DNA of 64,000 bases from Giardia intestinalis. Its lineage: Eukaryota. Position numbers and translations under genes: made by a program. This document shows, piece by piece, positions 1-64,000 of this stretch. Numbering within the stretch: the stretch's first letter is position 1; each line of letters starts with the position of its first letter. The notes below the pieces were generated by a model. That model saw nothing but the letters and a program-made list of their open reading frames with translations, had not been told where the DNA came from and ran no database searches. The stretch lies in assembly GCA_000002435.2 (NCBI GenBank), contig CM018790.1; one strand, 5' to 3'.

Positions 1-4
1 TGCC

Positions 5-1554
5 ATGCCGCGCACCCATGAGCCGCAGGACATCACTGACGCCGCAGAGCTGGTGCGCATCCTTGAGTCCAACCTCGAGAGGGAGAAGGATGACACGGCT
101 GCTCTTCGCGACGCCCTGCGCAACGCAGAGGAGAAGAACAATGAGCAGCTTCGCGAAATAGATGATCTTCGTCGGGAGCTCGACGCGCTTCGCAGGGCGG
201 CTCCCGTCGAGCCTCTTGCGGCTGCAGCCCCGGCCGACGACGACCTTCTCCGGTCGCTGCGCGCAGACAACGAGATGCTGATGGAGGATGTCCATGATAA
301 GCGCCAAGACATCAAGGTTCTGGAGCGCAAGCTTCTTCAGGCCAAGGACGTCATCGAGGATCTCAAGGACGCGCTCGTCCGCGTCGAGCCCGCCGAGCTG
401 ACGGCCATTGCAGACGGCGACGCGGAGGACATCGGCCGCCTCCAGGACCTCCTCGAGAACATGAAGCAGCGCGAGAAGGAGCTCAACCGCTTCTACACCG
501 ACCTGCTGAAGCAGACCCAGCCGGCACAGGCACCAGAGCCCCTCACCCAGGCAGACTTCGAGCGGATCCTCTCCGAGAAGGACGCCGAGCTCGAGCGCCT
601 CCGCACGCTCCTCGACCATCCCCCGGTTGAGCAGCCCGTAGACGACTCCCAGAAGTACCGGGACGCGATCGGCTTCCTCAAGGAGGAGCTTGCCTACAAG
701 GACCATGAGATCCGCCGCATGAGGGCTGACAGCGCGCCCTCCGAGGTCGCGCAGATCGTTGACGCCTCCCTCAAGCAGGCCCTGGCACAGAAAGAGGAAG
801 AGGTGGCGCGCCTCAAGAGCGCCCTGGAGGATCTCGCCTCGGACCACATCGGCCAGAAGACCGGCGAGCCCGACACAGCCGCTCTCAAGGCCCTGCAGCA
901 GGAGATCAGCACAAAGGACGACGAGATCCAGAAGCTCACCGCTGTCATCGCTGCCATGCCGCGCACCCATGAGCCGCAGGACATCACTGACGCCGCAGAG
1001 CTGGTGCGCATCCTTGAGTCCAACCTCGAGAGGGAGAAGGATGACACGGCTGCTCTTCGCGACGCCCTGCGCAACGCAGAGGAGAAGAACAATGAGCAGC
1101 TTCGCGAAATAGATGATCTTCGTCGGGAGCTCGACGCGCTTCGCAGGGCGGCTCCCGTCGAGCCTCTTGCGGCTGCAGCCCCGGCCGACGACGACCTTCT
1201 CCGGTCGCTGCGCGCAGACAACGAGATGCTGATGGAGGATGTCCATGATAAGCGCCAAGACATCAAGGTTCTGGAGCGCAAGCTTCTTCAGGCCAAGGAC
1301 GTCATCGAGGATCTCAAGGACGCGCTCGTCCGCGTCGAGCCCGCCGAGCTGACGGCCATTGCAGACGGCGACGCGGAGGACATCGGCCGCCTCCAGGACC
1401 TCCTCGAGAACATGAAGCAGCGCGAGAAGGAGCTCAACCGCTTCTACACCGACCTGCTGAAGCAGACCCAGCCGGCACAGGCACCAGAGCCCCTCACCCA
1501 GGCAGACTTCGAGCGGATCCTCTCCGAGAAGGACGCCGAGCTCGAGCGCCTCCG
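5..1554 (+). repeat. Perfect tandem direct repeat inside a CDS. Unit is 951 bp (317 codons). Copy 1 is 5-955; copy 2 is 956-1554 (599 bp, identical, then diverges). Window bases 1-4 (tgcc) match the end of the unit, so an additional upstream copy is possible.
   Basis: atgccgcgcacccatgagccgcagg occurs at 5 and again at 956. Sequence is identical through gagcgcctccgca (603 / 1554). Confidence 0.85.
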
Positions 1555-2926
1555 CATCCTGACTTCAGATAATGCCACCTTTTTCAGGAAGAAGCTGGCA
1601 GCCAAGGACGCGGAGATAAGAAGGCTTATGTCGGCTGCATCTCAGCCAGATGAGGCGTCACATGGAACAGAGTACGATGTTGCCGTATTGCAGAGTGCTT
1701 TGACTGTGGCTGACGACATCATCAATGATAAGACGCGAGAAACTGAAGAACTCCAGAAGCTCCTTGATGACTTACAAGAAAAGCTTCGAGATGTGGATGA
1801 GAATAAGCTTTATGAAACCATCGACATGCTTAGGAACGATGTTGACCGTTTAGAAAGATGTCTCAACGAGCGTACTAAGGAACTGAACTCATTCAAATCT
1901 GCGATGCCTCATGATAATGTTCTTGCCAATGCAGTGCAGAGAGAGAAGGAGATCGAAAGGTTCTACAGAAACCTCATTGATAGCAAAGACGTTATGATTA
2001 ACCAGCTTAAAGCTCTTCTGTCTGCCGACACTGACGATCTCCTAAGGGCTCTTCGAATGGACAATCAGACTCTGGCTGAGGACGTGCGAGACAAGGCCAA
2101 CAGTCTGCAAGATACTACAAGAAAACTCCGAGATGCCATGAACACCATTGACAGGCTTCAGTCTGAACTAGCTCATGCACGTACTGATGAACTGGACGAC
2201 TCTCGTCCTTCAGAACAGGACTCACAATCTGATGGCTTACAAGAGCTACAAAGAATTATCCAGGCCAAGGATGAGGTCATTTCGGACCTGCGGCAACAGC
2301 TAGATACAGCAACTGATACAACCGTGGACACTGCTGAGCGTATACGCGTGCTTGAGAGCAGTCTAGCAGAGGGCTCTGCTCGCGAAAGAGAAGCACCGGC
2401 GATCATATCAGATGACGTTACGTCTCTTACACAGAAGATAGCGCTTCTTCAGGACGAGATTGACGAAAAGCAGAACACAATCGAGGCTCTTGTCGGAGCA
2501 ATCAAGGACTTTAATGAGGCTAATGCTTCTCTAAGACAGTCCAAGATAGAGATGGAGGATCAGGTCAGATATATGCGGCAGGCTCTTGAAAACACCCAGG
2601 GTGCCATGAATCACATGCTTACGTCTGCAATTGGCCAGAACAGCGAAGTGGCAGCCGTGCTGAGCCCTCAGCTAAGCGCAATCGACGCAACGACCAACAT
2701 GAGCGCTCTCGATATGCAGCAGAAGATTAAGTATTTGACCGACGAATTGAACAAATCTCGCCAGGAGGTTGACGACATGAAGAAGGCCTTTCAGGAGTCA
2801 GGCTCTGTTGGGGGGAGCAGCTATGAGATTGCAACGCTACGGAAGGAAATCAATCGTCTCAACAAGGAGTTGGATAGATACCGTAGCGGATCCGTTGTTA
2901 CACCGTCGTTCAGTAGAATCCAGTGA
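5..2926 (+). CDS. Coiled-coil protein, heptad-rich with E/K/R/L/D-rich segments, 973 aa. It may continue upstream of the window, because the window begins inside the repeated unit. Contains a perfect in-frame 951-bp tandem duplication.
   Basis: Long ORF with ATG at 5. The protein is dominated by charged and leucine-rich heptad-like sequence (LEREKDDTAALRDALRNAEEKNNEQLREIDDLRRELDALR...). Residues 1-200 repeat exactly at 318-517. Confidence 0.6.
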   Translation: MPRTHEPQDITDAAELVRILESNLEREKDDTAALRDALRNAEEKNNEQLREIDDLRRELDALRRAAPVEPLAAAAPADDDLLRSLRADNEMLMEDVHDKRQDIKVLERKLLQAKDVIEDLKDALVRVEPAELTAIADGDAEDIGRLQDLLENMKQREKELNRFYTDLLKQTQPAQAPEPLTQADFERILSEKDAELERLRTLLDHPPVEQPVDDSQKYRDAIGFLKEELAYKDHEIRRMRADSAPSEVAQIVDASLKQALAQKEEEVARLKSALEDLASDHIGQKTGEPDTAALKALQQEISTKDDEIQKLTAVIAAMPRTHEPQDITDAAELVRILESNLEREKDDTAALRDALRNAEEKNNEQLREIDDLRRELDALRRAAPVEPLAAAAPADDDLLRSLRADNEMLMEDVHDKRQDIKVLERKLLQAKDVIEDLKDALVRVEPAELTAIADGDAEDIGRLQDLLENMKQREKELNRFYTDLLKQTQPAQAPEPLTQADFERILSEKDAELERLRILTSDNATFFRKKLAAKDAEIRRLMSAASQPDEASHGTEYDVAVLQSALTVADDIINDKTRETEELQKLLDDLQEKLRDVDENKLYETIDMLRNDVDRLERCLNERTKELNSFKSAMPHDNVLANAVQREKEIERFYRNLIDSKDVMINQLKALLSADTDDLLRALRMDNQTLAEDVRDKANSLQDTTRKLRDAMNTIDRLQSELAHARTDELDDSRPSEQDSQSDGLQELQRIIQAKDEVISDLRQQLDTATDTTVDTAERIRVLESSLAEGSAREREAPAIISDDVTSLTQKIALLQDEIDEKQNTIEALVGAIKDFNEANASLRQSKIEMEDQVRYMRQALENTQGAMNHMLTSAIGQNSEVAAVLSPQLSAIDATTNMSALDMQQKIKYLTDELNKSRQEVDDMKKAFQESGSVGGSSYEIATLRKEINRLNKELDRYRSGSVVTPSFSRIQ

Positions 2927-2985
2927 TAACTTGAGTCCTGGATGCTACTTTTTGTGAATGTATGCTGTAGCTTCTGTTTACAGTC

Positions 2986-3747
2986 TCAGTTTACGCTTTC
3001 TATGGTGGGGCGCGTGTTAGGGGCTCTGCTCATTGTGTATGCAACCCTCTCTGCTTGTTCGTCAATGATTGCTGGCCCGCGAGGAAGAACCTCGTTGGAG
3101 CTATTCTTCACCGTCCCGGCCCCAGTAATGATAGCCATTACACGCGCCTCGATGTCCTGCATGCTCAAATCTGTGCAGTCAATGACACGGATACAGTACT
3201 CGAATACCTTGAAGTACGCTGGTCGGTTTATTTTGTAGACATCGTAGCGCTTCTTCAGTTGATCACGCTCCAGCTCACTTGCAGATCGGGAAAGCACTGT
3301 GTCCAGCGGAAGCTGAAGGTCTATTACCACCGTGGGCAGACAATCTGGGCTGATACGCAACGAAAAGGCCTCCAGCTCAGAGGAGGGAAAGTCATCTAGG
3401 ACCCAAGAATCGTTTGAGCACTGCTGGAGCTGGGTTCGAACGGACTCGATAACCTCTGTGCTTCCTAGAGTCTGGTTATTCCGTTCAGCGCAGATCAAGC
3501 GGCCCCCAAGCCTCTTCGACAAAAGGCTGCACATCGTGCTCTTTCCAGAGCATGGCGGGCCCAGTATAATGACTCTGTGCGTTGTCTTGCAGGTTGTCTT
3601 CGCAGGATCAAAGTAATTCTTCAAAAATCCGCATGGGTTGTCAGGCTTATGTATGGCGAGGGCCTCCATCGCTTGCTGGAGCTTGATGTAGATCTGCCGC
3701 TCCTCTAGATATTCGACGATAGCGTCATCTGTAATTTTGGCAGCCAT
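2986..3747 (-). CDS. Adenylate-kinase-like P-loop protein with an N-terminal DPY-30/RIIa-like dimerisation motif, 253 aa.
   Basis: P-loop ILGPPCSGKST plus an NMP-kinase-like WVLDDFPSS segment (compare adenylate kinase FLIDGYPR). The N-terminus IVEYLEERQIYIKLQQAMEALAIHKPDNPCGFLKNYF resembles DPY-30/RIIa. True ATG at 3747 is preceded by aaaacaaaaATG. Confidence 0.6.
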   Translation of the reverse strand: MAAKITDDAIVEYLEERQIYIKLQQAMEALAIHKPDNPCGFLKNYFDPAKTTCKTTHRVIILGPPCSGKSTMCSLLSKRLGGRLICAERNNQTLGSTEVIESVRTQLQQCSNDSWVLDDFPSSELEAFSLRISPDCLPTVVIDLQLPLDTVLSRSASELERDQLKKRYDVYKINRPAYFKVFEYCIRVIDCTDLSMQDIEARVMAIITGAGTVKNSSNEVLPRGPAIIDEQAERVAYTMSRAPNTRPTIESVN

Positions 3748-3850
3748 TTTTGTTTTCTGTCAACTTCTCCCTGTACAGCGGGCAATACTCGGTGCCTCAG
3801 AAAAAAGCACCCGCACAGTTTACAAGACTCAAACAGGTGGTAGAAGAATG

Positions 3851-4111
3851 TCAATCATCCGCATTGTTCTTGGCCTCTAGACGCATCCTTAACTCAGCGT
3901 TTTCCTTCTTTAGCTCATTGATCTGATTTGTAAGACTAACAATACGGTCTTCGCCAGAGCATCCAAGGTATTGTGCAATGTACTCCAACGCATTTGGTGG
4001 CTTCTCGGCCTCTTCATAAAGAGCCACAAACGCCTTTGTAATAGCGTCAGACACGCCGGTCCTTTGAAGGAAGCGACGGAATTCTGCGCGGCGTAGATCA
4101 GTGTCAGACAT
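3851..4111 (-). CDS. MYCBP: c-Myc-binding protein (MYCBP/AMY-1) homolog, 86 aa. In other organisms this is a cilium- or flagellum-associated protein.
   Basis: AEFRRFLQRTGVSDAITKAFVALYEEAEKPPNALEYIAQYLG aligns to MYCBP REQFRRYLEKSGVLDTLTKVLVALYEEPEKPNSALDFLKHHLG. The ATG is preceded by ttttaaaATG. Confidence 0.7.
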   Translation of the reverse strand: MSDTDLRRAEFRRFLQRTGVSDAITKAFVALYEEAEKPPNALEYIAQYLGCSGEDRIVSLTNQINELKKENAELRMRLEAKNNADD

Positions 4112-4157
4112 TTTAAAAATATTTTAGATTCCAGGCCCACGCACCAAGATCACTCGC

Positions 4158-7100
4158 TCAACGATTCGATAGATGGACATAAATGCCGTTTAGTGTTACC
4201 ATCTCATCTACCTCTTTGCTATAAGCAGACATCTTGACATGCATGACCTCTATGCCAGCTACCCGTGACTCTCTAAGTTGGTCCACATAGAATGGAACTA
4301 TTGCAGACGAGGAGAGGTGCGCCTCGTTGTCAGCCGAGTACACATAAATATTCTCCAGTTGGTCGCTTTCCACATTCAAATCGATGAGGGTCCGCAACGA
4401 ACAGCCCTGAAGAACACAGCTTCCAGCCTTAAGCGTTATTACTGGATGAGCACGCTTATTGCAAGCTTGAGATGAGGCGACCAACTTGATACTATTGAGC
4501 TCTTGGCCCATAGCTATGCCTTCATATCTACGAATAGCCTCAATGAATGCGGCGGGTCGTGGCATGTCTGACAGAGCGAGTTCGATCTGCGTCATGGTAC
4601 TTGACTCATTGACACTCTGTCTGCAAGACTCATATGCGCTGGCTATGCTCGAGGATGCGCTTGTCAAAAAGGTACTCAAGTACTCGAAGGGATCGCCACT
4701 GCGAAGAGTAGCTAGCTCAGGAGAGTCGTGTGGTGCTGTTGGGCAGGGCACAGCAGTTATTCCCACGCACCATCGTTCTGGTAGAATTCTACTCAGGATA
4801 AGAGAGGCAATGGCCTTGATCCGTGTGCTGGCAAGGAGATAATTGCTATGCGCCGCAGCTGCTTCCTTGAAGTCGCTTTCCAGGACCTTTCCGATTGACA
4901 TTATCACATTCCCTTGTAGATGAAGCTCATCAATAATCGGAATAATCCGCGCAATAGCTGGATCTGTTTGTTGAGCTTCGTTCAGAAAGGCTCCCATCTC
5001 CTTAAGTTTAGTGGCAAACACAGTCAGCTTGGGCTTAACGTCTTTCTCATAGATAGATGACAGTTGTAAAATTGTGTCATATATGCTGGCGATCGCGTTC
5101 CCGTCTGATGCACTTTCCTGAGTACCACTCTGTATACTTATTCGTGCCAACAGCGACCTAGTTGTTATGCTATTCTTTAAGCTCTGAGTTAGGAGGGCAT
5201 TGGTGGGCAATCCAAGATAGTTTGGAACAGGTTTCTCGGGATAACACTGCTGCACGTAGAGCGCGATTCCGTCAATTAACTGTGCTGCATCGAAGCAGCT
5301 GCTACCTGCCAAGAGACTTTTGTTACAAAGAACATGTGCAGGCGGAAGTAAGTATTGGATAACGGGAATGCTGTTAATAGCAGAAACTATATCGCGCGCT
5401 CCATACGATTGAGCATTGCCTTCAACTGAAACAGTGGCTGGAATAGCTTTTTCTCCCTTATCAATAAGCTCAAATATCGCCGTTATCGCCTTGCTATTAT
5501 AGGATATCTTAGTAAACTCCAACAACAAAGCATTGTCTGAGGAGTCCTTCGTGGCTACACCATATATTGCATCGAGTAGCAAGCCACTCAGCCGCTTTGA
5601 GAATCCGAGTAAGTAAACATTTTCGTCCTGGCTTGCTGGAAGCCCGCGAACCATACAGTCCTGAATAATGGAAATGATAGCCGTAAGGTCGTTCTGAGAC
5701 CAGCCCGGGTCTAGCGCAACACCGCGGGGGGCATAGAGGCGGCGGGCGTCCAGGATGATATGGAGTGCAGTGGAGATGTAGAGCAGGGCGTAAAGCTTTC
5801 TAATAAAGCTCTCTGTTTTGTTCTGTGAAGGGACGGTTGTTGGCCATCTCCGAACAGCATCCAGGAAGGCTTCTTTGGGAGAGCTATCAACTACCAGACA
5901 TACGCGCCACCCGACCCGGCCTAAACTCTGAGGAATGTATGGCTTTGGCTCGAGAAGAAGAACAATCTTCACGTGAGAGAGCAACTCTTCGTTATATTTC
6001 AGTTTGAAGCTAACCGAGCTCTCCATGAGCCAGCTGGGGAGAACAGAGAGCCAGTTGGCGCAGAGGTGGGCACCTTTTATAACAATCGTATGCATAACCG
6101 CAGAACTCATGGTGTCAATAGATTGCTCGCTTTTCCATGATTCGTATCTTCCCCCGAGATCTTCTAGTACGGTTTCAATAGCTTTGTTGGCCGCTTTTTC
6201 TTGGCCGGGATTTATGGTTATGGGGGTAGAGTTGGGGATGGTACTTGTAGGGTCCTGGCCTTGCAGCGTGTACAAAATGACAGGCTGGAGAAAACCGGCA
6301 GAGTGCCGTATAGCAGCAGCAATACTGTCCAGAAATTGCAGCTCCTTAGCATAATCATTCTTGAGGAGGGTCCTACTCACTGCGAGCTGTAAAGCAGTGG
6401 AAATCAGGTCCTTTCGACACGCAGAGACAAGAGCTGCCATTTCAACGTAAGTTAAGCGTCCTGCTGCATCTGGGAAAAGTTGGTTTATGTCGTTAAGGTT
6501 GTTGCACACCTTCACCTTGGCAGGAAAGTTGCTCCAGACAGAGCTGTTTGTAATGGAAATAGTAGACAGACGTGCCGAAGAAAAGCATGACAGGACCAAT
6601 CGAAACTCTTGTGTAAGGTTGGCGGGAACCCAGGTGGGAACAGATATAGAGGCATTAGAGTCAGCACGCCCTGTAAAGTACTTGAAGAGACTATCCGTGA
6701 AAATATCGGGGCAATAATTGCGCAATAAAAGAGCAGAAGCGGCGACCACATCGCTTGAGAACACGGATGTCTGGAGCCTGAGTAGAGTGTCTGAACGGAA
6801 CTGTTGTTGAGTTGCAAGAACTAGATCTGCAGTGATCTCCGACGGATTAGCAGTCGAGGGCTTATTACTTTGTAAGGCTTTAATCAGCAGCGGCATCACT
6901 GAACACTGATCTCCGATATATAAGCTATTTGCCGGTTGTAATGAAGAAAATGTTGAGACACAAGTGTCCATGTCTCTTGCCAATGGAAGAATGCGCTCTT
7001 TTACAGCATCAAGCTCCTTTTGAATGGTTTCAACCCCTTCTTGTGCTTTTTGTATTTCGAGTGTTTGCTGCTCTGCTTGCTTGAGCACGTTCATAAGAGT

Positions 7101-10100
7101 CACATTATCAATTATTGACAATGACTCTGAAGTTGTGGCAGAGTCGGTTGCAGCACTCAGGGCCGTGAGAAGGTTCTGCTCTACTTTGAAGAGTTGCTCG
7201 TTGAACGCCAGCTGAGAGTCCCTCAACTCCTCTATTTTCTTTAAGCTTTCTGGAGACCACTCAGCTAGAATACGATCAGTGTACAGATTAGCCTGAGACT
7301 TTCGTGTGGGTGCATAGGATAGTATCAGAACATGCTGAGAAAGATCTGACGGCACAAACACATCCAAAGACGAAACCAGAATCATGCGGAACGATGGAGA
7401 CACTTCACTGAACTTGAAGGATTGGACTGGCATGATGGTTGTTGCTGTCGAGAGAAGGTAAGACGTATTCACGTACCCGGTTCCTGCAGGTGTGTCTGCT
7501 GCTGCACTCTCAGAGGCTCTATATCCACCTCCAGAATATCTTATGTATGGGAATAGAACAGAGGGAATAGACCCACTGTCGCAGTTTAGGACGACAATTG
7601 TTTTGCCAAACCTGGCTGCAATACTAACAAGATTCGCTAGATTCTCCGAGGCAGCACTTACAAAAGTGGTTCCCTCCACAGAGACGTCTTGGTTCTTCGT
7701 TTGGTCGAAATAGTTACGTAAAAATGTGAGAACTCCTGTGGCTTCGGTGACATGAGAAAGCACTATGGTTGTGATTAGATTATAATTCCTCATGTCACGC
7801 ATGTCACGAGCGTCATCGTCAGCGGCACCTCGAGGGGCACTGTTTCGCGGAAGCTTGCTACTACTGTATAGCATGTCAAAAATGGCCGTATTCTCCAACG
7901 AACTAGTTGATGCAACAAGCCCATAACTAACATATCTATTCACGGTAACAGAATCATAAAGTAACGCGCCAAAGGCAGCTCTGACGGTCAGTCCTTTATC
8001 ATCATCTTTTGCCGATACAGGGCTCCCGAAAAAGCTCTCACGCATGTCATCTGTGCTGGCACCAGCTACTACGAACAGAATGGCTGCATTAACGGCACAC
8101 TTGTCGATAATATCTAGCTGCTGACTTGCTTGCTTGTACCCCTCTTCCCAGCGCAGCTTCTCTGCCCGGAGCCCGTGGAGCATCTCTTGGCCCTTCCGCT
8201 GCTTGGCTTGAATCTGCTGTAGCTCCTGCTTATACTTGACAAGCTGCTCTGTTTTCGCATTGAAGTCATCGCGGAGGCCTGCTATCTGAGCCTCTATGGC
8301 AGCGACCTCATCATTAATCGTTTGAATCTCTTTACGCATACTATCGAGGCTTCTGTTGGCGCTTTCCACGGCCTTCATCAGAGGCTCCATCTTAGTGCAC
8401 ACCTCGGCGTATTTGATATTGGCCTGAATCCACTTGGCAAGCGGTGCTGCTGCCCTGGACACGCGGCGGATGCGCTCCTGCTCAAAGCAGTCGGCGTTGT
8501 TCCTCACAACCTTGTTCACGGCATGTATGGATGCTTTGCTGGCCGTCTTCATGTCAAAGTTCGCAATTGTGCGGAGAACGCCAGACTGTGAAAGAAACGC
8601 CTTCATGCCCTTCCACGAGAGATCCTGGTGACCAAGCAGCACCAGGACTGCCTCCAGGACTACAGATACTGCAGGAGGCGGAGATTGGAAGGACTTGATC
8701 TCAGTAAGGGCGTCTGACGGGATCGCCTGGACGGCCTTTGTTGCCTCTTGAAGGACGGGCATAACAGTGCTTAGCTCGGCATCTGCTTGCTCCTTGTCCT
8801 TCATGATTCCCTGCTCTCTCTCGCTCAGTTCCTTCTGCAGAGCGTGAGCGGCCAGCTTCCTGTCGTTTGCTTCTGACATACGGCTTGAGATGTTTTCTAG
8901 CGCCTGGTTTGCCTCTTTCTGGGAAAACTCCACCTGTTTTGTGCGTTCCTGCGCCTGGGCAGCCAGAGCATCGACCTCGCTCTGCGCCTTCTGTAGCTGC
9001 TTCAGCCCCTTGGACAGGCGCTCACGCTTCCTATTTAGCATGAACGTCCACCTAGACTTGAGGAGATGGTAGATGACATAGATTTTGGTGTAGTATGATA
9101 TCTGGACGGTATTGTGTGGCTTGTAGACAGACAGGTACTTACTTACGTATCCCGATGCAATCTTCAGTATCTGCTCGATCGTGTTGAGCGGCTTGAGGTT
9201 CCTACCTTCATTCGAAGCCATAGAGGCGCCAGAAATGATCGAAACAGTTTTTGTAGGCAGCGTATGAGCAATACTTCTTATGGGTGCCTTCAGAATATCG
9301 TCGGTAGTGCTTAACTGAATAGAGGAGGAGTCGAGGTAGAGCAGTTCAAAACTGACCAACTGTATGTTGCGACGCAGGGCGGGAACGAGGGAGAAGATGC
9401 CGTCGGTGCTCCTGCGCTCTGGGTTCAGCAAGATGACAGGCTGAACGGCTCGCACAAACAGGTTCAGAAAGAGCGTAGCCAACTCTGACTCAGACATAGA
9501 GTCGCCGTTCGGCACGCTTGACACCTCGGTAAACGTAGCAACCAAGCTCCTAAGATCTGCAGCAGAAAGTCGATTTCGGAAGTAGAGGATGTCACGGCTC
9601 GACAGCGCAGAAAGCAGGGCGTACCATTCTGGGTCTGCTTCCAAGGTGTTGCAGTCCATGAAGTAAGCAATGTGATGGTGGCCATGGGCAACCCTGTCGG
9701 CCAGGAAGCGCAGTACAAGAGGAGTAGCGTGGTCAGTGCCTGCAAACATGACCGTGCACCCTATACTTAGCGCCCCTGCAAGGGCAGTCTCCATTGAGAA
9801 ATTGTGTGGCTGAGATAAGATAATAACACCTGCCGAAGACCTAAGGAAAATCTCCACAGCAGAGAGAAGCTTCAAGTATTCGTGGATGACGGTATCAATG
9901 AGTGGGGGACTCCACTGCATCATGTTCAGATAGGCATAATAGAGGCGAAGGCCGTTGTAGGTGTCTCCAAGAGAGGATACAAGCTCTTTAAGCAGGCCGA
10001 TCCGCATCTTATTTGTGACTAGCTCTAGGGAGAGGTCGGAAAAATAGGCGTCGGGTATGCCTTCATCAGACTGCAATGCGCGCTGGAGCGTCTGCGCTGT

Positions 10101-13100
10101 CGTCCCAAGCTTGGCATAGGTTAAAACCTTCTCGTCCGAAACTTGGCTTATTGTCTTGAGACACGCGCGTGCTGCCGACTTACCCTGGGAATAGGGGATT
10201 GGTACCTCAAGGAAGATCTCCAGCAGCTTTGTTATCTTTTCCAAACTCACTTCGGACTTCTCGGTGGCAAGCAACGCCTTGATCGACGATATGGAAAACA
10301 AGGTGAGAGACCCCACTGATTTCAGGAGCTCTGGTAGAGCGATCACCTCTTGCAGATTCATGGTCCTAGTTTTGAGCTTTGCTGTCTCTGCTTCGGAAAC
10401 CATTCGCATCTGCCAAGTCTGAAGGCTAGTGGAGGCCTTCATTAAGGAGGAGTACAGCTTAAATAGGTCAGGGCCGCACACAAGCTCAGCGTCTCGGGGA
10501 TCTTCGTCCATGAAAACGATCCCCATTCTACGCCGCAAGCGGGCGGGGATCGCGTCCAGTGTCTTTGTGGTAAGTGCTACTTGAATGTCGGAGATATGAA
10601 GACAGGTGCCGCCCCTAGTATAGAACTTCCCGTGGGCCACCAGGGACCAGAGGAACGTGAGCGTCTCGATATGGGCGAACTCATCCGGAGCAACTATGTC
10701 GCAATCCCGCAGGATCAGCAGGATTTTTGTGCTGACGCTCCGAGGCTTTAGGTATCTATTCCCGTCTGCACCCTGCGTCTCGGCGCACTCTGATAAGAGC
10801 AGGTCTACTATACTCTGACGCGTGGTTAGCTGGGAACAGTCAAGTGTTAAGGCCTTATATCTCTGCCCTCTGCTGTTAGTGGTCTCTGCCACTGCTTGAA
10901 GAAGAGCCGTGTACTTCCCACATGTCTTTGAGCCCGTAACGATTATCTGTACTCCAGCTGTCAGAAAGTTCCTGACGGACAAGACGGCCCAGTGGAAGTG
11001 GGGGGCCTGGCCCGAATCCCCGTGCTTCGGCGTTGCCAATGTCCCGCGAAGATCGATGCTTCTGCCAGCAAGAACCGACGCAGCAGAACCCAGAGTGAGC
11101 TCGTTGAGTTCACCAGGGAGGCCTGCAGCCAGACAGATCTTCATCTCGGAGAAAAACGAACGTATGCACCCCGCAACGAAAGCAGTCTGAAGGTCCGATC
11201 CACTGTTCGCCATAAGAGCCGCACCCACTCCAGAATGGAACATGTGTGTACAGACGTCGATGGCAGCTGTGCCTCTCTTCATGGACGCAGGCAGACCGGT
11301 TCTAAAAAACGCCTCGAAGCCGGCAAGACTTAGCTTGCCAGACAGATCCGTGTTAGTGTCAAGCTGATAGCGTAAATGTGCGAGTGTGTCGTCAATGGAC
11401 GTATCCGGAACAACAATGATGGCAAGACGACTGATCGTAGCAGGTGACGCATGAGCAAGCGAGTCTGTCTCAAAAAGGAACGACAAAGGCATTTGCAACG
11501 GAGCAGATAGCCTCCCGTCTACTTCTCGTGAGTTGAAGTACGCCTCCAGTGGGTTCATATTTACCGGGAAGCGGAGCCGCTCGCCGGAGCTCATTGTGAG
11601 GAGCCGGTTATCGTCCAAGACGGAATTCAAGGCCTCTATCCAAAGAGGGTCGATCGATCCATCCAGCATAATAATCGGCCACGTACATGGAAGCTCTCTG
11701 CTGTTCAACAGCTGAACAGAGAGACGGGCAGCGCTAGATAAGGCACCATCGTTCCACTCGCCGGTTGCAGGATCGACATAACCAAGAAGCTCCTGGCGAG
11801 ACATCGACTTGGGGGCAATGAGAAACTCTTGGATGACAATATTTCCCTTGGTAAGCTTGAAGACTGCGTCCTTCAGCAGAGAAAAGATGTACGACTTACC
11901 GCTTCCGGTGCCTCCAAGAAGTGCTACGCCCATCTTTGTAGTAAGTGCTCTGTAGAGCTGCAACACCGCAATGCCGTGCGGCTCACGTAGATCTGGAGGA
12001 AGAGCGCCAACCAGCTCTTCTTCGAGACTGCTCACGGCCCCAAACTTCTTTATGGTGGACTCTGATTGCTTAATAGCCCTGGATCCGAAAACGCCGGTCA
12101 GGATCTCCTTGAAGATTTCAACCGACTTCCCTGTAATGCGAGAAAGAGTTGCGTCTGAGATGCACTTAATTATGACGTTACTTTCCATGCCATACAGCGC
12201 TTCAGCGCTTGAGTCGGAAAGCATCTTGAATGAGGAAGCGCGTACTATTGCTGCCTGACGCAAGATAGCCTGTAAGCTACGAAGACCCCAGTCCAGATGA
12301 ACTTGTTTCGGAATTCGACGAGCGCACAGGACATATGAAAGGTCGCATTTCTCCGCTAGCTCCTTGCAATTGACAAAGCCGGATGTGGAGAGAATCGTCT
12401 CGATGATAAGGCTGGTGTCTGCTCTGCCCATGAAGCACCCGCGCAAGAGCTTGGTCAACGAAAAGGGGAGCTCAGAGCGGCCACGGTACTCGCGCGATGC
12501 AGGATTCATTGTGACGTAGATCGAGGCATAGGGAGATATGGCCCGTATAGGAACGGTGATCTCAGAAAGAGTAAAGGTGTTCTCATCGAGGTTTATGTTC
12601 CGACAATCCCCGAATGCACAGAGGCTTGTTTTTCCAGAGCGGAGGAGGATCACTTTTTGGATTGCCTCGATGTCTGTAGCAACGGCGCTCAGCACTGAGC
12701 TATCCAAGCGATTGATTTCATCAAAGCAGCCCATGGACCCCGAGAGAATTATCCCTATGAGAAGCCTGGATAAATCTGACCGCTCGATGGATGTATCACA
12801 GTTGAAGCACACGACGGTGCGGCCAAGCTTTCCTCCAAGCGCCTTCGTGGACTCTGTTTTCCCCGTCCCAGCAGGGCCCTGGAGGACACCTCCAAGCTGA
12901 AGTGCAATAGCCTCTGATATCGTATTGTAGCAGCGAAAAGTTAGAGGCGTGTGAATGAGTTTCGCTTGGAGGCCCTGGTAGTCATAGGAGTATGGCGTTA
13001 TGGAGTCTAGCGCAAAGACATACAAGTCATCGGAGTCTTTGTGTATGCGATACTTAAGTTCTCTGGTCCAGATCCACCGCCGTGAGTCAAAGCAATCTGG

Positions 13101-16100
13101 CGCCGACTCGTCCACGGCAAGGAGAGACCCTAAGACGTTGAGATACTGATAGATATCGACAAGGAGGCCCTTTATCTTTAGTCCCAGGAGAAACTCGGGG
13201 GTTCCAAAGTTCGCTAGCGCAATCTTAGCCTCGAAGAGCTTGCTGGAAAACTTAGAAAGATACTGGTCGACACGACTCTTGCAGGCGGCCAGGGCCTGGG
13301 TCGATGCGGTGGCGTCCTTCACCTGGTAAAGGGCATAGTCAATCTGCGCAGTCATCATGACGGCGAAAGAGATGCAGAGCATTTCTCCGGAGAGCGCGCT
13401 GATGGGAAGGGACTCAGAGATTGCCGCTTGGAAGTCTTTGAAGCCATAGAAGTCCTTGTCAGAGTAGCTATATGGAGACACCGATGCCTGCACCGAAACA
13501 CACGAGGTGATAATATCAAAAGGCGAGGCTTCCGAAAGCGCAGATTGAACCATCGAGGCGTTGCTCTGTGCGGGGAACACAAGCTCATTAATAGGGAGCG
13601 AGGCAATAGGCTTGAGGCAGCCGTCGCCCCGAATCTTCAAGGCCTTCAAAAGCTGGTTGCGAAGAGTTTCTCTATGGGCGGTATCGAAACGATTCAGCCA
13701 GAGCTCCGGCTGGTCTGTAGGCAATATGGAGACTGCGGTGGATAAACTAATGTGCTCACCCTCCGAAGAAACAAAACCCTTTATGAAGTTCTGCTTTTGT
13801 CCAGTTGCCATAACCAGTGGCTCTCCAAAGACCAACGTTTCAATGGCAGAAAAGAGCTTTTTGATGTGCGGGCGGAGGGTCTCTTCTGGCTTGGCGCTTC
13901 CAGTGGAAAGGATCTCGAGCACATCCGAGTCTGCCAGGAAGTAGAACCGGGGAAACAAAATGCGCTTTTGCTCCAGGTACTTGCGCAAGCTAGTTTGAAT
14001 GTCGGCAAGGAGACAGCTGACAAGCTCAATGGTGACAATGACGTCCTTATAGAGCCCAAGGAATGCATTGTCTGCGGTAGAAGGTGAGAGCCCAGCGGCA
14101 TGTGATTGCAAGGCCCCAGCAGAGTAGGGAACCGGGGCCTTAATAATGCTGATGAGTGACAGAGTAACACCGCGAGAATGCGGAAGTTGGGCAGATGATG
14201 GGTCCTGCTCGCTGGGTGCAGAAAATGAAGACCCACAGCATGCCACCTCAACTAGTTCGTCGCAGTCGGCTAAGAGAATGCTGTACAAAACACGCAGGCT
14301 GTCGTAGAACTTCTTCTCCTCTGCAACAAGCACCCTTCGCCCCATTACAGGCTCCAGAATACTTATCTGCTTGGCTATTGTGACCATGACATGACCCAGG
14401 CGCGTGTAGCTATCAATTATGGCGGTGCAGTCGTCGATCTGGTTCTTCAGTGACTTGGAATATGGATTGGTCGAAACAGCCATGATTATTGCTCTTTTCT
14501 CGACCAGCTGCGAAAAGAGGTGCTTCCAGACCGCAGACAGAGGGATCAGTGTTAGACCCGTCTTCTTGTTCAGACCAAGCTCAACCGAGCACAGCTCCTC
14601 TTGCGCCAAAGGCGTTAGCTCGTGGAGGGCAAAGAGGAGCTTTGCCTCCGATGCAAGCCAGTAGGAGGTCTCCTCGACCGCCGCTCGAATGCTGGTCTCA
14701 TTTTCGGCACGAACACATACCTCACGAATTATGCTTATGGTCTTCTTGTACTCCGTTGTTTGAGGATTCTCTGCGGAGATATTTCCTCGGTTTGTAAACA
14801 AGCAAACTGCGGCTAGGAAAAGAACCTGGCACCCATTCATGGTGTCCACAATTGAGGCTGCGACAGTATCGGCCTTCAAGGCAAAGTACTTTATTATGGA
14901 GCCAAGATTGGTCTTTTCGATGATCTCACGGTAATGGGCTTGGGTCAAGGAGTTGCTACGGAGGGCTTTGAATACACTTAGTGACTGGCTAAACAATGCC
15001 GCCACAAAGGTGAGGTAGAGAGTCGCGGCCTGCTTCAAGCTGCTGATGGACTCAAGCGTCAATGCACTCCCTCGCAGGTCCACAGCCCCTAGGAGGTCGG
15101 AGATATCTGTTATCTCAGAAAGGAACTTCTCCCGGCATGCCAGGGCCTTTGTCTGGATAAAGTCTGCCATGTCAAGTCTATTTTTGACGATGCTCCACTC
15201 CAGCCGCATGAATGCAGAGCACCCCGCCTCCAGTTCAACTAGTATGGGAAGAAAGCCAGAAAACGCGTCCTTGAAGGCAGAAATTATTGCAACGCTGTTC
15301 TTGAGCTGCTTAGCGCTTTCCGTGGGAAGCATGGACATGTAGTCGACGTTGAAGATGGAGAGAGCCTCGGACGAGAGGGTTTGCATAGTGGCAAGTATCT
15401 CGGCCACGTTCTGGCGGACCTCATCGAAGAGCAACGAGTAAGCACACGCCGCTTTTCCGCCATAGATGACTCCATTTTCTGCGTCGGTCCTGGTGAAAAA
15501 GAGCACTTTGAAGAAGGAATTAAACTCAGCAAGATCGGCAGGAGCACGCACGCTAGTGTTTGCATCGCAGTAGGCGGTGAACTCCTGAATGCCCGCAGTT
15601 AGCTGCGCCAGAACATCCTTGGACTTGCTCAGGAGAGAGGCCTCGCCGCTGCCGGCTAGCTTGTCCACTAAAATGTCCCAGAACTCCTTCTTCTTCGCCT
15701 CCAGCTCTGACTCGATGTTGTTCAGCCTGTTAGACAAAGAGAGAAATGAGGCGTCTGCGGCGTCAATGAGAGAGAGCACATTTTCATAGAAGGCGCTAGA
15801 AAGCAGGATAACAGCCTTAAATCCCAGCATCTCCTCGTGCACTTTCTTCAACTTACCTTTCAGCAGGGTATGGGCGTCCTGGAAGAAGGCCGTGAAGTCT
15901 GTGAAGTCATCAGAGCTGGCAAAAGCCCCGTGAATAGCGTCGCAACGCTTCGTGAAGCCAGAGCACTCCGTGCTTATCTTGTCGGCTGCCTGCTCAGCAA
16001 AGTAGCTCGCCGCGGCTACGGCGACGTCTAGGATGGCTGCAGGCTTCTTATTCACGAGGCGGATTGCATGCTCTATGTTAACCGTGATCACCCCGTTGGA

Positions 16101-18479
16101 AGGAGACACGTTGTAGATGTGCTTCTCTGACCCTGGCTGCGGGATCAGAAAAGGCAGGTTGGCAAGAAGAAGATCCTCGGGCTGGCTTACTTGTGACATG
16201 TAAGATTGACTCAGGTCTGCCAGCCGTTTGCAGTTTTCTAGAGTCTGGAGTCTTTCTGCACAGGCCTTCGGGTTTTGGGCGCCAGAAAGCAGGACCAGCG
16301 CGCATTCTCTTTGGATAAAAGCCTCCATTTGGTGGAGGTGCGCGGCTATCTTGCTGATATTCACCAAAGCCCCCGGAAGCGTGTTAACGGATAACGCGCG
16401 CATGTCGCTGATGAGTTTCACTAGCGCGGGGTCATCCGACAGGTGGAAGTTCGAGTTGGCAGGAAGGTCCACGACAGACATTAGCTGCCTGAGCAAATAT
16501 TCCTTGACACTGTCTGGAGAGAGGGTGAGAGCACCGGTTGTCTGGTTGATTCCGATCGGGGTGGGCAAGGGGGTTAGCAGAGAAAGGTCAGAAGACAGCG
16601 CGCCACAATACTTGGCTGCAAGTACCTTCGCCACGCATCCAGTCCAATACTGCACAACCGTGAAACCGCACGGCTCCGGTAAGTTGGCAATGAAGCCCGA
16701 GATGAGGTTTTTCAGAGAAGACATTGCCTCGGTCCAGCGCAACTGCCCAGAGATCAGGGACACTCTGGATATAGACACGAGGATATCCATACCCTTCTTG
16801 TGGAAGTCGTCTAGTTTTCCCAGGCTCTCCTTAAACCGGGCATGGATCTTCCGGATGTGCTCACTAATCTTAGCAAAACGAGGTACAGGGTTAGAGGGAT
16901 CCTGCGAGCTCTCGGCAGATGCAATGTCACATGTGATCTGCTGGAACGGCTGGATGTTTGATTGTTGGATTGCCTTCTGTAACTCCGTGTCATAGACCTG
17001 AGCGGCTTTAAGAATGGTGGGCTTTTGATACGGACGGATGATCTGAGAAAGTTCGTTGTAGAAGGCTGCCGCGCTCTGCAAAGTAGCGACATAGGGCGTG
17101 AGATAGGTGACGAGCTGCATGCAAGAAACAACCTCCGCGGGAAGCGCAAGCTTCTGCGGATCATACCCCAGGCCAGAAAGGAAAGTGACGAGGGCGTGGA
17201 CACCCAGCATCTTCTCAGGAAACTGGGCCACCATGTGCTTTTCCTTATTCATGTAAAGAAGCAGAATGCAATTAGGCTGCGCAGACATGGTTGAAAACCC
17301 GTTTCCAGGAGACTCGGCAAAGAGCGCGATGGATCCTTGTATGGACTTCATATATGCAGAGAGCAGCTGTCGGGCACTACGCACCGCGTCCTCTTCTGCA
17401 GTCTTGAAAAACTCAACACTCGACTGGACAGACGAGGAGAAACTTGCCAGGCTAGATACATCGGCTCCGCAGAGATCCTCCATGAATGGAAGGAGATTGG
17501 TGCTACAGGCGTTTAGGATCGATCTAGTCTGTCTTATCGTATTCAGCCTCACCATAGTGTCTGCATGGGTCCCCTCACTTAGAGAACCAAGGGTATTCCT
17601 CGCGCTGGCCATCATGTCATTAAAGGACTGGATTATGTTGGCGACGATAGTGCTGTTTGCGGGCCGCAGTGCGTCCCTGATCGACGGGCGCTTAAAGAGA
17701 AAAGAGATCTCCGGAAATATGAAAAAGTGAGAACCAAGTGTATTCGGGTTCACAGAAGAAAGGAGCGCTAATATCTTCGTGGCAACGGGGCCTTCAAGCT
17801 TCTCCAGCCTTTTATCAAAGTCTTGCAGGATGGCAGTCAAGGTCTCTGTATGCGAGAAGAATGTGTCTGGAATAAAAAGGGACTCTAGCGCCGGTTGCTC
17901 TTCGGGCAGGAGCTTGTTGATCGCGCTCACGGTACCGTGGAGAGCGTTAAGTCCGTCGACTCTGGCCTGAATGTCTTGAATGTCCGCATCCAGGCCCGCA
18001 TCACTGACAAAGGATTGAAACGCCGGGTCACTGAAGAACAGAACTGATTGCTCGATGAGAGTAGCGCTTTGACTCAGCAAGGAGCCTGCGAAGACAGACC
18101 CCAAATAGGTCCGCAGTCCTCGGACAAGCTGCGGGGCAAAGACACGCCGCAGGAAGTCGGCCTTTCGTGCATAGGGCGGGTCCAGAGCCGAGAGAGAATT
18201 GGAGGCCTCAGTGGCGGCTGGGAGGGAGGTCAGAGGCGTCTTGCAGGCCTCTTCCATGATCTTAAGAGTCCGCAGTATTAACTGTGCTCGCTCGCCGGCA
18301 AAACCCGGCTGTTTGCTCAGGTTCGTGTAGAGACGATACTCGCTCTGAAAGGAGACCGGAGACCCGTCAGACTCCGATGTCGGCACCCTTTCGGCTTGTT
18401 CCAGGAAAGCCATGATCTCCTCGTCAGGCTCCTGGCCGCCTGCACGAACTTGGGAAAGATACTTCGAGAGAAGATCCAT
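4158..18479 (-). CDS. Dynein heavy chain, 4773 aa, single exon.
   Basis: AAA1 P-loop GPAGTGKTESTKALGG, a further P-loop GGTGSGKS, and other AAA modules. The size and architecture (N-terminal tail, six AAA modules, coiled-coil stalk) fit a dynein heavy chain. The start is a true ATG at 18479 (ctaaaaaataccATGg). Confidence 0.9.
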   Translation of the reverse strand: MDLLSKYLSQVRAGGQEPDEEIMAFLEQAERVPTSESDGSPVSFQSEYRLYTNLSKQPGFAGERAQLILRTLKIMEEACKTPLTSLPAATEASNSLSALDPPYARKADFLRRVFAPQLVRGLRTYLGSVFAGSLLSQSATLIEQSVLFFSDPAFQSFVSDAGLDADIQDIQARVDGLNALHGTVSAINKLLPEEQPALESLFIPDTFFSHTETLTAILQDFDKRLEKLEGPVATKILALLSSVNPNTLGSHFFIFPEISFLFKRPSIRDALRPANSTIVANIIQSFNDMMASARNTLGSLSEGTHADTMVRLNTIRQTRSILNACSTNLLPFMEDLCGADVSSLASFSSSVQSSVEFFKTAEEDAVRSARQLLSAYMKSIQGSIALFAESPGNGFSTMSAQPNCILLLYMNKEKHMVAQFPEKMLGVHALVTFLSGLGYDPQKLALPAEVVSCMQLVTYLTPYVATLQSAAAFYNELSQIIRPYQKPTILKAAQVYDTELQKAIQQSNIQPFQQITCDIASAESSQDPSNPVPRFAKISEHIRKIHARFKESLGKLDDFHKKGMDILVSISRVSLISGQLRWTEAMSSLKNLISGFIANLPEPCGFTVVQYWTGCVAKVLAAKYCGALSSDLSLLTPLPTPIGINQTTGALTLSPDSVKEYLLRQLMSVVDLPANSNFHLSDDPALVKLISDMRALSVNTLPGALVNISKIAAHLHQMEAFIQRECALVLLSGAQNPKACAERLQTLENCKRLADLSQSYMSQVSQPEDLLLANLPFLIPQPGSEKHIYNVSPSNGVITVNIEHAIRLVNKKPAAILDVAVAAASYFAEQAADKISTECSGFTKRCDAIHGAFASSDDFTDFTAFFQDAHTLLKGKLKKVHEEMLGFKAVILLSSAFYENVLSLIDAADASFLSLSNRLNNIESELEAKKKEFWDILVDKLAGSGEASLLSKSKDVLAQLTAGIQEFTAYCDANTSVRAPADLAEFNSFFKVLFFTRTDAENGVIYGGKAACAYSLLFDEVRQNVAEILATMQTLSSEALSIFNVDYMSMLPTESAKQLKNSVAIISAFKDAFSGFLPILVELEAGCSAFMRLEWSIVKNRLDMADFIQTKALACREKFLSEITDISDLLGAVDLRGSALTLESISSLKQAATLYLTFVAALFSQSLSVFKALRSNSLTQAHYREIIEKTNLGSIIKYFALKADTVAASIVDTMNGCQVLFLAAVCLFTNRGNISAENPQTTEYKKTISIIREVCVRAENETSIRAAVEETSYWLASEAKLLFALHELTPLAQEELCSVELGLNKKTGLTLIPLSAVWKHLFSQLVEKRAIIMAVSTNPYSKSLKNQIDDCTAIIDSYTRLGHVMVTIAKQISILEPVMGRRVLVAEEKKFYDSLRVLYSILLADCDELVEVACCGSSFSAPSEQDPSSAQLPHSRGVTLSLISIIKAPVPYSAGALQSHAAGLSPSTADNAFLGLYKDVIVTIELVSCLLADIQTSLRKYLEQKRILFPRFYFLADSDVLEILSTGSAKPEETLRPHIKKLFSAIETLVFGEPLVMATGQKQNFIKGFVSSEGEHISLSTAVSILPTDQPELWLNRFDTAHRETLRNQLLKALKIRGDGCLKPIASLPINELVFPAQSNASMVQSALSEASPFDIITSCVSVQASVSPYSYSDKDFYGFKDFQAAISESLPISALSGEMLCISFAVMMTAQIDYALYQVKDATASTQALAACKSRVDQYLSKFSSKLFEAKIALANFGTPEFLLGLKIKGLLVDIYQYLNVLGSLLAVDESAPDCFDSRRWIWTRELKYRIHKDSDDLYVFALDSITPYSYDYQGLQAKLIHTPLTFRCYNTISEAIALQLGGVLQGPAGTGKTESTKALGGKLGRTVVCFNCDTSIERSDLSRLLIGIILSGSMGCFDEINRLDSSVLSAVATDIEAIQKVILLRSGKTSLCAFGDCRNINLDENTFTLSEITVPIRAISPYASIYVTMNPASREYRGRSELPFSLTKLLRGCFMGRADTSLIIETILSTSGFVNCKELAEKCDLSYVLCARRIPKQVHLDWGLRSLQAILRQAAIVRASSFKMLSDSSAEALYGMESNVIIKCISDATLSRITGKSVEIFKEILTGVFGSRAIKQSESTIKKFGAVSSLEEELVGALPPDLREPHGIAVLQLYRALTTKMGVALLGGTGSGKSYIFSLLKDAVFKLTKGNIVIQEFLIAPKSMSRQELLGYVDPATGEWNDGALSSAARLSVQLLNSRELPCTWPIIMLDGSIDPLWIEALNSVLDDNRLLTMSSGERLRFPVNMNPLEAYFNSREVDGRLSAPLQMPLSFLFETDSLAHASPATISRLAIIVVPDTSIDDTLAHLRYQLDTNTDLSGKLSLAGFEAFFRTGLPASMKRGTAAIDVCTHMFHSGVGAALMANSGSDLQTAFVAGCIRSFFSEMKICLAAGLPGELNELTLGSAASVLAGRSIDLRGTLATPKHGDSGQAPHFHWAVLSVRNFLTAGVQIIVTGSKTCGKYTALLQAVAETTNSRGQRYKALTLDCSQLTTRQSIVDLLLSECAETQGADGNRYLKPRSVSTKILLILRDCDIVAPDEFAHIETLTFLWSLVAHGKFYTRGGTCLHISDIQVALTTKTLDAIPARLRRRMGIVFMDEDPRDAELVCGPDLFKLYSSLMKASTSLQTWQMRMVSEAETAKLKTRTMNLQEVIALPELLKSVGSLTLFSISSIKALLATEKSEVSLEKITKLLEIFLEVPIPYSQGKSAARACLKTISQVSDEKVLTYAKLGTTAQTLQRALQSDEGIPDAYFSDLSLELVTNKMRIGLLKELVSSLGDTYNGLRLYYAYLNMMQWSPPLIDTVIHEYLKLLSAVEIFLRSSAGVIILSQPHNFSMETALAGALSIGCTVMFAGTDHATPLVLRFLADRVAHGHHHIAYFMDCNTLEADPEWYALLSALSSRDILYFRNRLSAADLRSLVATFTEVSSVPNGDSMSESELATLFLNLFVRAVQPVILLNPERRSTDGIFSLVPALRRNIQLVSFELLYLDSSSIQLSTTDDILKAPIRSIAHTLPTKTVSIISGASMASNEGRNLKPLNTIEQILKIASGYVSKYLSVYKPHNTVQISYYTKIYVIYHLLKSRWTFMLNRKRERLSKGLKQLQKAQSEVDALAAQAQERTKQVEFSQKEANQALENISSRMSEANDRKLAAHALQKELSEREQGIMKDKEQADAELSTVMPVLQEATKAVQAIPSDALTEIKSFQSPPPAVSVVLEAVLVLLGHQDLSWKGMKAFLSQSGVLRTIANFDMKTASKASIHAVNKVVRNNADCFEQERIRRVSRAAAPLAKWIQANIKYAEVCTKMEPLMKAVESANRSLDSMRKEIQTINDEVAAIEAQIAGLRDDFNAKTEQLVKYKQELQQIQAKQRKGQEMLHGLRAEKLRWEEGYKQASQQLDIIDKCAVNAAILFVVAGASTDDMRESFFGSPVSAKDDDKGLTVRAAFGALLYDSVTVNRYVSYGLVASTSSLENTAIFDMLYSSSKLPRNSAPRGAADDDARDMRDMRNYNLITTIVLSHVTEATGVLTFLRNYFDQTKNQDVSVEGTTFVSAASENLANLVSIAARFGKTIVVLNCDSGSIPSVLFPYIRYSGGGYRASESAAADTPAGTGYVNTSYLLSTATTIMPVQSFKFSEVSPSFRMILVSSLDVFVPSDLSQHVLILSYAPTRKSQANLYTDRILAEWSPESLKKIEELRDSQLAFNEQLFKVEQNLLTALSAATDSATTSESLSIIDNVTLMNVLKQAEQQTLEIQKAQEGVETIQKELDAVKERILPLARDMDTCVSTFSSLQPANSLYIGDQCSVMPLLIKALQSNKPSTANPSEITADLVLATQQQFRSDTLLRLQTSVFSSDVVAASALLLRNYCPDIFTDSLFKYFTGRADSNASISVPTWVPANLTQEFRLVLSCFSSARLSTISITNSSVWSNFPAKVKVCNNLNDINQLFPDAAGRLTYVEMAALVSACRKDLISTALQLAVSRTLLKNDYAKELQFLDSIAAAIRHSAGFLQPVILYTLQGQDPTSTIPNSTPITINPGQEKAANKAIETVLEDLGGRYESWKSEQSIDTMSSAVMHTIVIKGAHLCANWLSVLPSWLMESSVSFKLKYNEELLSHVKIVLLLEPKPYIPQSLGRVGWRVCLVVDSSPKEAFLDAVRRWPTTVPSQNKTESFIRKLYALLYISTALHIILDARRLYAPRGVALDPGWSQNDLTAIISIIQDCMVRGLPASQDENVYLLGFSKRLSGLLLDAIYGVATKDSSDNALLLEFTKISYNSKAITAIFELIDKGEKAIPATVSVEGNAQSYGARDIVSAINSIPVIQYLLPPAHVLCNKSLLAGSSCFDAAQLIDGIALYVQQCYPEKPVPNYLGLPTNALLTQSLKNSITTRSLLARISIQSGTQESASDGNAIASIYDTILQLSSIYEKDVKPKLTVFATKLKEMGAFLNEAQQTDPAIARIIPIIDELHLQGNVIMSIGKVLESDFKEAAAAHSNYLLASTRIKAIASLILSRILPERWCVGITAVPCPTAPHDSPELATLRSGDPFEYLSTFLTSASSSIASAYESCRQSVNESSTMTQIELALSDMPRPAAFIEAIRRYEGIAMGQELNSIKLVASSQACNKRAHPVITLKAGSCVLQGCSLRTLIDLNVESDQLENIYVYSADNEAHLSSSAIVPFYVDQLRESRVAGIEVMHVKMSAYSKEVDEMVTLNGIYVHLSNR

Positions 18480-19304
18480 GGTATTTTTTAGGGAATTTTG
18501 CCTATGCCTCTTTCGGCTGGCTCTGTGGTAAGATCGCTCAGCCTAGTGGCAAGCGGGGAGCCACAAGGTAAAGAAAGGTAGGTGCGGGATGCTCTGGTAG
18601 CCCTAATGTTGAGGACGGAAGCGTTGCAGGGCTTGCTTGCAAGAAAGATCGAGTAGCAGCTCTGCTCTAGTGGGACACATGTTATGGCATGCTAAAGGCT
18701 GAATTCAATAAACCGATCATCGTGTGTACTGATGGTGGTTTGTATGTAAGTATATGCAAACTGCGGTTCACTATAGAAGTCAGCGCGTGGAAGCATCTAG
18801 AACGCGATCCGATGTTTCAATACGGTTCGCTCCAGACTGAATCAATGTCCCCCTTAATCACTGAACGAATTCCATACCGCAGGCGTGCCGTTGCCTCCCA
18901 GTTTCTACTGGGTCTTATGCTGTTCACCTTCGGAGTAAACTCGGAAATGCCATGATCTAGGCAGCTGACTGTCGAAATACCTGAATGAAAGCCCTTGTGT
19001 TCTTCGAGCGAGACCGACGCTGCAACACAATGAGATGCTTAGTGCGTGTTGTAAGGCTCCACTCTGACAGTAGGAGCTGCTGTGATAAGTACAGACCCTC
19101 GGGCAGCTGTCAGGCCTCTAGGTAACAGCGAGCGACCAAATGTTGGCGGATGGACATCCGCTGCTGCCTTGTCGACTCCTCGTCGGTATAGGGGAGATGG
19201 ACCGATCGGGTGACCCATAGGAGCGGCCAGGTCGCAACGGCGAGTGTACCAATCGTGTGCTTCTCAATCGGTTAAATAATCTCTTTGTTTTGCTATCCAG
19301 GGTT

Positions 19305-20945
19305 ATGGAATCGGACGATCTGCAAGGTACATGGAGCGGTGTGATCGAGGAGAAAGAGAGGGATGGCATCCTGAACGCCATGGGGTCGCCGTGTGGGCAG
19401 GGAGCTTGCTCTGTCATCTACACCCTCGACGCTCTCCCCGGCGAGGTACTAAAGGAGATTCGCACTGATATGCTTCCGAGTCATGTCCTAGAGGGCATGG
19501 AAGCGGCACTCTGCACACTGTCCCGTCTGAAACACCCCAACCTTCCTGAGTGCAAGAGGGCATTCAGGGTCTCCGACTACCTTTATCTTCAGGTGACACG
19601 CTATCACGGGTCTCTGGAGTCGCTCATGAGACTCTACAGACGCAGGAAGCAGTCCATGCCTCGCAGACTGATCCTGGAGGTGGTTCATCAGATTTCCTCT
19701 GCGCTTGCATACCTTCATGATCCAGACAAGACCGATCCAACTGGTGCTTACTTGCCGATGCTTGTCCACGGAGGCATCAAGCCTGCAAACATTCTGGTCG
19801 ATCGAGCCGAAACGCACTTTGTCCTTGCAGATACGTGTGTCTCAACAGAGGCGTTTCGCAGGCACTTATCTATGTATGCGCCACCAGAGGTCCTACTGGG
19901 GGAAGAGCCCACTCCAGCTTCCGATCTCTGGAGCCTTGGAGCGGTGCTTTACGAGATGAGCACAGGCAGCAAGCCCGTTGCTCCAGACGGTAGACGGGTC
20001 AATGAACTCCTTGAGAAGGGGTTGACACCAGACCTCTCGGGGGTCAAGGACGTGGTTATCCGCGGAATCCTCGAGCATATTCTTGTGCTCGATCCAAGGG
20101 AGCGGATCTCCGCCCGGGAACTCGCATGCATCGTTGATCTGGATGCCAAAGAGCTTGCGCTAGTGAGCCTTCTAGAAACCAGGTCTTTGAAGAAGGAGGT
20201 GCGCGTGTTCCAGGAGCAGCTCGCCGTCATGCAGCGCTCGACTGCCTCAAAAACTGCTTCTCGCCCAGTTATCTCCAGTCTGCTTGGAATGACCGAACTG
20301 ATGCAGGCCTCCGCGAACGGAGACACGAACGCTGTGCGTGCACTGGTCGACGCTGGCTCAGATCTCCGTGCGAAGGGACCCTCGGGGATGACTGCCCTCA
20401 TGCATGCCTCCAGCCATGGCCATGTGGCAGTGGTGAGGCTCCTTGTGGACCACGAGGCCCAGATGCAGGACGATAAGAGCAGGACCGCTCTAATGCTGGC
20501 CGCGCAGAACGGGCGCGTCAATGTCCTGCGCATTCTGTTAGAGCACGAGAGTTGCATGCAGGATAGTGACGGCTGGACCGCTCTGATGTACGCGGCTCAC
20601 TGGGGGCACCTAGAGGCCGCACAGCTGCTTCTGAGACACGAGGCCAAGATGAAAGATAGGCGCTGCCAGACCGCTCTCATGCTCGCAGCCGGCAATGGGA
20701 ATATCCCCCTTGTGCGTCTCCTTGACCCTCTGGAGGCGGGATTCCAGGACAAGGCCGGTCAGACTGCCCTTATGAGGGCTGCAAGCAAAGGACATGTTGG
20801 TGCGGTTCAGCTGCTACTGGAGCACGAGAAGGGGCTGTGTGATGCTACTGGGAAGACGGCCTTGGGATGGGCGAGCGAGTTCAACCGCAGCGATGCTGTC
20901 CGCATCCTTGAACTGTGTCTCCAGGAGAGCACTGCGCCGCCCTAG
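19305..20945 (+). CDS. NEK-family protein kinase-like protein with C-terminal ankyrin repeats. It is predicted to be catalytically inactive (pseudokinase). The track ORF starts at a GTG at 19257; the first in-frame ATG is at 19305 (MESDDLQG...).
   Basis: Kinase fold motifs VLKEI, HGGIKPANILVD (HRD replaced by HGG), LADTCVS (DFG replaced by ADT) and YAPPEV, followed by 7 or more ankyrin repeats (TALMHAS.HGHV..VRLLV). Confidence 0.8.
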   Translation: MESDDLQGTWSGVIEEKERDGILNAMGSPCGQGACSVIYTLDALPGEVLKEIRTDMLPSHVLEGMEAALCTLSRLKHPNLPECKRAFRVSDYLYLQVTRYHGSLESLMRLYRRRKQSMPRRLILEVVHQISSALAYLHDPDKTDPTGAYLPMLVHGGIKPANILVDRAETHFVLADTCVSTEAFRRHLSMYAPPEVLLGEEPTPASDLWSLGAVLYEMSTGSKPVAPDGRRVNELLEKGLTPDLSGVKDVVIRGILEHILVLDPRERISARELACIVDLDAKELALVSLLETRSLKKEVRVFQEQLAVMQRSTASKTASRPVISSLLGMTELMQASANGDTNAVRALVDAGSDLRAKGPSGMTALMHASSHGHVAVVRLLVDHEAQMQDDKSRTALMLAAQNGRVNVLRILLEHESCMQDSDGWTALMYAAHWGHLEAAQLLLRHEAKMKDRRCQTALMLAAGNGNIPLVRLLDPLEAGFQDKAGQTALMRAASKGHVGAVQLLLEHEKGLCDATGKTALGWASEFNRSDAVRILELCLQESTAPP

Positions 20946-20951
20946 TCCATA

Positions 20952-23900
20952 ATGTGTTCTGTCAGGATGTCTCCTCTCCCGTTTATCGTCCTTTGCACGC
21001 GAGAGCCCCTCTTCATCGTCTTTTCGCTCACCGGAAACATGGCCATCTCCGATCCCTTCCGGCTCCAGTCCCCTGGGACGTGTCTGTTCTGGCACGAAGC
21101 ACGGTCCCGGCTCTACATAGGCCACGCATCTGGCAATGTTAGCATTTACGCGCTGGCCTACGAAAGGGACCCAGACGCCCCACAGTTTGCTGACGGGATA
21201 AACCTTTCAGAAGACCCCAGCAACACGGGGAACTCCAGGCAGCCCTCTCTGGCCAGCACCACCGTAGATGCTGCCATGCAGATCCTCGGAAAGAGCCGCT
21301 CCTTCGACTCGCTGACGCGGGAGGAGCTCTTGAAGGTGTACCCGGAGCTCCGGTCGTCGTTGATAGACGTCTCCAAGAGCACCGCGGAGGCGCTGCAGAG
21401 GTCCTCCCAGGAGAAGGAGCGGCTCCGAGGGAAGTCCAAGCAGCTCATCGCCATGGCCTCCGAAGACCTTGAGGTCGTGAGCCTCATCACATCGCAGATC
21501 TTTGACGCCGGGCAGAGCACGCTTCTCAGCCACGGGATCAAGGAGACGCAGCTCATCGCCGACGACCCCCTGGCCTTTGTCAAGGCGACCGTGGCCCCAG
21601 ACCCCGTCGCCGCGGCAACGCACGAGAAGCGCCACGGGGGCGTGCATCTGACGATCCGTGCCGAGTTCGTCACCACCAAGTATGTGGTCGCGGGGAGCGT
21701 CAGGTGCATGGACGCCGGGCGCGGCCAGTGGGAGGAGGCCATGGCAGACGACCTGTTTCGACTGGCCGTCGTGGGCTCCGATGCCGCGCTCGTCATTCTG
21801 GACGAGGACCTGGGGGTCGTCTGCACGTTCTCGGACTTGCACCCGGAGGGGATCATGCGGTGCTACGTCGTCATCGATCACATCACAACCATTGGCTTCA
21901 GCAACGTCTACCAGATTGGCCCGGAGGCGGTCCGCTCCTGCCACTTGGGGATGGCCGTGACAAAGGAGGAGCTCGAGGACGACCCTGCCCGGGTGGACGG
22001 CGAGGACGATAGGCGCGGGAAGAGGAGGCGCGAGGCCGTGCAGGTCTCTGACAAGAGGCTCGTGAAGGCCAACCTCGTGAAGTCCGCGCACCTGATCACC
22101 CTTGTCCAGCCGCCCAGGCCGGGCAAGCCTATTCTGGCGTCGTTCGCTTTCGGGAACGTTATTGGCGTTATTGACCACGACAACGTGGTGACCCTCATCC
22201 ATGCACTGACGGGCGCGCACATCACGCGGATCGACATCGCCATCAACCTGCACGGAGTCAAGGTCGGCACCGGGGTCTATAGCCGCAAGCACGACTTCGG
22301 CTACATCCCCTTCGGGCGCCGGCTGTTCGTCCTCAAGGTGGTTGCCAACGAGGAGCTGGCCAAGGAGCAGGTGGTCTGGGACTTTGAGGACGCGAAGCGC
22401 GAGGAGGAGCAGCGGGCACTGGGCAAGCGCAGGCCGAAGGAGCTGATCAAGCACGCGCCCGAGCATCTTCCCCTGGGGTCTATCAGCAAGGAGTGCGCCG
22501 GCGTTGTCGTCAACCAGCGCATGAACGAGCTTGGCGCCGTCACAGGCCCTGGGGAAGTGACGATCTTTTCGCTCCTTACCGGCCGGCCGTCCAGGATCTA
22601 CGACATTGCAAGGATCTCCAAGACGCTTCTGGAGGGCCGAGACGGCACAGGCAGCGGTGGCGATGACCCACAGGATTCCGTACTGGGTTCGGAGTATGCA
22701 AGCATCGAGACGTGCGACCTCTCGAAATTCTACGCAGAGGGCCAGAGCGAGGTGACGGAGGCCGATCTCCACTTTTCCACTCCAGACGACGAAGCCCGAT
22801 ACAGGACGCTCCACAAGCCACCGCAGATCCTCAGCCAGATCCCCAGCGCCCCCGACGCCCCCCAGTCTCTGCTCGACGCCCTCGGGCGGCGGATTCTGTC
22901 CCTCGCCGTCGACAGCAAGGGACGCGTTCTTTACGTCATAGGAACCCACGGTGCAGTGACACTTTACTGGAAGACCGGCTCTCTCTTCGACATATCCAAC
23001 GTTGGGATTACCGGCCGGAGGACATGCGAAGACGACATTGACATCGTCGACAACCCGTTTGATGGCCAAAGACTGGGCGACGCACAGAGGGAGCCTTCTG
23101 CAGGGGCCGACTCGCACATGTCGTCCGGAGCTTCTTCGTACAGCCTGGGGCTCAATCTGTCTCAGATCATCGTCAAGGCCAACAACGCAGCCTTTGTGAG
23201 ACAGCTGCTTTCCGACAAGTCGATAATGCGCGCGCAAATCTTAGCCACCGACAGAGCGCGCGGCCTTCTCTTCCTCTGCGACAACCTCAACCCGCAAATT
23301 GTGCGCGCCATAGACATGAAGCCGAGCCACGAGTACGTGAACAGGATAGGGCTGTCGAGGCAGCTGACAACCTTCGACATCTTTTTTGCAGGAGGAGCAG
23401 ACCACTTTGCAAGGGCACGGCAGCAGCTCGCGGCGTTCTTTTCGTCGAAGCCCGTATTTGTAGGCGCAGACGACCTCTCTTCAAAGCCGGAGGTTGTAAG
23501 ACGCTTTTGCCCCGAGTTCCTGTGGGCCCGAGATGTCTCTTCAGCAGGACAGCCGAATCAGGCGCCGTCTCCGATCCAGAAACTGCTCTGCGACGTTCTC
23601 TACACCGGGCATGCAAAGAAGGCTCGAAGTGACTCGTACGTGACGTGCATTGATGCCTCGGAGGAGCTGTCTCTGCTGGCCATAGGCACGTCTGACGGCC
23701 GGATTCTCGTCCACGACACGATGTCTGTCAAGCTGCTGCAGCAGGGGGTGATCCAGCCCCCGACAATCCCGTCTGTTGGCTCCCCCATAACGGCCCTCTG
23801 CTTCCTGGGACAGTGGCCCCTTCTGTTTTCTGCGTCGGCCTCTGGCGCCTGCTACATCCACGCGGTCCGCTCGCTGTACCCGAACTTTTCGCTCGTCTGC

Positions 23901-25901
23901 GCGTTTTACCACGGAAGCTACCATCCCCTGGGCTATCCACTGAATGCAGACTTTCAGGCCGGCTGGGTCCAGACAGCTGGATTCTTGAAGCACGCCCTTC
24001 TGCCCCTCTCTGATTTCAACTCAGACGTCCAACTGTATGGGAGTAGATACGAGGACGTGGTTCGCTACCTGATAGAAAACTTTTCTCCAGATCTCCTCCA
24101 CACAAAGTACTGCCCCGAACGCAAGGGCCCTGCGCCCGGGGACGAGGCTCTGCGGTCGATTGACGGGGAGTTCCGTGCCAATCGTCTGCTTTCCACGAAA
24201 ACGGCCTACGGGGCGCGAGTCGGAGACCTCCAGGCGTCGACTGCAACGCCCTCCATGGACGCCTCGATGACAACCGATAGGGAGGGAGAGGCCGCTTCCG
24301 GAATGATCCAGCCTCCATCGATGTTTGAGAGGCATACTGCTTCCAATCGCTATGCGTACATCATGGTCCAAGAATCCACAGCGGCTACTGAAGAAGGCCA
24401 ACCTCTGTGCCATCTCCAGCAGGAGACCGTCGGTGTACAGGACGACTTGGAAGAAAGGTCAGAGCGTGCGCACACCAGAATGCCGGGTCCGTCTTACCAA
24501 GAGATTGTCTCTGCAACAATGGCACTCCTTCGCCGATACGTCCCCATTTCCCAGAACTTCCGAGGCCTTCAAGCCCGTCGGCGCAGAACGCTTATGAAGA
24601 TTCGGGCTGCTGCTCAGGTGATAATGCTTGTTTCTTTCTACTTCACGCGCTTCTTAGCTGTTCCTCGGAGGGTCTACGTTGACTTCCTTCCTGTTCCGCT
24701 GGGCACCAGTCAGCCAAGGCAGGCCGCCTCTCGCCGCAAAGTGCCTCAGGGAGCGGTGAAGCTCTCCGACAAGTCCAGCAAGGTGATCGAGGACTTTTCT
24801 AAGTCGCGCTTTAAGACGTCCGGCGTTGACGTGGAGAGCCCGGCGGCTGCGCAATACGCAGACGCCCATGCGTCTCTTTATGGCACCATGATGGGGTCCT
24901 CTGTGACGCGGCCCGGGATGGAGGACGTAGAAGCGGAGGAAAACGGCATTCTCTACCAGTACGTCTTCAGGGACAGAACCAAGGTGAGAGTGCCAGTCCG
25001 GAAGGAGTCCGTTCTTGCTCTCTCCGCTCGCACCATGCCGACAGCTGTCTGCTTTGTGGACGGCGCCCACTCTATCCTGGTCGGGGACGACGCAGGCTTT
25101 GTGACCCTCTACAAGATTCAGAATCTGATAGCTGCTCTGGGGATCACACGCAGTCTCGACACGCAGCAGCTCCCTAAGGGTCTTCTTCATGCCCCGAGCT
25201 CTGGGAAGACGTCGCCAGTCGTTCCGTCTTCGTATCTCCGGGTACGGTACGTCCACCGTGCTCACGCCGCCCCCATTAGCCTGCTTTCTCCAGCTGGTTC
25301 CAACAGCCAGGCATACATTTCGATAGGCGGGGACAAACGAGTAGCGCTGTGGGGCTTGGACGGGGCCCAGCTCCTCGGCATTGTTCAGAGAGTCAATCTT
25401 GACCCGCCTCCGAAGGGATGGGACTCTCTTTTCGGCGTGCCTCTTACCGCACGCTCCGGGCAAAAGTCCTCAGAGAGTGGACTGGCAGATACAGCAAGGC
25501 TGTCCATCGAAGACCTCGAAGATGTGCCCAGTCAAGTCTTCCAGGACCCCCCTCCACCTATGCGTCTTGAGGCCCCGCCTGCGTGCGCATACCCGTGGAC
25601 ATATGCGCCGGAGAGCTCTGCAGGGGATCGCGTAGACACAGTCATTCTTCAAAGCATGCAGCAGACAGGGACGCTGGGTAACAGTGTGGAAGAGGCGGAC
25701 CTGCTCGGTGTGACCCGCCAGCTTCTGGCATCGCGGCGGCCAGTCATTGCGCCTACGTCCCAGGGCGATCCTGGAACCCTCCTCAAAGCCACAGGCCTCA
25801 CGGGTCGCCTGCTTGAGCGGAAGGGGGACTCGTGGACGGTTCGGGCCATGAAGCTTCGCGCGGCGCAGCAGCCCCTGGGATGGAGTGCAGGACCCCAATG
25901 A
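20952..25901 (+). CDS. Large hypothetical protein, 1649 aa, with beta-propeller/WD-like segments. The start is uncertain (ATGs at 20952, 20967 and 21039). It begins only 7 nt after the stop of the upstream NEK gene.
   Basis: Continuous 4.9-kb ORF. Segments such as DSKGRVLYVIGTHGAVTLYW and LLAIGTSDGRILVHDTMS resemble WD/propeller blades. I could not recognise a named family. Confidence 0.5.
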   Translation: MCSVRMSPLPFIVLCTREPLFIVFSLTGNMAISDPFRLQSPGTCLFWHEARSRLYIGHASGNVSIYALAYERDPDAPQFADGINLSEDPSNTGNSRQPSLASTTVDAAMQILGKSRSFDSLTREELLKVYPELRSSLIDVSKSTAEALQRSSQEKERLRGKSKQLIAMASEDLEVVSLITSQIFDAGQSTLLSHGIKETQLIADDPLAFVKATVAPDPVAAATHEKRHGGVHLTIRAEFVTTKYVVAGSVRCMDAGRGQWEEAMADDLFRLAVVGSDAALVILDEDLGVVCTFSDLHPEGIMRCYVVIDHITTIGFSNVYQIGPEAVRSCHLGMAVTKEELEDDPARVDGEDDRRGKRRREAVQVSDKRLVKANLVKSAHLITLVQPPRPGKPILASFAFGNVIGVIDHDNVVTLIHALTGAHITRIDIAINLHGVKVGTGVYSRKHDFGYIPFGRRLFVLKVVANEELAKEQVVWDFEDAKREEEQRALGKRRPKELIKHAPEHLPLGSISKECAGVVVNQRMNELGAVTGPGEVTIFSLLTGRPSRIYDIARISKTLLEGRDGTGSGGDDPQDSVLGSEYASIETCDLSKFYAEGQSEVTEADLHFSTPDDEARYRTLHKPPQILSQIPSAPDAPQSLLDALGRRILSLAVDSKGRVLYVIGTHGAVTLYWKTGSLFDISNVGITGRRTCEDDIDIVDNPFDGQRLGDAQREPSAGADSHMSSGASSYSLGLNLSQIIVKANNAAFVRQLLSDKSIMRAQILATDRARGLLFLCDNLNPQIVRAIDMKPSHEYVNRIGLSRQLTTFDIFFAGGADHFARARQQLAAFFSSKPVFVGADDLSSKPEVVRRFCPEFLWARDVSSAGQPNQAPSPIQKLLCDVLYTGHAKKARSDSYVTCIDASEELSLLAIGTSDGRILVHDTMSVKLLQQGVIQPPTIPSVGSPITALCFLGQWPLLFSASASGACYIHAVRSLYPNFSLVCAFYHGSYHPLGYPLNADFQAGWVQTAGFLKHALLPLSDFNSDVQLYGSRYEDVVRYLIENFSPDLLHTKYCPERKGPAPGDEALRSIDGEFRANRLLSTKTAYGARVGDLQASTATPSMDASMTTDREGEAASGMIQPPSMFERHTASNRYAYIMVQESTAATEEGQPLCHLQQETVGVQDDLEERSERAHTRMPGPSYQEIVSATMALLRRYVPISQNFRGLQARRRRTLMKIRAAAQVIMLVSFYFTRFLAVPRRVYVDFLPVPLGTSQPRQAASRRKVPQGAVKLSDKSSKVIEDFSKSRFKTSGVDVESPAAAQYADAHASLYGTMMGSSVTRPGMEDVEAEENGILYQYVFRDRTKVRVPVRKESVLALSARTMPTAVCFVDGAHSILVGDDAGFVTLYKIQNLIAALGITRSLDTQQLPKGLLHAPSSGKTSPVVPSSYLRVRYVHRAHAAPISLLSPAGSNSQAYISIGGDKRVALWGLDGAQLLGIVQRVNLDPPPKGWDSLFGVPLTARSGQKSSESGLADTARLSIEDLEDVPSQVFQDPPPPMRLEAPPACAYPWTYAPESSAGDRVDTVILQSMQQTGTLGNSVEEADLLGVTRQLLASRRPVIAPTSQGDPGTLLKATGLTGRLLERKGDSWTVRAMKLRAAQQPLGWSAGPQ

Positions 25902-26576
25902 AATAACTGGGCAAGAGATAGAGGGACACTGGGTGCTGAGCGCGGGACAGATCTGAGCATCTGCTTGGAGTAATTCGCTCAACCTAACGGCTGCTCTAGC
26001 GCTGTGCCGCTGACTTTTTGTAGGTGTGGCTCGAGCATCATTATAGACCGCTTGGTGGTCAACTGTGCCCGACAACGAGGAATGGACAAGAGGCCACGAA
26101 CCGAGCAGTTCGGCCCATCCCTGATCGAGGAACGCCCAGGAGCTCTGCGGCCGTCAATGTTGCTGGCTCGGAAACGAATGCCCAACGAAGCTCGTCGGGT
26201 GACGCTCGAGAGCCGGCCACTCGCTGCCTTCCAAGCGACGCTTCCAGCCAACCTCTGTGGTCCTTGTCAAGCAGATGAGACCAATTGAGGAGAGAGCGGC
26301 CGATCAAGGTCAGCGTGACTCTAGCGCGGCGGAAAGGATGGAGACCAAGCGTTCTGACACGCACGTATCGATTGGACAGAAACAACCCAGAGATTCCAGC
26401 AGCATGCTGACGCCAGTGTGGAGCATTGATGAAGAACCCCGGCCCTGAAGGGCGACACCCCTGTCTCTGAAGAGGCAGCCATGCTTGTGTGCGCCTCGAC
26501 TACACCCGCAGAGGGCCCTATAACATAGCCTTGCAAGTACTAGTGGGCAGAGTGAACGATTTTTGAAACAAACTTC

Positions 26577-26825
26577 ATGGCCGACGGCGATGACCACACA
26601 GCCAGCTCCCCAGCAGTAGCCCCCGCCATCCCACAATTCACTCGTAAGAAGCTCCACAGGCGGTTGGATGACGTGCTAGGAAGAGATGCCACAGATACAG
26701 TCTACTCTCTCAAGGGTTATCCAGACCTCGCTGTGAAGGAGATCCCTCTCGACGGCCTGGACAAGGGTAACATGGACGCCATCAGAATAAGATTGACCGG
26801 GGTGAGGCTGTCGCCTGCCACCTGA
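26577..26825 (+). pseudogene. Truncated 5' fragment (about 75 aa) of a NEK kinase paralog. It retains its initiator region.
   Basis: MADGDDHTASSPAVAPAIPQFT...VYSLKGYPDLAVKEIPLDGLDKGNMDAIRIRL aligns to the N-terminus of the NEK at 56924 (MADGDDHAASSQTSAPAIPQFT...VYSLEGYPNLAVKEILLDGLGKSNVDAIKLEL). The upstream context gaaacaaactTcATGgc is also shared. The frame ends at 26825 with no kinase core following. Confidence 0.6.
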
Positions 26826-27389
26826 CTGGTCCCCCATGCGAGCCACCGCCGCCCTGGGCACGCTTCTCGCATGCACGGCTGGGACCAGACGTCTGAGAGC
26901 CGAATCTCCTCGGATCCCTGCAGAAGAAGCCCGGACGAGGGGCTGAGGGCCCCGGTACTCAGCCCAGCAAGCAGCAGACCCGCGACTGCCCGATGAGGGA
27001 ACCACCGAGGAGGGCTCGCGGGGGCCCGAAGAAGAGAGTCTAGAGAGCAGCCGATAGAGTGAGCAGGGGGCCCGCACCTCCCTGTCATGGAGAGCGGCGC
27101 ATGGTGGCAGGCCCCAGTGGCCATTCCTCTAGGAGACCACCTGGCCCCACAGGATCGATTACTAACTACACGAACTGGCTCAAGAACGCCGAGGTTCACT
27201 CAAGGGGCTGCACCCTTGGGGACCTCCTACGCGATCCACAGCACAAGGAGTCGCCACACCTCTTTCACCTCACCAGAGGGCCTCGAGCAGCACGTCTCGG
27301 GAACTCTCTCCCGTCCGGGCTCCTTCTGCAGCCTTGCGACAGACAGACGGTGCCAGCTCACGCGGGCCCTCGCCGTTGCCTGCCGTGAT

Positions 27390-30300
27390 GCCCCGGACCA
27401 GTGGGTGCCGCTGGGGCCTGCCTGGAAGTATGATCCAAAGATCTCACAGGTAAGCCTCGCTCAGTCCCTGGCCAGCCCGGAGGCGGGGGCTGGCCACGGG
27501 TCGCAGTGATAGCCACAGTGGTGATAGGGAAGAGCTCCCTCCGTTTGTGGATCTGGGGCCTGTGCGTTCCTCGGCTGTTCTGCGGATGTGCACAGCTGGA
27601 CTTGAGGCGAAGGAGAGCCCGCGAGGACCAGATCCGTATTACGAACGCAAGATCATACCTTTGGGCCCCAGAGAGCAAGCCGTGAGTCTCTACTCGGAGG
27701 ACCACTTCGAAGACGCTTGCCCTCTCGGCAGGACACACACGCTGGCTCTGTGGCCTGCCGTGCGAGAGCGCCAAGCAACCAACCGAGCACCTGAGAGAAG
27801 CAAACGATGACAGACACAGAGTGCTGGGCGACGACAAGCTGATCCTTCCGGCCCACATACCGAACCAGACAGCTGCCATGCTCATCCACCAGGGTGCGCG
27901 CATGATCGCGAGCATCGAGCAGGCCGGGACTGGGGTCGCGCTCCCCGCAATCAGGGGCCTAGACGCCCTGGTGGGAAGCTGCCAGAGGGCCCCTCTGCCA
28001 GACAACACCACGGAGCAGTCCCAGAGCAAGGCAGACCCAGACCCCGAGAAGGCGAGGCGCCGGATAGCAAACAGGGTGAACAACGCGCTGAGCTTTAATA
28101 GCTGCCAGGTCCTCTGTTCCTTGACACACCCACGATAGACAAGCCAGAGAAGGCCAAGGCCCCCTCAGCGCGCTACACCCGTGCGTCCCCCCGAAGGCTG
28201 CGTTGGCCTTGACTACCCTCCATCGATGAACTCGACAGGGCTGGAGTGGCAACCGAGGAGGAAATGAGGAAGGCCCTGTTTGGAACTCTCAACAAGAAGG
28301 CCTCGGGCGTGTCTGGTCTCGGGCCGGTCCAGCTCAGGCGATGAAGCAGAACGACAGCTTTGTGAAATACCTCACGCAGGCGTACAACGAGCTGACCACT
28401 CACCCCGAGGCGATACCCGAGGTGACGACCATGTTCGAGTTCCGGGCGATCCTCATCCCGAAGGAGTCCGACGGATACCCCCGATCGCGATAGGCGGACG
28501 GTCACGAACACCTTCCACCGCGTCCTGCTGAAGGGCTGATCAGGCATGCCAACTACCTCTCATGCGAGCAGATCGCCTTCAAGCAGAACGCATACGCGGT
28601 AGGCGTGAGGAGGGCCCACGAGCTCATCAGCGGGCGGGGATGCACGCCGTCTCCCTCGACACAAAGAACGCCCTCAACTCGCTCCCGAGGGCAGAGGTCG
28701 TCAGAGCCCTGAACGAGGCGGGCGTCCCGAAGGTCCTGGTCGACTACATCAGGAACTTCCTCGACCTGAGGCACAGCAAGGACGTGAAGTGCGAGGTCTG
28801 CGGCGTCCCCCAGGGCGACCCGCTCAGCACGTTCCTCTTCTGCATGGCCACCGAGCGCCTCCTGAGACGCCTCGAGGAGAGGGGCATCGCCTTCCTTGCC
28901 TATGCAGACGACATCGTGGGGTTCCACGACGAAGGGTACCCAGCAGGTGTGATAACACAGCAGACCATGGACCTGACGATCAGGAGCGACAAATGCAAGT
29001 CCACCATGGCGGGCGAGGAGGTGACCTTCCTCAACCACCCGGCGTCCCCCACTCCTGCTAGTCTCGCCCCAAAGGCCATCGCAGGTGCCGAGACTGCCTT
29101 GAAGAAGATCGAGAATGCCCCAATAACCATCCACCAGAAGCTCATCCTGGTGTCACTCTGTGTGGTCCCGATGGTGAGCTACGCCCCCCTGGTCGAAGTA
29201 ACATCGGACAAGGCGGACTACGAGGAGTTCGACAGACGTCGCACAAGGCATCAGCACTAACCAACAGAAGCTGCGATCGCCTGGTCGACTTCCTAGCGTA
29301 CCCGAAGGAGAAGGGCGGCCTGGACCTGCTCATGCCTGGATTCTACCACGACGAGCTGCGGAGGGTATGGGCCTCCTTGGACGTCAACAAGGGGGCCAGA
29401 GACCCGGTGGAGCTGTCGGTGGGCGGCCAGGCACTGCAGGGGAAGGGGCCTACTTCAACCGCCTCCTCACGCGCACACACCAGCTTCCGGACAGAGCGGC
29501 GACGTACTGTCTGCAGATGTGCGGCGTGCTGACCGAGGAGGAAAGGGCCCTGAAGGAGAAGGGCGGCTCGATCATGGCGCAGAAAGAGGCACCTGCCCGG
29601 GCTGCCACGAGGCACGACATGATCGTCGCGTGCCTGTACCTCCGCGTCTCGGGGAAGCTCAGCGCAGAGCTGGAAGTCAAGACCCACAGCCACCTCAGCG
29701 ACCAGAACCAGAAGCCCGACATCTGGCTCGTCGACAAGTGCAAGGCAGTGGACGTGGGTGTCATCCAGCCCCGCCAGATGGATACCACAGCGAGAAGGCC
29801 AAGAAGTACAGGGACGGGACGCTCCCGATCATCTACGGGACGGACGGATCCCTCCACCCCAGTCCAAGGGGCACCTCAAGGAGCTCCACGTGGACCTCTG
29901 TCCGGGCTGCCTTCGCCATCGCCCACATGGCTGCAGAGGCGAACGAGCACCTGACGGGGCTGATCAGACGGGCCGGGCCGAAAGCCTGGCCACCCAGAGC
30001 GACCGTCTCCTGTCATCCTACTTCTGACAACCGAATGAGTCCATCCCCGGGACCTGTCGACAACGACCGAGAAGGGGCGCAAGACTGGACACACAACCGA
30101 GTTGAATCCCAACCAGAAGAGAAAGCCCCGCTAGCTGCTGCTGATATACATGGACAGTATTGAGAATGACAACAAAGACCAGAGCTTCACCAACCGTAAA
30201 GGGAGAACAAGGAGAGGCACCCTAGTAGACCAGCGAGCCTGCAGGACGGCGTGATCTCCAAAAGGATCTATGTGCACTCTTAGACCGAGCACACACCCGC

Positions 30301-30460
30301 AGAACACCCGAGGAACGCAGATAGCTCCTCCCTTCCACCACTGTGGTCTTTATATTGATACACGACCAACCCTCGTCTCCGGACATCACCAAAAATTGAG
30401 CGGGAATTTACCAGTAAGATCTCTGGACAGCGCCCGCAGGCAGGCCCCAGCGGCACACCA
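27390..30460 (+). mobile_element. Copy A of a ~3.1-kb degenerate non-LTR (R2-clade, restriction-like-endonuclease type) retrotransposon-like element, consistent with the 'dead' GilD family of Giardia. The RT/CCHC/RLE coding region is broken by shared frameshifts and stops. It has a 25-bp terminal inverted repeat.
   Basis: RT motifs are split across frames: FRAILIPKESDGYPRSR* ; FHRVLLKG* ; HAVSLDTKNALNS ; GVPQGDPLSTFLF ; FLAYADDIV. The downstream frame carries RHDMIVACL...KPDIWLVDKCKAVDVGV (RLE-like). 5' TIR at 27401-27424 and 3' TIR at 30436-30460 (caggcaggccccagcggcacaccac). Confidence 0.8.
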
Positions 30461-30537
30461 CACACTCAGTATACCTCTTTGGCAAAAGTATTCTTAATGA
30501 TATCATTGGTGTTAAGACCGATTGCTCCGGAAATTCC

Positions 30538-32562
30538 TTGCTGCACAAGGCCGCTCTGGAGTGCAGTGGCCTTGAAGCTAAAGCGCTTAGCTCGTCACTA
30601 GCCTACCTTTGCCGATTACGCAATACTTCTGGAGAGACAGCCTTACAATTGGCGATAAAACATGGAAATTTGGAGCTCGCCAAACTTCTGATTGATGAGG
30701 AAGCAGGTAGCTATTCTGACACAAAAGAATCTGCAGTGGAGCTGGCCCTTCTTCGGGGTTCATGCGAAGTAGCCAGGCTATTAATTCCATTTGAAGGGAA
30801 GATACTTACTGAGCGGGGGTATACGCAGCTGATGTTAGCGGCTTCGTTTGGTGAGAGACGACTCGTTGAGAAGTACATCCAACGACAAGCAAAGAGGCAG
30901 GCAAAGAATGGGGTCACTGCGATGCATTTGGCCGTTATATCTGCAATCTCGCTTCATAAGTCTATCAAGCTTCTGCTGCAAGAAAGAGATCGCTTGGCAA
31001 CTGACAGCGGCCACCTTATAGTAGAGGCAGAAGTTCCGCTGACCCACAGCTCTGTGACACCACGAAACACACGATCTCCACGGTCTATTAGTATCCTAAC
31101 CAAGTCTTGCGGTAGGGGTGACTTGTTTGCGCAGACAGCTGAAAAGGAATCAGCCTACTCTAGGCCACGTGTCACTTCGTCTAGACGCCCAATAACATCG
31201 GTACGATATCCAAGACAGACGCCGGCTCTATCTGCTAGTACACGTGTAGGAACACCAAAAAGCAGCTTCAGCTCACGAGGAGGCCAGCAAATATCTCCTA
31301 GCATTACCGTACCATCGATGCTATCCTCCTCTCCAAGAAAGAGGAGCGGAAGATGCGCGGCTTCGCGGTCTGGAGGCTCTAAAACATCTCCCATGGCGCG
31401 ACCGCGCACAACCCAAATCACAGCCCAAAAGCTTCCTGCTGAAGTTACTAAGCACCGGGCCCAGAGCACGTACGGAACCCAGCTTGACGGGAGCATAAAG
31501 GTACCAGTGCTTCAGCTTGATAACCTGAGCGGAAAGCATGTGTCATTTCCAGATACTCTCAGGATAAAGGACGATGCCAGCGTTGTAGAGTGTAGAATTA
31601 GAAAGCTCAGATCTCTGTTTCAAGCCTTCGTCGAGATTATCCTGCTCCTTATACCACTAGAAAAACAGATCTCCCAAAGGAATGGCCTCACGGTGCTCAT
31701 GATAGCTGCGAAGGCTGATGTTGTAGAACTAGTTAGACTGCTTGTCAATGACGAGAAGTTGATGGTAGATGCACGCGGAGAGACTGCCTTGATGATAGCA
31801 GTTAGGAACAATGCAGCAGCATCTGTCAAAGGGCTGCTTAGCCACGAGGCAACCCGTGCATCTGCCAATCGTGAACGCTATACCGCATTGCACCTAGCAG
31901 TGCAAACGAATAACAGCATTCTTGTTGAGCAGCTAGCAACTCTAGAGAATAATATTCCACAGGCATGCTACACGTTAAAAGACTTTCCTAACAGCAGGAA
32001 TGCGCACGCCTTGATCAACGTGACCGCCCTCATGATGGCGTCTATCGGTAATGCTCCAGAATGCGCTCTGATTCTCTCCAGATACGAGGCCGGGCGCCAC
32101 GAGCAGCTCTTCGGCTATACTGCGTTGATGCTTGCCGCATACTTCAATCACTCAGCCATTGTAGAGCTTCTTTTACATCCTGAATCGAGGGAGACTATGC
32201 GCAACGGCTGGACAGCGCTCATGGTTGCCAGCAGCAGAGGAAACCTTCGCTGCTGTGCTAAGCTGGCAACTTGCGAATCCAAGCTGACCGCTCAGGGGCT
32301 GACTGCGCTCATGCTAGCGTGCAAGCACAATTTCCTCAACATTGTGACGCTTCTCTATCCGCTCGAATCAAGCATCTATCACAAACGAGTAAGAAACGGG
32401 GTTGTGGAGCGTTGGTCCTGTTTAACATATGCGGCTGCAAAGGGGAGCACAGAGGTGGTAATGTTTCTCTTGGAACATCACCCCTCTCGAGAAGACATAC
32501 GATTGGCTGCGAGCTGCTCACATAACCCAAAGATATCAATCCTACTGTCAGCGCACCATTAA
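30538..32562 (+). CDS. Ankyrin-repeat protein ('protein 21.1'-type). The open frame begins just inside the 3' flank of element copy A with a TTG. The first in-frame ATG is at 30832, so the N-terminus is probably truncated or displaced.
   Basis: Many ankyrin repeats (GETALQLAIKHGNLELAKLLI, GVTAMHLAV..., NGLTVLMIAAKADVVELVRLLV, GWTALMVASSRGNLRCCAKL). There is no ATG for the first 98 codons of the open frame. Confidence 0.6.
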   Translation: MLHKAALECSGLEAKALSSSLAYLCRLRNTSGETALQLAIKHGNLELAKLLIDEEAGSYSDTKESAVELALLRGSCEVARLLIPFEGKILTERGYTQLMLAASFGERRLVEKYIQRQAKRQAKNGVTAMHLAVISAISLHKSIKLLLQERDRLATDSGHLIVEAEVPLTHSSVTPRNTRSPRSISILTKSCGRGDLFAQTAEKESAYSRPRVTSSRRPITSVRYPRQTPALSASTRVGTPKSSFSSRGGQQISPSITVPSMLSSSPRKRSGRCAASRSGGSKTSPMARPRTTQITAQKLPAEVTKHRAQSTYGTQLDGSIKVPVLQLDNLSGKHVSFPDTLRIKDDASVVECRIRKLRSLFQAFVEIILLLIPLEKQISQRNGLTVLMIAAKADVVELVRLLVNDEKLMVDARGETALMIAVRNNAAASVKGLLSHEATRASANRERYTALHLAVQTNNSILVEQLATLENNIPQACYTLKDFPNSRNAHALINVTALMMASIGNAPECALILSRYEAGRHEQLFGYTALMLAAYFNHSAIVELLLHPESRETMRNGWTALMVASSRGNLRCCAKLATCESKLTAQGLTALMLACKHNFLNIVTLLYPLESSIYHKRVRNGVVERWSCLTYAAAKGSTEVVMFLLEHHPSREDIRLAASCSHNPKISILLSAHH

Positions 32563-33118
32563 TAGGAATGGAATGTGTAATATACTGTAGTGAGAGGGCA
32601 TTGGCTAAGGTTGACTCGCCGCTACCCTAGGTAACAAACATTTTGGTAGACAGTTATCTTTGCGTGATCGTCTTAGAGGCGTTAAGAAGGCTCGAAAAAC
32701 GACTGAGATTCTCATTAAGAAGGAGCATTCTAGTTTGTAAGCGTTTCAACAATAAGTTCTCACAGGTAATAATGGCCACTTGTAATTAGAACGACAGGAG
32801 ATGCGTTGTGGAGCTAGTAGGGATTCGGTGTATTGTGCATTGTGACATTGCTTGTGCTCTGCTATTTTTGTTAAAGCTTCAGTTGATTGCATCCCTCCTA
32901 TCGTATTTACTAGAGCATACTCTGTACATTGGATAGGCCCCATTTTGCTGATTAGACAGTAGCTAGTAGTAGGGGCAGATGCATGTCAAAGACGATGCCC
33001 GAACTATTGACTGAGCACAGGAGAGCCGTCAACTAATAAGTGCAGAAGCAGTTCACACTCTCCTGGCACAGACAGCCATCCGAGAACTTCCTGGCTGCTA
33101 CACGAACTAGTACATTAT

Positions 33119-34957
33119 TCACTCAGAAAGGATCTCAATAATCTCCTCGTATATCAACTCATTAGCAATGTCGAGAGCCGTAGTACCAGCCTCGAATCCA
33201 ATAAACTCGCGGGTGGATCTTAAGTCCTTTTCCCTATCCTTAAGGAGTCTCACACACCCTGGCTCCCTGTTACACACTGCCCACATAAGGGCTGTCCATC
33301 CATATTTATCCGTCCTCTTTGTTTCCTGAATATTCCTTCTAACTGCTCCAACATCTCCAATGCAAGCAGCGCACATAAGGTTTGTCCAGCCCGAGGCATC
33401 ACGCTCGCTCTTGTGCTCACAGAGCAATCTGACACAGTCTGTATGGCCTTCCTCTGCTGCAAACATGAGGGCTGTCGAACCATCACTCTTCTGCATGCCC
33501 CCCTCCTTCTCTAGCAATAGTTTAACACAGTCTTGGTGGCCGTTCTGCGCTGCAAACATGAGGGCGGTCTTACCATCGCTATCCTTCATGCGCGCCTCTT
33601 TCTCTAGAAGCAGCTTGACGCACTCTGTGCGGCCGTTCTGTGCTGCCCACATGAGGGCTGTATATCCCCTGCCATCATGCACACCCGCTTGCTGAAGGTT
33701 ACTCCTAACCGCATCAGCATCTCCAATGCAAGCAGCGCACATAAGGTTTGTCCAGCCCGAGGCATCACGCTCGCTCTTGTGCTCACAGAGCAATCTGACA
33801 CAGTCTGTATGGCCTTCCTCTGCTGCAAACATGAGGGCTGTCGAACCATCACTCTTCTGCATGCCCCCCTCCTTCTCTAGCAATAGTTTAACACAGTCTT
33901 GGTGGCCGTTCTGCGCTGCAAACATGAGGGCGGTCTTACCATCGCTATCCTTCATGCGCGCCTCTTTCTCTAGAAGCAGCTTGACGCACTCTGTGCGGCC
34001 GTTCTGTGCTGCCCACATGAGAGCCGTCTTGTCATTGCTATCCTTCATGCCCTCCTCCTTCTCCAGGAGCAGTCTGGCGCACTCTGTGCGGCCGTTCTGC
34101 GCTGCAAACATGAGAGCCGTCTTATGGTTGTTGTCATATTTGCCACCCTCGCGACTAACTAGCAGTCGCACTACATCCGCATGGCCGTATTCCGCTGCTG
34201 TCATTAGAGCCGTCCCTCCGGTCATGCGCCATCTGTCTATCTTAACACCCCCTTCCGCTTTCTTTCTCTCTTGAAGGGGTAGCAATTCCATCATCTCTGC
34301 ATCTGTATCTCCATTCTCTGCCGCATTCACGAGGGATCTCCTCTGCATGCCACCCTCTTTCTCTAACAGTAGCTTGACACACTCCGCATGTCCACGCAGT
34401 GCTGCCATCATGAGGGCTGTCCATCCATCAGGCCTCTGCATACCCTCTTCTTTGTCAAGTAGAAGCTTAAGGCATTCTACGTGCCCATTCCTTGCTGTAG
34501 ACATGAGGGCTGTTTCCCCGGCTCCGTCCTTCATCCCCCCTTGAATTGGTACAAGCAGCCTTACCATTTCAGTGTCTCCCCTGGCTGCTGCCCGCATGAG
34601 TGCTGTGACTCCATTCCTATCTGTTGGATCCTCGTAGGATATAATTACCCTAGTAACCTCTAGGCGCCCGTCGTTGAGAGCATGACGCAGGGCGCTATGA
34701 TCTTGATCACCCTTCACATCCTTCCCGCGCTCCAGGACGGACTTTATCGCCTCTATGGGACTATACCCCGCCACCCACATGAGAGCTGTTTGACCATGGT
34801 TGTCCTGTCTACAGATTAGATTAAACCTAGTACCCAGTAACCCCTTGACATCTTCCGTACCATCCTTAGCGGTCTGCATGAGCTCGGTCACACCACCTGA
34901 GGGGCTCGGGGGGCCGCCAGATTCAACACGCCTGCGATCAACATCGCTCTGTGCCAT
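33119..34957 (-). CDS. Ankyrin-repeat protein ('protein 21.1'-type) with an internal 366-bp tandem duplication. The probable start ATG is at 34957 (aaaataaaaATGgc). An upstream ATG at 35014 lies inside a 30-bp duplicated initiator segment.
   Basis: Repeated ankyrin units (TALMWAAQNGRTECVKLLLEKE...). A 122-aa block is exactly duplicated. Confidence 0.75.
   Translation of the reverse strand: MAQSDVDRRRVESGGPPSPSGGVTELMQTAKDGTEDVKGLLGTRFNLICRQDNHGQTALMWVAGYSPIEAIKSVLERGKDVKGDQDHSALRHALNDGRLEVTRVIISYEDPTDRNGVTALMRAAARGDTEMVRLLVPIQGGMKDGAGETALMSTARNGHVECLKLLLDKEEGMQRPDGWTALMMAALRGHAECVKLLLEKEGGMQRRSLVNAAENGDTDAEMMELLPLQERKKAEGGVKIDRWRMTGGTALMTAAEYGHADVVRLLVSREGGKYDNNHKTALMFAAQNGRTECARLLLEKEEGMKDSNDKTALMWAAQNGRTECVKLLLEKEARMKDSDGKTALMFAAQNGHQDCVKLLLEKEGGMQKSDGSTALMFAAEEGHTDCVRLLCEHKSERDASGWTNLMCAACIGDADAVRSNLQQAGVHDGRGYTALMWAAQNGRTECVKLLLEKEARMKDSDGKTALMFAAQNGHQDCVKLLLEKEGGMQKSDGSTALMFAAEEGHTDCVRLLCEHKSERDASGWTNLMCAACIGDVGAVRRNIQETKRTDKYGWTALMWAVCNREPGCVRLLKDREKDLRSTREFIGFEAGTTALDIANELIYEEIIEILSE
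33350..34082. repeat. Near-perfect tandem duplication, 366-bp unit in two copies, inside the ankyrin gene.
   Basis: Antisense ORFs at 33360 and 33726 start identically (MQAAHIRFVQPEASRSLLCSQSNLTQ...) and stay identical for about 100 aa. The sense protein repeats a block of about 122 aa (YTALMWAAQNGRTECVKLLLEKEARMKDSDGKTALMFAAQNGHQDCVKLLLEKEGGMQKSDGSTALMFAAEEGHTDCVRLLCEHKSERDASGWTNLMCAACIGD) twice. Confidence 0.8.
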
Positions 34958-35306
34958 TTTTATTTTCTCTCCTGGCCAAGTGCAATTTTCATTTTCTCTC
35001 CTGGCCAAGTGCATAAGACCGCAATTATTTCGTAATTTACACTACCCAAGCTACGATGCACTACAGCTATATGGCATAGGCTCCTGCATATTTTCTGTTG
35101 CATGCCGTAATGGTGTAGTGTGCAGTACTACACTACTCCGGGCTGTTACCGACCAGAGCTCGCCGAGTAGACCAGTCGTCTGAGGCAGAGGCGGACACTT
35201 ATGTAGGGACCGAGGGCCTTCTGCTCTACAGATGGATGGCTATGAGACGCGGCATATCGCCTGCTCGTTGGTAGGGGCTTCTCGACGGCAGGGAACGCTG
35301 CTTTCA

Positions 35307-38300
35307 GTGGTGTGCCGCTGGGGCCTGCCTGCGGGCGCTGTCCAGAGATCTTACTGGTAAATTCCCGCTCAATTTTTGGTGATGTCCGGAGACGAGGGTT
35401 GGTCGTGTATCAATATAAAGACCACAGTGGTGGAAGGGAGGAGCTATCTGCGTTCCTCGGGTGTTCTGCGGGTGTGTGCTCGGTCTAAGAGTGCACATAG
35501 ATCCTTTTGGAGATCACGCCGTCCTGCAGGCTCGCTGGTCTACTAGGGTGCCTCTCCTTGTTCTCCCTTTACGGTTGGTGAAGCTCTGGTCTTTGTTGTC
35601 ATTCTCAATGCTGTCCATACAGATCGGCAGCAGCTAGCGGGGCTTTCTCTTCTGGTTGGGATTCAACTCGGTTGTGTGTCCAGTCTTTGCCCCTTCTCGG
35701 TCGTTGTCGTCGGGTCCCAGGGATGGACTCATTCGGTTGTCAGAAGTAGGATGACAGGAGGCGGGGTGACCAGGCTTTCGGCCCGGCCCGTCTGATCAGC
35801 CCCGTCAGGTCCTCGTTCGCCTCTGCAGCCATGTAGGCGATGGCGAAGGCAGCCCGGACAGAGGTCCACGTGGAGCTCCTTGAGGTGCCCCTTGGACTGG
35901 GGTGGAGGGATCCGTCCGTCCCGTAGATGATCGGGAGCGTCCCGTCCCTGTACTTCTTGGCCTTCTCGCTGTGGTATCCATCTGGCGGGGCTGGATGACA
36001 CCCACGTCCACTGCCTTGCACTTGTCGACGAGCCAGATGTCGGGCTTCTGGTTCTGGTCGCTGAGGTGGCTGTGGGTCTTGACTTCCAGCTCTGCGCTGA
36101 GCTTCCCCGAGACGCGGAGGTACAGGCACGCGACGATCATGTCGTGCCTCGTGGCAGCCCGGGCAGGTGCCTCTTTCTGCGCCATGATCGAGCCGCCCTT
36201 CTCCTTCAGGGCCCTTTCCTCCTCGGTCAGCACGCCGCACATCTGCAGACAGTACGTCGCCGCTCTGTCCGGAAGCTGGTGTGTGCGCGTGAGGAGGCGG
36301 TTGAAGTAGGCCCCTTCCCCTGCAGTGCCTGGCCGCCCACCGACAGCTCCACCGGGTCTCTGGCCCCCTTGTTGACGTCCAAGGAGGCCCATACCCTCCG
36401 CAGCTCGTCGTGGTAGAATCCAGGCATGAGCAGGTCCAGGCCGCCCTTCTCCTTCGGGTACGCTAGGAAGTCGACCAGGCGATCGCAGCTTCTGTTGGTT
36501 AGTGCTGATGCCTTGTGCGACGTCTGTCGAACTCCTCGTAGTCCGCCTTGTCCGATGTTACTTCGACCAGGGGGGCGTAGCTCACCATCGGGACCACACA
36601 GAGTGACACCAGGATGAGCTTCTGGTGGATGGTTATTGGGGCATTCTCGATCTTCTTCAAGGCAGTCTCGGCACCTGCGATGGCCTTTGGGGCGAGACTA
36701 GCAGGAGTGGGGGACGCCGGGTGGTTGAGGAAGGTCACCTCCTCGCCCGCCATGGTGGACTTGCATTTGTCGCTCCTGATCGTCAGGTCCATGGTCTGCT
36801 GTGTTATCACACCTGCTGGGTACCCTTCGTCGTGGAACCCCACGATGTCGTCTGCATAGGCAAGGAAGGCGATGCCCCTCTCCTCGAGGCGTCTCAGGAG
36901 GCGCTCGGTGGCCATGCAGAAGAGGAACGTGCTGAGCGGGTCGCCCTGGGGGACGCCGCAGACCTCGCACTTCACGTCCTTGCTGTGCCTCAGGTCGAGG
37001 AAGTTCCTGATGTAGTCGACCAGGACCTTCGGGACGCCCGCCTCGTTCAGGGCTCTGACGACCTCTGCCCTCGGGAGCGAGTTGAGGGCGTTCTTTGTGT
37101 CGAGGGAGACGGCGTGCATCCCCGCCCGCTGATGAGCTCGTGGGCCCTCCTCACGCCTACCGCGTATGCGTTCTGCTTGAAGGCGATCTGCTCGCATGAG
37201 AGGTAGTTGGCATGCCTGATCAGCCCTTCAGCAGGACGCGGTGGAAGATGTTCGTGACCGTCCGCCTATCGCGATCGGGGGTATCCGTCGGACTCCTTCG
37301 GGATGAGGATCGCCCGGAACTCGAACATGGTCGTCACCTCGGGTATCGCCTCGGGGTGAGTGGTCAGCTCGTTGTACGCCTGCGTGAGGTATTTCACAAA
37401 GCTGTCGTTCTGCTTCATCGCCTGAGCTGGACCGGCCCGAGACCAGACACGCCCGAGGCCTTCTTGTTGAGAGTTCCAAACAGGGCCTTCCTCATTTCCT
37501 CCTCGGTTGCCACTCCAGCCCTGTCGAGTTCATCGATGGAGGGTAGTCAAGGCCAACGCAGCCTTCGGGGGGACGCACGGGTGTAGCGCGCTGAGGGGGC
37601 CTTGGCCTTCTCTGGCTTGTCTATCGTGGGTGTGTCAAGGAACAGAGGACCTGGCAGCCATTAAAGCTCAGCGCGTTGTTCACCCTGTTTGCTATCCGGC
37701 GCCTCGCCTTCTCGGGGTCTGGGTCTGCCTTGCTCTGGGACTGCTCCGTGGTGTTGTCTGGCAGAGGGGCCCTCTGGCAGCTTCCCACCAGGGCGTCTAG
37801 GCCCCTGATTGCGGGGAGCGCGACCCCAGTCCCGGCCTGCTCGATGCTCGCGATCATGCGCGCACCCTGGTGGATGAGCATGGCAGCTGTCTGGTTCGGT
37901 ATGTGGGCCGGAAGGATCAGCTTGTCGTCGCCCAGCACTCTGTGTCTGTCATCGTTTGCTTCTCTCAGGTGCTCGGTTGGTTGCTTGGCGCTCTCGCACG
38001 GCAGGCCACAGAGCCAGCGTGTGTGTCCTGCCGAGAGGGCAAGCGTCTTCGAAGTGGTCCTCCGAGTAGAGACTCACGGCTTGCTCTCTGGGGCCCAAAG
38101 GTATGATCTTGCGTTCGTAATACGGATCTGGTCCTCGCGGGCTCTCCTTCGCCTCAAGTCCAGCTGTGCACATCCGCAGAACAGCCGAGGAACGCACAGG
38201 CCCCAGATCCACAAACGGAGGGAGCTCTTCCCTATCACCACTGTGGCTATCACTGCGACCCGTGGCCAGCCCCCGCCTCCGGGCTGGCCAGGGACTGAGC

Positions 38301-38408
38301 GAGGCTTACCTGTGAGATCTTTGGATCATACTTCCAGGCAGGCCCCAGCGGCACACCACTGGAAGCAACCGGTGGGTGGAGTAAAGAAACTGGTAGAATA
38401 ATCCGAAG
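35307..38408 (-). mobile_element. Copy B of the same degenerate retroelement, inverted orientation.
   Basis: The ORF set is the reverse complement of copy A (the same MRADRLQAERIRG... RT fragment at 36499-37197, minus strand). TIRs at 35307-35331 and 38335-38359. About 32 bp of shared 5' leader extends to about 38408. Confidence 0.8.
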
Positions 38409-38676
38409 TGCGGATTGCATTTAGAAGGATTGCCGCCCGCACCTCGTGCTTCTGAGACCACAGATAAGCAAGGACTGTTCTCTGCGGTGGCTTAAAAAGC
38501 CTATCTATCATATCAGAGGGCAGCTCGCCATACCTCGTGATGAACAGCGGAAGGACCTTGTCCCTTTGGTCTGCCGGATACCTTGATCCCAGTGCTACGG
38601 CTCCCTGAAAATCTACGAGGTTAAGCGCATTGTAGAGACTCTCTGCCAGCTCGCCTATGGGGGTCAGAACAGGCAT
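38409..38676 (-). pseudogene. Alpha-giardin (annexin homolog) N-terminal fragment of about 90 aa, truncated by element copy B. The track ORF 38326-38676 reads on into element sequence.
   Basis: MPVLTPIGELAESLYNALNLVDFQGAVALGSRYPADQRDKVLPLFITRYGELPSDMIDRLFKPPQRTVLAYLWSQKHEVRAAILLNAIR aligns with alpha-1 giardin (MPKVTDIANELKQAIDAKDEVQIAFIASEYSAESREKIAKAYVASYGKELPDDIKKALKGGSEESLLMDLFSDRHEVRAQHIRDAL) and with the neighbouring alpha-giardin. It is followed directly by the element's terminal sequence. Confidence 0.6.
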
Positions 38677-38727
38677 TGACGGACAGTGAAAAGCCGATTA
38701 TTAATTCACACCTGTTAAATGCACGCT

Positions 38728-39632
38728 TTAGTTTGCGCCTTCGGTGTCAACACGCCAAAGTGCACAAAGAGCTCGCCCGAGACGGGCGTCGTAGAGGCGC
38801 TTAAAGTCTGAGCCGAGCTTGCCGTACTTTTCATACGCAAACTTACACTTTAATGCCTTGTCGAACATAAGAGAGGTGATGCGAACCATCCGGTCACTAT
38901 CGCCCTTTTTGCCAGAGTTGGCGAGGGAGCATAGGTAGGCAGCGGCATAGCCGGGCTGTAGCAGGTAGAAGTGGGCGGTAAGCAGGGCCTCCATGTCTGT
39001 CTTCACGTAGTTGGACGCAATAAGGGTCTCCACCTCGACGCCGTACTTCTCTGTGAACACCTTATTTATCTTTTTCCACTCTCCCTCTGTGGTGTTGCAC
39101 AGGAGATCGATCAGGCCATCGGGGTTGCCAGATTCCAAGTAGCCCATGAGCGCCGCGGCATCCTCACTAATAGCCTTGCGCTCGTATCTGTCGTGTTTGA
39201 TCCACCCCTTGATGAGTTGCGACCACGGCTCAGAGCTGCCGATATCACTGAGCAGGGTGTCGTTGGCCACTTTCTGAAATATGCGCGTGTAGTGTGCTCC
39301 CATCTCGTACCAGTCTTCTGGGCCGCAAAAGAGGACGACGTCTATCAGTGCAGACTTGTTGTTCTTGCCACTGAGGGCCTGGTTGAGTAGGCGTGCACGC
39401 ACCTCCTGTGCATCTGTCCACGCATACATCAGAAGCGTTTCAGCAGGCCCTGACTTTAGAGCTTTCTTGATTGCATCAGCAGGGTACATCCCATAGATGG
39501 ACTTGTAGTTGATTACGACTTGTCTCGGTGCTTCGACGCATACTGCGAGGTCAACTGGACAAGAGCGGACTCGTTTTTGCTATCTATAATCTCCCTCAGC
39601 TCCGTGGTGAGGTCGGATACAGTGAGGGACAT
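38728..39632 (-). CDS. Alpha-giardin (annexin homolog), about 300 aa. The N-terminal ~40 codons (ATG at 39632) are in a different frame from the main 253-aa ORF (ATG at 39489), which implies a 1-bp frameshift near 39520-39527.
   Basis: Main [40 protein letters not shown]...[19 protein letters not shown] aligns to alpha-1 giardin DDIKKALKGGSEESLLMDLFSDRHEVRAQHIRDALSG...CTPEDWHETVAAYTRMFKK. Upstream in frame +1: [39 protein letters not shown] aligns to alpha-1 residues 1-37. The main frame extended upstream gives ...[15 protein letters not shown], matching alpha-1 KAYVASYGKELP. Confidence 0.75.
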
Positions 39633-39831
39633 CAGGTCTAGAGTGAATTTTTGACTGTTTCACTTTGATTTAATGAAAAGGGTTCACAAAAGGATTTTAA
39701 AGCGGGCGTTATGAGCGCGAAAGTCGTAAGTATCTGTGTACAGGTCGGAAAGGTGAACACAGGTTACGATCAGAAAGCGTCGCTCCGTTGCTTCGCTGCT
39801 CCGCCGCCCATATCTTACGGTGTGCACAGAA

Positions 39832-40083
39832 TCAAATTATTGCCAGGAGAAGGTCTAGATTGCGTTGGCTTTCTTTCTCAGTGGGGGCTGTGCCTCGTAG
39901 CTCCTGGCCCGGGGTCAAGGCTGTCTCTATGACGCTGTCGAAGCAGATGTGGTCTTCTAGGCACCATAAGTAATCTTCGTGCACAAACAGGTCCTCCCCG
40001 GCCGGAGAGGCGCTGCTTGGGAGCAAAATGTGCGGCTGATATGTTGTGCCAGCCATGATTGGTTTGTAATTCTCCGTCCACAT
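39832..40083 (-). CDS. Small hypothetical ORF of 83 aa with an AT-rich initiator. Low confidence.
   Basis: True ATG at 40083 preceded by aaaaactaATG. No recognisable homology. Confidence 0.3.
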   Translation of the reverse strand: MWTENYKPIMAGTTYQPHILLPSSASPAGEDLFVHEDYLWCLEDHICFDSVIETALTPGQELRGTAPTEKESQRNLDLLLAII

Positions 40084-40552
40084 TAGTTTTTATGTCATTA
40101 CTTTTTACTTTTGCATAAAGCAGCAGCTTATTGCAGCATCAGTAGTCTTGCGCCAATTACATACTAGATTATAGCGTGCTTTTTCATACGTTAGGCATAC
40201 TTTTGGGCTGCAAGTTAATTGCTGGGCTTAAAGGTTGACAATGCCAATTTGTGCACCAGATCAGATTGTACTGTGTTCTTGCTTGACAACTGGTCTAATT
40301 GTGACTCAAGCAGGGCGTGCCTTATTGCTTCAATCCGTGGATTTATATTCTTGAATTCATAAAGAGATTCCCTGCACCACAATGCCACACATGAATAGTT
40401 GTAACCAGGCAGTGTCGACCCTATCCAACCCCATCGTTGGCAGTTACCAGTTCAGCAGACTCTTGTGGCTGCTTAGCTTCAAAATTTACAGAGTCTAACA
40501 GCAATATGGATGCTCAGGGTTTGTGTTCAACTATCAAAACAGCGCTAACCCT

Positions 40553-43045
40553 TCAGAGTAGCGTTGCATTTAATGTCCTGGCCATTACGGAGTCGGTGAT
40601 CACGGCCTGTTGCGCATTGGGGTTACGAGAGAGCGCATCTTTTCGAACAGCGGTCTTCGCTAGTTCATAAGCAAATAGCACGCTACGGATCGTGATAGGA
40701 ATACGTCGCTTTTGCCTCTCCAAAAAGAGCTTGTATACAGCATACGCCTCATACTCGACGGGATTGGGTTGGAGATAGTATCTCACGCTAACTTGGTGGG
40801 CAGCGTTTCGCTTTTCCTCTAGATCGAGGGCAACAGTGGCGTATTCACAGAGCGCGCAGAGGGCTTGGTCGGGGGTGAGGGATGGAATGTTGCAAACCTG
40901 ATTGAAAACGCCTGCAAACCCAACGTCGCTCATTGCTTTCAAGTGCGTAGTAGTGCCGAGGACAACGAGTCGGTGATCAGGCTGGGTTGGTCTACGAATA
41001 AGAGCAGTGAGGGTCTGAAGGACAGTACTGGAGAATCGGAAGCCAATGGGCGTATACTGTATGATGGACTCTATGCCATCCAGAATTATTAGAGCGCGCG
41101 GGACCCTGTAGGCTGCCTCAAAGATTTGACATATAAGGTCCGCACGTCCATACTCTGTCGAAGTCCTCATAACAAGCTGCTCTGCAGAGATAATTCGAAC
41201 AAACTCACATCCAAGCCTCTTCGCAATAACAGAGCATAGAGCTGTACAACCAGTTCCAGTTGCAGGCGCTGCAAGCAGCATAGCGCCGGTGGTAATACTG
41301 CTGTTTAGGACAGCCTCTCCAAAAGACACAGCCTGCTGGACGACAGACTCGTAGCCGGTAGCCTTGAGGATACCTAGAGGCGCTGCAGCATCTAGCAGCG
41401 TGCGGTCTGCCTGGCCGTATCCTGCTTTAACCTCCCCCAGGGCCCTTTCAAAATCCTTTGCCTCCACTTGGACGCCAATCATGTCCAAATAGAGTAACTT
41501 GTTAGGACCCACCGACTTTGTTTTCTCAATAGCACGCTCCATGGCAAAGGATGTAGCAGACCTAACAAGACCTGCCAGTTCAGCGCCAGAGAAATTAGGA
41601 GTGCACTCAGCGAGGTGTGCGATATTGACATCGCTTGCAAGAGACTTGGCAGCAACCAGGTTTTTAGTGTGGATCCTCAGAATCTGCTCTCTTCCTCTGC
41701 AGTCGGGAAGACCAATCTCCAGGTGCACTTCAAAGCGGCCGGGACGCATCAGAGCCTCGTCCAGAAGCTCTTTCCTGTTGGTCATACCAACCACGAGCAC
41801 GTTACCAAGCGCGTCGGGCCCGTCCATCATCGCAAGTAGCTGGTTAACCAGGCTGTCCATTGTTCCAGTGTTGTCCGACTTGCTGCCTCGTTGCTTGCAT
41901 ACTGCATCAAGCTCGTCGATAATGATTATGTGGAGCTCGGATGCATTCTCGCGCTCTTTCCACTCCTTAAACGCGTCGCTGAACAGATCGCGCACCTTCT
42001 GCTCCGACCCACCAATGTACTTATCTAGAAGCTCTGAACCGGAAACCATCTTTGGAGGCCGCGCGTTCAGCAACTCGCCAATCTTCCTGGCTGTCAACGT
42101 TTTTCCTGTTCCAGGTGGTCCGTACAAAAGGAGACCCTTGACGTGTGTCTGGCCAAGCTTTGCTAACTTGTCCGGTGGAAATATTCGTGACATGAACGCG
42201 CGCCTAAATATGTCCTTAAACTGCTTATTAAGGCCCCCTATTCCTAAGCTTTCTGCGTTGATTATGCCCCCCTGCTCATTCTTCTCAGACGTGTCGCTGA
42301 TGAGATTCATCAGCGCCTTAGCCACCGCAGAGACTTCTGCGATTGCGTACTCCCCGGTGAGCTCTATTTCCTTTATTTGAGTCTGGAAGATTGTTGCAGT
42401 ATCGGTACAGAAAGTAAGCGTGGTCTCGTCGCTCACTATCTCCCTGTTGTCGCCAAACATGCCAACAACCATCAAGATGAAGAAGTCAGAACCGTCACTA
42501 ATGGCAAGGTCCTGACCGATAGCGAGAGGGAGGTGGACAAATTTCTCTGTAATACGGGCGTTGAGATTTGCCGTGCTTATGGTTACCGGCTTTTGTTGTT
42601 TAACCATTGGCTTGATCATGAATACCACAGCGATGGCCCTGGCAGTAGCGTCAAACTTGGACCGTGACACAGTGATGGGAGTATTGTCCAAAGGCGCCCA
42701 CTTTGTCTCATGAAACGGTGATAGGAGGATCACACCCTGAGGAACCTTGGGCACGGGGTCATGGTGGGCTGTAGCTGATCCGATGTCCTTTCCTGGTCTC
42801 ACTAGGACGACGTGGCCGTTCCTCTCAAGGTAGACGTTATCAGACTTCTCGTTGCCAAGAACTGCAGCATAGTCACTAGGACATAAGTATGCACAGTTGG
42901 TCTCGAGCAAAGAGGTGCTAGGGTACTTACCGGGTTTATTAGGGTACTTACCGGCTTTGTAGCTGAATCCCTCCCCAGACATTTGACAACCCTGTTTTTT
43001 AATAAGTTCGTTAGTAAAATTGGACAAAGGTGTGGAATGGAACAT
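40553..43045 (-). CDS. NSF: N-ethylmaleimide-sensitive factor (NSF), AAA+ ATPase with N, D1 and D2 domains, 830 aa. An alternative start ATG at 42982 is preceded by ttaaaaaacagggttgtcaaATG.
   Basis: D1: GIGGLNKQFKDIFRRAFMSRIFPP...VKGLLLYGPPGTGKTLTARKIGELLNARPPKMVSGSELLDKYIGGSEQKVRDLF...IIIIDELDAVCKQRG...GMTNRKELLDEALMRPGRFEVHLEIGLPD matches NSF D1 almost motif-for-motif. A degenerate D2 P-loop follows. Confidence 0.85.
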   Translation of the reverse strand: MFHSTPLSNFTNELIKKQGCQMSGEGFSYKAGKYPNKPGKYPSTSLLETNCAYLCPSDYAAVLGNEKSDNVYLERNGHVVLVRPGKDIGSATAHHDPVPKVPQGVILLSPFHETKWAPLDNTPITVSRSKFDATARAIAVVFMIKPMVKQQKPVTISTANLNARITEKFVHLPLAIGQDLAISDGSDFFILMVVGMFGDNREIVSDETTLTFCTDTATIFQTQIKEIELTGEYAIAEVSAVAKALMNLISDTSEKNEQGGIINAESLGIGGLNKQFKDIFRRAFMSRIFPPDKLAKLGQTHVKGLLLYGPPGTGKTLTARKIGELLNARPPKMVSGSELLDKYIGGSEQKVRDLFSDAFKEWKERENASELHIIIIDELDAVCKQRGSKSDNTGTMDSLVNQLLAMMDGPDALGNVLVVGMTNRKELLDEALMRPGRFEVHLEIGLPDCRGREQILRIHTKNLVAAKSLASDVNIAHLAECTPNFSGAELAGLVRSATSFAMERAIEKTKSVGPNKLLYLDMIGVQVEAKDFERALGEVKAGYGQADRTLLDAAAPLGILKATGYESVVQQAVSFGEAVLNSSITTGAMLLAAPATGTGCTALCSVIAKRLGCEFVRIISAEQLVMRTSTEYGRADLICQIFEAAYRVPRALIILDGIESIIQYTPIGFRFSSTVLQTLTALIRRPTQPDHRLVVLGTTTHLKAMSDVGFAGVFNQVCNIPSLTPDQALCALCEYATVALDLEEKRNAAHQVSVRYYLQPNPVEYEAYAVYKLFLERQKRRIPITIRSVLFAYELAKTAVRKDALSRNPNAQQAVITDSVMARTLNATLL

Positions 43046-46000
43046 CTATCCATCAGGTTCCGTGGTGTTTGCGCAGACACCACGGAAGCACCCATACCCA
43101 CCAACAAGATTAAGACCCGGAAGTACAATTGGATTGTTTTTCCCTTTGTTGCTGTCCTCAAACAGTTCCGGCTTTTCTTCAACCAGTTTTTCTTGGTTCT
43201 AGCCTTTCTCCAGCTCTATCGCCCTCTTCAAGTTGGCCTCGCCTTTACATACTACCTTCCTCTATGTTTCATTGTCCTAGTCAGTGTTGGGCGCGAATTG
43301 TATGATGAGCTGAATCGAGCAAGACGTGACAAGTCAGTCAATAGTGGCAAGTACAATATCATTGGCCCCTATGGACTCGTTCCTACTAAGTCCGAAGACA
43401 TTAAGGTTGGAAGCATCGTGCTTCTAGAGCCAAATCAGAGGGTTCCCGCGGACATCGTTATCCTCCAAGCCGTGGGTCATTTGTATGTCAAGACAGTCAA
43501 TCTGGATGGGGAAACAGATCTAAAGGTCAAGATGCCTTTGCTTGGTACTGTCGATAGCCCAGAAACACTGGCAGCACCGGACCTGCTCTCTGCAATCCTT
43601 GATTCCATCCACGTTACCTATGCCAAGCCATCGGATAATCTCTATCACTTTTCCGGGGCTCTTCAAAACGCACAAACTGACGTTGTAATTGGACCCATTA
43701 CAGTTTCTAATGCAATCTGGATGAATTGCAGTCTTGCGCGCGGATACGCAACGGGATTGGTTGTCTACACAGGGAAGAGCACACGCATTATGCAGAACCT
43801 TGGACGGCGACGGGTTAAACAAGGGTCTCTCGATGTTGAGCTGAACATGTTTGTCAAGGGCATGTTCATTTTCTGTCTGCTCCTGTCAGCGCTGGTTACA
43901 TTTGCCACCACAACCAGAAGTATTATCGTCTTTGTTCGTTGGATCATAATCCTCAGCTCGATTATTCCGTTGGCCATGCAGGTTTCCTATAACTTCGGCA
44001 AGCTCGTCATGGCCGGAAGTATTAAGCGGGACGACACCATAAGTGGGATTGAGGTCAGATCAACCGATCTAGCTGAAGAGCTGGGCCGCATTAGCCATGT
44101 CTTCAGCGACAAAACAGGGACTCTGACACGGAACGAGATGTGGCTCCATGAGGTTGTTGGAGAAAAAAGCCCAGCTTGTCTGTCCACGTATTTGATAATT
44201 ACGCTAGCGAATTGCAGCGCATCGTCCTCTTTGCAATCATGACATGTCACAACGTCGAGTTGTTCCGCGAGGATCAGGATTCACCAGAGCAAGATACCGC
44301 CCTCAGGCCAAGAAGGAGGAGGCAGCCAAGGACTTGCTCAGCAAGCACTAGTCAATCATCTGAACAGAGAGTGTCTCAGGAGCCAACTAGCTTTCTCGAC
44401 GCAAGCATCTCTGAGGCCATCGGGCTCGAAGATCGATCTCAGCCTGTGCAGACGCTCTCACTTTCCGATTCACCAACAGAATTGCTCTTTACGCGCCGCG
44501 AGATTGACGAAAATCTGATCCTTAATCGATATATTGGCTCATCTCCCGACGAGGTTGCAATAATAAGAAGCATGCATGCGCGGGGCTATATACTGGAAGA
44601 AAAGTCACATAATCTTGTACGCTACACTGCTAGTACAGGATCTCAAAAGTTTGAGCTTCTTCATACCTTTCCATTTACATCAGAGACCAAGCGCATGTCT
44701 GTCGTCACTCACCACATTGCTACCGGAACCACGTTTATTTTCGTTAAGGGAGCAGACACAACTATTGAGGCGTCTGCCAAGTACTGTCCATGGCTTCGAA
44801 ACACCGTCGATGCTTTGGCAGGGCTGGGGCGGAGGACCCTCGTGTATGCGTACCGCACGCTCGACGATGACGACCTTAGTAATTTTCATTCATCCATTAC
44901 TGCTGCGTCTGCAGATCTGGCAAACCGAGATTCCATACTCGTGAAATGCGAAGAGACTCTGCTGACAGGGGTGGAGGTCTTGTGTGTAACAGGAATCGAA
45001 GATCAGCTCCAGCTCAATGTGAAGGCAACGATCCAGGATCTGAAAAGAGCAGGAATTAAGTTCTGGATGTTGACCGGAGACAAGGTTGTGACATGTTTGA
45101 GCATAGCCCAGTCGTGCGGTTTGCTCCCAAATACAGCAGTCAAGAAGCATACCAGCAAGCTTCGTGCATCCGAGAATACCGCGCCTTTGACTACTCAGTC
45201 GCTGCATCCTGAGGCATGTAAGTATCCAACTACTCCATCTCTAGACGCTGTATCTATTCCTACAAGATCTGAGATAGAAGTGGGCCAAGAGGATAAGACA
45301 CCCATGGCAATTCTCCGCAGAGCCATTCGAGATGATCCCAATTCCTTCATGAGTGTCACCTCCAGAAGAGAAAAGCGGCTCAATAGAAAGAAACGCCCAG
45401 GGTCTCTTGTTTTAGCAAGCACGTGCTATGGGCGCTTGAGTGAGCATATCTACTTCTTGACAGAGGAGCTCACCCCTGTTGAAATAGTCTCCGTTCTGAA
45501 AGAGCTCTCTCAAATGGTTAGCTTCACACATGAGGTTACCATCGTCATAGACGGATCAGCGCTGGAGAAACTCCTCGGTAATTACCCCGTGGACTACTTC
45601 TACACACATGCAATCCATCCCATCACTGGGAACCTTCTTCCTCTGCACCCGTGTGTAAGGATCTGGAGGAGATTCACCCGCTGGTTACTTATCTACCTCA
45701 CAGGACACCCCAGACGCGGCAAGGGGAGCCTGGGACCAGATGCAGAGACGCGCGAGCTTTTTGCAAGTATTGCTAGCAAGGCAGAAACGGTCCTCTGCTG
45801 CCGCTGCACACCAACGCAGAAGGCCCTTGTTGCAGGTCTCATTTCGGTATACACAGGCAGCAAATCCCTAGGGATAGGCGACGGGGCAAATGACGTCCCC
45901 CTGATCGAAACTTGCTCTGTCGGCATAGGACTGCGGGGCAAGGAGGGCAACCAGGCGGCCAACGCAGCAGACTATGTGATGACAGAATTCCGAGGACTGA

Positions 46001-47061
46001 AGAAGCTTCTGCTATGGTATGGCAAGTGTAGCTACGTGGGTAGTGCACAGATATGCCAGTTTATCGTCCAGCGCGGGGTTGCGCTATGCTTGCTCCAGAT
46101 TTGTTTCACCTGCCTTTACTTTTTCACGTCTCTCGTTCTTCACACCGGGGTACTCCTCTTGGGATACGTGACGCTATTCACAATGTTTCCACCGTTCAAC
46201 TATTATATTAACGAAGATGTGGACTACCAATTAGTACTAAAATACCCAGAAATCTATCGGATTACGTCGCGTGGATCTATTCTGAACCTTAAGACATTTT
46301 TTCTCTGGACATTTAGTGGCTTTATTATAGCAGTGGTAGTGTTTCTTCTCGCATATATCTTCTCGTCGTTTCCCATTTCTGTCAGCGGATTTACGTTTTT
46401 CAGTTTCGCCATACTGCTGTGGAGCGAGCTCTGCCTGATCCTTGTGACTACCCATCGCTTTTCCCTTATGCTCCTCGTTGCCTTGCTTCTCAGCTACTTG
46501 ATGCTATTCTTGGTTGTTGCCATTTATCCAGGCTCCTTGACTCGTAGCGAAGTATTTTCTCTAGATATGTTTTGGCGCTTATGCGTAACAAACGCAATAT
46601 CGGCTGTACTGCTTTTTGTCGGTGAACGCATCGTTCGCCGGTTCTCTAAGCCAAACGTGGTCCGTATTCTCAGATCAATGAGAAAGCCAGTTTATTGTGC
46701 TACATGCAAAGTTCCACGGTGTTGCACGCGTGAGTCGCAACAGAATGTGGCTGTCATAGGCAAGCCTTCTTTCAACCAAGACCATCCTGGCCTATCTCGC
46801 AGCGTCTTACGAGATCGAAGTAAGCCCATGTATAGAGCAGGCTCTGGGATAAAAACGGAATCCGAATCTGGCTCGGGGTGGCCCTCTGGTATGGTAGTGA
46901 CGAGCAGATCCTACAGGCGACCCTCTTCATCGAGCTATGTCCGTCTGCGAGGCATTTACATTCTAAGCTCCACTGGGAGACACTTCTTCAATATGCCGGA
47001 GAGTGTTTTCAACATCCTCACACTCAGGATGTGTCGTCGTTGCGTCAGAATAAATTCTTAG
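43037..47061 (+). CDS. P4-type P-type ATPase (phospholipid flippase-like). It is read as two track ORFs (42983-44242 and 44176-47061) separated by an apparent 1-bp frameshift in an A6 run at 44163-44168. The first ATG is at 43037.
   Basis: N-terminus NKIKTRKYNWIVFPFVAVLKQFRLFFNQFFL, the phosphorylation motif SDKTGTLTRNEM, then in the second frame ...LFAIMTCHNVE, MLTGDKVVTCLSIAQSCGLL and GIGDGANDVPLIETCSVGIGLRGKEGNQAANAADYV (P4-ATPase hinge signature). The frame-2 tail after ...VVGEK is junk (SPACLSTYLIITLANCSASSSLQS*). Confidence 0.8.
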
Positions 47062-47063
47062 AT

Positions 47064-50000
47064 TCGGATTTACTCCACCCACCGGTTGCTTCCAGTGGTG
47101 TGCCGCTGGGGCCTGCCTGGAAGTATGATCCAAAGATCTCACAGGTAAGCCTCGCTCAGTCCCTGGCCAGCCCGGAGGCGGGGGCTGGCCACGGGTCGCA
47201 GTGATAGCCACAGTGGTGATAGGGAAGAGCTCCCTCCGTTTGTGGATCTGGGGCCTGTGCGTTCCTCGGCTGTTCTGCGGATGTGCACAGCTGGACTTGA
47301 GGCGAAGGAGAGCCCGCGAGGACCAGATCCGTATTACGAACGCAAGATCATACCTTTGGGCCCCAGAGAGCAAGCCGTGAGTCTCTACTCGGAGGACCAC
47401 TTCGAAGACGCTTGCCCTCTCGGCAGGACACACACGCTGGCTCTGTGGCCTGCCGTGCGAGAGCGCCAAGCAACCAACCGAGCACCTGAGAGAAGCAAAC
47501 GATGACAGACACAGAGTGCTGGGCGACGACAAGCTGATCCTTCCGGCCCACATACCGAACCAGACAGCTGCCATGCTCATCCACCAGGGTGCGCGCATGA
47601 TCGCGAGCATCGAGCAGGCCGGGACTGGGGTCGCGCTCCCCGCAATCAGGGGCCTAGACGCCCTGGTGGGAAGCTGCCAGAGGGCCCCTCTGCCAGACAA
47701 CACCACGGAGCAGTCCCAGAGCAAGGCAGACCCAGACCCCGAGAAGGCGAGGCGCCGGATAGCAAACAGGGTGAACAACGCGCTGAGCTTTAATGGCTGC
47801 CAGGTCCTCTGTTCCTTGACACACCCACGATAGACAAGCCAGAGAAGGCCAAGGCCCCCTCAGCGCGCTACACCCGTGCGTCCCCCCGAAGGCTGCGTTG
47901 GCCTTGACTACCCTCCATCGATGAACTCGACAGGGCTGGAGTGGCAACCGAGGAGGAAATGAGGAAGGCCCTGTTTGGAACTCTCAACAAGAAGGCCTCG
48001 GGCGTGTCTGGTCTCGGGCCGGTCCAGCTCAGGCGATGAAGCAGAACGACAGCTTTGTGAAATACCTCACGCAGGCGTACAACGAGCTGACCACTCACCC
48101 CGAGGCGATACCCGAGGTGACGACCATGTTCGAGTTCCGGGCGATCCTCATCCCGAAGGAGTCCGACGGATACCCCCGATCGCGATAGGCGGACGGTCAC
48201 GAACATCTTCCACCGCGTCCTGCTGAAGGGCTGATCAGGCATGCCAACTACCTCTCATGCGAGCAGATCGCCTTCAAGCAGAACGCATACGCGGTAGGCG
48301 TGAGGAGGGCCCACGAGCTCATCAGCGGGCGGGGATGCACGCCGTCTCCCTCGACACAAAGAACGCCCTCAACTCGCTCCCGAGGGCAGAGGTCGTCAGA
48401 GCCCTGAACGAGGCGGGCGTCCCGAAGGTCCTGGTCGACTACATCAGGAACTTCCTCGACCTGAGGCACAGCAAGGACGTGAAGTGCGAGGTCTGCGGCG
48501 TCCCCCAGGGCGACCCGCTCAGCACGTTCCTCTTCTGCATGGCCACCGAGCGCCTCCTGAGACGCCTCGAGGAGAGGGGCATCGCCTTCCTTGCCTATGC
48601 AGACGACATCGTGGGGTTCCACGACGAAGGGTACCCAGCAGGTGTGATAACACAGCAGACCATGGACCTGACGATCAGGAGCGACAAATGCAAGTCCACC
48701 ATGGCGGGCGAGGAGGTGACCTTCCTCAACCACCCGGCGTCCCCCACTCCTGCTAGTCTCGCCCCAAAGGCCATCGCAGGTGCCGAGACTGCCTTGAAGA
48801 AGATCGAGAATGCCCCAATAACCATCCACCAGAAGCTCATCCTGGTGTCACTCTGTGTGGTCCCGATGGTGAGCTACGCCCCCCTGGTCGAAGTAACATC
48901 GGACAAGGCGGACTACGAGGAGTTCGACAGACGTCGCACAAGGCATCAGCACTAACCAACAGAAGCTGCGATCGCCTGGTCGACTTCCTAGCGTACCCGA
49001 AGGAGAAGGGCGGCCTGGACCTGCTCATGCCTGGATTCTACCACGACGAGCTGCGGAGGGTATGGGCCTCCTTGGACGTCAACAAGGGGGCCAGAGACCC
49101 GGTGGAGCTGTCGGTGGGCGGCCAGGCACTGCAGGGGAAGGGGCCTACTTCAACCGCCTCCTCACGCGCACACACCAGCTTCCGGACAGAGCGGCGACGT
49201 ACTGTCTGCAGATGTGCGGCGTGCTGACCGAGGAGGAAAGGGCCCTGAAGGAGAAGGGCGGCTCGATCATGGCGCAGAAAGAGGCACCTGCCCGGGCTGC
49301 CACGAGGCACGACATGATCGTCGCGTGCCTGTACCTCCGCGTCTCGGGGAAGCTCAGCGCAGAGCTGGAAGTCAAGACCCACAGCCACCTCAGCGACCAG
49401 AACCAGAAGCCCGACATCTGGCTCGTCGACAAGTGCAAGGCAGTGGACGTGGGTGTCATCCAGCCCCGCCAGATGGATACCACAGCGAGAAGGCCAAGAA
49501 GTACAGGGACGGGACGCTCCCGATCATCTACGGGACGGACGGATCCCTCCACCCCAGTCCAAGGGGCACCTCAAGGAGCTCCACGTGGACCTCTGTCCGG
49601 GCTGCCTTCGCCATCGCCTACATGGCTGCAGAGGCGAACGAGGACCTGACGGGGCTGATCAGACGGGCCGGGCCGAAAGCCTGGTCACCCCGCCTCCTGT
49701 CATCCTACTTCTGACAACCGAATGAGTCCATCCCTGGGACCCGACGACAACGACCGAGAAGGGGCAAAGACTGGACACACAATCGAGTTGAATCCCAACC
49801 AGAAGAGAAAGCCCGCTAGCTGCTGCCGATCTGTATGGACAGCATTGAGAATGACAACAAAGACCAGAGCTTCACCAACCGTAAAGGGAGAACAAGGAGA
49901 GGCACCCTAGTAGACCAGCGAGCCTGCAGGACGGCGTGATCTCCAAAAGGACCGATGTGCACACCCAGTCTGAGTGTACTCCTGTAGAATAGCCGAGGAA

Positions 50001-50144
50001 CGCAATAGCTTCTCCCTACAACCGATGTGATTATCGTTACGGCCCGTGACCAACCCTCGTCTCCGGACATCGCCAAAAATTGAGCGGGAATTTACTCGCG
50101 AGATTTGCGGACAGCGCCCGCAGGCGAGGGCCCAGCGGCACACA
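47064..50144 (+). mobile_element. Copy C of the degenerate retroelement. It begins 2 bp after the stop codon of the P4-ATPase.
   Basis: Same ORF fragments as copy A (47516-47833, 47975-48226, 48257-48955 RT fragment, 49062-49649, ...). 5' TIR at 47095-47119. Degenerate 3' TIR at 50119-50144 (caggcgagggcccagcggcacacac). Confidence 0.8.
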
Positions 50145-53100
50145 CTAAAAAACTTGAGTCAGCCGTTGCACCCGCCGCCCCCAGGACAAAGCTTCTGCAC
50201 GCATGGCCAGCTGCCCTTGTCAGTCCAGCCTACTGGTCCAATAGTCTGATGACCCTCTGCCCCGCTCTCTGGTGTATGATATCTCACAACTGCTCATGGG
50301 AGTAAGCAGCATGAAAGAGGAATTGCATGTGTGGACATTGTGCTATGCTCGTCTCAGAGGACCGAGGTGTCTAACTACAGAGCGCTGCACCGAGCCACAT
50401 GTTCCATTACCCTGCACTGATGGATGCCTTCATCACCGTGCTTGTTGCATTTAGGCTGTGCCTGCTCAACAGACTGAACATGCACTGCATCGACCCTATT
50501 TGACGTTGCATCCCGCATGACGTCCAATGGTAAAGTGGACATCGTACTGCCTGAGCTACCTGTTATCAGCGGAGAATGGCACCAGAGACGCTTCTACGTA
50601 TCCACACAGTCATTATGCCTGCTTCTCCATCAGCTGTAGCGATAGCTGTATACCCGGAAGGTCCTGCAGAGCGCCCCATTGCCTTTCAAGATGAGACGTC
50701 TGCACCTAAAGCTAAAAACAGAAACCCGTGCACCAGGTGTCACGAGCCTAGTGTGCTGACCGGCCTAGATCACAATGCACCCGTCAAAGGCCTGTGCATA
50801 CGTTTGGATGCTCACCGCTAGTGGCAGACGGGCCTGCGAGAAAGCTCGTCTCTGGCCGCGCTCGCCCCATAACACCTAGTCCTTGGCGACATGCTTCGGT
50901 GCGGGAGAATGCTAGGTAGACGTGCAGAGGGCCACCTGTAGACGGCCATTTCTGGAGGACCGATTCGCATGGAGAGCGTAGGGGTGACCAGCAGATCAGT
51001 GAGGTACGACTGGGACTGGAGAGGCTGGCTGCCGGTCTGGATTGCAGCGGGGGCACCTGTGTGCCTCTCTGGCCCGCGAGTGTGGAAGGGTCTATCTACC
51101 GACAGGCCGAAGACCGCATTTTGATTTTATGCGTTTACAGCAGCACATTTGTTGGGGGCTGTTCTATCGAGAGGCGAGGATGTTCGCTTTCCCCGTATAG
51201 GGCGGGGGTCGATTGGATTGGAGAGGTATACTGTGCAGGCCAGTATCAGTCGACGCGGCTAGATCTGCAGTGCTACGCGGATGGTTACCTCCATCTTCGG
51301 CCAAAGGGTTGGTACACGCATTGCGTAGGTTGGATTACTCATCACCCAGGGTAGCATGGCTCGCCCTTGTTCTCTGCTTGCCTACCTCGTGCAACCACTG
51401 CTGATAGCCTTCCCAGGTCAGCATGCGGATGCCTCTACGGTCCCGTAAAGGTATGCATCGTGCAGGCGGCCACCACAGGCCGTCCCGTCTACCAAGGAAA
51501 AGGGTCAATCGGTTACTGCATGGGGGTCCTCTGTGCGCCTTGCATAATCCACCAGGTCTTGTGCTCCTCACCACTCCCTCGCAAGCCCCGTCTGGCTCTC
51601 CCCGCCGCTGGAGTCCACGCGCATGTCGTTACTGCCAAGCACTCTGGCCCAATGGGTCACCTAGAGCGTCGGGTTCTTTGCCCTACGCAGTGAGTGTGCT
51701 CGACGTAGGAGATGCACAATCAATAGCAGCCTTCTCGGCTTCTGGCCTGGATAATGCTATTGTTGCTTCTCATCCGATCAGCTGGCACGAGGGCCCAGCT
51801 CATGGCCAACAAGCTGAGAAGGGTCGTTCCGGGAGGTCTTCAAGCACAGCAGTACCTCGCCAACGGGTAGCTAACAGTGACCGTGGCGCGTACCTCCGCC
51901 AAGCCACGGCATCCTGGGGCACGAAATGGGGCCCTGCCATCCTGCGGCCCTGCTGATTCCCCGGACAGCAGGGATCGGAGCAGCCCAGCTAGCGCCTCTG
52001 GGTCTCCGCTTGTCCTCGTTGCCTGAGGTGTGCTTGGCTCCAGAGACTCAGAAGGGCGCTGTACCATGATCGGGCCTGCATGCCTCAGCCAGGCAGGGCT
52101 ACCCTCTTGGAGACTGCGCGAGGTAGCCACACATCCCGGGGACCTGTGGGGAACACCGCAGCCCAATGGAACCCTTACCTGTCGAATGCAGGCCGTAATT
52201 GCGGGCTCACCGGTGCAGGACTTCTTAGAATAACCGGTCGACTGTAGAGCCCCCCACTCGGTCCAGATGAGCGACATCACTCTCATCGATGGGCTACATT
52301 GCACGCCGGACAGTCCCACATGCGAGCAAGGGTCATCCAGCCCGCAGCAATGAGCATTGGTAGATGTCCTTCACAGCAGCCGCTTTCCTATTGAGATTCG
52401 CCAGCCACTGAGGCCCAGGCCGGCCTCCTGCAGGATCATTGGTAGGATCGTGCCCGATGCATGTCTGTGGCACTCCCCTCAAGATGCGTGCTGCTGGACT
52501 TTCGCTTCCTGCACTGGCCTGCGAACATCGAGCCCTTCTAGCGGGGCCACACGGAGATCACAAGGATATGGCGTCCTCAGAGACTATCCGGCTTCTGAGC
52601 CACACACCGGGGCCCACTTCTCGCAGCGGCATCACAGAGAGGCGTATAGAGCCATACCACGCCCTCTGCCAGGCGACATGGTGCACGGATCAAGAGGTAG
52701 ACGCTCGCACCGGTTGGCCCGAAGGCAGCGATTAGATGTTGCTCGATGCCCTTATCAGCGGATGGGCGCCCAGCTACCCTGGTACCCACACGAGGCCACG
52801 CTGATCATGGGTCTGGTCACTGGCTATCAAACCAGCACAGTCTCCCTGGATCTCGTCTCTCATGAAGGCAGCCTAACACAGAGAGCCCTGTGTCACTCAC
52901 ACCAACAGGCCAAGGTACCCCGGGCCCGGGTGCTTCCGATGATAGAGCGGTGGCACCAGAGTGACTCAGGGAGTGATGGGGTCCTCTCCATCAGCTCGGG
53001 AGACAGCGCGGTCTGGGCAGTGCTCCCCCTTGGCTAGGCACGGGAGGACTGACCCGTCTCTGAGTTCCACTTAGCACTCTGTCACGCAATGAAGAACCTT

Positions 53101-63600: not shown

Positions 63601-64000
63601 GCCCCGCTGGTACCTCCCCGCCAAGCAGTCCCCTATGAACAGGACCTGCGTGTTGTCCAGGGGTGCGCAGCCCAGCAATGCGAGCGGCAGGAAGGATCGG
63701 AGCGCGGCCGTGTCCTGCAGGCGCTTCTTCCTCAGCTCGCGGAAGACGCCCGCCTTCATGTCCTGGCGCTGCCTGTGCATCTCGTCGTAGTAGTGATGGG
63801 GCAGCACCAGTCCGAGGCCGTACTTCGCGCGGGGCGTCAGAGCAAGGGTCTTCGCAAGGGGTTCGGGGATCTCCAGAAGGGTCGCGACCTCCTCCACTAT
63901 CTGCGCATCGACGTCGGCATAGGGGGACGGGCCCGGGTAGTCGTCAACAAGGGGTCCATAGTTAACTGCAGGGACGACGCAGGCAGACAGGAGCCTGAGG
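60631..64000 (-). mobile_element. 3' portion of an R2-clade, restriction-like-endonuclease-type non-LTR retrotransposon (Genie/GilM/GilT-like) on the minus strand. It comprises a GC-rich block at 60631-62688 (putative long 3' UTR or spacer) and a coding C-terminus at 62689-64000. The element continues beyond the window edge.
   Basis: See the CDS below. The extent of the non-coding part is an inference. Confidence 0.5.
62689..64000 (-). CDS. C-terminal region of a non-LTR retrotransposon polyprotein: CCHC zinc-knuckle plus PD-(D/E)xK restriction-like endonuclease, apparently intact. The frame is open to the window edge, so the RT domain presumably lies beyond 64000.
   Basis: ...GTCCHCKQPFLPRHHLVCKAINGIHVARHDKILDALL...LQPDLVIGGGFGDLVVTVPWRLERSYALKAAKY. 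The C-x-C...H-x3-C motif followed by RHDKI(L/V) and PDLVI...D...K parallels the R2 RLE domain (C..C...H...C, RHNKIV, KPDLV). The minus-strand frame has no stop from 63897 to 64000. Confidence 0.65.
   Translation of the reverse strand, partial: LRLLSACVVPAVNYGPLVDDYPGPSPYADVDAQIVEEVATLLEIPEPLAKTLALTPRAKYGLGLVLPHHYYDEMHRQRQDMKAGVFRELRKKRLQDTAALRSFLPLALLGCAPLDNTQVLFIGDCLAGRYQRGRPMGTCCHCKQPFLPRHHLVCKAINGIHVARHDKILDALLACSRGRAGSVVRNPTIPVDHLQPDLVIGGGFGDLVVTVPWRLERSYALKAAKYRPLVLQGRAAHILPVVVGADGVLHHLSAAGLAFAGVDLARFMQEAAQVILWHYRLSALLYAGLRVERPVHRPAPAVSLPEPAPNEARATPPTPLTPAMWSPGTSPSVEIMADLSQHPDAAVPPPWGPAEVSSSITWGTDHPAQPDANERPDPFMCSRAPSPPPLDDDSPDDAGAPEPVHKALPSFFKRVGPPKPHAPDGFYPFKRIDTGR

Follow-up and report, generated by a model that had tools for sequence, protein, structure and literature searches.

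Three copies of one element in a subtelomeric patchwork

The window (the whole 64-kb stretch of DNA that was analysed) comes from a subtelomeric region of the 1.54-Mb chromosome of Giardia intestinalis WB, where segmental duplications form a patchwork; its flanking proteins match the WB entries KAE8302549-556 exactly, and the surroundings are those of Giardia VSP, NEK kinase and Protein 21.1-type ankyrin genes. It holds three copies of one element (A, B and C), each ~3.07 kb long with sharp ends and all within 23 kb of one another (Table 1). The earlier note on this DNA had recognized three near-identical RT copies here, A and C on the forward strand and B on the reverse, and that description stands with refined coordinates. 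For copy B the alignment core spans 35307-38385 and the inverted-repeat match extends it to 35299, copy C aligns over 47069-50143 with its true end probably at ~50151, and the 5' terminus of copy A has suffered small deletions (~11-30 nt relative to B/C). The flanks of A, B and C are mutually unrelated and not homogenised, and thus the copies are not parts of a larger segmental duplication that includes their flanks, a possibility that the earlier note had raised.

Pairwise identities are 99.0-99.2% for A-B, 98.0% for B-C and 97.4-97.7% for A-C, such that the ~99% originally given fits A-B and is slightly generous for C (97.4-98.0%). A stretch of 2.2-2.5 kb is 100% identical, with divergence mostly at the 3' end; the last 195 nt of copy C differ by ~17-25%, representing a divergent 3'-end type. 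The peptide variants picked out at the outset, SFNSCQVL/SFNGCQVL (position 28100) and AHMAAEANEHL/AYMAAEANEDL (positions 29924 and 29948), are genuine, and all are private to copy A.

Table 1. Features of the GilD copies and their surroundings (window coordinates)
Feature	Position	Strand	Remarks
GilD/Genie 2 copy A	27398..30461	+	sequence alignment; 5' junction also in DH L006 and metagenome contig L007
GilD/Genie 2 copy B	35299..38385	-	inverted vs. A and C
GilD/Genie 2 copy C	47069..50151	+	both junctions orthologous in DH L013
Terminal inverted repeat, 5' arm, copy A	27398..27590	+	partner 30292-30461
RT remnant, copy A	28341..29260	+	split by 1-nt deletions
Putative C-terminal restriction-like endonuclease remnant, copy A	29519..29954	+	RHD…KPDIW…D…K; aligns to GilM/GilT-type C-terminus
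Putative homogenised tract	27405..29923 (= B 35836-38354 = C 47100-49618)	+ (A)	alignment
Putative unconverted patch of A	29924..30158	+	15 A-private events in 235 nt
Putative unconverted or differently converted 3' end of C	49962..50143 (= A 30267-30461)	+	47 C-private events in 195 nt
Segmental duplicate of GL50803_0060028 locus	20947..26785	+	aa 256-1906 plus 873 nt downstream; upstream of A
5'-truncated paralog (aa 256-953) of Ankyrin repeat protein 1	30465..32561	+	starts 3 nt after copy A
8.7-kb segmental duplication	38391..47061	.	truncated 345-aa giardin, alpha-9 giardin, NSF, frameshifted flippase
GilM/GilT-type telomeric retrotransposon, C-terminal part	62689..64000	-	only other RT-family element in window

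Copies B and C flank the 8.7-kb duplication with their 5' ends, copy C starting 7 nt past the flippase stop codon, and an intact paralog of the segment is found on a 1.97-Mb contig. Both truncated gene copies beside A begin at residue 256. Origin as a retrocopy generated by RT template switching was considered for each; it was rejected for the GL50803_0060028 duplicate, where the similarity does not end at the stop codon but carries on for 873 nt and reaches the next gene, and is unlikely for the ankyrin fragment, where homology fades ~20 nt past the stop and no poly(A) follows.

Identity of the element

All three repeats belong to GilD, a family of non-LTR retrotransposons in G. intestinalis that is degenerate and lies outside the telomeres. 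An ORF at 28562-29257 is identical to XP_001703964.1 of WB, annotated 'Reverse transcriptase/endonuclease', the element contains the RT motifs YADD and GVPQG, and the RVT_1 domain is matched by the copy A ORF at E = 4e-16 and by a more intact relative (P0004) at E = 1.7e-24. The endonuclease-like C-terminal domain falls outside every Pfam model; its CCHC knuckle was removed from A, B and C by a 59-nt deletion at ~29604 and is kept in a metagenomic relative, L001. GilD is not known to carry an N-terminal AP endonuclease, and no match to an AP-endonuclease was seen in the element. The terminal inverted-repeat arms measure ~155-190 nt at ~73% identity; in A their terminal ~20 nt pair perfectly, and in copy B, with its 5' end intact, complementarity reaches 97-100% over the terminal 32-33 nt.

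The family, which we take to be the Genie 2 of Burke et al. 2002, is reported by those authors (MBE 19:619) to carry inverted repeats of up to ~172 bp at its termini, the 5' end being an inverted 3' end, and Arkhipova & Morrison 2001 (PNAS 98:14497) reportedly published GilD as "dead". Like that family, the present copies come from isolate WB, measure ~3 kb, carry remnants of RT and of a putative C-terminal restriction-like endonuclease and were inactivated mainly by deletions; nothing sets A, B and C apart from it, the assignment being by these features, with the identity of ORF 28562-29257 to XP_001703964.1 as an indirect check. Two papers (PMC2861651, PMC10999387) describe three families of Giardia retrotransposons, of which GilD is the dead one, broken by deletions and found near VSP genes, and the first of these (PMC2861651) places it in non-telomeric, gene-poor regions adjoining VSP genes. 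In the window a VSP gene (53518-56331) lies 3.4 kb from copy C, and a GilD copy of isolate DH (L002) sits between two VSP genes. Among 5.8 billion proteins no intact GilD ORF was found; the longest, DH ORFs of 587 and 595 aa, cross shifted frames.

The GilM/GilT-type copy adjoins an LSU rRNA fragment at the right end of the window. Its protein is 27% identical to the GilD C-terminal domain, with conservation at the CCHC, RHD and PD…D…K positions and no nucleotide similarity. GilM is 5.5 kb long, and GilM and GilT form head-to-tail telomeric arrays with intact ORFs (PMC7000408). GilM/GilT (Genie 1) and GilD are members of one ancient clade of elements that bear an endonuclease; unlike GilD, GilM/GilT are telomeric and potentially active. 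The earlier note was thus right that GilM/GilT are relatives of the element in Giardia, but it did not name the element itself as GilD.

Disabling lesions shared by the copies

The reading frame used to score lesions was that of L001, the most intact relative found, which itself has two frameshifts in 2.87 kb; a majority consensus of five lineages yielded no open frame. Against L001, at least 18 frameshifting deletions are common to A, B and C. Those of 1 or 2 bases lie (A coordinates) at ~28096, 28106, 28188, 28246, 28335, 28479, 28496, 28533, 28634, 29236, 29255, 29448, 29583, 29860 and 29970, and the copies also share deletions of 4, 4, 11 and 59 nt. Within the former ORF a single indel sets the copies apart, an 8-nt deletion at 29995 that B and C share and A lacks. 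The alignment bears out the claim that the frame disruptions are the same in all copies, not different in each. None of the codons of the L001 reading frame has been turned into a stop (0 nonsense substitutions). The stops after DGYPRSR and FHRVLLKG, which had been listed as lesions interrupting the RT motifs, are indeed present but do not arise by nonsense substitution; they result from the frameshifts that single-base losses at 28479, 28496 and 28533 introduced upstream of them.

Two of these deletions, 28479 and 28496, occur in every assemblage-A copy examined, even in those ~6-8% diverged in the central region, and so conversion among the three neighbours is insufficient to explain this pair; their sharing hints at a defective master that was once amplified, or at genome-wide conversion. 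Lesions are also incongruent with orthology, as would be expected of concerted evolution: deletions 28096, 28106, 28121 and 28634 are shared by copy C of WB (WB-C) with a non-orthologous DH copy, L003, and not with its ortholog, DH-C.

Old insertions at the A and C sites

One genome served for comparison, that of isolate DH (sub-assemblage AII, with WB belonging to AI). DH contig L006 is colinear with window positions 10967-27930, crossing the 5' junction of A, which is found again in metagenome contig L007, and DH contig L013 is colinear with 38391-53635, crossing both junctions of C; the 5' junction of A and the 5' and 3' junctions of C align base for base with the DH contigs. The presence of GilD at both sites in DH implies that these insertions predate the AI/AII split; as judged from this sequence comparison, copies A and C would have been in place before the sub-assemblages separated, with frameshift lesions that are likewise old.

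Past the B junction, DH contig L013 continues into intact giardin genes. There it may follow a chimeric path through the 8.7-kb repeat, which is 99% identical over 39301-40300, and B could thus be a truly new copy. A 631-aa ankyrin ORF flanking B is without a close homolog in the databases (best match 45%), and a 253-aa giardin variant (P0060) was traced to the core paralog and not to the B junction.

Paralogs closer than orthologs

Over the central 2.2 kb, B and C show 0 differences in 2201 positions and A differs from them at 2, as against 99 differences in 2175 positions (4.7%; JC distance 0.047) between WB-C and its ortholog DH-C; neutral flanks diverge by 4-15% between WB and DH. In the 5' 526 nt, 24 sites have the two WB copies agreeing with each other and differing from the two DH copies, (WB-A = WB-C) ≠ (DH-A = DH-C), and 0 sites have the pattern expected from orthology, with the proviso that the DH assembly is short-read or 454-like, so that GilD internal sequence there, especially the 533 nt ending L006, may be a collapsed consensus and the similarity of DH-A to DH-C may be inflated.

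Differences among the WB copies are strongly clustered: the 69 difference events, of which A has 20 to itself, C has 49 and B has none, form 4 runs as against an expectation of 29 (z = -7.5). Throughout a tract of 2519 nt B equals C, and A departs from them by only two private substitutions (28100 and 28511). In its divergent patch just downstream, A retains the state of outgroup copies at about two thirds of sites. Copy B follows C over its 5' part, up to about A-coordinate 30158, and resembles A in its last ~200-300 nt.

The near-identity of the copies is probably due to recent ectopic homologous recombination that rewrote old insertions, and not to retrotransposition after inactivation. Copies A and C would have inserted before the AI/AII split, and their lesions would be old; gene conversion among the three neighbours, for B possibly with an inversion or crossover, would later have imposed a single sequence on ~2.5 kb of each copy, leaving short 3' patches unconverted, and transfer from donor B to A and C would be the most economical direction. 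Both conversion, as against another outcome of homologous recombination, and the direction of transfer we infer from these patterns. The identical set of lesions would follow from the recent recombination that made the copies near-identical, and retrotransposition after inactivation is not needed. The proposal that an already inactive element multiplied thus does not follow from the shared lesions, since A and C occupy old sites in DH and the paralogs differ at 0-2 of 2201 positions as against 99 of 2175 for orthologs; gene conversion, which the earlier note had offered as an alternative, gains support from the excess of paralog over ortholog identity and from the mosaic tracts.

Comparable behavior is known from yeast Ty elements, subtelomeric Y' elements and the palindrome arms of the human Y chromosome, where paralogs are likewise far closer than orthologs, tract boundaries are sharp and flanks unaffected, and copies are close together, in inverted pairs or subtelomeric. 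The present case differs in that the substrate is a dead retrotransposon and in that the donor and direction are those we infer. The host differs as well, Giardia being a tetraploid, largely asexual protist.

Alternative explanations

Retrotransposition in trans, with defective GilD RNA inserted by GilM/GilT or by an active GilD to produce at least B and perhaps all three copies, would account for the precise full-length ends in unrelated flanks and for the lack of any private mutation in B, which must be either very young or rewritten very recently. The window also holds a GilM/GilT-type element at a distance of 12 kb, a far more intact GilD (L001) exists in a metagenome, and the occurrence of 28479 and 28496 in every assemblage-A copy looks as if a defective master had been amplified. 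We nonetheless consider such an origin very unlikely, because DH carries GilD at the A and C sites and because the search of the flanks of A, B and C recommended at the outset found neither target-site duplications nor poly(A) tails (no common k-mer longer than 6 nt). GilD and the GilM/GilT-type element have zero nucleotide similarity, the 3' end included (blastn at word size 7 of copy A against 59900-64000 returned only chance matches of up to 20 nt), and hence nothing evident by which GilM/GilT could mobilise GilD in trans; the proteins searched contained no intact GilD ORF; and the patchwork of B, C-type at the 5' end and A-type at the 3' end, would require a single RNA template to have come from a pre-existing chimeric copy. 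The suggestion of mobilisation by GilM/GilT is therefore unsupported, there being no common 3' end, target-site duplication or poly(A), and B being a perfect patchwork of A and C. With SINEs, HeT-A/TART and defective L1 the GilD copies have in common their shared disabling lesions, some of them family-wide, and their full-length ends; unlike those elements they show no 3' end in common with a partner, no target-site duplication and no poly(A), and the A and C sites are not polymorphic for the insertion.

Another reading, unlikely in our estimate, dispenses with conversion and lets B arise when subtelomeric DNA broke and was repaired, or when GilD copies underwent non-allelic crossover or inversion, in the same event that built the duplication patchwork. 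Every copy does border on one or more duplicated segments: the 3' end of A is 3 nt from the truncated ankyrin copy, and the 8.7-kb duplicate ends 6 nt from the 5' end of B and, at its other edge, 7 nt from that of C, these two copies lying in opposite orientation, each with its 5' end towards the segment, and B is a C/A chimera such as reciprocal exchange between inverted repeats would leave. Yet the identity of A and C over 2.5 kb at old orthologous sites is left unexplained, so that conversion is still needed, and the 'core' paralog loci (L008 and L014) have no GilD at the edges of homology, which means that the duplicate edges are not simple GilD-GilD crossovers; the reading overlaps with the gene-conversion explanation rather than excluding conversion. 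As for an assembly artefact, by which copies that are truly less similar were homogenised in assembly or polishing, near-perfect identity over a 2.2-kb repeat can come from consensus polishing, but each copy has kept its distinctive terminal variants and unique flanks, the WB assembly was built from 200x PacBio data with optical maps and polished with long reads only, by Quiver (PMC7000408), and the Sanger-based annotation of 2007 already has the identical 232-aa RT ORF at two loci; this is extremely unlikely.

Discussion

The GilD family is already known, and neither a new kind of element nor a new mobilisation mechanism is revealed here; what is added is the probable homogenisation by gene conversion of three neighbours, two of them orthologous in AII. 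Near-identical copies with common lesions are often taken as proof that a dead element was amplified, and the present case is a caution against doing so, as comparison with a sister isolate instead points to old insertions rewritten by gene conversion.

A broader and rather unlikely, though conceivable, extension, prompted by the position of every copy against a duplication edge on at least one side and by the absence of private mutations in B, is that GilD is a dead transposon yet still a recombination module, ongoing conversion keeping neighbours identical and thereby sustaining the non-allelic recombination that shuffles and duplicates subtelomeric VSP-adjacent segments; B might then be a product of such recombination after the AI/AII split or, less likely, of retrotransposition in trans. 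The WB genome is known for near-zero heterozygosity, and the mechanisms of recombination in Giardia are debated. For this organism the locus provides a concrete, if small, case in which subtelomeric DNA near a VSP gene recombined ectopically very recently, with GilD copies marking the seams of the subtelomeric patchwork.

Three GilD copies in a subtelomeric region

Comparison of the window with itself gave three copies of a sequence of about 3.07 kb, with identities of 99.0-99.2% (A-B), 98.0% (B-C) and 97.4-97.7% (A-C), a GC content of 62% and a strong excess of A over T on the sense strand. In a three-way alignment with 200-nt flanks, similarity begins and ends sharply and the flanks are unrelated to one another; thus the copies are not portions of one larger duplicated block, a possibility that the earlier note had raised. 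Its description of three RT copies with common lesions proved accurate, by the self-comparison, the alignment and the shared deletions.

Features of the window
Feature	Position	Strand	Remark
Coiled-coil ORF	1-2926	+	973 aa within window
Duplicate of GL50803_0060028 locus	20947-26785		source on 4.0-Mb contig
GilD copy A	27398-30461	+	window self-comparison
Duplicate of 3' two-thirds of Ankyrin repeat protein 1	30465-32561		starts 3 nt past A
Ankyrin-repeat ORF	33119-35014	-	631 aa, open; between A and B
GilD copy B	35307-38385	-	window self-comparison
Duplicate of giardin-NSF-flippase locus	38391-47061		source on 1.97-Mb contig
GilD copy C	47069-50143	+	window self-comparison
VSP gene	53518-56331		
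111-nt units of VSP gene	54275-56134	-	15 tandem copies, 94-100% identical
LSU rRNA fragment	59973-60331	+	359 nt, isolated; model positions 1891-2388
GilM/GilT-type RT/endonuclease, C-terminus	62689-63999	-	distantly related to GilD

The repeat contains an RVT_1 domain, and its 232-aa RT ORF is identical to XP_001703964.1 ('Reverse transcriptase/endonuclease', two loci in the 2007 annotation). Its C-terminal domain, CCHC…RHD…PD…D…K in intact relatives, can be aligned to the GilM/GilT-type protein, and it has terminal inverted repeats of 155-190 nt, the 3' end recurring, imperfectly inverted, as the 5' end. Three families of Giardia retrotransposons are known, the telomeric GilM and GilT and the dead, deletion-disrupted GilD, found near VSP genes (PMC2861651; PMC10999387). 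From these domains and repeats, taken with the published families, A, B and C are GilD (= Genie 2), already published as a dead family, in the genome where it was defined. Burke et al. in 2002 reportedly treated this family under the name Genie 2, giving 172 bp as the upper length of its inverted terminal repeats.

The window codes for Giardia VSP, NEK kinases with ankyrin repeats, Protein 21.1-type ankyrin proteins and dynein heavy chain; five flanking proteins exactly match Giardia intestinalis WB C6 proteins of a 1,539,535-bp contig (KAE8302549-556). Very GC-rich sequence (67%) comes right after the LSU rRNA fragment, from 60332, ahead of the GilM/GilT-type C-terminus. The right end matches the layout of Giardia chromosome ends, rDNA with GilM-GilT, and the region is thus subtelomeric; 59973-64000 looks like the junction of the subtelomere with a telomeric retrotransposon array.

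Lesions common to the three copies

The most intact relative retrievable, L001, a 2.87-kb metagenome contig (ENA ERZ28627677, scaffold_2536; 2870 nt) with 93% DNA identity to the window copies, has three directly adjoining ORFs, 183, 267 and 367 aa long, hence only two frameshifts, with RT motifs 1-2 and the CCHC knuckle intact. Measured against the frame of L001, the three window copies have at least 18 frameshifting deletions in common (mostly 1-2 nt; others 4, 4 and 11 nt, and one of 59 nt that has taken out the CCHC knuckle), and none of their codons has become a stop by mutation; the stops reported in the earlier note are present, but they follow from 1-nt deletions at 28479, 28496 and 28533. 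Within the former ORF they differ by a single indel, an 8-nt deletion at 29995 that B and C share and A lacks. L001 is far more intact than every GilD copy of WB or DH, and judging from its sequence the family may have been active more recently in some Giardia lineage, or may even now be nearly intact there.

Paralogs more alike than orthologs

The 5' junction of A is spanned base for base by contig L006 (AHGT01000102; colinear with 10967-27930) of isolate DH, sub-assemblage AII, and likewise by a metagenome contig (L007), while DH contig L013 (AHGT01000103; colinear with 38391-53635) spans both junctions of C. This occupancy is robust, so A and C were inserted before sub-assemblage AI, to which WB belongs, diverged from AII. 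Genome-wide AI-AII ANI is ~98.3% (PMC9618722), and WB-DH divergence in the non-coding flanks here is 4-15%.

Copies older than the split should be no more alike than either of them is to its ortholog. Over the central 2.2 kb, WB-B and WB-C show no differences in 2201 positions and WB-A differs from them at 2 of 2201, whereas WB-C differs from its ortholog DH-C at 99 of 2175 (4.7%), so that the A-C difference is ~50-fold below that between orthologs. All DH copies seen are at least 4.6% different from the WB trio in this region, the DH contigs belonging to a fragmented assembly in which the interiors of repeats may represent consensus sequences. DH-A and DH-C can both be compared in the 5' 526 nt, and there 24 variable sites sort the copies by genome and none sorts them by locus. 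Four deletions of WB-C are common to a non-orthologous DH copy (L003) and absent from DH-C, which has five peculiar to itself. The paralog/ortholog gap, the 24:0 grouping and the incongruent lesions point to concerted evolution through ectopic gene conversion.

A, B and C differ by 69 events in all (20 A-private, 49 C-private, none B-private), which fall into 4 runs, against 29 expected (z = -7.5). Two of the A-private events lie in 27405-29923, 15 in the 235 nt of 29924-30158 and three at the 5' terminus; 47 of the 49 C-private events lie within the last 195 nt of C. Given this clustering and the lack of B-private events, B, which sits inverted between A and C, is a mosaic made up exactly of C-type sequence over its 5' 2.76 kb and A-type sequence at its 3' end. 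This is most simply explained if B recently exchanged long tracts with both A and C (no direction implied), short terminal patches having escaped conversion. At the 3' end WB-C is of another type than DH-C, which is A-like, so conversion has occurred there too, in one of the lineages.

Directly 3' of C, ~35 nt (50144-50180 vs L013 17170-17200) are wholly different in WB and DH, after which the flank realigns perfectly; the DH copy ends …CACCACTGG, like the canonical inverted-repeat terminus, and the WB copy …CACACTAAAAAAC. This junction appears to have been remodelled in one of the two lineages.

Duplicated segments and neighboring genes

On one side or both, A, B and C each adjoin a duplicated segment, and the giardin-NSF-flippase duplicate has one edge 6 nt from the 5' end of B and the other 7 nt from that of C. 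Since GilD is missing at the corresponding edges of the paralogous source loci, plain GilD-GilD crossovers did not form these junctions, which instead resemble seams left by insertion or end joining in an old patchwork of the subtelomere, one that DH has at least in part. The idea that the truncated genes beside A are retrocopies was rejected for the larger one (20947-26785), a genomic rather than cDNA duplicate. Compared with the full-length proteins (GL50803_0060028, 1906 aa; Ankyrin repeat protein 1, 953 aa), both truncated paralogs (from 20947 and 30465) begin at residue 256, probably by coincidence. The giardin-NSF-flippase duplicate is decaying, with a frameshift-split flippase (401+940 aa vs 1341 aa intact), a shortened alpha-9 giardin (253 vs 301 aa) and a 345-aa giardin that runs for ~97 codons before B's 5' end cuts it off; its mosaic identity to the other paralog (91-100% in 500-nt windows) suggests gene conversion between segmental duplicates as well.

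GC-rich stretches without recognizable gene, 4-15% divergent between WB and DH, lie by A (26786-27397) and C (50144-53500), and a degenerate NEK-kinase N-terminus, 73-79% identical to 56906-57131, occupies 26560-26784; all three probably represent pseudogenes that have decayed within the patchwork. The ankyrin-repeat ORF between A and B has an internal 366-nt repeat (33323-33622 / 33689-33988, 97%) and no relative above 45% identity in a collection of 5.8 billion proteins, WB annotations included. The coiled-coil ORF, without a Pfam match, contains an exact 951-nt tandem duplication (1-300 = 952-1251) and has the A-over-T skew of the window's retroelements. The tandem unit of the VSP gene encodes a 37-aa CXXC-rich repeat of the variant-specific surface protein.

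Origin of the near-identity

The earlier note took the common lesions to mean that the element multiplied after its death, either mobilized in trans by an active relative such as GilM/GilT or through DNA-level duplication or gene conversion. Neither target-site duplications nor poly(A) tails occur at A, B or C; GilD has no nucleotide similarity, 3' end included, to the window's GilM/GilT-type element (27% protein identity, C-terminal domain only); and searches of the 5.8 billion proteins brought up only fragments of the GilD ORF, none intact, the longest (587-595 aa, from DH) being read through shifted frames and carrying the 28479 deletion. Mobilization in trans is thus unsupported, and is formally possible for copy B alone. 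Multiplication after death is not required either, since A and C pre-date the AI/AII split and the near-identity of at least these two is secondary, from recent gene conversion, the alternative favored by the excess of paralog over ortholog identity and by the mosaic tracts. The new findings are modest: A and C have orthologs in AII, and there is direct evidence that copies of a dead retrotransposon in a Giardia subtelomere underwent ectopic conversion very recently.

Follow-up and report, generated by a model that had tools for sequence, protein, structure and literature searches.

Non-LTR retrotransposons with a restriction-like endonuclease (RLE), such as R2, R4, NeSL, CRE/SLACS and Genie 1/GilM/GilT, possess a single ORF in which this endonuclease, of PD-(D/E)XK type, forms the C-terminal part alongside a reverse transcriptase (RT) and a CCHC motif. 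The Giardia element described here shares this organization and, as RLE elements such as R2, also lacks a poly(A) tail. In R2, two protein subunits are placed on either side of the target, guided by separate 5' and 3' RNA segments. There is ongoing debate on how RLE-type (R2-like) retrotransposons attach the 5' end and carry out second-strand synthesis, and engineering of R2 enzymes for gene insertion is under way. Inverted terminal repeats are not known from R2 or other RLE-bearing non-LTR elements. The element analysed here differs from R2 in that both ends are formed by one sequence in opposite orientation, and no site specificity is evident.

The closest described system is the Giardia family GilD (Arkhipova & Morrison 2001), which we take to be identical with Genie 2 (Burke, Malik, Rich & Eickbush 2002). 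Host, length (~3 kb), interstitial position among Ank/NEK/VSP-type genes, the order of RT followed by CCHC and RLE, degeneracy of all copies and terminal inverted repeats are common to this family and the present element, with nothing essential different apart from the diverged 5' arm (71%) and the missing outermost 26 nt at the 3' end in the copies at this locus; to judge from these indirect features, the element is probably GilD/Genie 2. Burke and colleagues are reported to have stated in their 2002 abstract that all Genie 2 copies have inverted repeats 'up to 172 bp', which fits the 3' arm of 170 nt measured here (arms of ~190 and 170 nt at this locus, 55-205 nt in isolate DH). If so, the inverted repeat has already been known since 2002, and the novelty implied in the preliminary description of the locus falls. 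A secondary description of the GilD/Genie 2 repeat was not found in the full-text literature, which yielded only general statements on GilD. In isolate WB, three retrotransposon families have been described, two of which are telomeric (PMC3091692). One report (PMC2861651) characterizes GilD as dead, interstitial, near VSP genes and riddled with microhomology deletions, and, citing Arkhipova & Morrison, as non-telomeric, free of head-to-tail arrays and located close to VSP-type genes where the genome is variable.

Three element copies in the window

The window, i.e. the whole 64-kb stretch of DNA that was analysed, contains three copies of the element, A, B and C, within 23 kb and in alternating orientation. 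The sequence GTGGTGTGCCGCTGGGGCCTGCCTG and its exact reverse complement form the edges of this degenerate RT and RLE element of ~3.06 kb, and had been described as a perfect 25-bp terminal inverted repeat (TIR). A search for the 25-mer with up to three mismatches allowed gave four hits across the window, each of them exact (30437-30461 and 38335-38359 on the minus strand, 35307-35331 and 47095-47119 on the plus strand), and none in 100 dinucleotide-preserving shuffles of the sequence. Copy A (27401..30461, plus strand), whose last base lies one position beyond the end previously given as 30460, is disrupted by stops and frameshifts throughout the forward frames and has at its 5' tip the 1-nt deletion already recognized (GTGG-GTGCC). 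The inverted pair is indeed perfect, 25/25, in copy B (35307-38359), which is located on the minus strand and extends to 38385, its 25-mer-bounded 5' end at 38359 being followed by a 26-nt 5' extension (38360-38385). Copy C (47069..50145, plus strand, 3' end approximate) equally possesses a 26-nt 5' extension (47069-47094) outside a perfect 25-mer tip (from 47095). Its 3' tip is different and had been interpreted as a degenerate TIR; the 3' arm of copy C instead represents another arm variant ('beta'), 92% identical to the 5' arm of L001, a copy from isolate DH.

Twenty-five base pairs are not the full length of the repeat. A gapped inverted repeat runs on with indels, and comprises in copy A a 5' arm of ~190 nt (27401..27590), the first 24 nt of which are the previously noted 5' TIR with its 1-nt deletion, and a 3' arm of 170 nt (30292..30461), the last 25 nt of which (30437-30461) are the 3' TIR, with ~71% identity between the arms in gapped alignment. 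The respective 5' and 3' arms are located at ~38169-38385 and 35307-35476 in copy B and at 47069-~47285 and ~49975-50145 in copy C. The 25-nt tips are the best-conserved block of these otherwise 71%-identical window arms. As the true family termini sit 26-29 nt farther outward, the '25-bp TIR' is an inner block of a long inverted repeat rather than the element boundary it was taken for, and is terminal only in copies with shortened ends.

That flanking sequences differ between the copies was correct in part, as B and C share 26 nt more outside the 5' tip (TTTACTCCACCCACCGGTTGCTTCCA), a stretch that belongs to both arms in isolate DH copies. The annexin gene beside copy B retrieved 10 element-free contigs, which run into genes absent from the window and break exactly outside the 5' extension of copy B, setting its outer 5' limit; since they break just outside, the extension belongs to the element. 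Relative to these 10 short-read assemblies, copy B stands at a structural breakpoint and is not a clean insertion. The extension is absent from both ends of copy A, and the outermost 26 nt are missing at the 3' ends of all window copies. The window copies are a local subfamily with an old and diverged 5' arm and ends ~26 nt shorter, and therefore the 25-mer stands at the edge.

The copies are dispersed between Ank, annexin, AAA and P-type ATPase genes, with Ank/NEK, annexin (alpha-giardin type) and VSP genes as neighbours, one VSP gene being located 3.4 kb from copy C; copies from isolates DH and GS abut VSP genes. Tandem (head-to-tail) arrays of the element were not seen among the window, DH and GS copies. 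Upstream of copy A, at a distance of 285 nt, a 16-nt TIR-like match (27106-27121) was considered as the remains of a further element end; in local alignment, 26801-27400 scored 22-29 with the full arms, with a maximum of 30 in the shuffled controls, and the match is attributed to chance. Rfam had no entry matching 27200-30700 at E <= 1, a search that would cover, for example, an HDV-like ribozyme of the kind found at the 5' ends of R2.

Coding content and relation to other mobile elements

The characterization of the element as non-LTR type with RT, CCHC and RLE holds. In copy A, none of the three forward frames is free of stops, and the RT is distributed over three frames; its longest open stretch, which contains the YADD motif (28562..29257, plus strand), matches Pfam RVT_1 with E = 4e-16, the remaining RT lies upstream in other frames, and the stitched RT matches RVT_1 with E = 1.5e-17. 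A degenerate CCHC and RLE region (..RHD..KPD..D.V..) follows in frame 2 of copy A at approximately 29500..29800 (plus strand). In the intact DH homologue P0001, residues 405-516 (C..C..H..C, RHD, KPD, D.V) align with residues 930-1045 of the R2 protein 9nl2_A; the RLE stretch by itself is weak (domain E about 10) and is supported by the canonical motif pattern. R2 proteins, followed by group II intron RTs, are the best relatives among solved structures. The closest protein matches are proteins of Giardia DH, WB (ATCC 50803) and GS, with E down to 5e-191, which identifies the host as Giardia duodenalis (lamblia/intestinalis), and 'Reverse transcriptase/endonuclease' is the annotation given to homologues. 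Every copy seen has a degenerate ORF, and the DH 'proteins' read through out-of-frame stretches. A relative from isolate P15 has C2H2 zinc fingers at its N-terminus, as in R2.

Inverted-repeat ends of ~100-300+ nt on an RT-encoding element are reminiscent of DIRS-like and Penelope-like elements (inverted pseudo-LTRs). DIRS uses a tyrosine recombinase and Penelope a GIY-YIG nuclease. In the three longest ORFs of copy A no domain of either enzyme was detected, and the RT falls among those of R2-type elements. With respect to DNA transposons and MITEs, the likeness consists in the short perfect terminal inverted repeat of copy B (25/25), which, together with the conservation of the tips above the remainder of the arms and with the near identity of dead copies at different sites, might be read as classical TIRs for cut-and-paste or copy-and-paste DNA transposition, possibly by the element's own PD-(D/E)XK endonuclease. 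We consider this exceedingly improbable. The three longest ORFs of copy A (two sense, one opposite) yielded only RVT_1 and no transposase, tyrosine-recombinase or GIY-YIG domain; target-site duplications were not seen by eye at the few junctions inspected (A, B, C and the DH copy L004); the 25-mer is internal to the gapped repeat and not terminal in full-length copies; and arms of ~170-205 nt which tolerate indels are unlike transposase binding sites. The picture of short, transposase-type TIRs is accordingly not supported.

The inverted repeat across isolates and families

Seven full-length copies from two isolates were compared, the three of the window and four from isolate DH (L001-L004, of which L001 is contig AHGT01000170), besides a remnant from isolate GS (L005, contig AHHH01000426) and, separately, a family from isolate P15. 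A long inverted repeat is present in 7/7 full-length copies with unrelated flanks, all four DH copies included, and the distant P15 family has one as well, which supports that the repeat is part of the element rather than of the target. Within single DH copies, the arms are 84-98% identical over 55-205 nt, with 98% reached in L004; in the GS remnant, the trace of the repeat is weak. It is very probable that the 25-bp 'TIR' is the best-kept block of a family-wide long inverted repeat of GilD/Genie 2.

The outer terminus of the family, (CG)TTTACTCCACCCACCGGTTGCTTCC, is located 26-29 nt beyond the 25-mer and was found on both ends of at least one DH copy (L004, L001), at the 3' end of L003 and at the 5' ends of copies B and C. 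The element begins with an inverted copy of the last part of its own 3' UTR, and both strands consequently share one terminal sequence and finish with ...CCGGTGGGTGGAGTAAAC-3', preceded by a small hairpin (CACCGG-N6-CCGGTG). As RNA, the arms are predicted to form 137-203 intermolecular base pairs, far more stable than in shuffled controls. Scans of metagenomes with conserved arm motifs recovered no further copies; six metagenome loci with an arm-motif match have no similarity to the element and represent chance 19-mer matches.

The P15 family encodes a protein only 35-45% identical to that of the GilD/Genie 2-type element. Its copies, roughly 4.5 kb in length and dispersed, do not resemble GilM, which has 5,474 bp and forms tandem arrays (PMC7000408). 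Its inverted repeats measure ~190, 100 and 57 nt with 80-96% identity, the arms of P15 element 2 being 93% identical to each other, and its ends read ...CCGGTGAAAAAGTAAACC with a hairpin just inside, in a pattern, ...CCGGTG(5-6 nt)AGTAAAC, which is similar to the GilD/Genie 2-type terminus. Arms that remain 93-98% alike within copies, set against only ~40% protein identity between the two families, require either renewal of the arms or selection.

The boundary between arm and body is identical in L001, L003 and L004, where the body alignment starts at element position 164 (in L002 at 192), and therefore the repeat is inherited and not made at a random junction upon each insertion. L1 twin priming, where the second nicked target strand also primes reverse transcription, likewise gives rise to non-LTR insertions with an inverted 5' segment. 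L1 twin priming inverts an internal part of the element, with a junction that differs per insertion, and does not duplicate the 3' terminus, whereas the segment described here copies the 3' terminus and its junction is constant (position 164 in three DH copies). The 5' arm could still have arisen from a one-time L1-style twin-priming inversion, or from a target-derived palindrome, in a master copy and have been inherited without a role. The constant inner junction of the assemblage-A copies is as single-origin inheritance predicts, and the window 5' arm, down to ~71% identity with the 3' arm, behaves as a neutral relic would. On the other hand, the arms of L004 (98%) and P15 element 2 (93%) are too alike for such an origin given ~40% protein identity between the families, three DH copies have 5' arms that fall among 3' arms, and a target origin of the arm is excluded because the flanks differ at every copy; we therefore judge a single accident without function highly unlikely.

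In L001, L003 and L004, the 5' arm groups with 3' arms (80-95% identity), a direct sign that arms get renewed, and the window 5' arms are 54-64% identical to any other arm, compared with 87-89% for the element bodies. Arm variants are mixed between the two ends of single copies (alpha/alpha, alpha/gamma, beta/gamma), which is compatible with the 3' end of a different transcript serving as template of the 5' arm and could equally be due to ordinary gene conversion between copies. Placing the 5' arms of the window and of L002 together with the GS 3' arm in a common 'type I' was discarded as weak (43-51% identity).

Origin and maintenance of the arms

Copies A, B and C share the same broken reading frame and are mosaics of one another. 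Copies B and C have no differences over 2746 nt, after which B switches to another 3' end; compared with A, both have only 2 differing sites in the first 2.5 kb, and the differences between A and B are bunched at element positions 2525-2750. The shared broken frame together with the mosaicism indicates that the window copies were homogenised recently by recombination or gene conversion, and the identity of B and C, dead copies without the 3' extension, is better explained by DNA-level recombination than by retrotransposition. Palindromes of another dimension are found in L001, with ~920 nt per arm, and in the GS remnant L005, with 431 nt, both of which cross the element ends and continue into adjacent VSP gene fragments in tail-to-tail arrangement, with 95-99% identity.

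These observations raise the question whether the inverted repeat as such is a by-product of palindrome formation or recombination at the DNA level, through fold-back or template-switch repair of breaks in VSP-rich regions prone to rearrangement or gene conversion between inverted copies, with arms kept by recombination only and without function in retrotransposition. The palindromes crossing into VSP flanks, the close clustering of dead, mosaic copies in alternating orientation, the abrupt change of 3' end in copy B after ~2.7 kb of identity with C, the bunched A/B differences and the position of copy B at a breakpoint are all in line with such an origin, as are RT sequences reported at synteny breaks in Giardia (PMC3091692). 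Against it stand the same inner junction in L001, L003 and L004 and an outer terminus which is defined despite unrelated flanks. Moreover, the P15 family at ~40% protein identity displays the same architecture with a similar terminal motif and hairpin, which is hard to get from sporadic repair events and makes a DNA-level origin less likely. The palindromes themselves reside on short contigs and reach the contig end (L001) or come within 63 nt of it (L005), so that assembly error is possible. Taken together, a mere by-product appears unlikely.

The explanation that we favour, and regard as probable as a whole, is a heritable 170-205 bp inverted repeat of Giardia's degenerate interstitial RLE non-LTR family, combined with a mechanism that maintains it. 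As for the specific mechanism, symmetric priming is put forward tentatively, as a possibility deduced from the arrangement of the ends. In target-primed reverse transcription, recognition of the 3' end and priming would operate on both nicked DNA strands, such that a short cDNA may be primed on the second strand from the 3' end of the element RNA. This short cDNA would be complementary to the 3' end of the full-length first cDNA, where the 5' arm has been copied; once annealed, the two cDNAs could attach the 5' end and prime second-strand synthesis. Repair of the heteroduplex would renew the 5' arm from the 3'-end template, which would keep the two arms alike over long periods. The palindromes of L001 and L005 extending into VSP flanks speak against this mechanism, as symmetric priming does not predict them without an added fold-back step. 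A more far-reaching version, rather improbable in our estimation, regards the inverted repeat as a working part of integration, where either the 3'-end RNA module primes both strands or the cDNA folds back, such that 5' joining and second-strand priming are solved together, and where fold-back past the element end would duplicate adjacent host DNA in inverted orientation and lead to the tail-to-tail VSP palindromes at L001 and L005.

As a discovery, the inverted repeat has little weight, having reportedly been described in 2002 and belonging to an element that is degenerate in every copy seen. Its remaining value is that of a mechanistic puzzle: the same sequence at both ends, in opposite orientation, hints at a symmetric solution to 5'-end attachment and second-strand synthesis. 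The same hint is given by the conservation of this arrangement in two families ~60% diverged in protein, and by the renewal of arms. The link to rearrangement breakpoints and VSP palindromes bears on the reshuffling of the Giardia antigen gene repertoire. If the repeat were indeed a working part of integration, the element family would have helped to build the inverted VSP gene pairs of Giardia, with its ends continually renewed from 3'-end templates.

Window copies and the extent of the inverted repeat

Read in its three forward frames, copy A encodes a frame-shifted reverse transcriptase (RT) with a YADD motif and, 3' of RT, a CCHC-like motif and a ..RHD..KPD..D.V.. block, and the stitched translation matches Pfam RVT_1 with E = 1.5e-17. 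Homologues are Giardia duodenalis proteins of the isolates DH, GS and WB, the latter annotated as 'Reverse transcriptase/endonuclease, putative'. The best solved-structure matches of the DH homologue P0001 are R2 retrotransposon proteins, with whose residues 930-1045 its CCHC plus restriction-like endonuclease (RLE) region aligns, a match that is weak alone and supported by the motif pattern. Neighbouring genes code for Ank/NEK proteins, an annexin, an AAA ATPase, a P-type ATPase and a VSP. As a degenerate, interstitial element of about 3 kb and of the RLE type, the window element fits GilD, which we take to be the family also named Genie 2. GilD has been described as 'dead', adjoins VSP genes and carries microhomology deletions (PMC2861651; PMC3091692).

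With the interval of the preliminary description as BLAST query, three copies of ~3.06 kb were delimited in the window: copy A at 27401-30461 (+; the query copy, ending at 30461 and not at 30460 as first given), copy B at 35307-38359 (-; 99.2% identity to A) and copy C at 47095 to about 50143 (+; 97.7% identity to A). The inverted orientation of copy B relative to A and C corrects the preliminary account. With up to three mismatches allowed, a window search with the 25-mer GTGGTGTGCCGCTGGGGCCTGCCTG gives four matches, all exact (30437-30461, -; 35307-35331, +; 38335-38359, -; 47095-47119, +), and none in 100 dinucleotide-preserving shuffles; its inverted pairing is real and far beyond chance. 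As first noticed, the pair is perfect in copy B (25/25) and the 5' tip of copy A carries a 1-nt deletion.

The 25-mer had been taken for a short terminal inverted repeat (TIR), but is an internal block of a far longer inverted repeat (IR). Repeat search and gapped alignment of copy A show complementarity running inward past it, with 27513-27545 pairing with 30314-30346 and 27563-27590 with 30292-30319, so that the 5' arm measures about 190 nt (27401-27590) and the 3' arm 170 nt (30292-30461), with an arm-to-arm identity of 71% with indels across the first ~145 nt. According to cofolding, the arm RNAs of each window copy could form 137-145 intermolecular base pairs at about -231 to -235 kcal/mol, whereas shuffled controls reach -148 to -156 kcal/mol.

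The window also holds about 15-17 tandem 111-nt units, 94-100% identical (54281-56134), within a 937-aa VSP ORF (53518-56331, -), 93-nt periodic repeats (ankyrin modules) at 33323-34081 and 58886-59771 within two Ank-repeat ORFs, which match each other in inverted orientation with 65-78% identity, an exact direct repeat of at least 300 nt with 951-nt spacing (1-300 and 952-1251) within a 973-aa ORF at the window start, and one open reading frame of 4773 aa (4158-18479, -). Just 5' of copy A, ~225 nt (26560-26784) with 79% identity to 56906-57131, the start of the Ank/kinase ORF 56864-59881, may be a NEK-type gene fragment adjoining this copy.

The inverted repeat in other isolates and in a distant family

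Four extra full-length copies reside on the contigs encoding the DH homologues (L001-L004). Their bodies align to the window element from position 164 (L001, L003 and L004; 88-89% identity) or 192 (L002; 87%), and the body is preceded by a copy of the element's 3' end in inverted orientation. Within a copy, the two arms of L004 agree at 98% over 170 nt (about 205 nt overall), those of L003 at 87% over 119 nt, those of L002 at 84% over 55 nt and those of L001 at 81-95%; a GS contig (L005) contains a deleted remnant with a 3' arm. Since the IR occurs in independent copies, it belongs to the family as such rather than to individual insertion sites; intrinsic to the element, as had been proposed, it is inherited with a fixed inner junction.

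On two short contigs palindromes continue past the element ends and reach into tail-to-tail VSP gene fragments, namely L001:163-1083 versus 3855-4773 (DH contig AHGT01000170), with ~920-nt arms whose identity climbs outward from 81% to 99%, and L005:1-431 versus 2072-2502 (GS contig AHHH01000426), with 431-nt arms. These could be genuine large palindromes with the element at the centre, or an artefact of assembly.

A second protein search retrieved RT proteins of Giardia P15 (assemblage E) with 35-45% identity to the window element, one of them with N-terminal C2H2 zinc fingers. Inverted repeats around RT are found at L008 7075-7266 versus 11217-11409 (~190 nt, 93%), L008 1603-1702 versus 5719-5818 (100 nt, 96%) and L010 5215-5271 versus 7262-7318 (57 nt), the elements spanning L008:7075-11570, L008:1603-5818 and L010:5215-7318 on these two P15 contigs. 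The IR architecture is conserved between the distant families, and the GTAAAC end common to both (see below) shows that the inverted-end design has persisted through about 60% protein divergence. On L008, moreover, a 1328-nt part of an element is present a second time in inverted orientation with 100% identity (45-1372 versus 9541-10868).

The outer terminus

Alignment of 15 arms, into which 3' arms entered as reverse complements and 5' arms unchanged, together with a listing of the ends, extended homology 26-29 nt beyond the boundary initially assigned, reading (CG)TTTACTCCACCCACCGGTTGCTTCC and A or G up to that boundary and GTGGTGTGC.... inside it. L004 and L001 carry the extension at both ends, L003 at the 3' end and window copies B and C at the 5' end; it is absent from both ends of copy A and from the 3' ends of B and C. 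Relative to the G of GTGGTG, the ends form two clusters, at about -26 to -29 and at about -3 to +5, the second being the foot of a small hairpin, CACCGG-N6-CCGGTG. The 25-mer is thus terminal only in shortened copies. Both families have a small hairpin some 12-17 nt inward of the true terminus (L004:11640-11674; window 38360-38385; L008:5785-5818), with a sequence that differs between assemblage A (CACCGG-N6-CCGGTG) and P15 (GAGGAAG/CTTCCTC), and at its foot several of the shortened termini stop, namely A 5', A 3', C 3' and L003 5'.

The boundary was checked independently on ten element-free short-read contigs (L017-L026) carrying the annexin gene beside copy B. They agree with the window between 40132 and 38391 (100% for L017) and diverge, on the side of copy B, after ...TTCTACCA, where the window reads GTTTC-TTTACTCCACCC...; as the divergence lies outside the extension, the 26 nt are on the element side. 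Past 38391, these contigs continue into a 345-aa annexin gene and further genes that are absent from the entire 64-kb window, which places copy B at a structural breakpoint or strain polymorphism (window 38385/38391) and not at a simple insertion.

The outer terminus of the IR, defined in this way, is identical on both strands. It reads ...CCGGTGAAAAAGTAAACC in P15 and ...CCGGTGGGTGGAGTAAACG in the assemblage-A family; the P15 pattern ...CCGGTG-N5-AGTAAAC is similar to the assemblage-A end, and the common GTAAAC supports this motif as the real 3' terminus. Ends of the transposase type would be an alternative reading of the inverted termini, against which speak the internal position of the 25-mer, the lack of a visible target-site duplication and the three tested ORFs of copy A, in which no further domain, notably no transposase, was found.

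Arm renewal and a possible mechanism

Pairwise comparison of the arms places three 5' arms, those of L001, L003 and L004, among 3' arms (80-95%; L001-5' versus window C-3', 92%; L003-5' versus L004-3', 95%), and the window 5' arms show just 54-64% identity to every other arm, in contrast to the element bodies with 87-89%. The position of 5' arms among 3' arms despite similar bodies implies that at least one lineage swapped its 5' arm for a fresh 3'-arm copy. This nesting and the high within-copy arm identity contradict an origin of the IR in a one-off accident that was subsequently inherited; the arms have been kept or made alike over time. A ~28-nt sub-block of the arms exists in three variants, whose pairing across the two ends varies from copy to copy (L004, alpha/alpha; L003, alpha/gamma; L001, beta/gamma), with alpha in the window 3' arms of A and B and beta in that of C. 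Consequently the 3' tip of copy C, previously called degenerate, is indeed unlike that of the other copies, but represents another arm variant and not decay.

Between the 5' extension and element position ~2689 copies B and C are identical, and beyond it they diverge; within the first 2.5 kb A departs from B at two sites, followed by a cluster of differences at element positions 2525-2750; judged by sequence, the identity block and the difference cluster look like gene-conversion or recombination mosaics. B and C constitute a 2746-nt inverted repeat without differences (window 35640-38385 versus 47069-49814; 8.7 kb spacer), after which identity stops sharply and C changes to another 3'-end variant. 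The identity patterns, the broken ORF common to the window copies and the loss of the 3' terminal 26 nt speak for recent recombination or gene conversion among these copies at the DNA level rather than for fresh retrotransposition.

As a tentative and rather doubtful proposal, the IR might reflect integration by both-strand priming, cDNA annealing and arm renewal. The 3'-end recognition and priming step of the element would act on both nicked target strands, which the identical 3' module at the end of either strand would permit; a short second cDNA would anneal to the full-length first cDNA at its 3' end, thereby joining the 5' end and priming the second strand, and heteroduplex repair would renew the 5' arm. 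On the other hand, the IR may arise from DNA-level palindrome formation, in favour of which are the extended arms of L001 and L005 entering VSP fragments and the breakpoint at copy B.

All Genie 2 copies reportedly possess inverted repeats of up to 172 bp, called unusual in the abstract of Burke, Malik, Rich & Eickbush (Mol Biol Evol 2002), with which the 170-nt 3' arm of the window element agrees; the statement was not found repeated in the literature searched. On the basis of that abstract, the inverted repeat of the GilD/Genie 2 family is very probably already known, so that of the initial interpretation the assignment of the repeat to the element stands, and its reading as a short and new TIR does not. 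The GTAAAC terminus with its hairpin, the repeated occurrence of shortened ends, the fact that arms are renewed and mixed, the like design in the P15 family and the extended VSP palindromes may go beyond the original description, as modest additions. The oddity of the inverted ends is real and, reportedly described before, belongs to a dead element.

What the first reader, a model, noticed from the sequence alone, without database searches (positions are those of the whole stretch)
38326..38676. Tandem alpha-giardin gene truncated by retroelement copy B
The ORF at 38326-38676 begins as a clear alpha-giardin N-terminus (about 90 aa) and then reads straight into the element's terminal sequence (...TPPTGCFQWCAAGACLEV is translated from the TIR region). 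The intact paralog lies immediately upstream at 38728-39632. The insertion has therefore destroyed one member of a tandem alpha-giardin pair. No 3' remainder of the gene is visible on the far side of the element (35000-35300).
Basis: seen in the sequence. Interest (0 to 1): 0.5.

Follow-up and report, generated by a model that had tools for sequence, protein, structure and literature searches.

The report
Broken alpha-13 giardin gene copy
The short ORF is the first 95 codons of a spare, decaying copy of the Giardia alpha-13 giardin gene, cut off at a rearrangement junction beside a dead retroelement; a complete alpha-13 gene survives on another chromosome, so this is ordinary genome wear.

Summary
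The core observation holds. ORF 38326-38676 (-) is codons 1-95 of alpha-13 giardin (GL50803_1076). It then runs through a 5-nt filler into the end of a 3.1-kb reverse-transcriptase element (copy B).

Two points in the finding need correcting.
- The upstream "intact paralog" is alpha-9 giardin, and in this window it has a 1-nt frameshift.
- This is not a simple insertion into a working gene.

The window is Giardia intestinalis WB, on the 1.54-Mb chromosome. Bases 38391-47061 (alpha-13', alpha-9', NSF, flippase') form an 8.67-kb paralogous copy of a locus that, by protein accession and contig length, lies complete on the 1.97-Mb chromosome. That locus carries flippase, alpha-9, alpha-13, a coiled-coil gene and a RING gene.

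In the window copy the flippase and alpha-9 are frameshifted and alpha-13 is truncated. The block lies between inverted element copies B and C.
- The element is dead: it has no long ORF.
- B is a mosaic of C and A.
- There is no target-site duplication.
- No alpha-13 remainder lies anywhere in the 64 kb.

Short-read contigs from many isolates show two-copy variation that stops near the breakpoint.

My reading is that DNA-level break repair or recombination among dead element copies left a pseudogene relic. Interest is low.

The parts
38391..38676 (-). Alpha-13 giardin 5' fragment: codons 1-95 plus 1 nt, with its native 51-nt upstream spacer at 38677-38727.
   Evidence: 100% aa identity to residues 1-95 of the 345-aa protein of L001/L004. 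That protein's cluster is named alpha-13 giardin, KAE8302583.1. Nucleotide homology ends at 38391 in all 22 Logan contigs compared.
38326..38676 (-). Chimeric 116-aa ORF: 95 alpha-13 codons plus 21 codons read from the filler and the element end.
   Evidence: The exact protein is not on record in the protein or gene collections.
38386..38390 (-). 5-nt filler GTTTC between the gene breakpoint and the sequence shared by B and C.
   Evidence: Junction alignment.
38368..38385 (-). 18 nt, TTTACTCCACCCACCGGT, lying outside the inverted repeat. It is shared only by the 5' ends of B, C and the DH ortholog of C.
35299..38367 (-). Element copy B: a degenerate reverse-transcriptase element, bounded here by its terminal inverted repeats. 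It is a mosaic: identical to C over the 5' 2746 nt (35640-38385) and matching A, not C, at every variable site over the last ~200 nt (35307-35501).
   Evidence: Repeat families, three-way variant table, terminal inverted repeat 35299-35331 / 38335-38367 at 97%.
36499..37197 (-). Longest ORF left in B (232 aa), carrying an RVT_1 domain.
   Evidence: Pfam PF00078, E=4.1e-16. Homologs are only partial Giardia reverse transcriptases at 73-97% identity.
38728..39632 (-). Alpha-9 giardin copy with a 1-nt deletion at 39520 (frameshifted pseudogene).
   Evidence: After correcting the frameshift it is 99% identical to the alpha-9 cluster. The 253-aa ORF is seen on 28 Logan contigs.
40553..43045 (-). 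NSF (vesicle-fusing ATPase), the only intact gene of the block.
   Evidence: Exact match to XP_001703953.1; the cluster holds KAE8302554.1. It differs by 1.15% from the NSF of DH contig X and by 6.8% from that of DH contig Y.
43037..47061 (+). Phospholipid flippase copy split by a 1-nt deletion near 44162.
   Evidence: The 401-aa and 940-aa halves equal XP_001703952.1 and XP_001703950.1. Indel located. The intact 1341-aa paralog is KAE8302579.1.
38391..47061 (.). 8,671-bp paralogous block (locus I copy). Its homology to the complete locus II ends at these two coordinates.
   Evidence: Left end. Right end. Divergence profile.
47062..47068 (+). 7-nt filler ATTCGGA between the flippase stop codon and element C.
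   Evidence: The same junction occurs in isolate DH.
47069..50150 (+). Element copy C, inverted relative to B. Its 5' 2746 nt are 100% identical to B; its last ~370 nt differ by about 15% from A and B.
   Evidence: The orthologous copy in DH contig L027 is at 14088-17173.
27398..30461 (+). Element copy A. Its 3' end abuts a 5'-truncated ankyrin gene copy that starts at 30466.
   Evidence: Residues 256-953 of the 953-aa KAE8305396.1 match 30466-32559 at 97.7%.

Best explanation
The ORF is a pseudogene relic: the first 95 codons of alpha-13 giardin at the left edge of a second, decaying copy (locus I) of the flippase / NSF / alpha-9 / alpha-13 neighbourhood of G. intestinalis WB. The complete locus II, with intact alpha-9, alpha-13, coiled-coil and RING genes, is on another chromosome, so the genome has not lost alpha-13.

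The junction was most likely made at the DNA level rather than by retrotransposition. I infer that a break in or beside the locus-I alpha-13 was repaired by joining, through 5 filler bases, to sequence copied from the 5' end of the nearby resident element C. The repair was then resolved by homologous recombination into an A-type element next to the ankyrin genes. This produced the chimeric copy B and discarded or replaced the rest of alpha-13 and whatever lay beyond it.

Shown: the identity of the fragment, the exact homology boundaries, the frameshifts, the mosaic structure of B, the lack of a target-site duplication, and the presence of the full gene in related loci.

Inferred: the repair mechanism, its timing (probably in sub-assemblage AI after the split from AII), and the chromosome assignment of locus II, which rests on accession numbers and contig lengths.
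For: - The window is WB. There are exact protein matches to KAE8302546, 548, 549, 550, 551 and 556 and to XP_001703953.1, all on a 1,539,535-bp sequence.
- The intact flippase KAE8302579, alpha-9 ..582, alpha-13 ..583, coiled-coil ..584 and RING ..585 are on a 1,973,847-bp sequence.
- Homology between the window and every complete locus ends at 38391 and at 47061.
- Nothing of alpha-13 residues 96-345, the coiled-coil gene or the RING gene is in the window.
- Alpha-9' and the flippase each carry a 1-nt deletion. Both are seen independently: the 2007 annotation split the flippase in two, and 28 Logan contigs carry the 253-aa alpha-9 ORF.
- The element has only short ORFs, and its relatives are all partial.
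- B equals C over 2746 nt and matches A, not C, at every variable site over its last ~200 nt. There is no target-site duplication.
- The C junction is old and shared with isolate DH, whereas the DH contig runs on into a full alpha-13.
- The 1 kb next to the junction differs from locus II by 0.1%, against 2.8-10% further in. This fits recent copying.
- AI short-read contigs differ at 6-8 sites per 1350 nt upstream of the breakpoint and at 0 of 6500 nt downstream. This is a two-copy signature that ends near 38391.
- The WB genome paper reports 6.9% duplicated sequence, with blocks up to 20 kb, and reverse-transcriptase remnants between duplicated VSP genes (PMC7000408).
Against: - I could not read the WB 1.97-Mb chromosome, so locus II in the same genome is inferred from accessions and from Logan contigs that carry the WB-exact proteins.
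- No independent read or contig spanning the alpha-13/element junction was recovered. Logan contigs run through 38391 without breaking, which a two-copy genome does not obviously predict.
- The DH contig may have been threaded through a collapsed alpha-9/alpha-13 repeat. The other DH contig ends at 39580, so the 'empty site' in AII is not secure.
- Both block ends abut the same sequence, TTTACTCC.... That coincidence fits better with the block having been placed between pre-existing inverted arms.
Confidence: 0.62

Rival explanations
1. The fragment is the original edge of the duplication. An 8.67-kb copy of locus II, running from alpha-13 codon 95 to the flippase stop codon, was placed between two pre-existing head-to-head inverted element arms (B and C), for example by repair of a break at a palindrome centre. 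Alpha-13 was never complete at this locus.
For: - Both ends of the block abut the same sequence, TTTACTCCACCCACCGGTTGCTT..., in inverted orientation, each through a short filler of 5 or 7 nt.
- The B and C arms are 100% identical over 2746 nt.
- The right junction is old and shared with DH.
- DH contig Y ends inside alpha-9. That is compatible with a collapsed repeat and a chimeric contig X.
Against: - DH contig X is continuous from the locus-I-type NSF (1.15% from the window, against 6.8% for the other paralog) through the full alpha-13 into the coiled-coil gene.
- The 3' end of B is A-type, not C-type. A simple symmetric palindrome does not predict this.
- The junction-proximal 1 kb is almost identical to locus II while NSF is 4-10% diverged, so the edge looks younger than the duplication.
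Confidence: 0.25
2. Element B, or its 5' part, retrotransposed into the locus-I alpha-13. The 3' remainder was then lost through a large target deletion or through later exchange with an A-type element.
For: - The element carries a reverse-transcriptase domain.
- The gene abuts the 5' end of what may be a full-length copy, and a few untemplated bases at 5' junctions are typical of non-LTR insertions (the latter point is from general knowledge).
- The mosaic structure of B fits a later inter-element exchange.
Against: - No copy has an intact ORF, and B shares every defect with C, so autonomous retrotransposition is excluded.
- There is no target-site duplication and no A-rich tail at the 3' end of B.
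- The junction lies 18-23 nt outside the consensus terminal inverted repeat.
- No remainder lies next to copies A or C.
Confidence: 0.1
3. The junction is a chimeric join made by the long-read assembly and does not exist in the organism.
For: - No independent contig with the junction was found.
- Logan contigs run through 38391 into the full alpha-13.
Against: - The join is not inside a repeat. It falls to the base at the same element end as the independently confirmed C junction.
- It coincides with the end of two-copy variation in many Illumina assemblies.
- The window-type alpha-9' and alpha-13' variants, including the frameshift, occur in Illumina contigs; L004 is 100% identical over 1742 nt.
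- The authors report validating the assembly with optical maps and split-read checks (PMC7000408).
Confidence: 0.03

Closest known systems
Alpha-13 giardin, GL50803_1076 (KAE8302583.1 / XP_001704288.1; annexin-like alpha-giardin family)
   Same: Residues 1-95 are identical apart from V68I against the WB reference protein, and 100% identical to Logan variant P0028. The fragment has the same 51-nt spacer after alpha-9 and the same tandem order, alpha-9 then alpha-13.
   Different: Only 95 of 345 codons remain. It lacks annexin repeats 2-4, including the PF22293 fourth repeat, and ends in 21 codons of unrelated sequence.
The 'dead' Giardia non-LTR retrotransposon family: GilD (Arkhipova and Morrison 2001), also called Genie 2 (Burke et al. 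2002). Both names are recalled from memory; the papers were not readable here.
   Same: Giardia-specific reverse-transcriptase element of about 3 kb. It has only degenerate ORFs and terminal inverted repeats that are near-perfect for 33 nt and traceable to about 190 nt.
   Different: I could not compare it with a published consensus. The three copies here are 99.9-100% identical over 2.6-2.7 kb despite being dead. That points to DNA-level copying or gene conversion rather than the old, independently decayed copies that the name suggests.
Segmental duplications of the WB reference genome (Xu et al. 2020, PMC7000408)
   Same: A multi-gene duplicated block under 20 kb in a gene-family-rich, VSP- and rDNA-proximal region, with reverse-transcriptase remnants next to duplicated genes.
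   Different: The text passages of that paper that I searched (I did not read its tables or supplements) do not mention this block, its exact boundaries or the alpha-13 fragment. The 116-aa ORF is not in any protein set searched.
Transposon-associated rearrangements in other eukaryotes: ectopic recombination between dispersed repeats, and repeat capture during break repair (general knowledge)
   Same: Gene fragments end at repeat copies, a repeat copy is chimeric, junctions carry short fillers, and there is no target-site duplication.
   Different: Nothing here shows the process itself. It is inferred from the end product in one genome.

Membership tests
Alpha-giardin (annexin E1-like), specifically alpha-13 | Sequence identity to the alpha-13 giardin N-terminus | tested here: met
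   95/95 residues match the 345-aa protein of L001/L004, whose cluster is named alpha-13 giardin. Residues 7-100 match alpha-1 giardin 4evf at E=2.3e-7.
Alpha-giardin (annexin E1-like), specifically alpha-13 | Complete four-repeat annexin fold, including the fourth repeat (PF22293), and a full-length ORF | tested here: not met
   No Pfam hit for the 116-aa ORF. Residues 96-345 are absent from the window. It is therefore a gene fragment, not a family member in the functional sense.
De novo non-LTR retrotransposon insertion into the gene | Both halves of the target flank the element, usually with a target-site duplication or a small deletion | tested here: not met
   The far side is upstream DNA of an ankyrin gene. 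There is no remainder and no duplication.
De novo non-LTR retrotransposon insertion into the gene | A source element able to encode its own reverse transcriptase (intact ORF) | tested here: not met
   The longest sense ORF is 232 aa. A, B and C share the same defects. All database relatives are partial.
De novo non-LTR retrotransposon insertion into the gene | 3' end with a poly(A) or simple-repeat tail at the target nick | tested here: inconclusive
   B ends ...GGCACACCAC followed by TGAAAGC. C ends ...CACACTAAAAAAC. There is no consistent tail.
GilD / Genie 2 dead retroelement family | Reverse-transcriptase domain, only degenerate copies, terminal inverted repeats | tested here: met
   RVT_1 at E=4e-16, partial homologs only, inverted repeats. 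That these features define the family is my recollection.
GilD / Genie 2 dead retroelement family | Sequence match to the published consensus | not testable with these tools
   The describing papers and a consensus were not available.
Segmental (paralogous) duplication | A second copy of the same multi-gene block elsewhere in the same genome | tested here: met
   WB accessions for the intact flippase, alpha-9 and alpha-13 are recorded on a 1,973,847-bp sequence, while the window proteins are on a 1,539,535-bp sequence. This is indirect, because the other chromosome's DNA could not be read.
Segmental (paralogous) duplication | Discrete homology boundaries and measurable divergence between the copies | tested here: met
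   Boundaries at 38391 and 47061. Divergence is 0.1% to about 10% along the block.

The most novel reading that the evidence does not exclude
Elements B and C with the 8.7-kb block form a large inverted-repeat structure whose arms are kept identical by gene conversion. The 1 kb next to the alpha-13 junction would have been copied very recently from the paralogous locus on another chromosome. The junction would then be a lineage-specific (sub-assemblage AI) scar of ongoing inter-chromosomal repair and recombination among subtelomeric paralogs, using dead retroelement copies as homology. Recombination in this organism is still debated.
Probability: 0.3. Interest if true: 0.35.

Novelty: new member of a known kind. 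Interest (0 to 1): 0.17.

Why it matters
- For annotation, the 116-aa ORF should be labelled an alpha-13 giardin pseudogene fragment. The neighbouring alpha-9 and flippase copies should be labelled frameshifted pseudogenes. None of these should count as functional giardins.
- For Giardia genomics, the locus is a cleanly bounded example of a multi-gene duplicate decaying in a subtelomeric region, with dead retroelement copies at the block edges and signs of gene conversion.
- The junction string could serve as a structural marker to separate AI from AII isolates if it proves to be lineage-specific.
- It does not change what is known about giardin function or retroelement biology.

Tried and rejected
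- A word-indexed protein search with the 98-aa fragment found nothing. The family was identified through PDB sequences and through the neighbouring gene instead.
- Exact look-ups of the 116-aa ORF and of the antisense 241-aa ORF that crosses the junction were not on record. No independent junction contig was obtained.
- Look-up of the annotated 809-aa NSF failed, and no contig longer than 50 kb came back for any WB protein looked up. I therefore could not fetch either WB chromosome, and locus II could only be studied through Logan and DH contigs.
- I looked for the alpha-13 remainder beside copies A and C, to test for an inversion between inverted elements. None was found.
- I looked for target-site duplications at A, B and C. 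None was found.
- The 'SFF' that aligns with alpha-1 giardin after residue 95 is chance. The true gene continues MIDLIF.
- The papers describing the Giardia retroelements were not held, and a search for 'Genie 2' returned nothing. The family name therefore rests on memory.
- Searching for the SRA run numbers in papers gave nothing.
- No telomere repeats occur in the window.
- I first read the block as a dispersed duplicate inserted between elements. The DH contig, collinear with the window through element C and beyond, showed that the window locus is an old paralogous locus with its own NSF paralog.

Full report
**1. The observation**

The minus-strand ORF 38326..38676 (116 aa) is present. Pfam gives no hit for it. 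A sequence search of PDB chains aligns residues 7-100 with alpha-1 giardin 4evf at E=2.3e-7.

The upstream gene, once one frameshift is corrected, matches alpha-1, alpha-11 and alpha-14 giardins. It belongs to a cluster that the sources name alpha-9 giardin, GL50803_103437.

One detail is not. Gene 38728-39632 has a 1-nt deletion at 39520 relative to every intact ortholog, so only a 253-aa ORF from 39489 remains. This is not a long-read error, because the same 253-aa product is called on 28 short-read (Logan) contigs.

**2. What the fragment is**

Contigs that carry alpha-9 in other read sets (L001, L004-L023) show a 345-aa gene with a PF22293 domain immediately downstream. A 1737-aa coiled-coil gene and a RING-finger gene follow it. 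The sources name the 345-aa protein alpha-13 giardin: KAE8302583.1, XP_001704288.1, DHA2_1076.

The window ORF equals its residues 1-95 exactly. It differs from the WB reference protein only by V68I. Nucleotide homology between the window and all 22 Logan contigs compared ends at window 38391.

Beyond that point the contigs continue TGATAGATCTG... (alpha-13 codon 96 onward). The window continues GTTTC and then TTTACTCCACCCACCGGTTGCTTCCAGTGG..., which is the end of element copy B.

No part of alpha-13 residues 96-345, the coiled-coil gene or the RING gene occurs anywhere in the 64 kb. This was checked by tblastn and by shared 16-mers.

**3. Where the window comes from**

Exact protein look-ups place the window in G. 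intestinalis WB (ATCC 50803), on a 1,539,535-bp sequence. The matches are:
- adenylate kinase KAE8302546;
- dynein heavy chain ..548;
- NEK ..549;
- GL50803_00113673 ..550;
- an ankyrin protein ..551;
- NEK ..556;
- NSF, which equals XP_001703953.1 and shares a cluster with KAE8302554.

The complete flippase (KAE8302579, 1341 aa), alpha-9 (..582), alpha-13 (..583), coiled-coil (..584) and RING (..585) are recorded on a 1,973,847-bp sequence. WB therefore has two copies of this neighbourhood. That they lie on different chromosomes of the same assembly is inferred from accession numbers and contig lengths. I could not fetch that DNA.

**4. The paralogous block**

Contigs carrying the WB-exact intact flippase (L028, L029, L032), a related contig (L024) and DH contig Y (L026) match the window only up to 47061, the last base of the flippase stop codon. 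They then continue with a 235-aa gene, a thioredoxin-domain (PDI-like) gene and a poly(A)-polymerase-like gene. The window continues ATTCGGA and then element copy C.

The window thus holds an 8,671-bp copy (38391-47061) of the locus, which I call locus I.
- Its flippase is split by a 1-nt deletion near 44162. The two halves are exactly the two proteins of the 2007 annotation, XP_001703952.1 and XP_001703950.1.
- Its alpha-9 is frameshifted and its alpha-13 is truncated.
- Only NSF is intact.

Divergence from locus II is uneven:

| Window region | Divergence from locus II |
|---|---|
| 38391-39390 | 0.1% |
| 39391-40132 | 2.8% |
| NSF | 4-10% |
| Flippase | 1-2% |

The uneven pattern suggests an old duplication that later gene conversion has overwritten in patches, most recently next to the junction. 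This is an inference from the pattern, not something shown directly.

**5.

Contig AHGT01000103 of isolate DH (sub-assemblage AII), fetched as L027, is collinear with the window from 38391 to 53635 at 95.2%. It runs through the block, through an orthologous element C with a base-identical 5' junction, and on toward the VSP gene.

Its NSF differs from the window's by 1.15%, whereas the other DH paralog differs by 6.8%. It is therefore the ortholog of the window locus. To the left of 38391 it carries a full alpha-13 (345 aa), an intact alpha-9 (301 aa) and the coiled-coil gene, with no element B. Taken at face value this is the empty site.

One caution applies. The second DH contig (L026) ends inside alpha-9 at 39580. 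The DH assembler may therefore have threaded contig X through a collapsed alpha-9/alpha-13 repeat.

**6. Independent support that the truncated copy is real and widespread in AI isolates**

L004 is 100% identical to the window over 40132-38391, frameshift included. Other contigs are block-wise mosaics of the window type and the reference type.

Compared with the reference-type contig L015, the mosaic contigs differ at 6-8 sites plus indels in the 1350 nt upstream of the breakpoint. They differ at 0 of 6500 nt downstream. The last variable site is 38475, 84 nt from the breakpoint. This is what two collapsed copies ending near 38391 would give.

It does not explain why those contigs run through the breakpoint without breaking. 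That point remains open.

**7. The element**

Three copies lie in the window: A 27398-30461 (+), B about 35299-38385 (-) and C 47069-50150 (+).
- The longest sense ORF is 232 aa, with an RVT_1 domain at E=4e-16. No other ORF has a Pfam hit.
- All database relatives are partial Giardia reverse transcriptases at 73-97% identity.
- The ends form an inverted repeat, 33 nt at 97% and traceable to about 190 nt. A further copy in DH (L025) shows the same ends.
- These features fit the dead Giardia family that I recall as GilD / Genie 2. I could not check the papers.

Copy B is a mosaic. It is identical to C from 38385 to 35640. In the last ~200 nt (35501-35307) it matches A at every variable site, while C differs there by about 15%.

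No copy has a target-site duplication. The 3' end of A abuts a 5'-truncated duplicate of a 953-aa ankyrin gene from another chromosome. A second element junction in the window is therefore also a gene-fragment boundary.

**8. Mechanism**

The element cannot have retrotransposed on its own, because its copies carry identical defects. The junction lies 18-23 nt outside the consensus inverted repeat. The far side of B is unrelated DNA, and B is chimeric.

I therefore favour a DNA-level event: break repair or ectopic recombination among element copies joined the locus-I alpha-13 to sequence copied from the 5' end of C, and resolved in an A-type element.

The main rival is that the 8.67-kb block was originally placed between pre-existing inverted arms, so that alpha-13 was never complete here. 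In its favour, both block ends meet the same sequence, TTTACTCC..., through fillers of 5 and 7 nt. Against it stand the DH contig and the A-type 3' end of B.

A true insertion followed by exchange, and an assembly artefact, are less likely. The reasons are set out under the rival explanations.

**9. Context and verdict**

The window is subtelomeric in character. It carries a VSP gene with 15 tandem 111-nt repeats, NEK and ankyrin family genes and a 5'-truncated 28S rRNA fragment at 59500-60597.

The WB genome paper reports that 6.9% of the assembly is duplicated, in blocks of up to 20 kb rich in gene families, and that reverse-transcriptase remnants lie between duplicated VSP genes (PMC7000408).

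The finding is a real but ordinary gene relic at the edge of such a duplicate. It is useful for annotation and possibly as a lineage marker. It is not a loss of alpha-13 and not evidence of active retrotransposition.

Noticed in passing
window 39520: Alpha-9 giardin copy carries a 1-nt deletion (GG to G) that truncates the frame after 38 codons. The same 253-aa downstream ORF is called on 28 short-read contigs, so the frameshift is real.
   Followed up: yes
window 44162 and 42919-42939: The flippase copy is split by a 1-nt deletion. The two halves equal two separate proteins of the 2007 WB annotation. A 21-nt indel relative to locus II lies in the N-terminal coding part of NSF.
   Followed up: partly
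window 30462-32562: The ankyrin gene right after element A is a 5'-truncated duplicate. Residues 256-953 of the 953-aa KAE8305396.1, recorded on a 4.0-Mb sequence, match from 30466, 5 nt after the element's 3' end.
   Followed up: partly
window 20946-25901: GL50803_00113673 (1649 aa) is a 5'-truncated duplicate of the 1906-aa GL50803_0060028 (residues 256-1906, 98.4% identity). The boundary sits directly at the stop codon of the neighbouring NEK gene, not at an element.
   Followed up: partly
window 26577-26795: A short NEK kinase N-terminal fragment (residues 1-73, 66% identical to the NEK at 56924) lies in the otherwise ORF-poor stretch upstream of element A. It is probably an old pseudogene.
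   Followed up: partly
window 40132 (start of most Logan contigs L004-L023): Most short-read contigs of this locus, from many runs, begin at exactly this base, although no repeat or structural difference is visible there in the window, L014, or the two DH contigs. This is unexplained. It may mark a further copy or a graph branch.
   Followed up: partly
window 38399-38406 and 47063-47070: The 8-mer TTCGGATT occurs in alpha-13 16 nt before the B junction and again across the filler/element boundary at the C junction. Deleting 16 nt from the B junction would recreate the C junction string. This could be chance (roughly 1 in 100 to 1 in 1000) or a trace of template switching.
   Followed up: partly
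window 49780-50150 versus L027 16800-17173: The last ~370 nt of element C are about 15% diverged from A and B. The orthologous element in isolate DH has an A/B-type 3' end. The 3' end of one of them has evidently been replaced, probably by gene conversion among element copies.
   Followed up: partly
window 54275-56134: The VSP gene (53518-56331, minus strand) contains 15 tandem copies of a 111-nt (37-aa) repeat at 94-100% identity.
   Followed up: no
window 59500-60597: A 5'-truncated 28S rRNA fragment (Rfam LSU model positions 1554-3401) starts inside or just after the end of the NEK ORF (56924-59881). About 67% G+C sequence follows to the window end. No telomere repeats are present.
   Followed up: partly
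window 1-1251: A 300-nt stretch is repeated exactly, 951 nt apart, inside the first ORF (5-2926, 973 aa, no Pfam hit). This suggests a large in-frame internal repeat.
   Followed up: no
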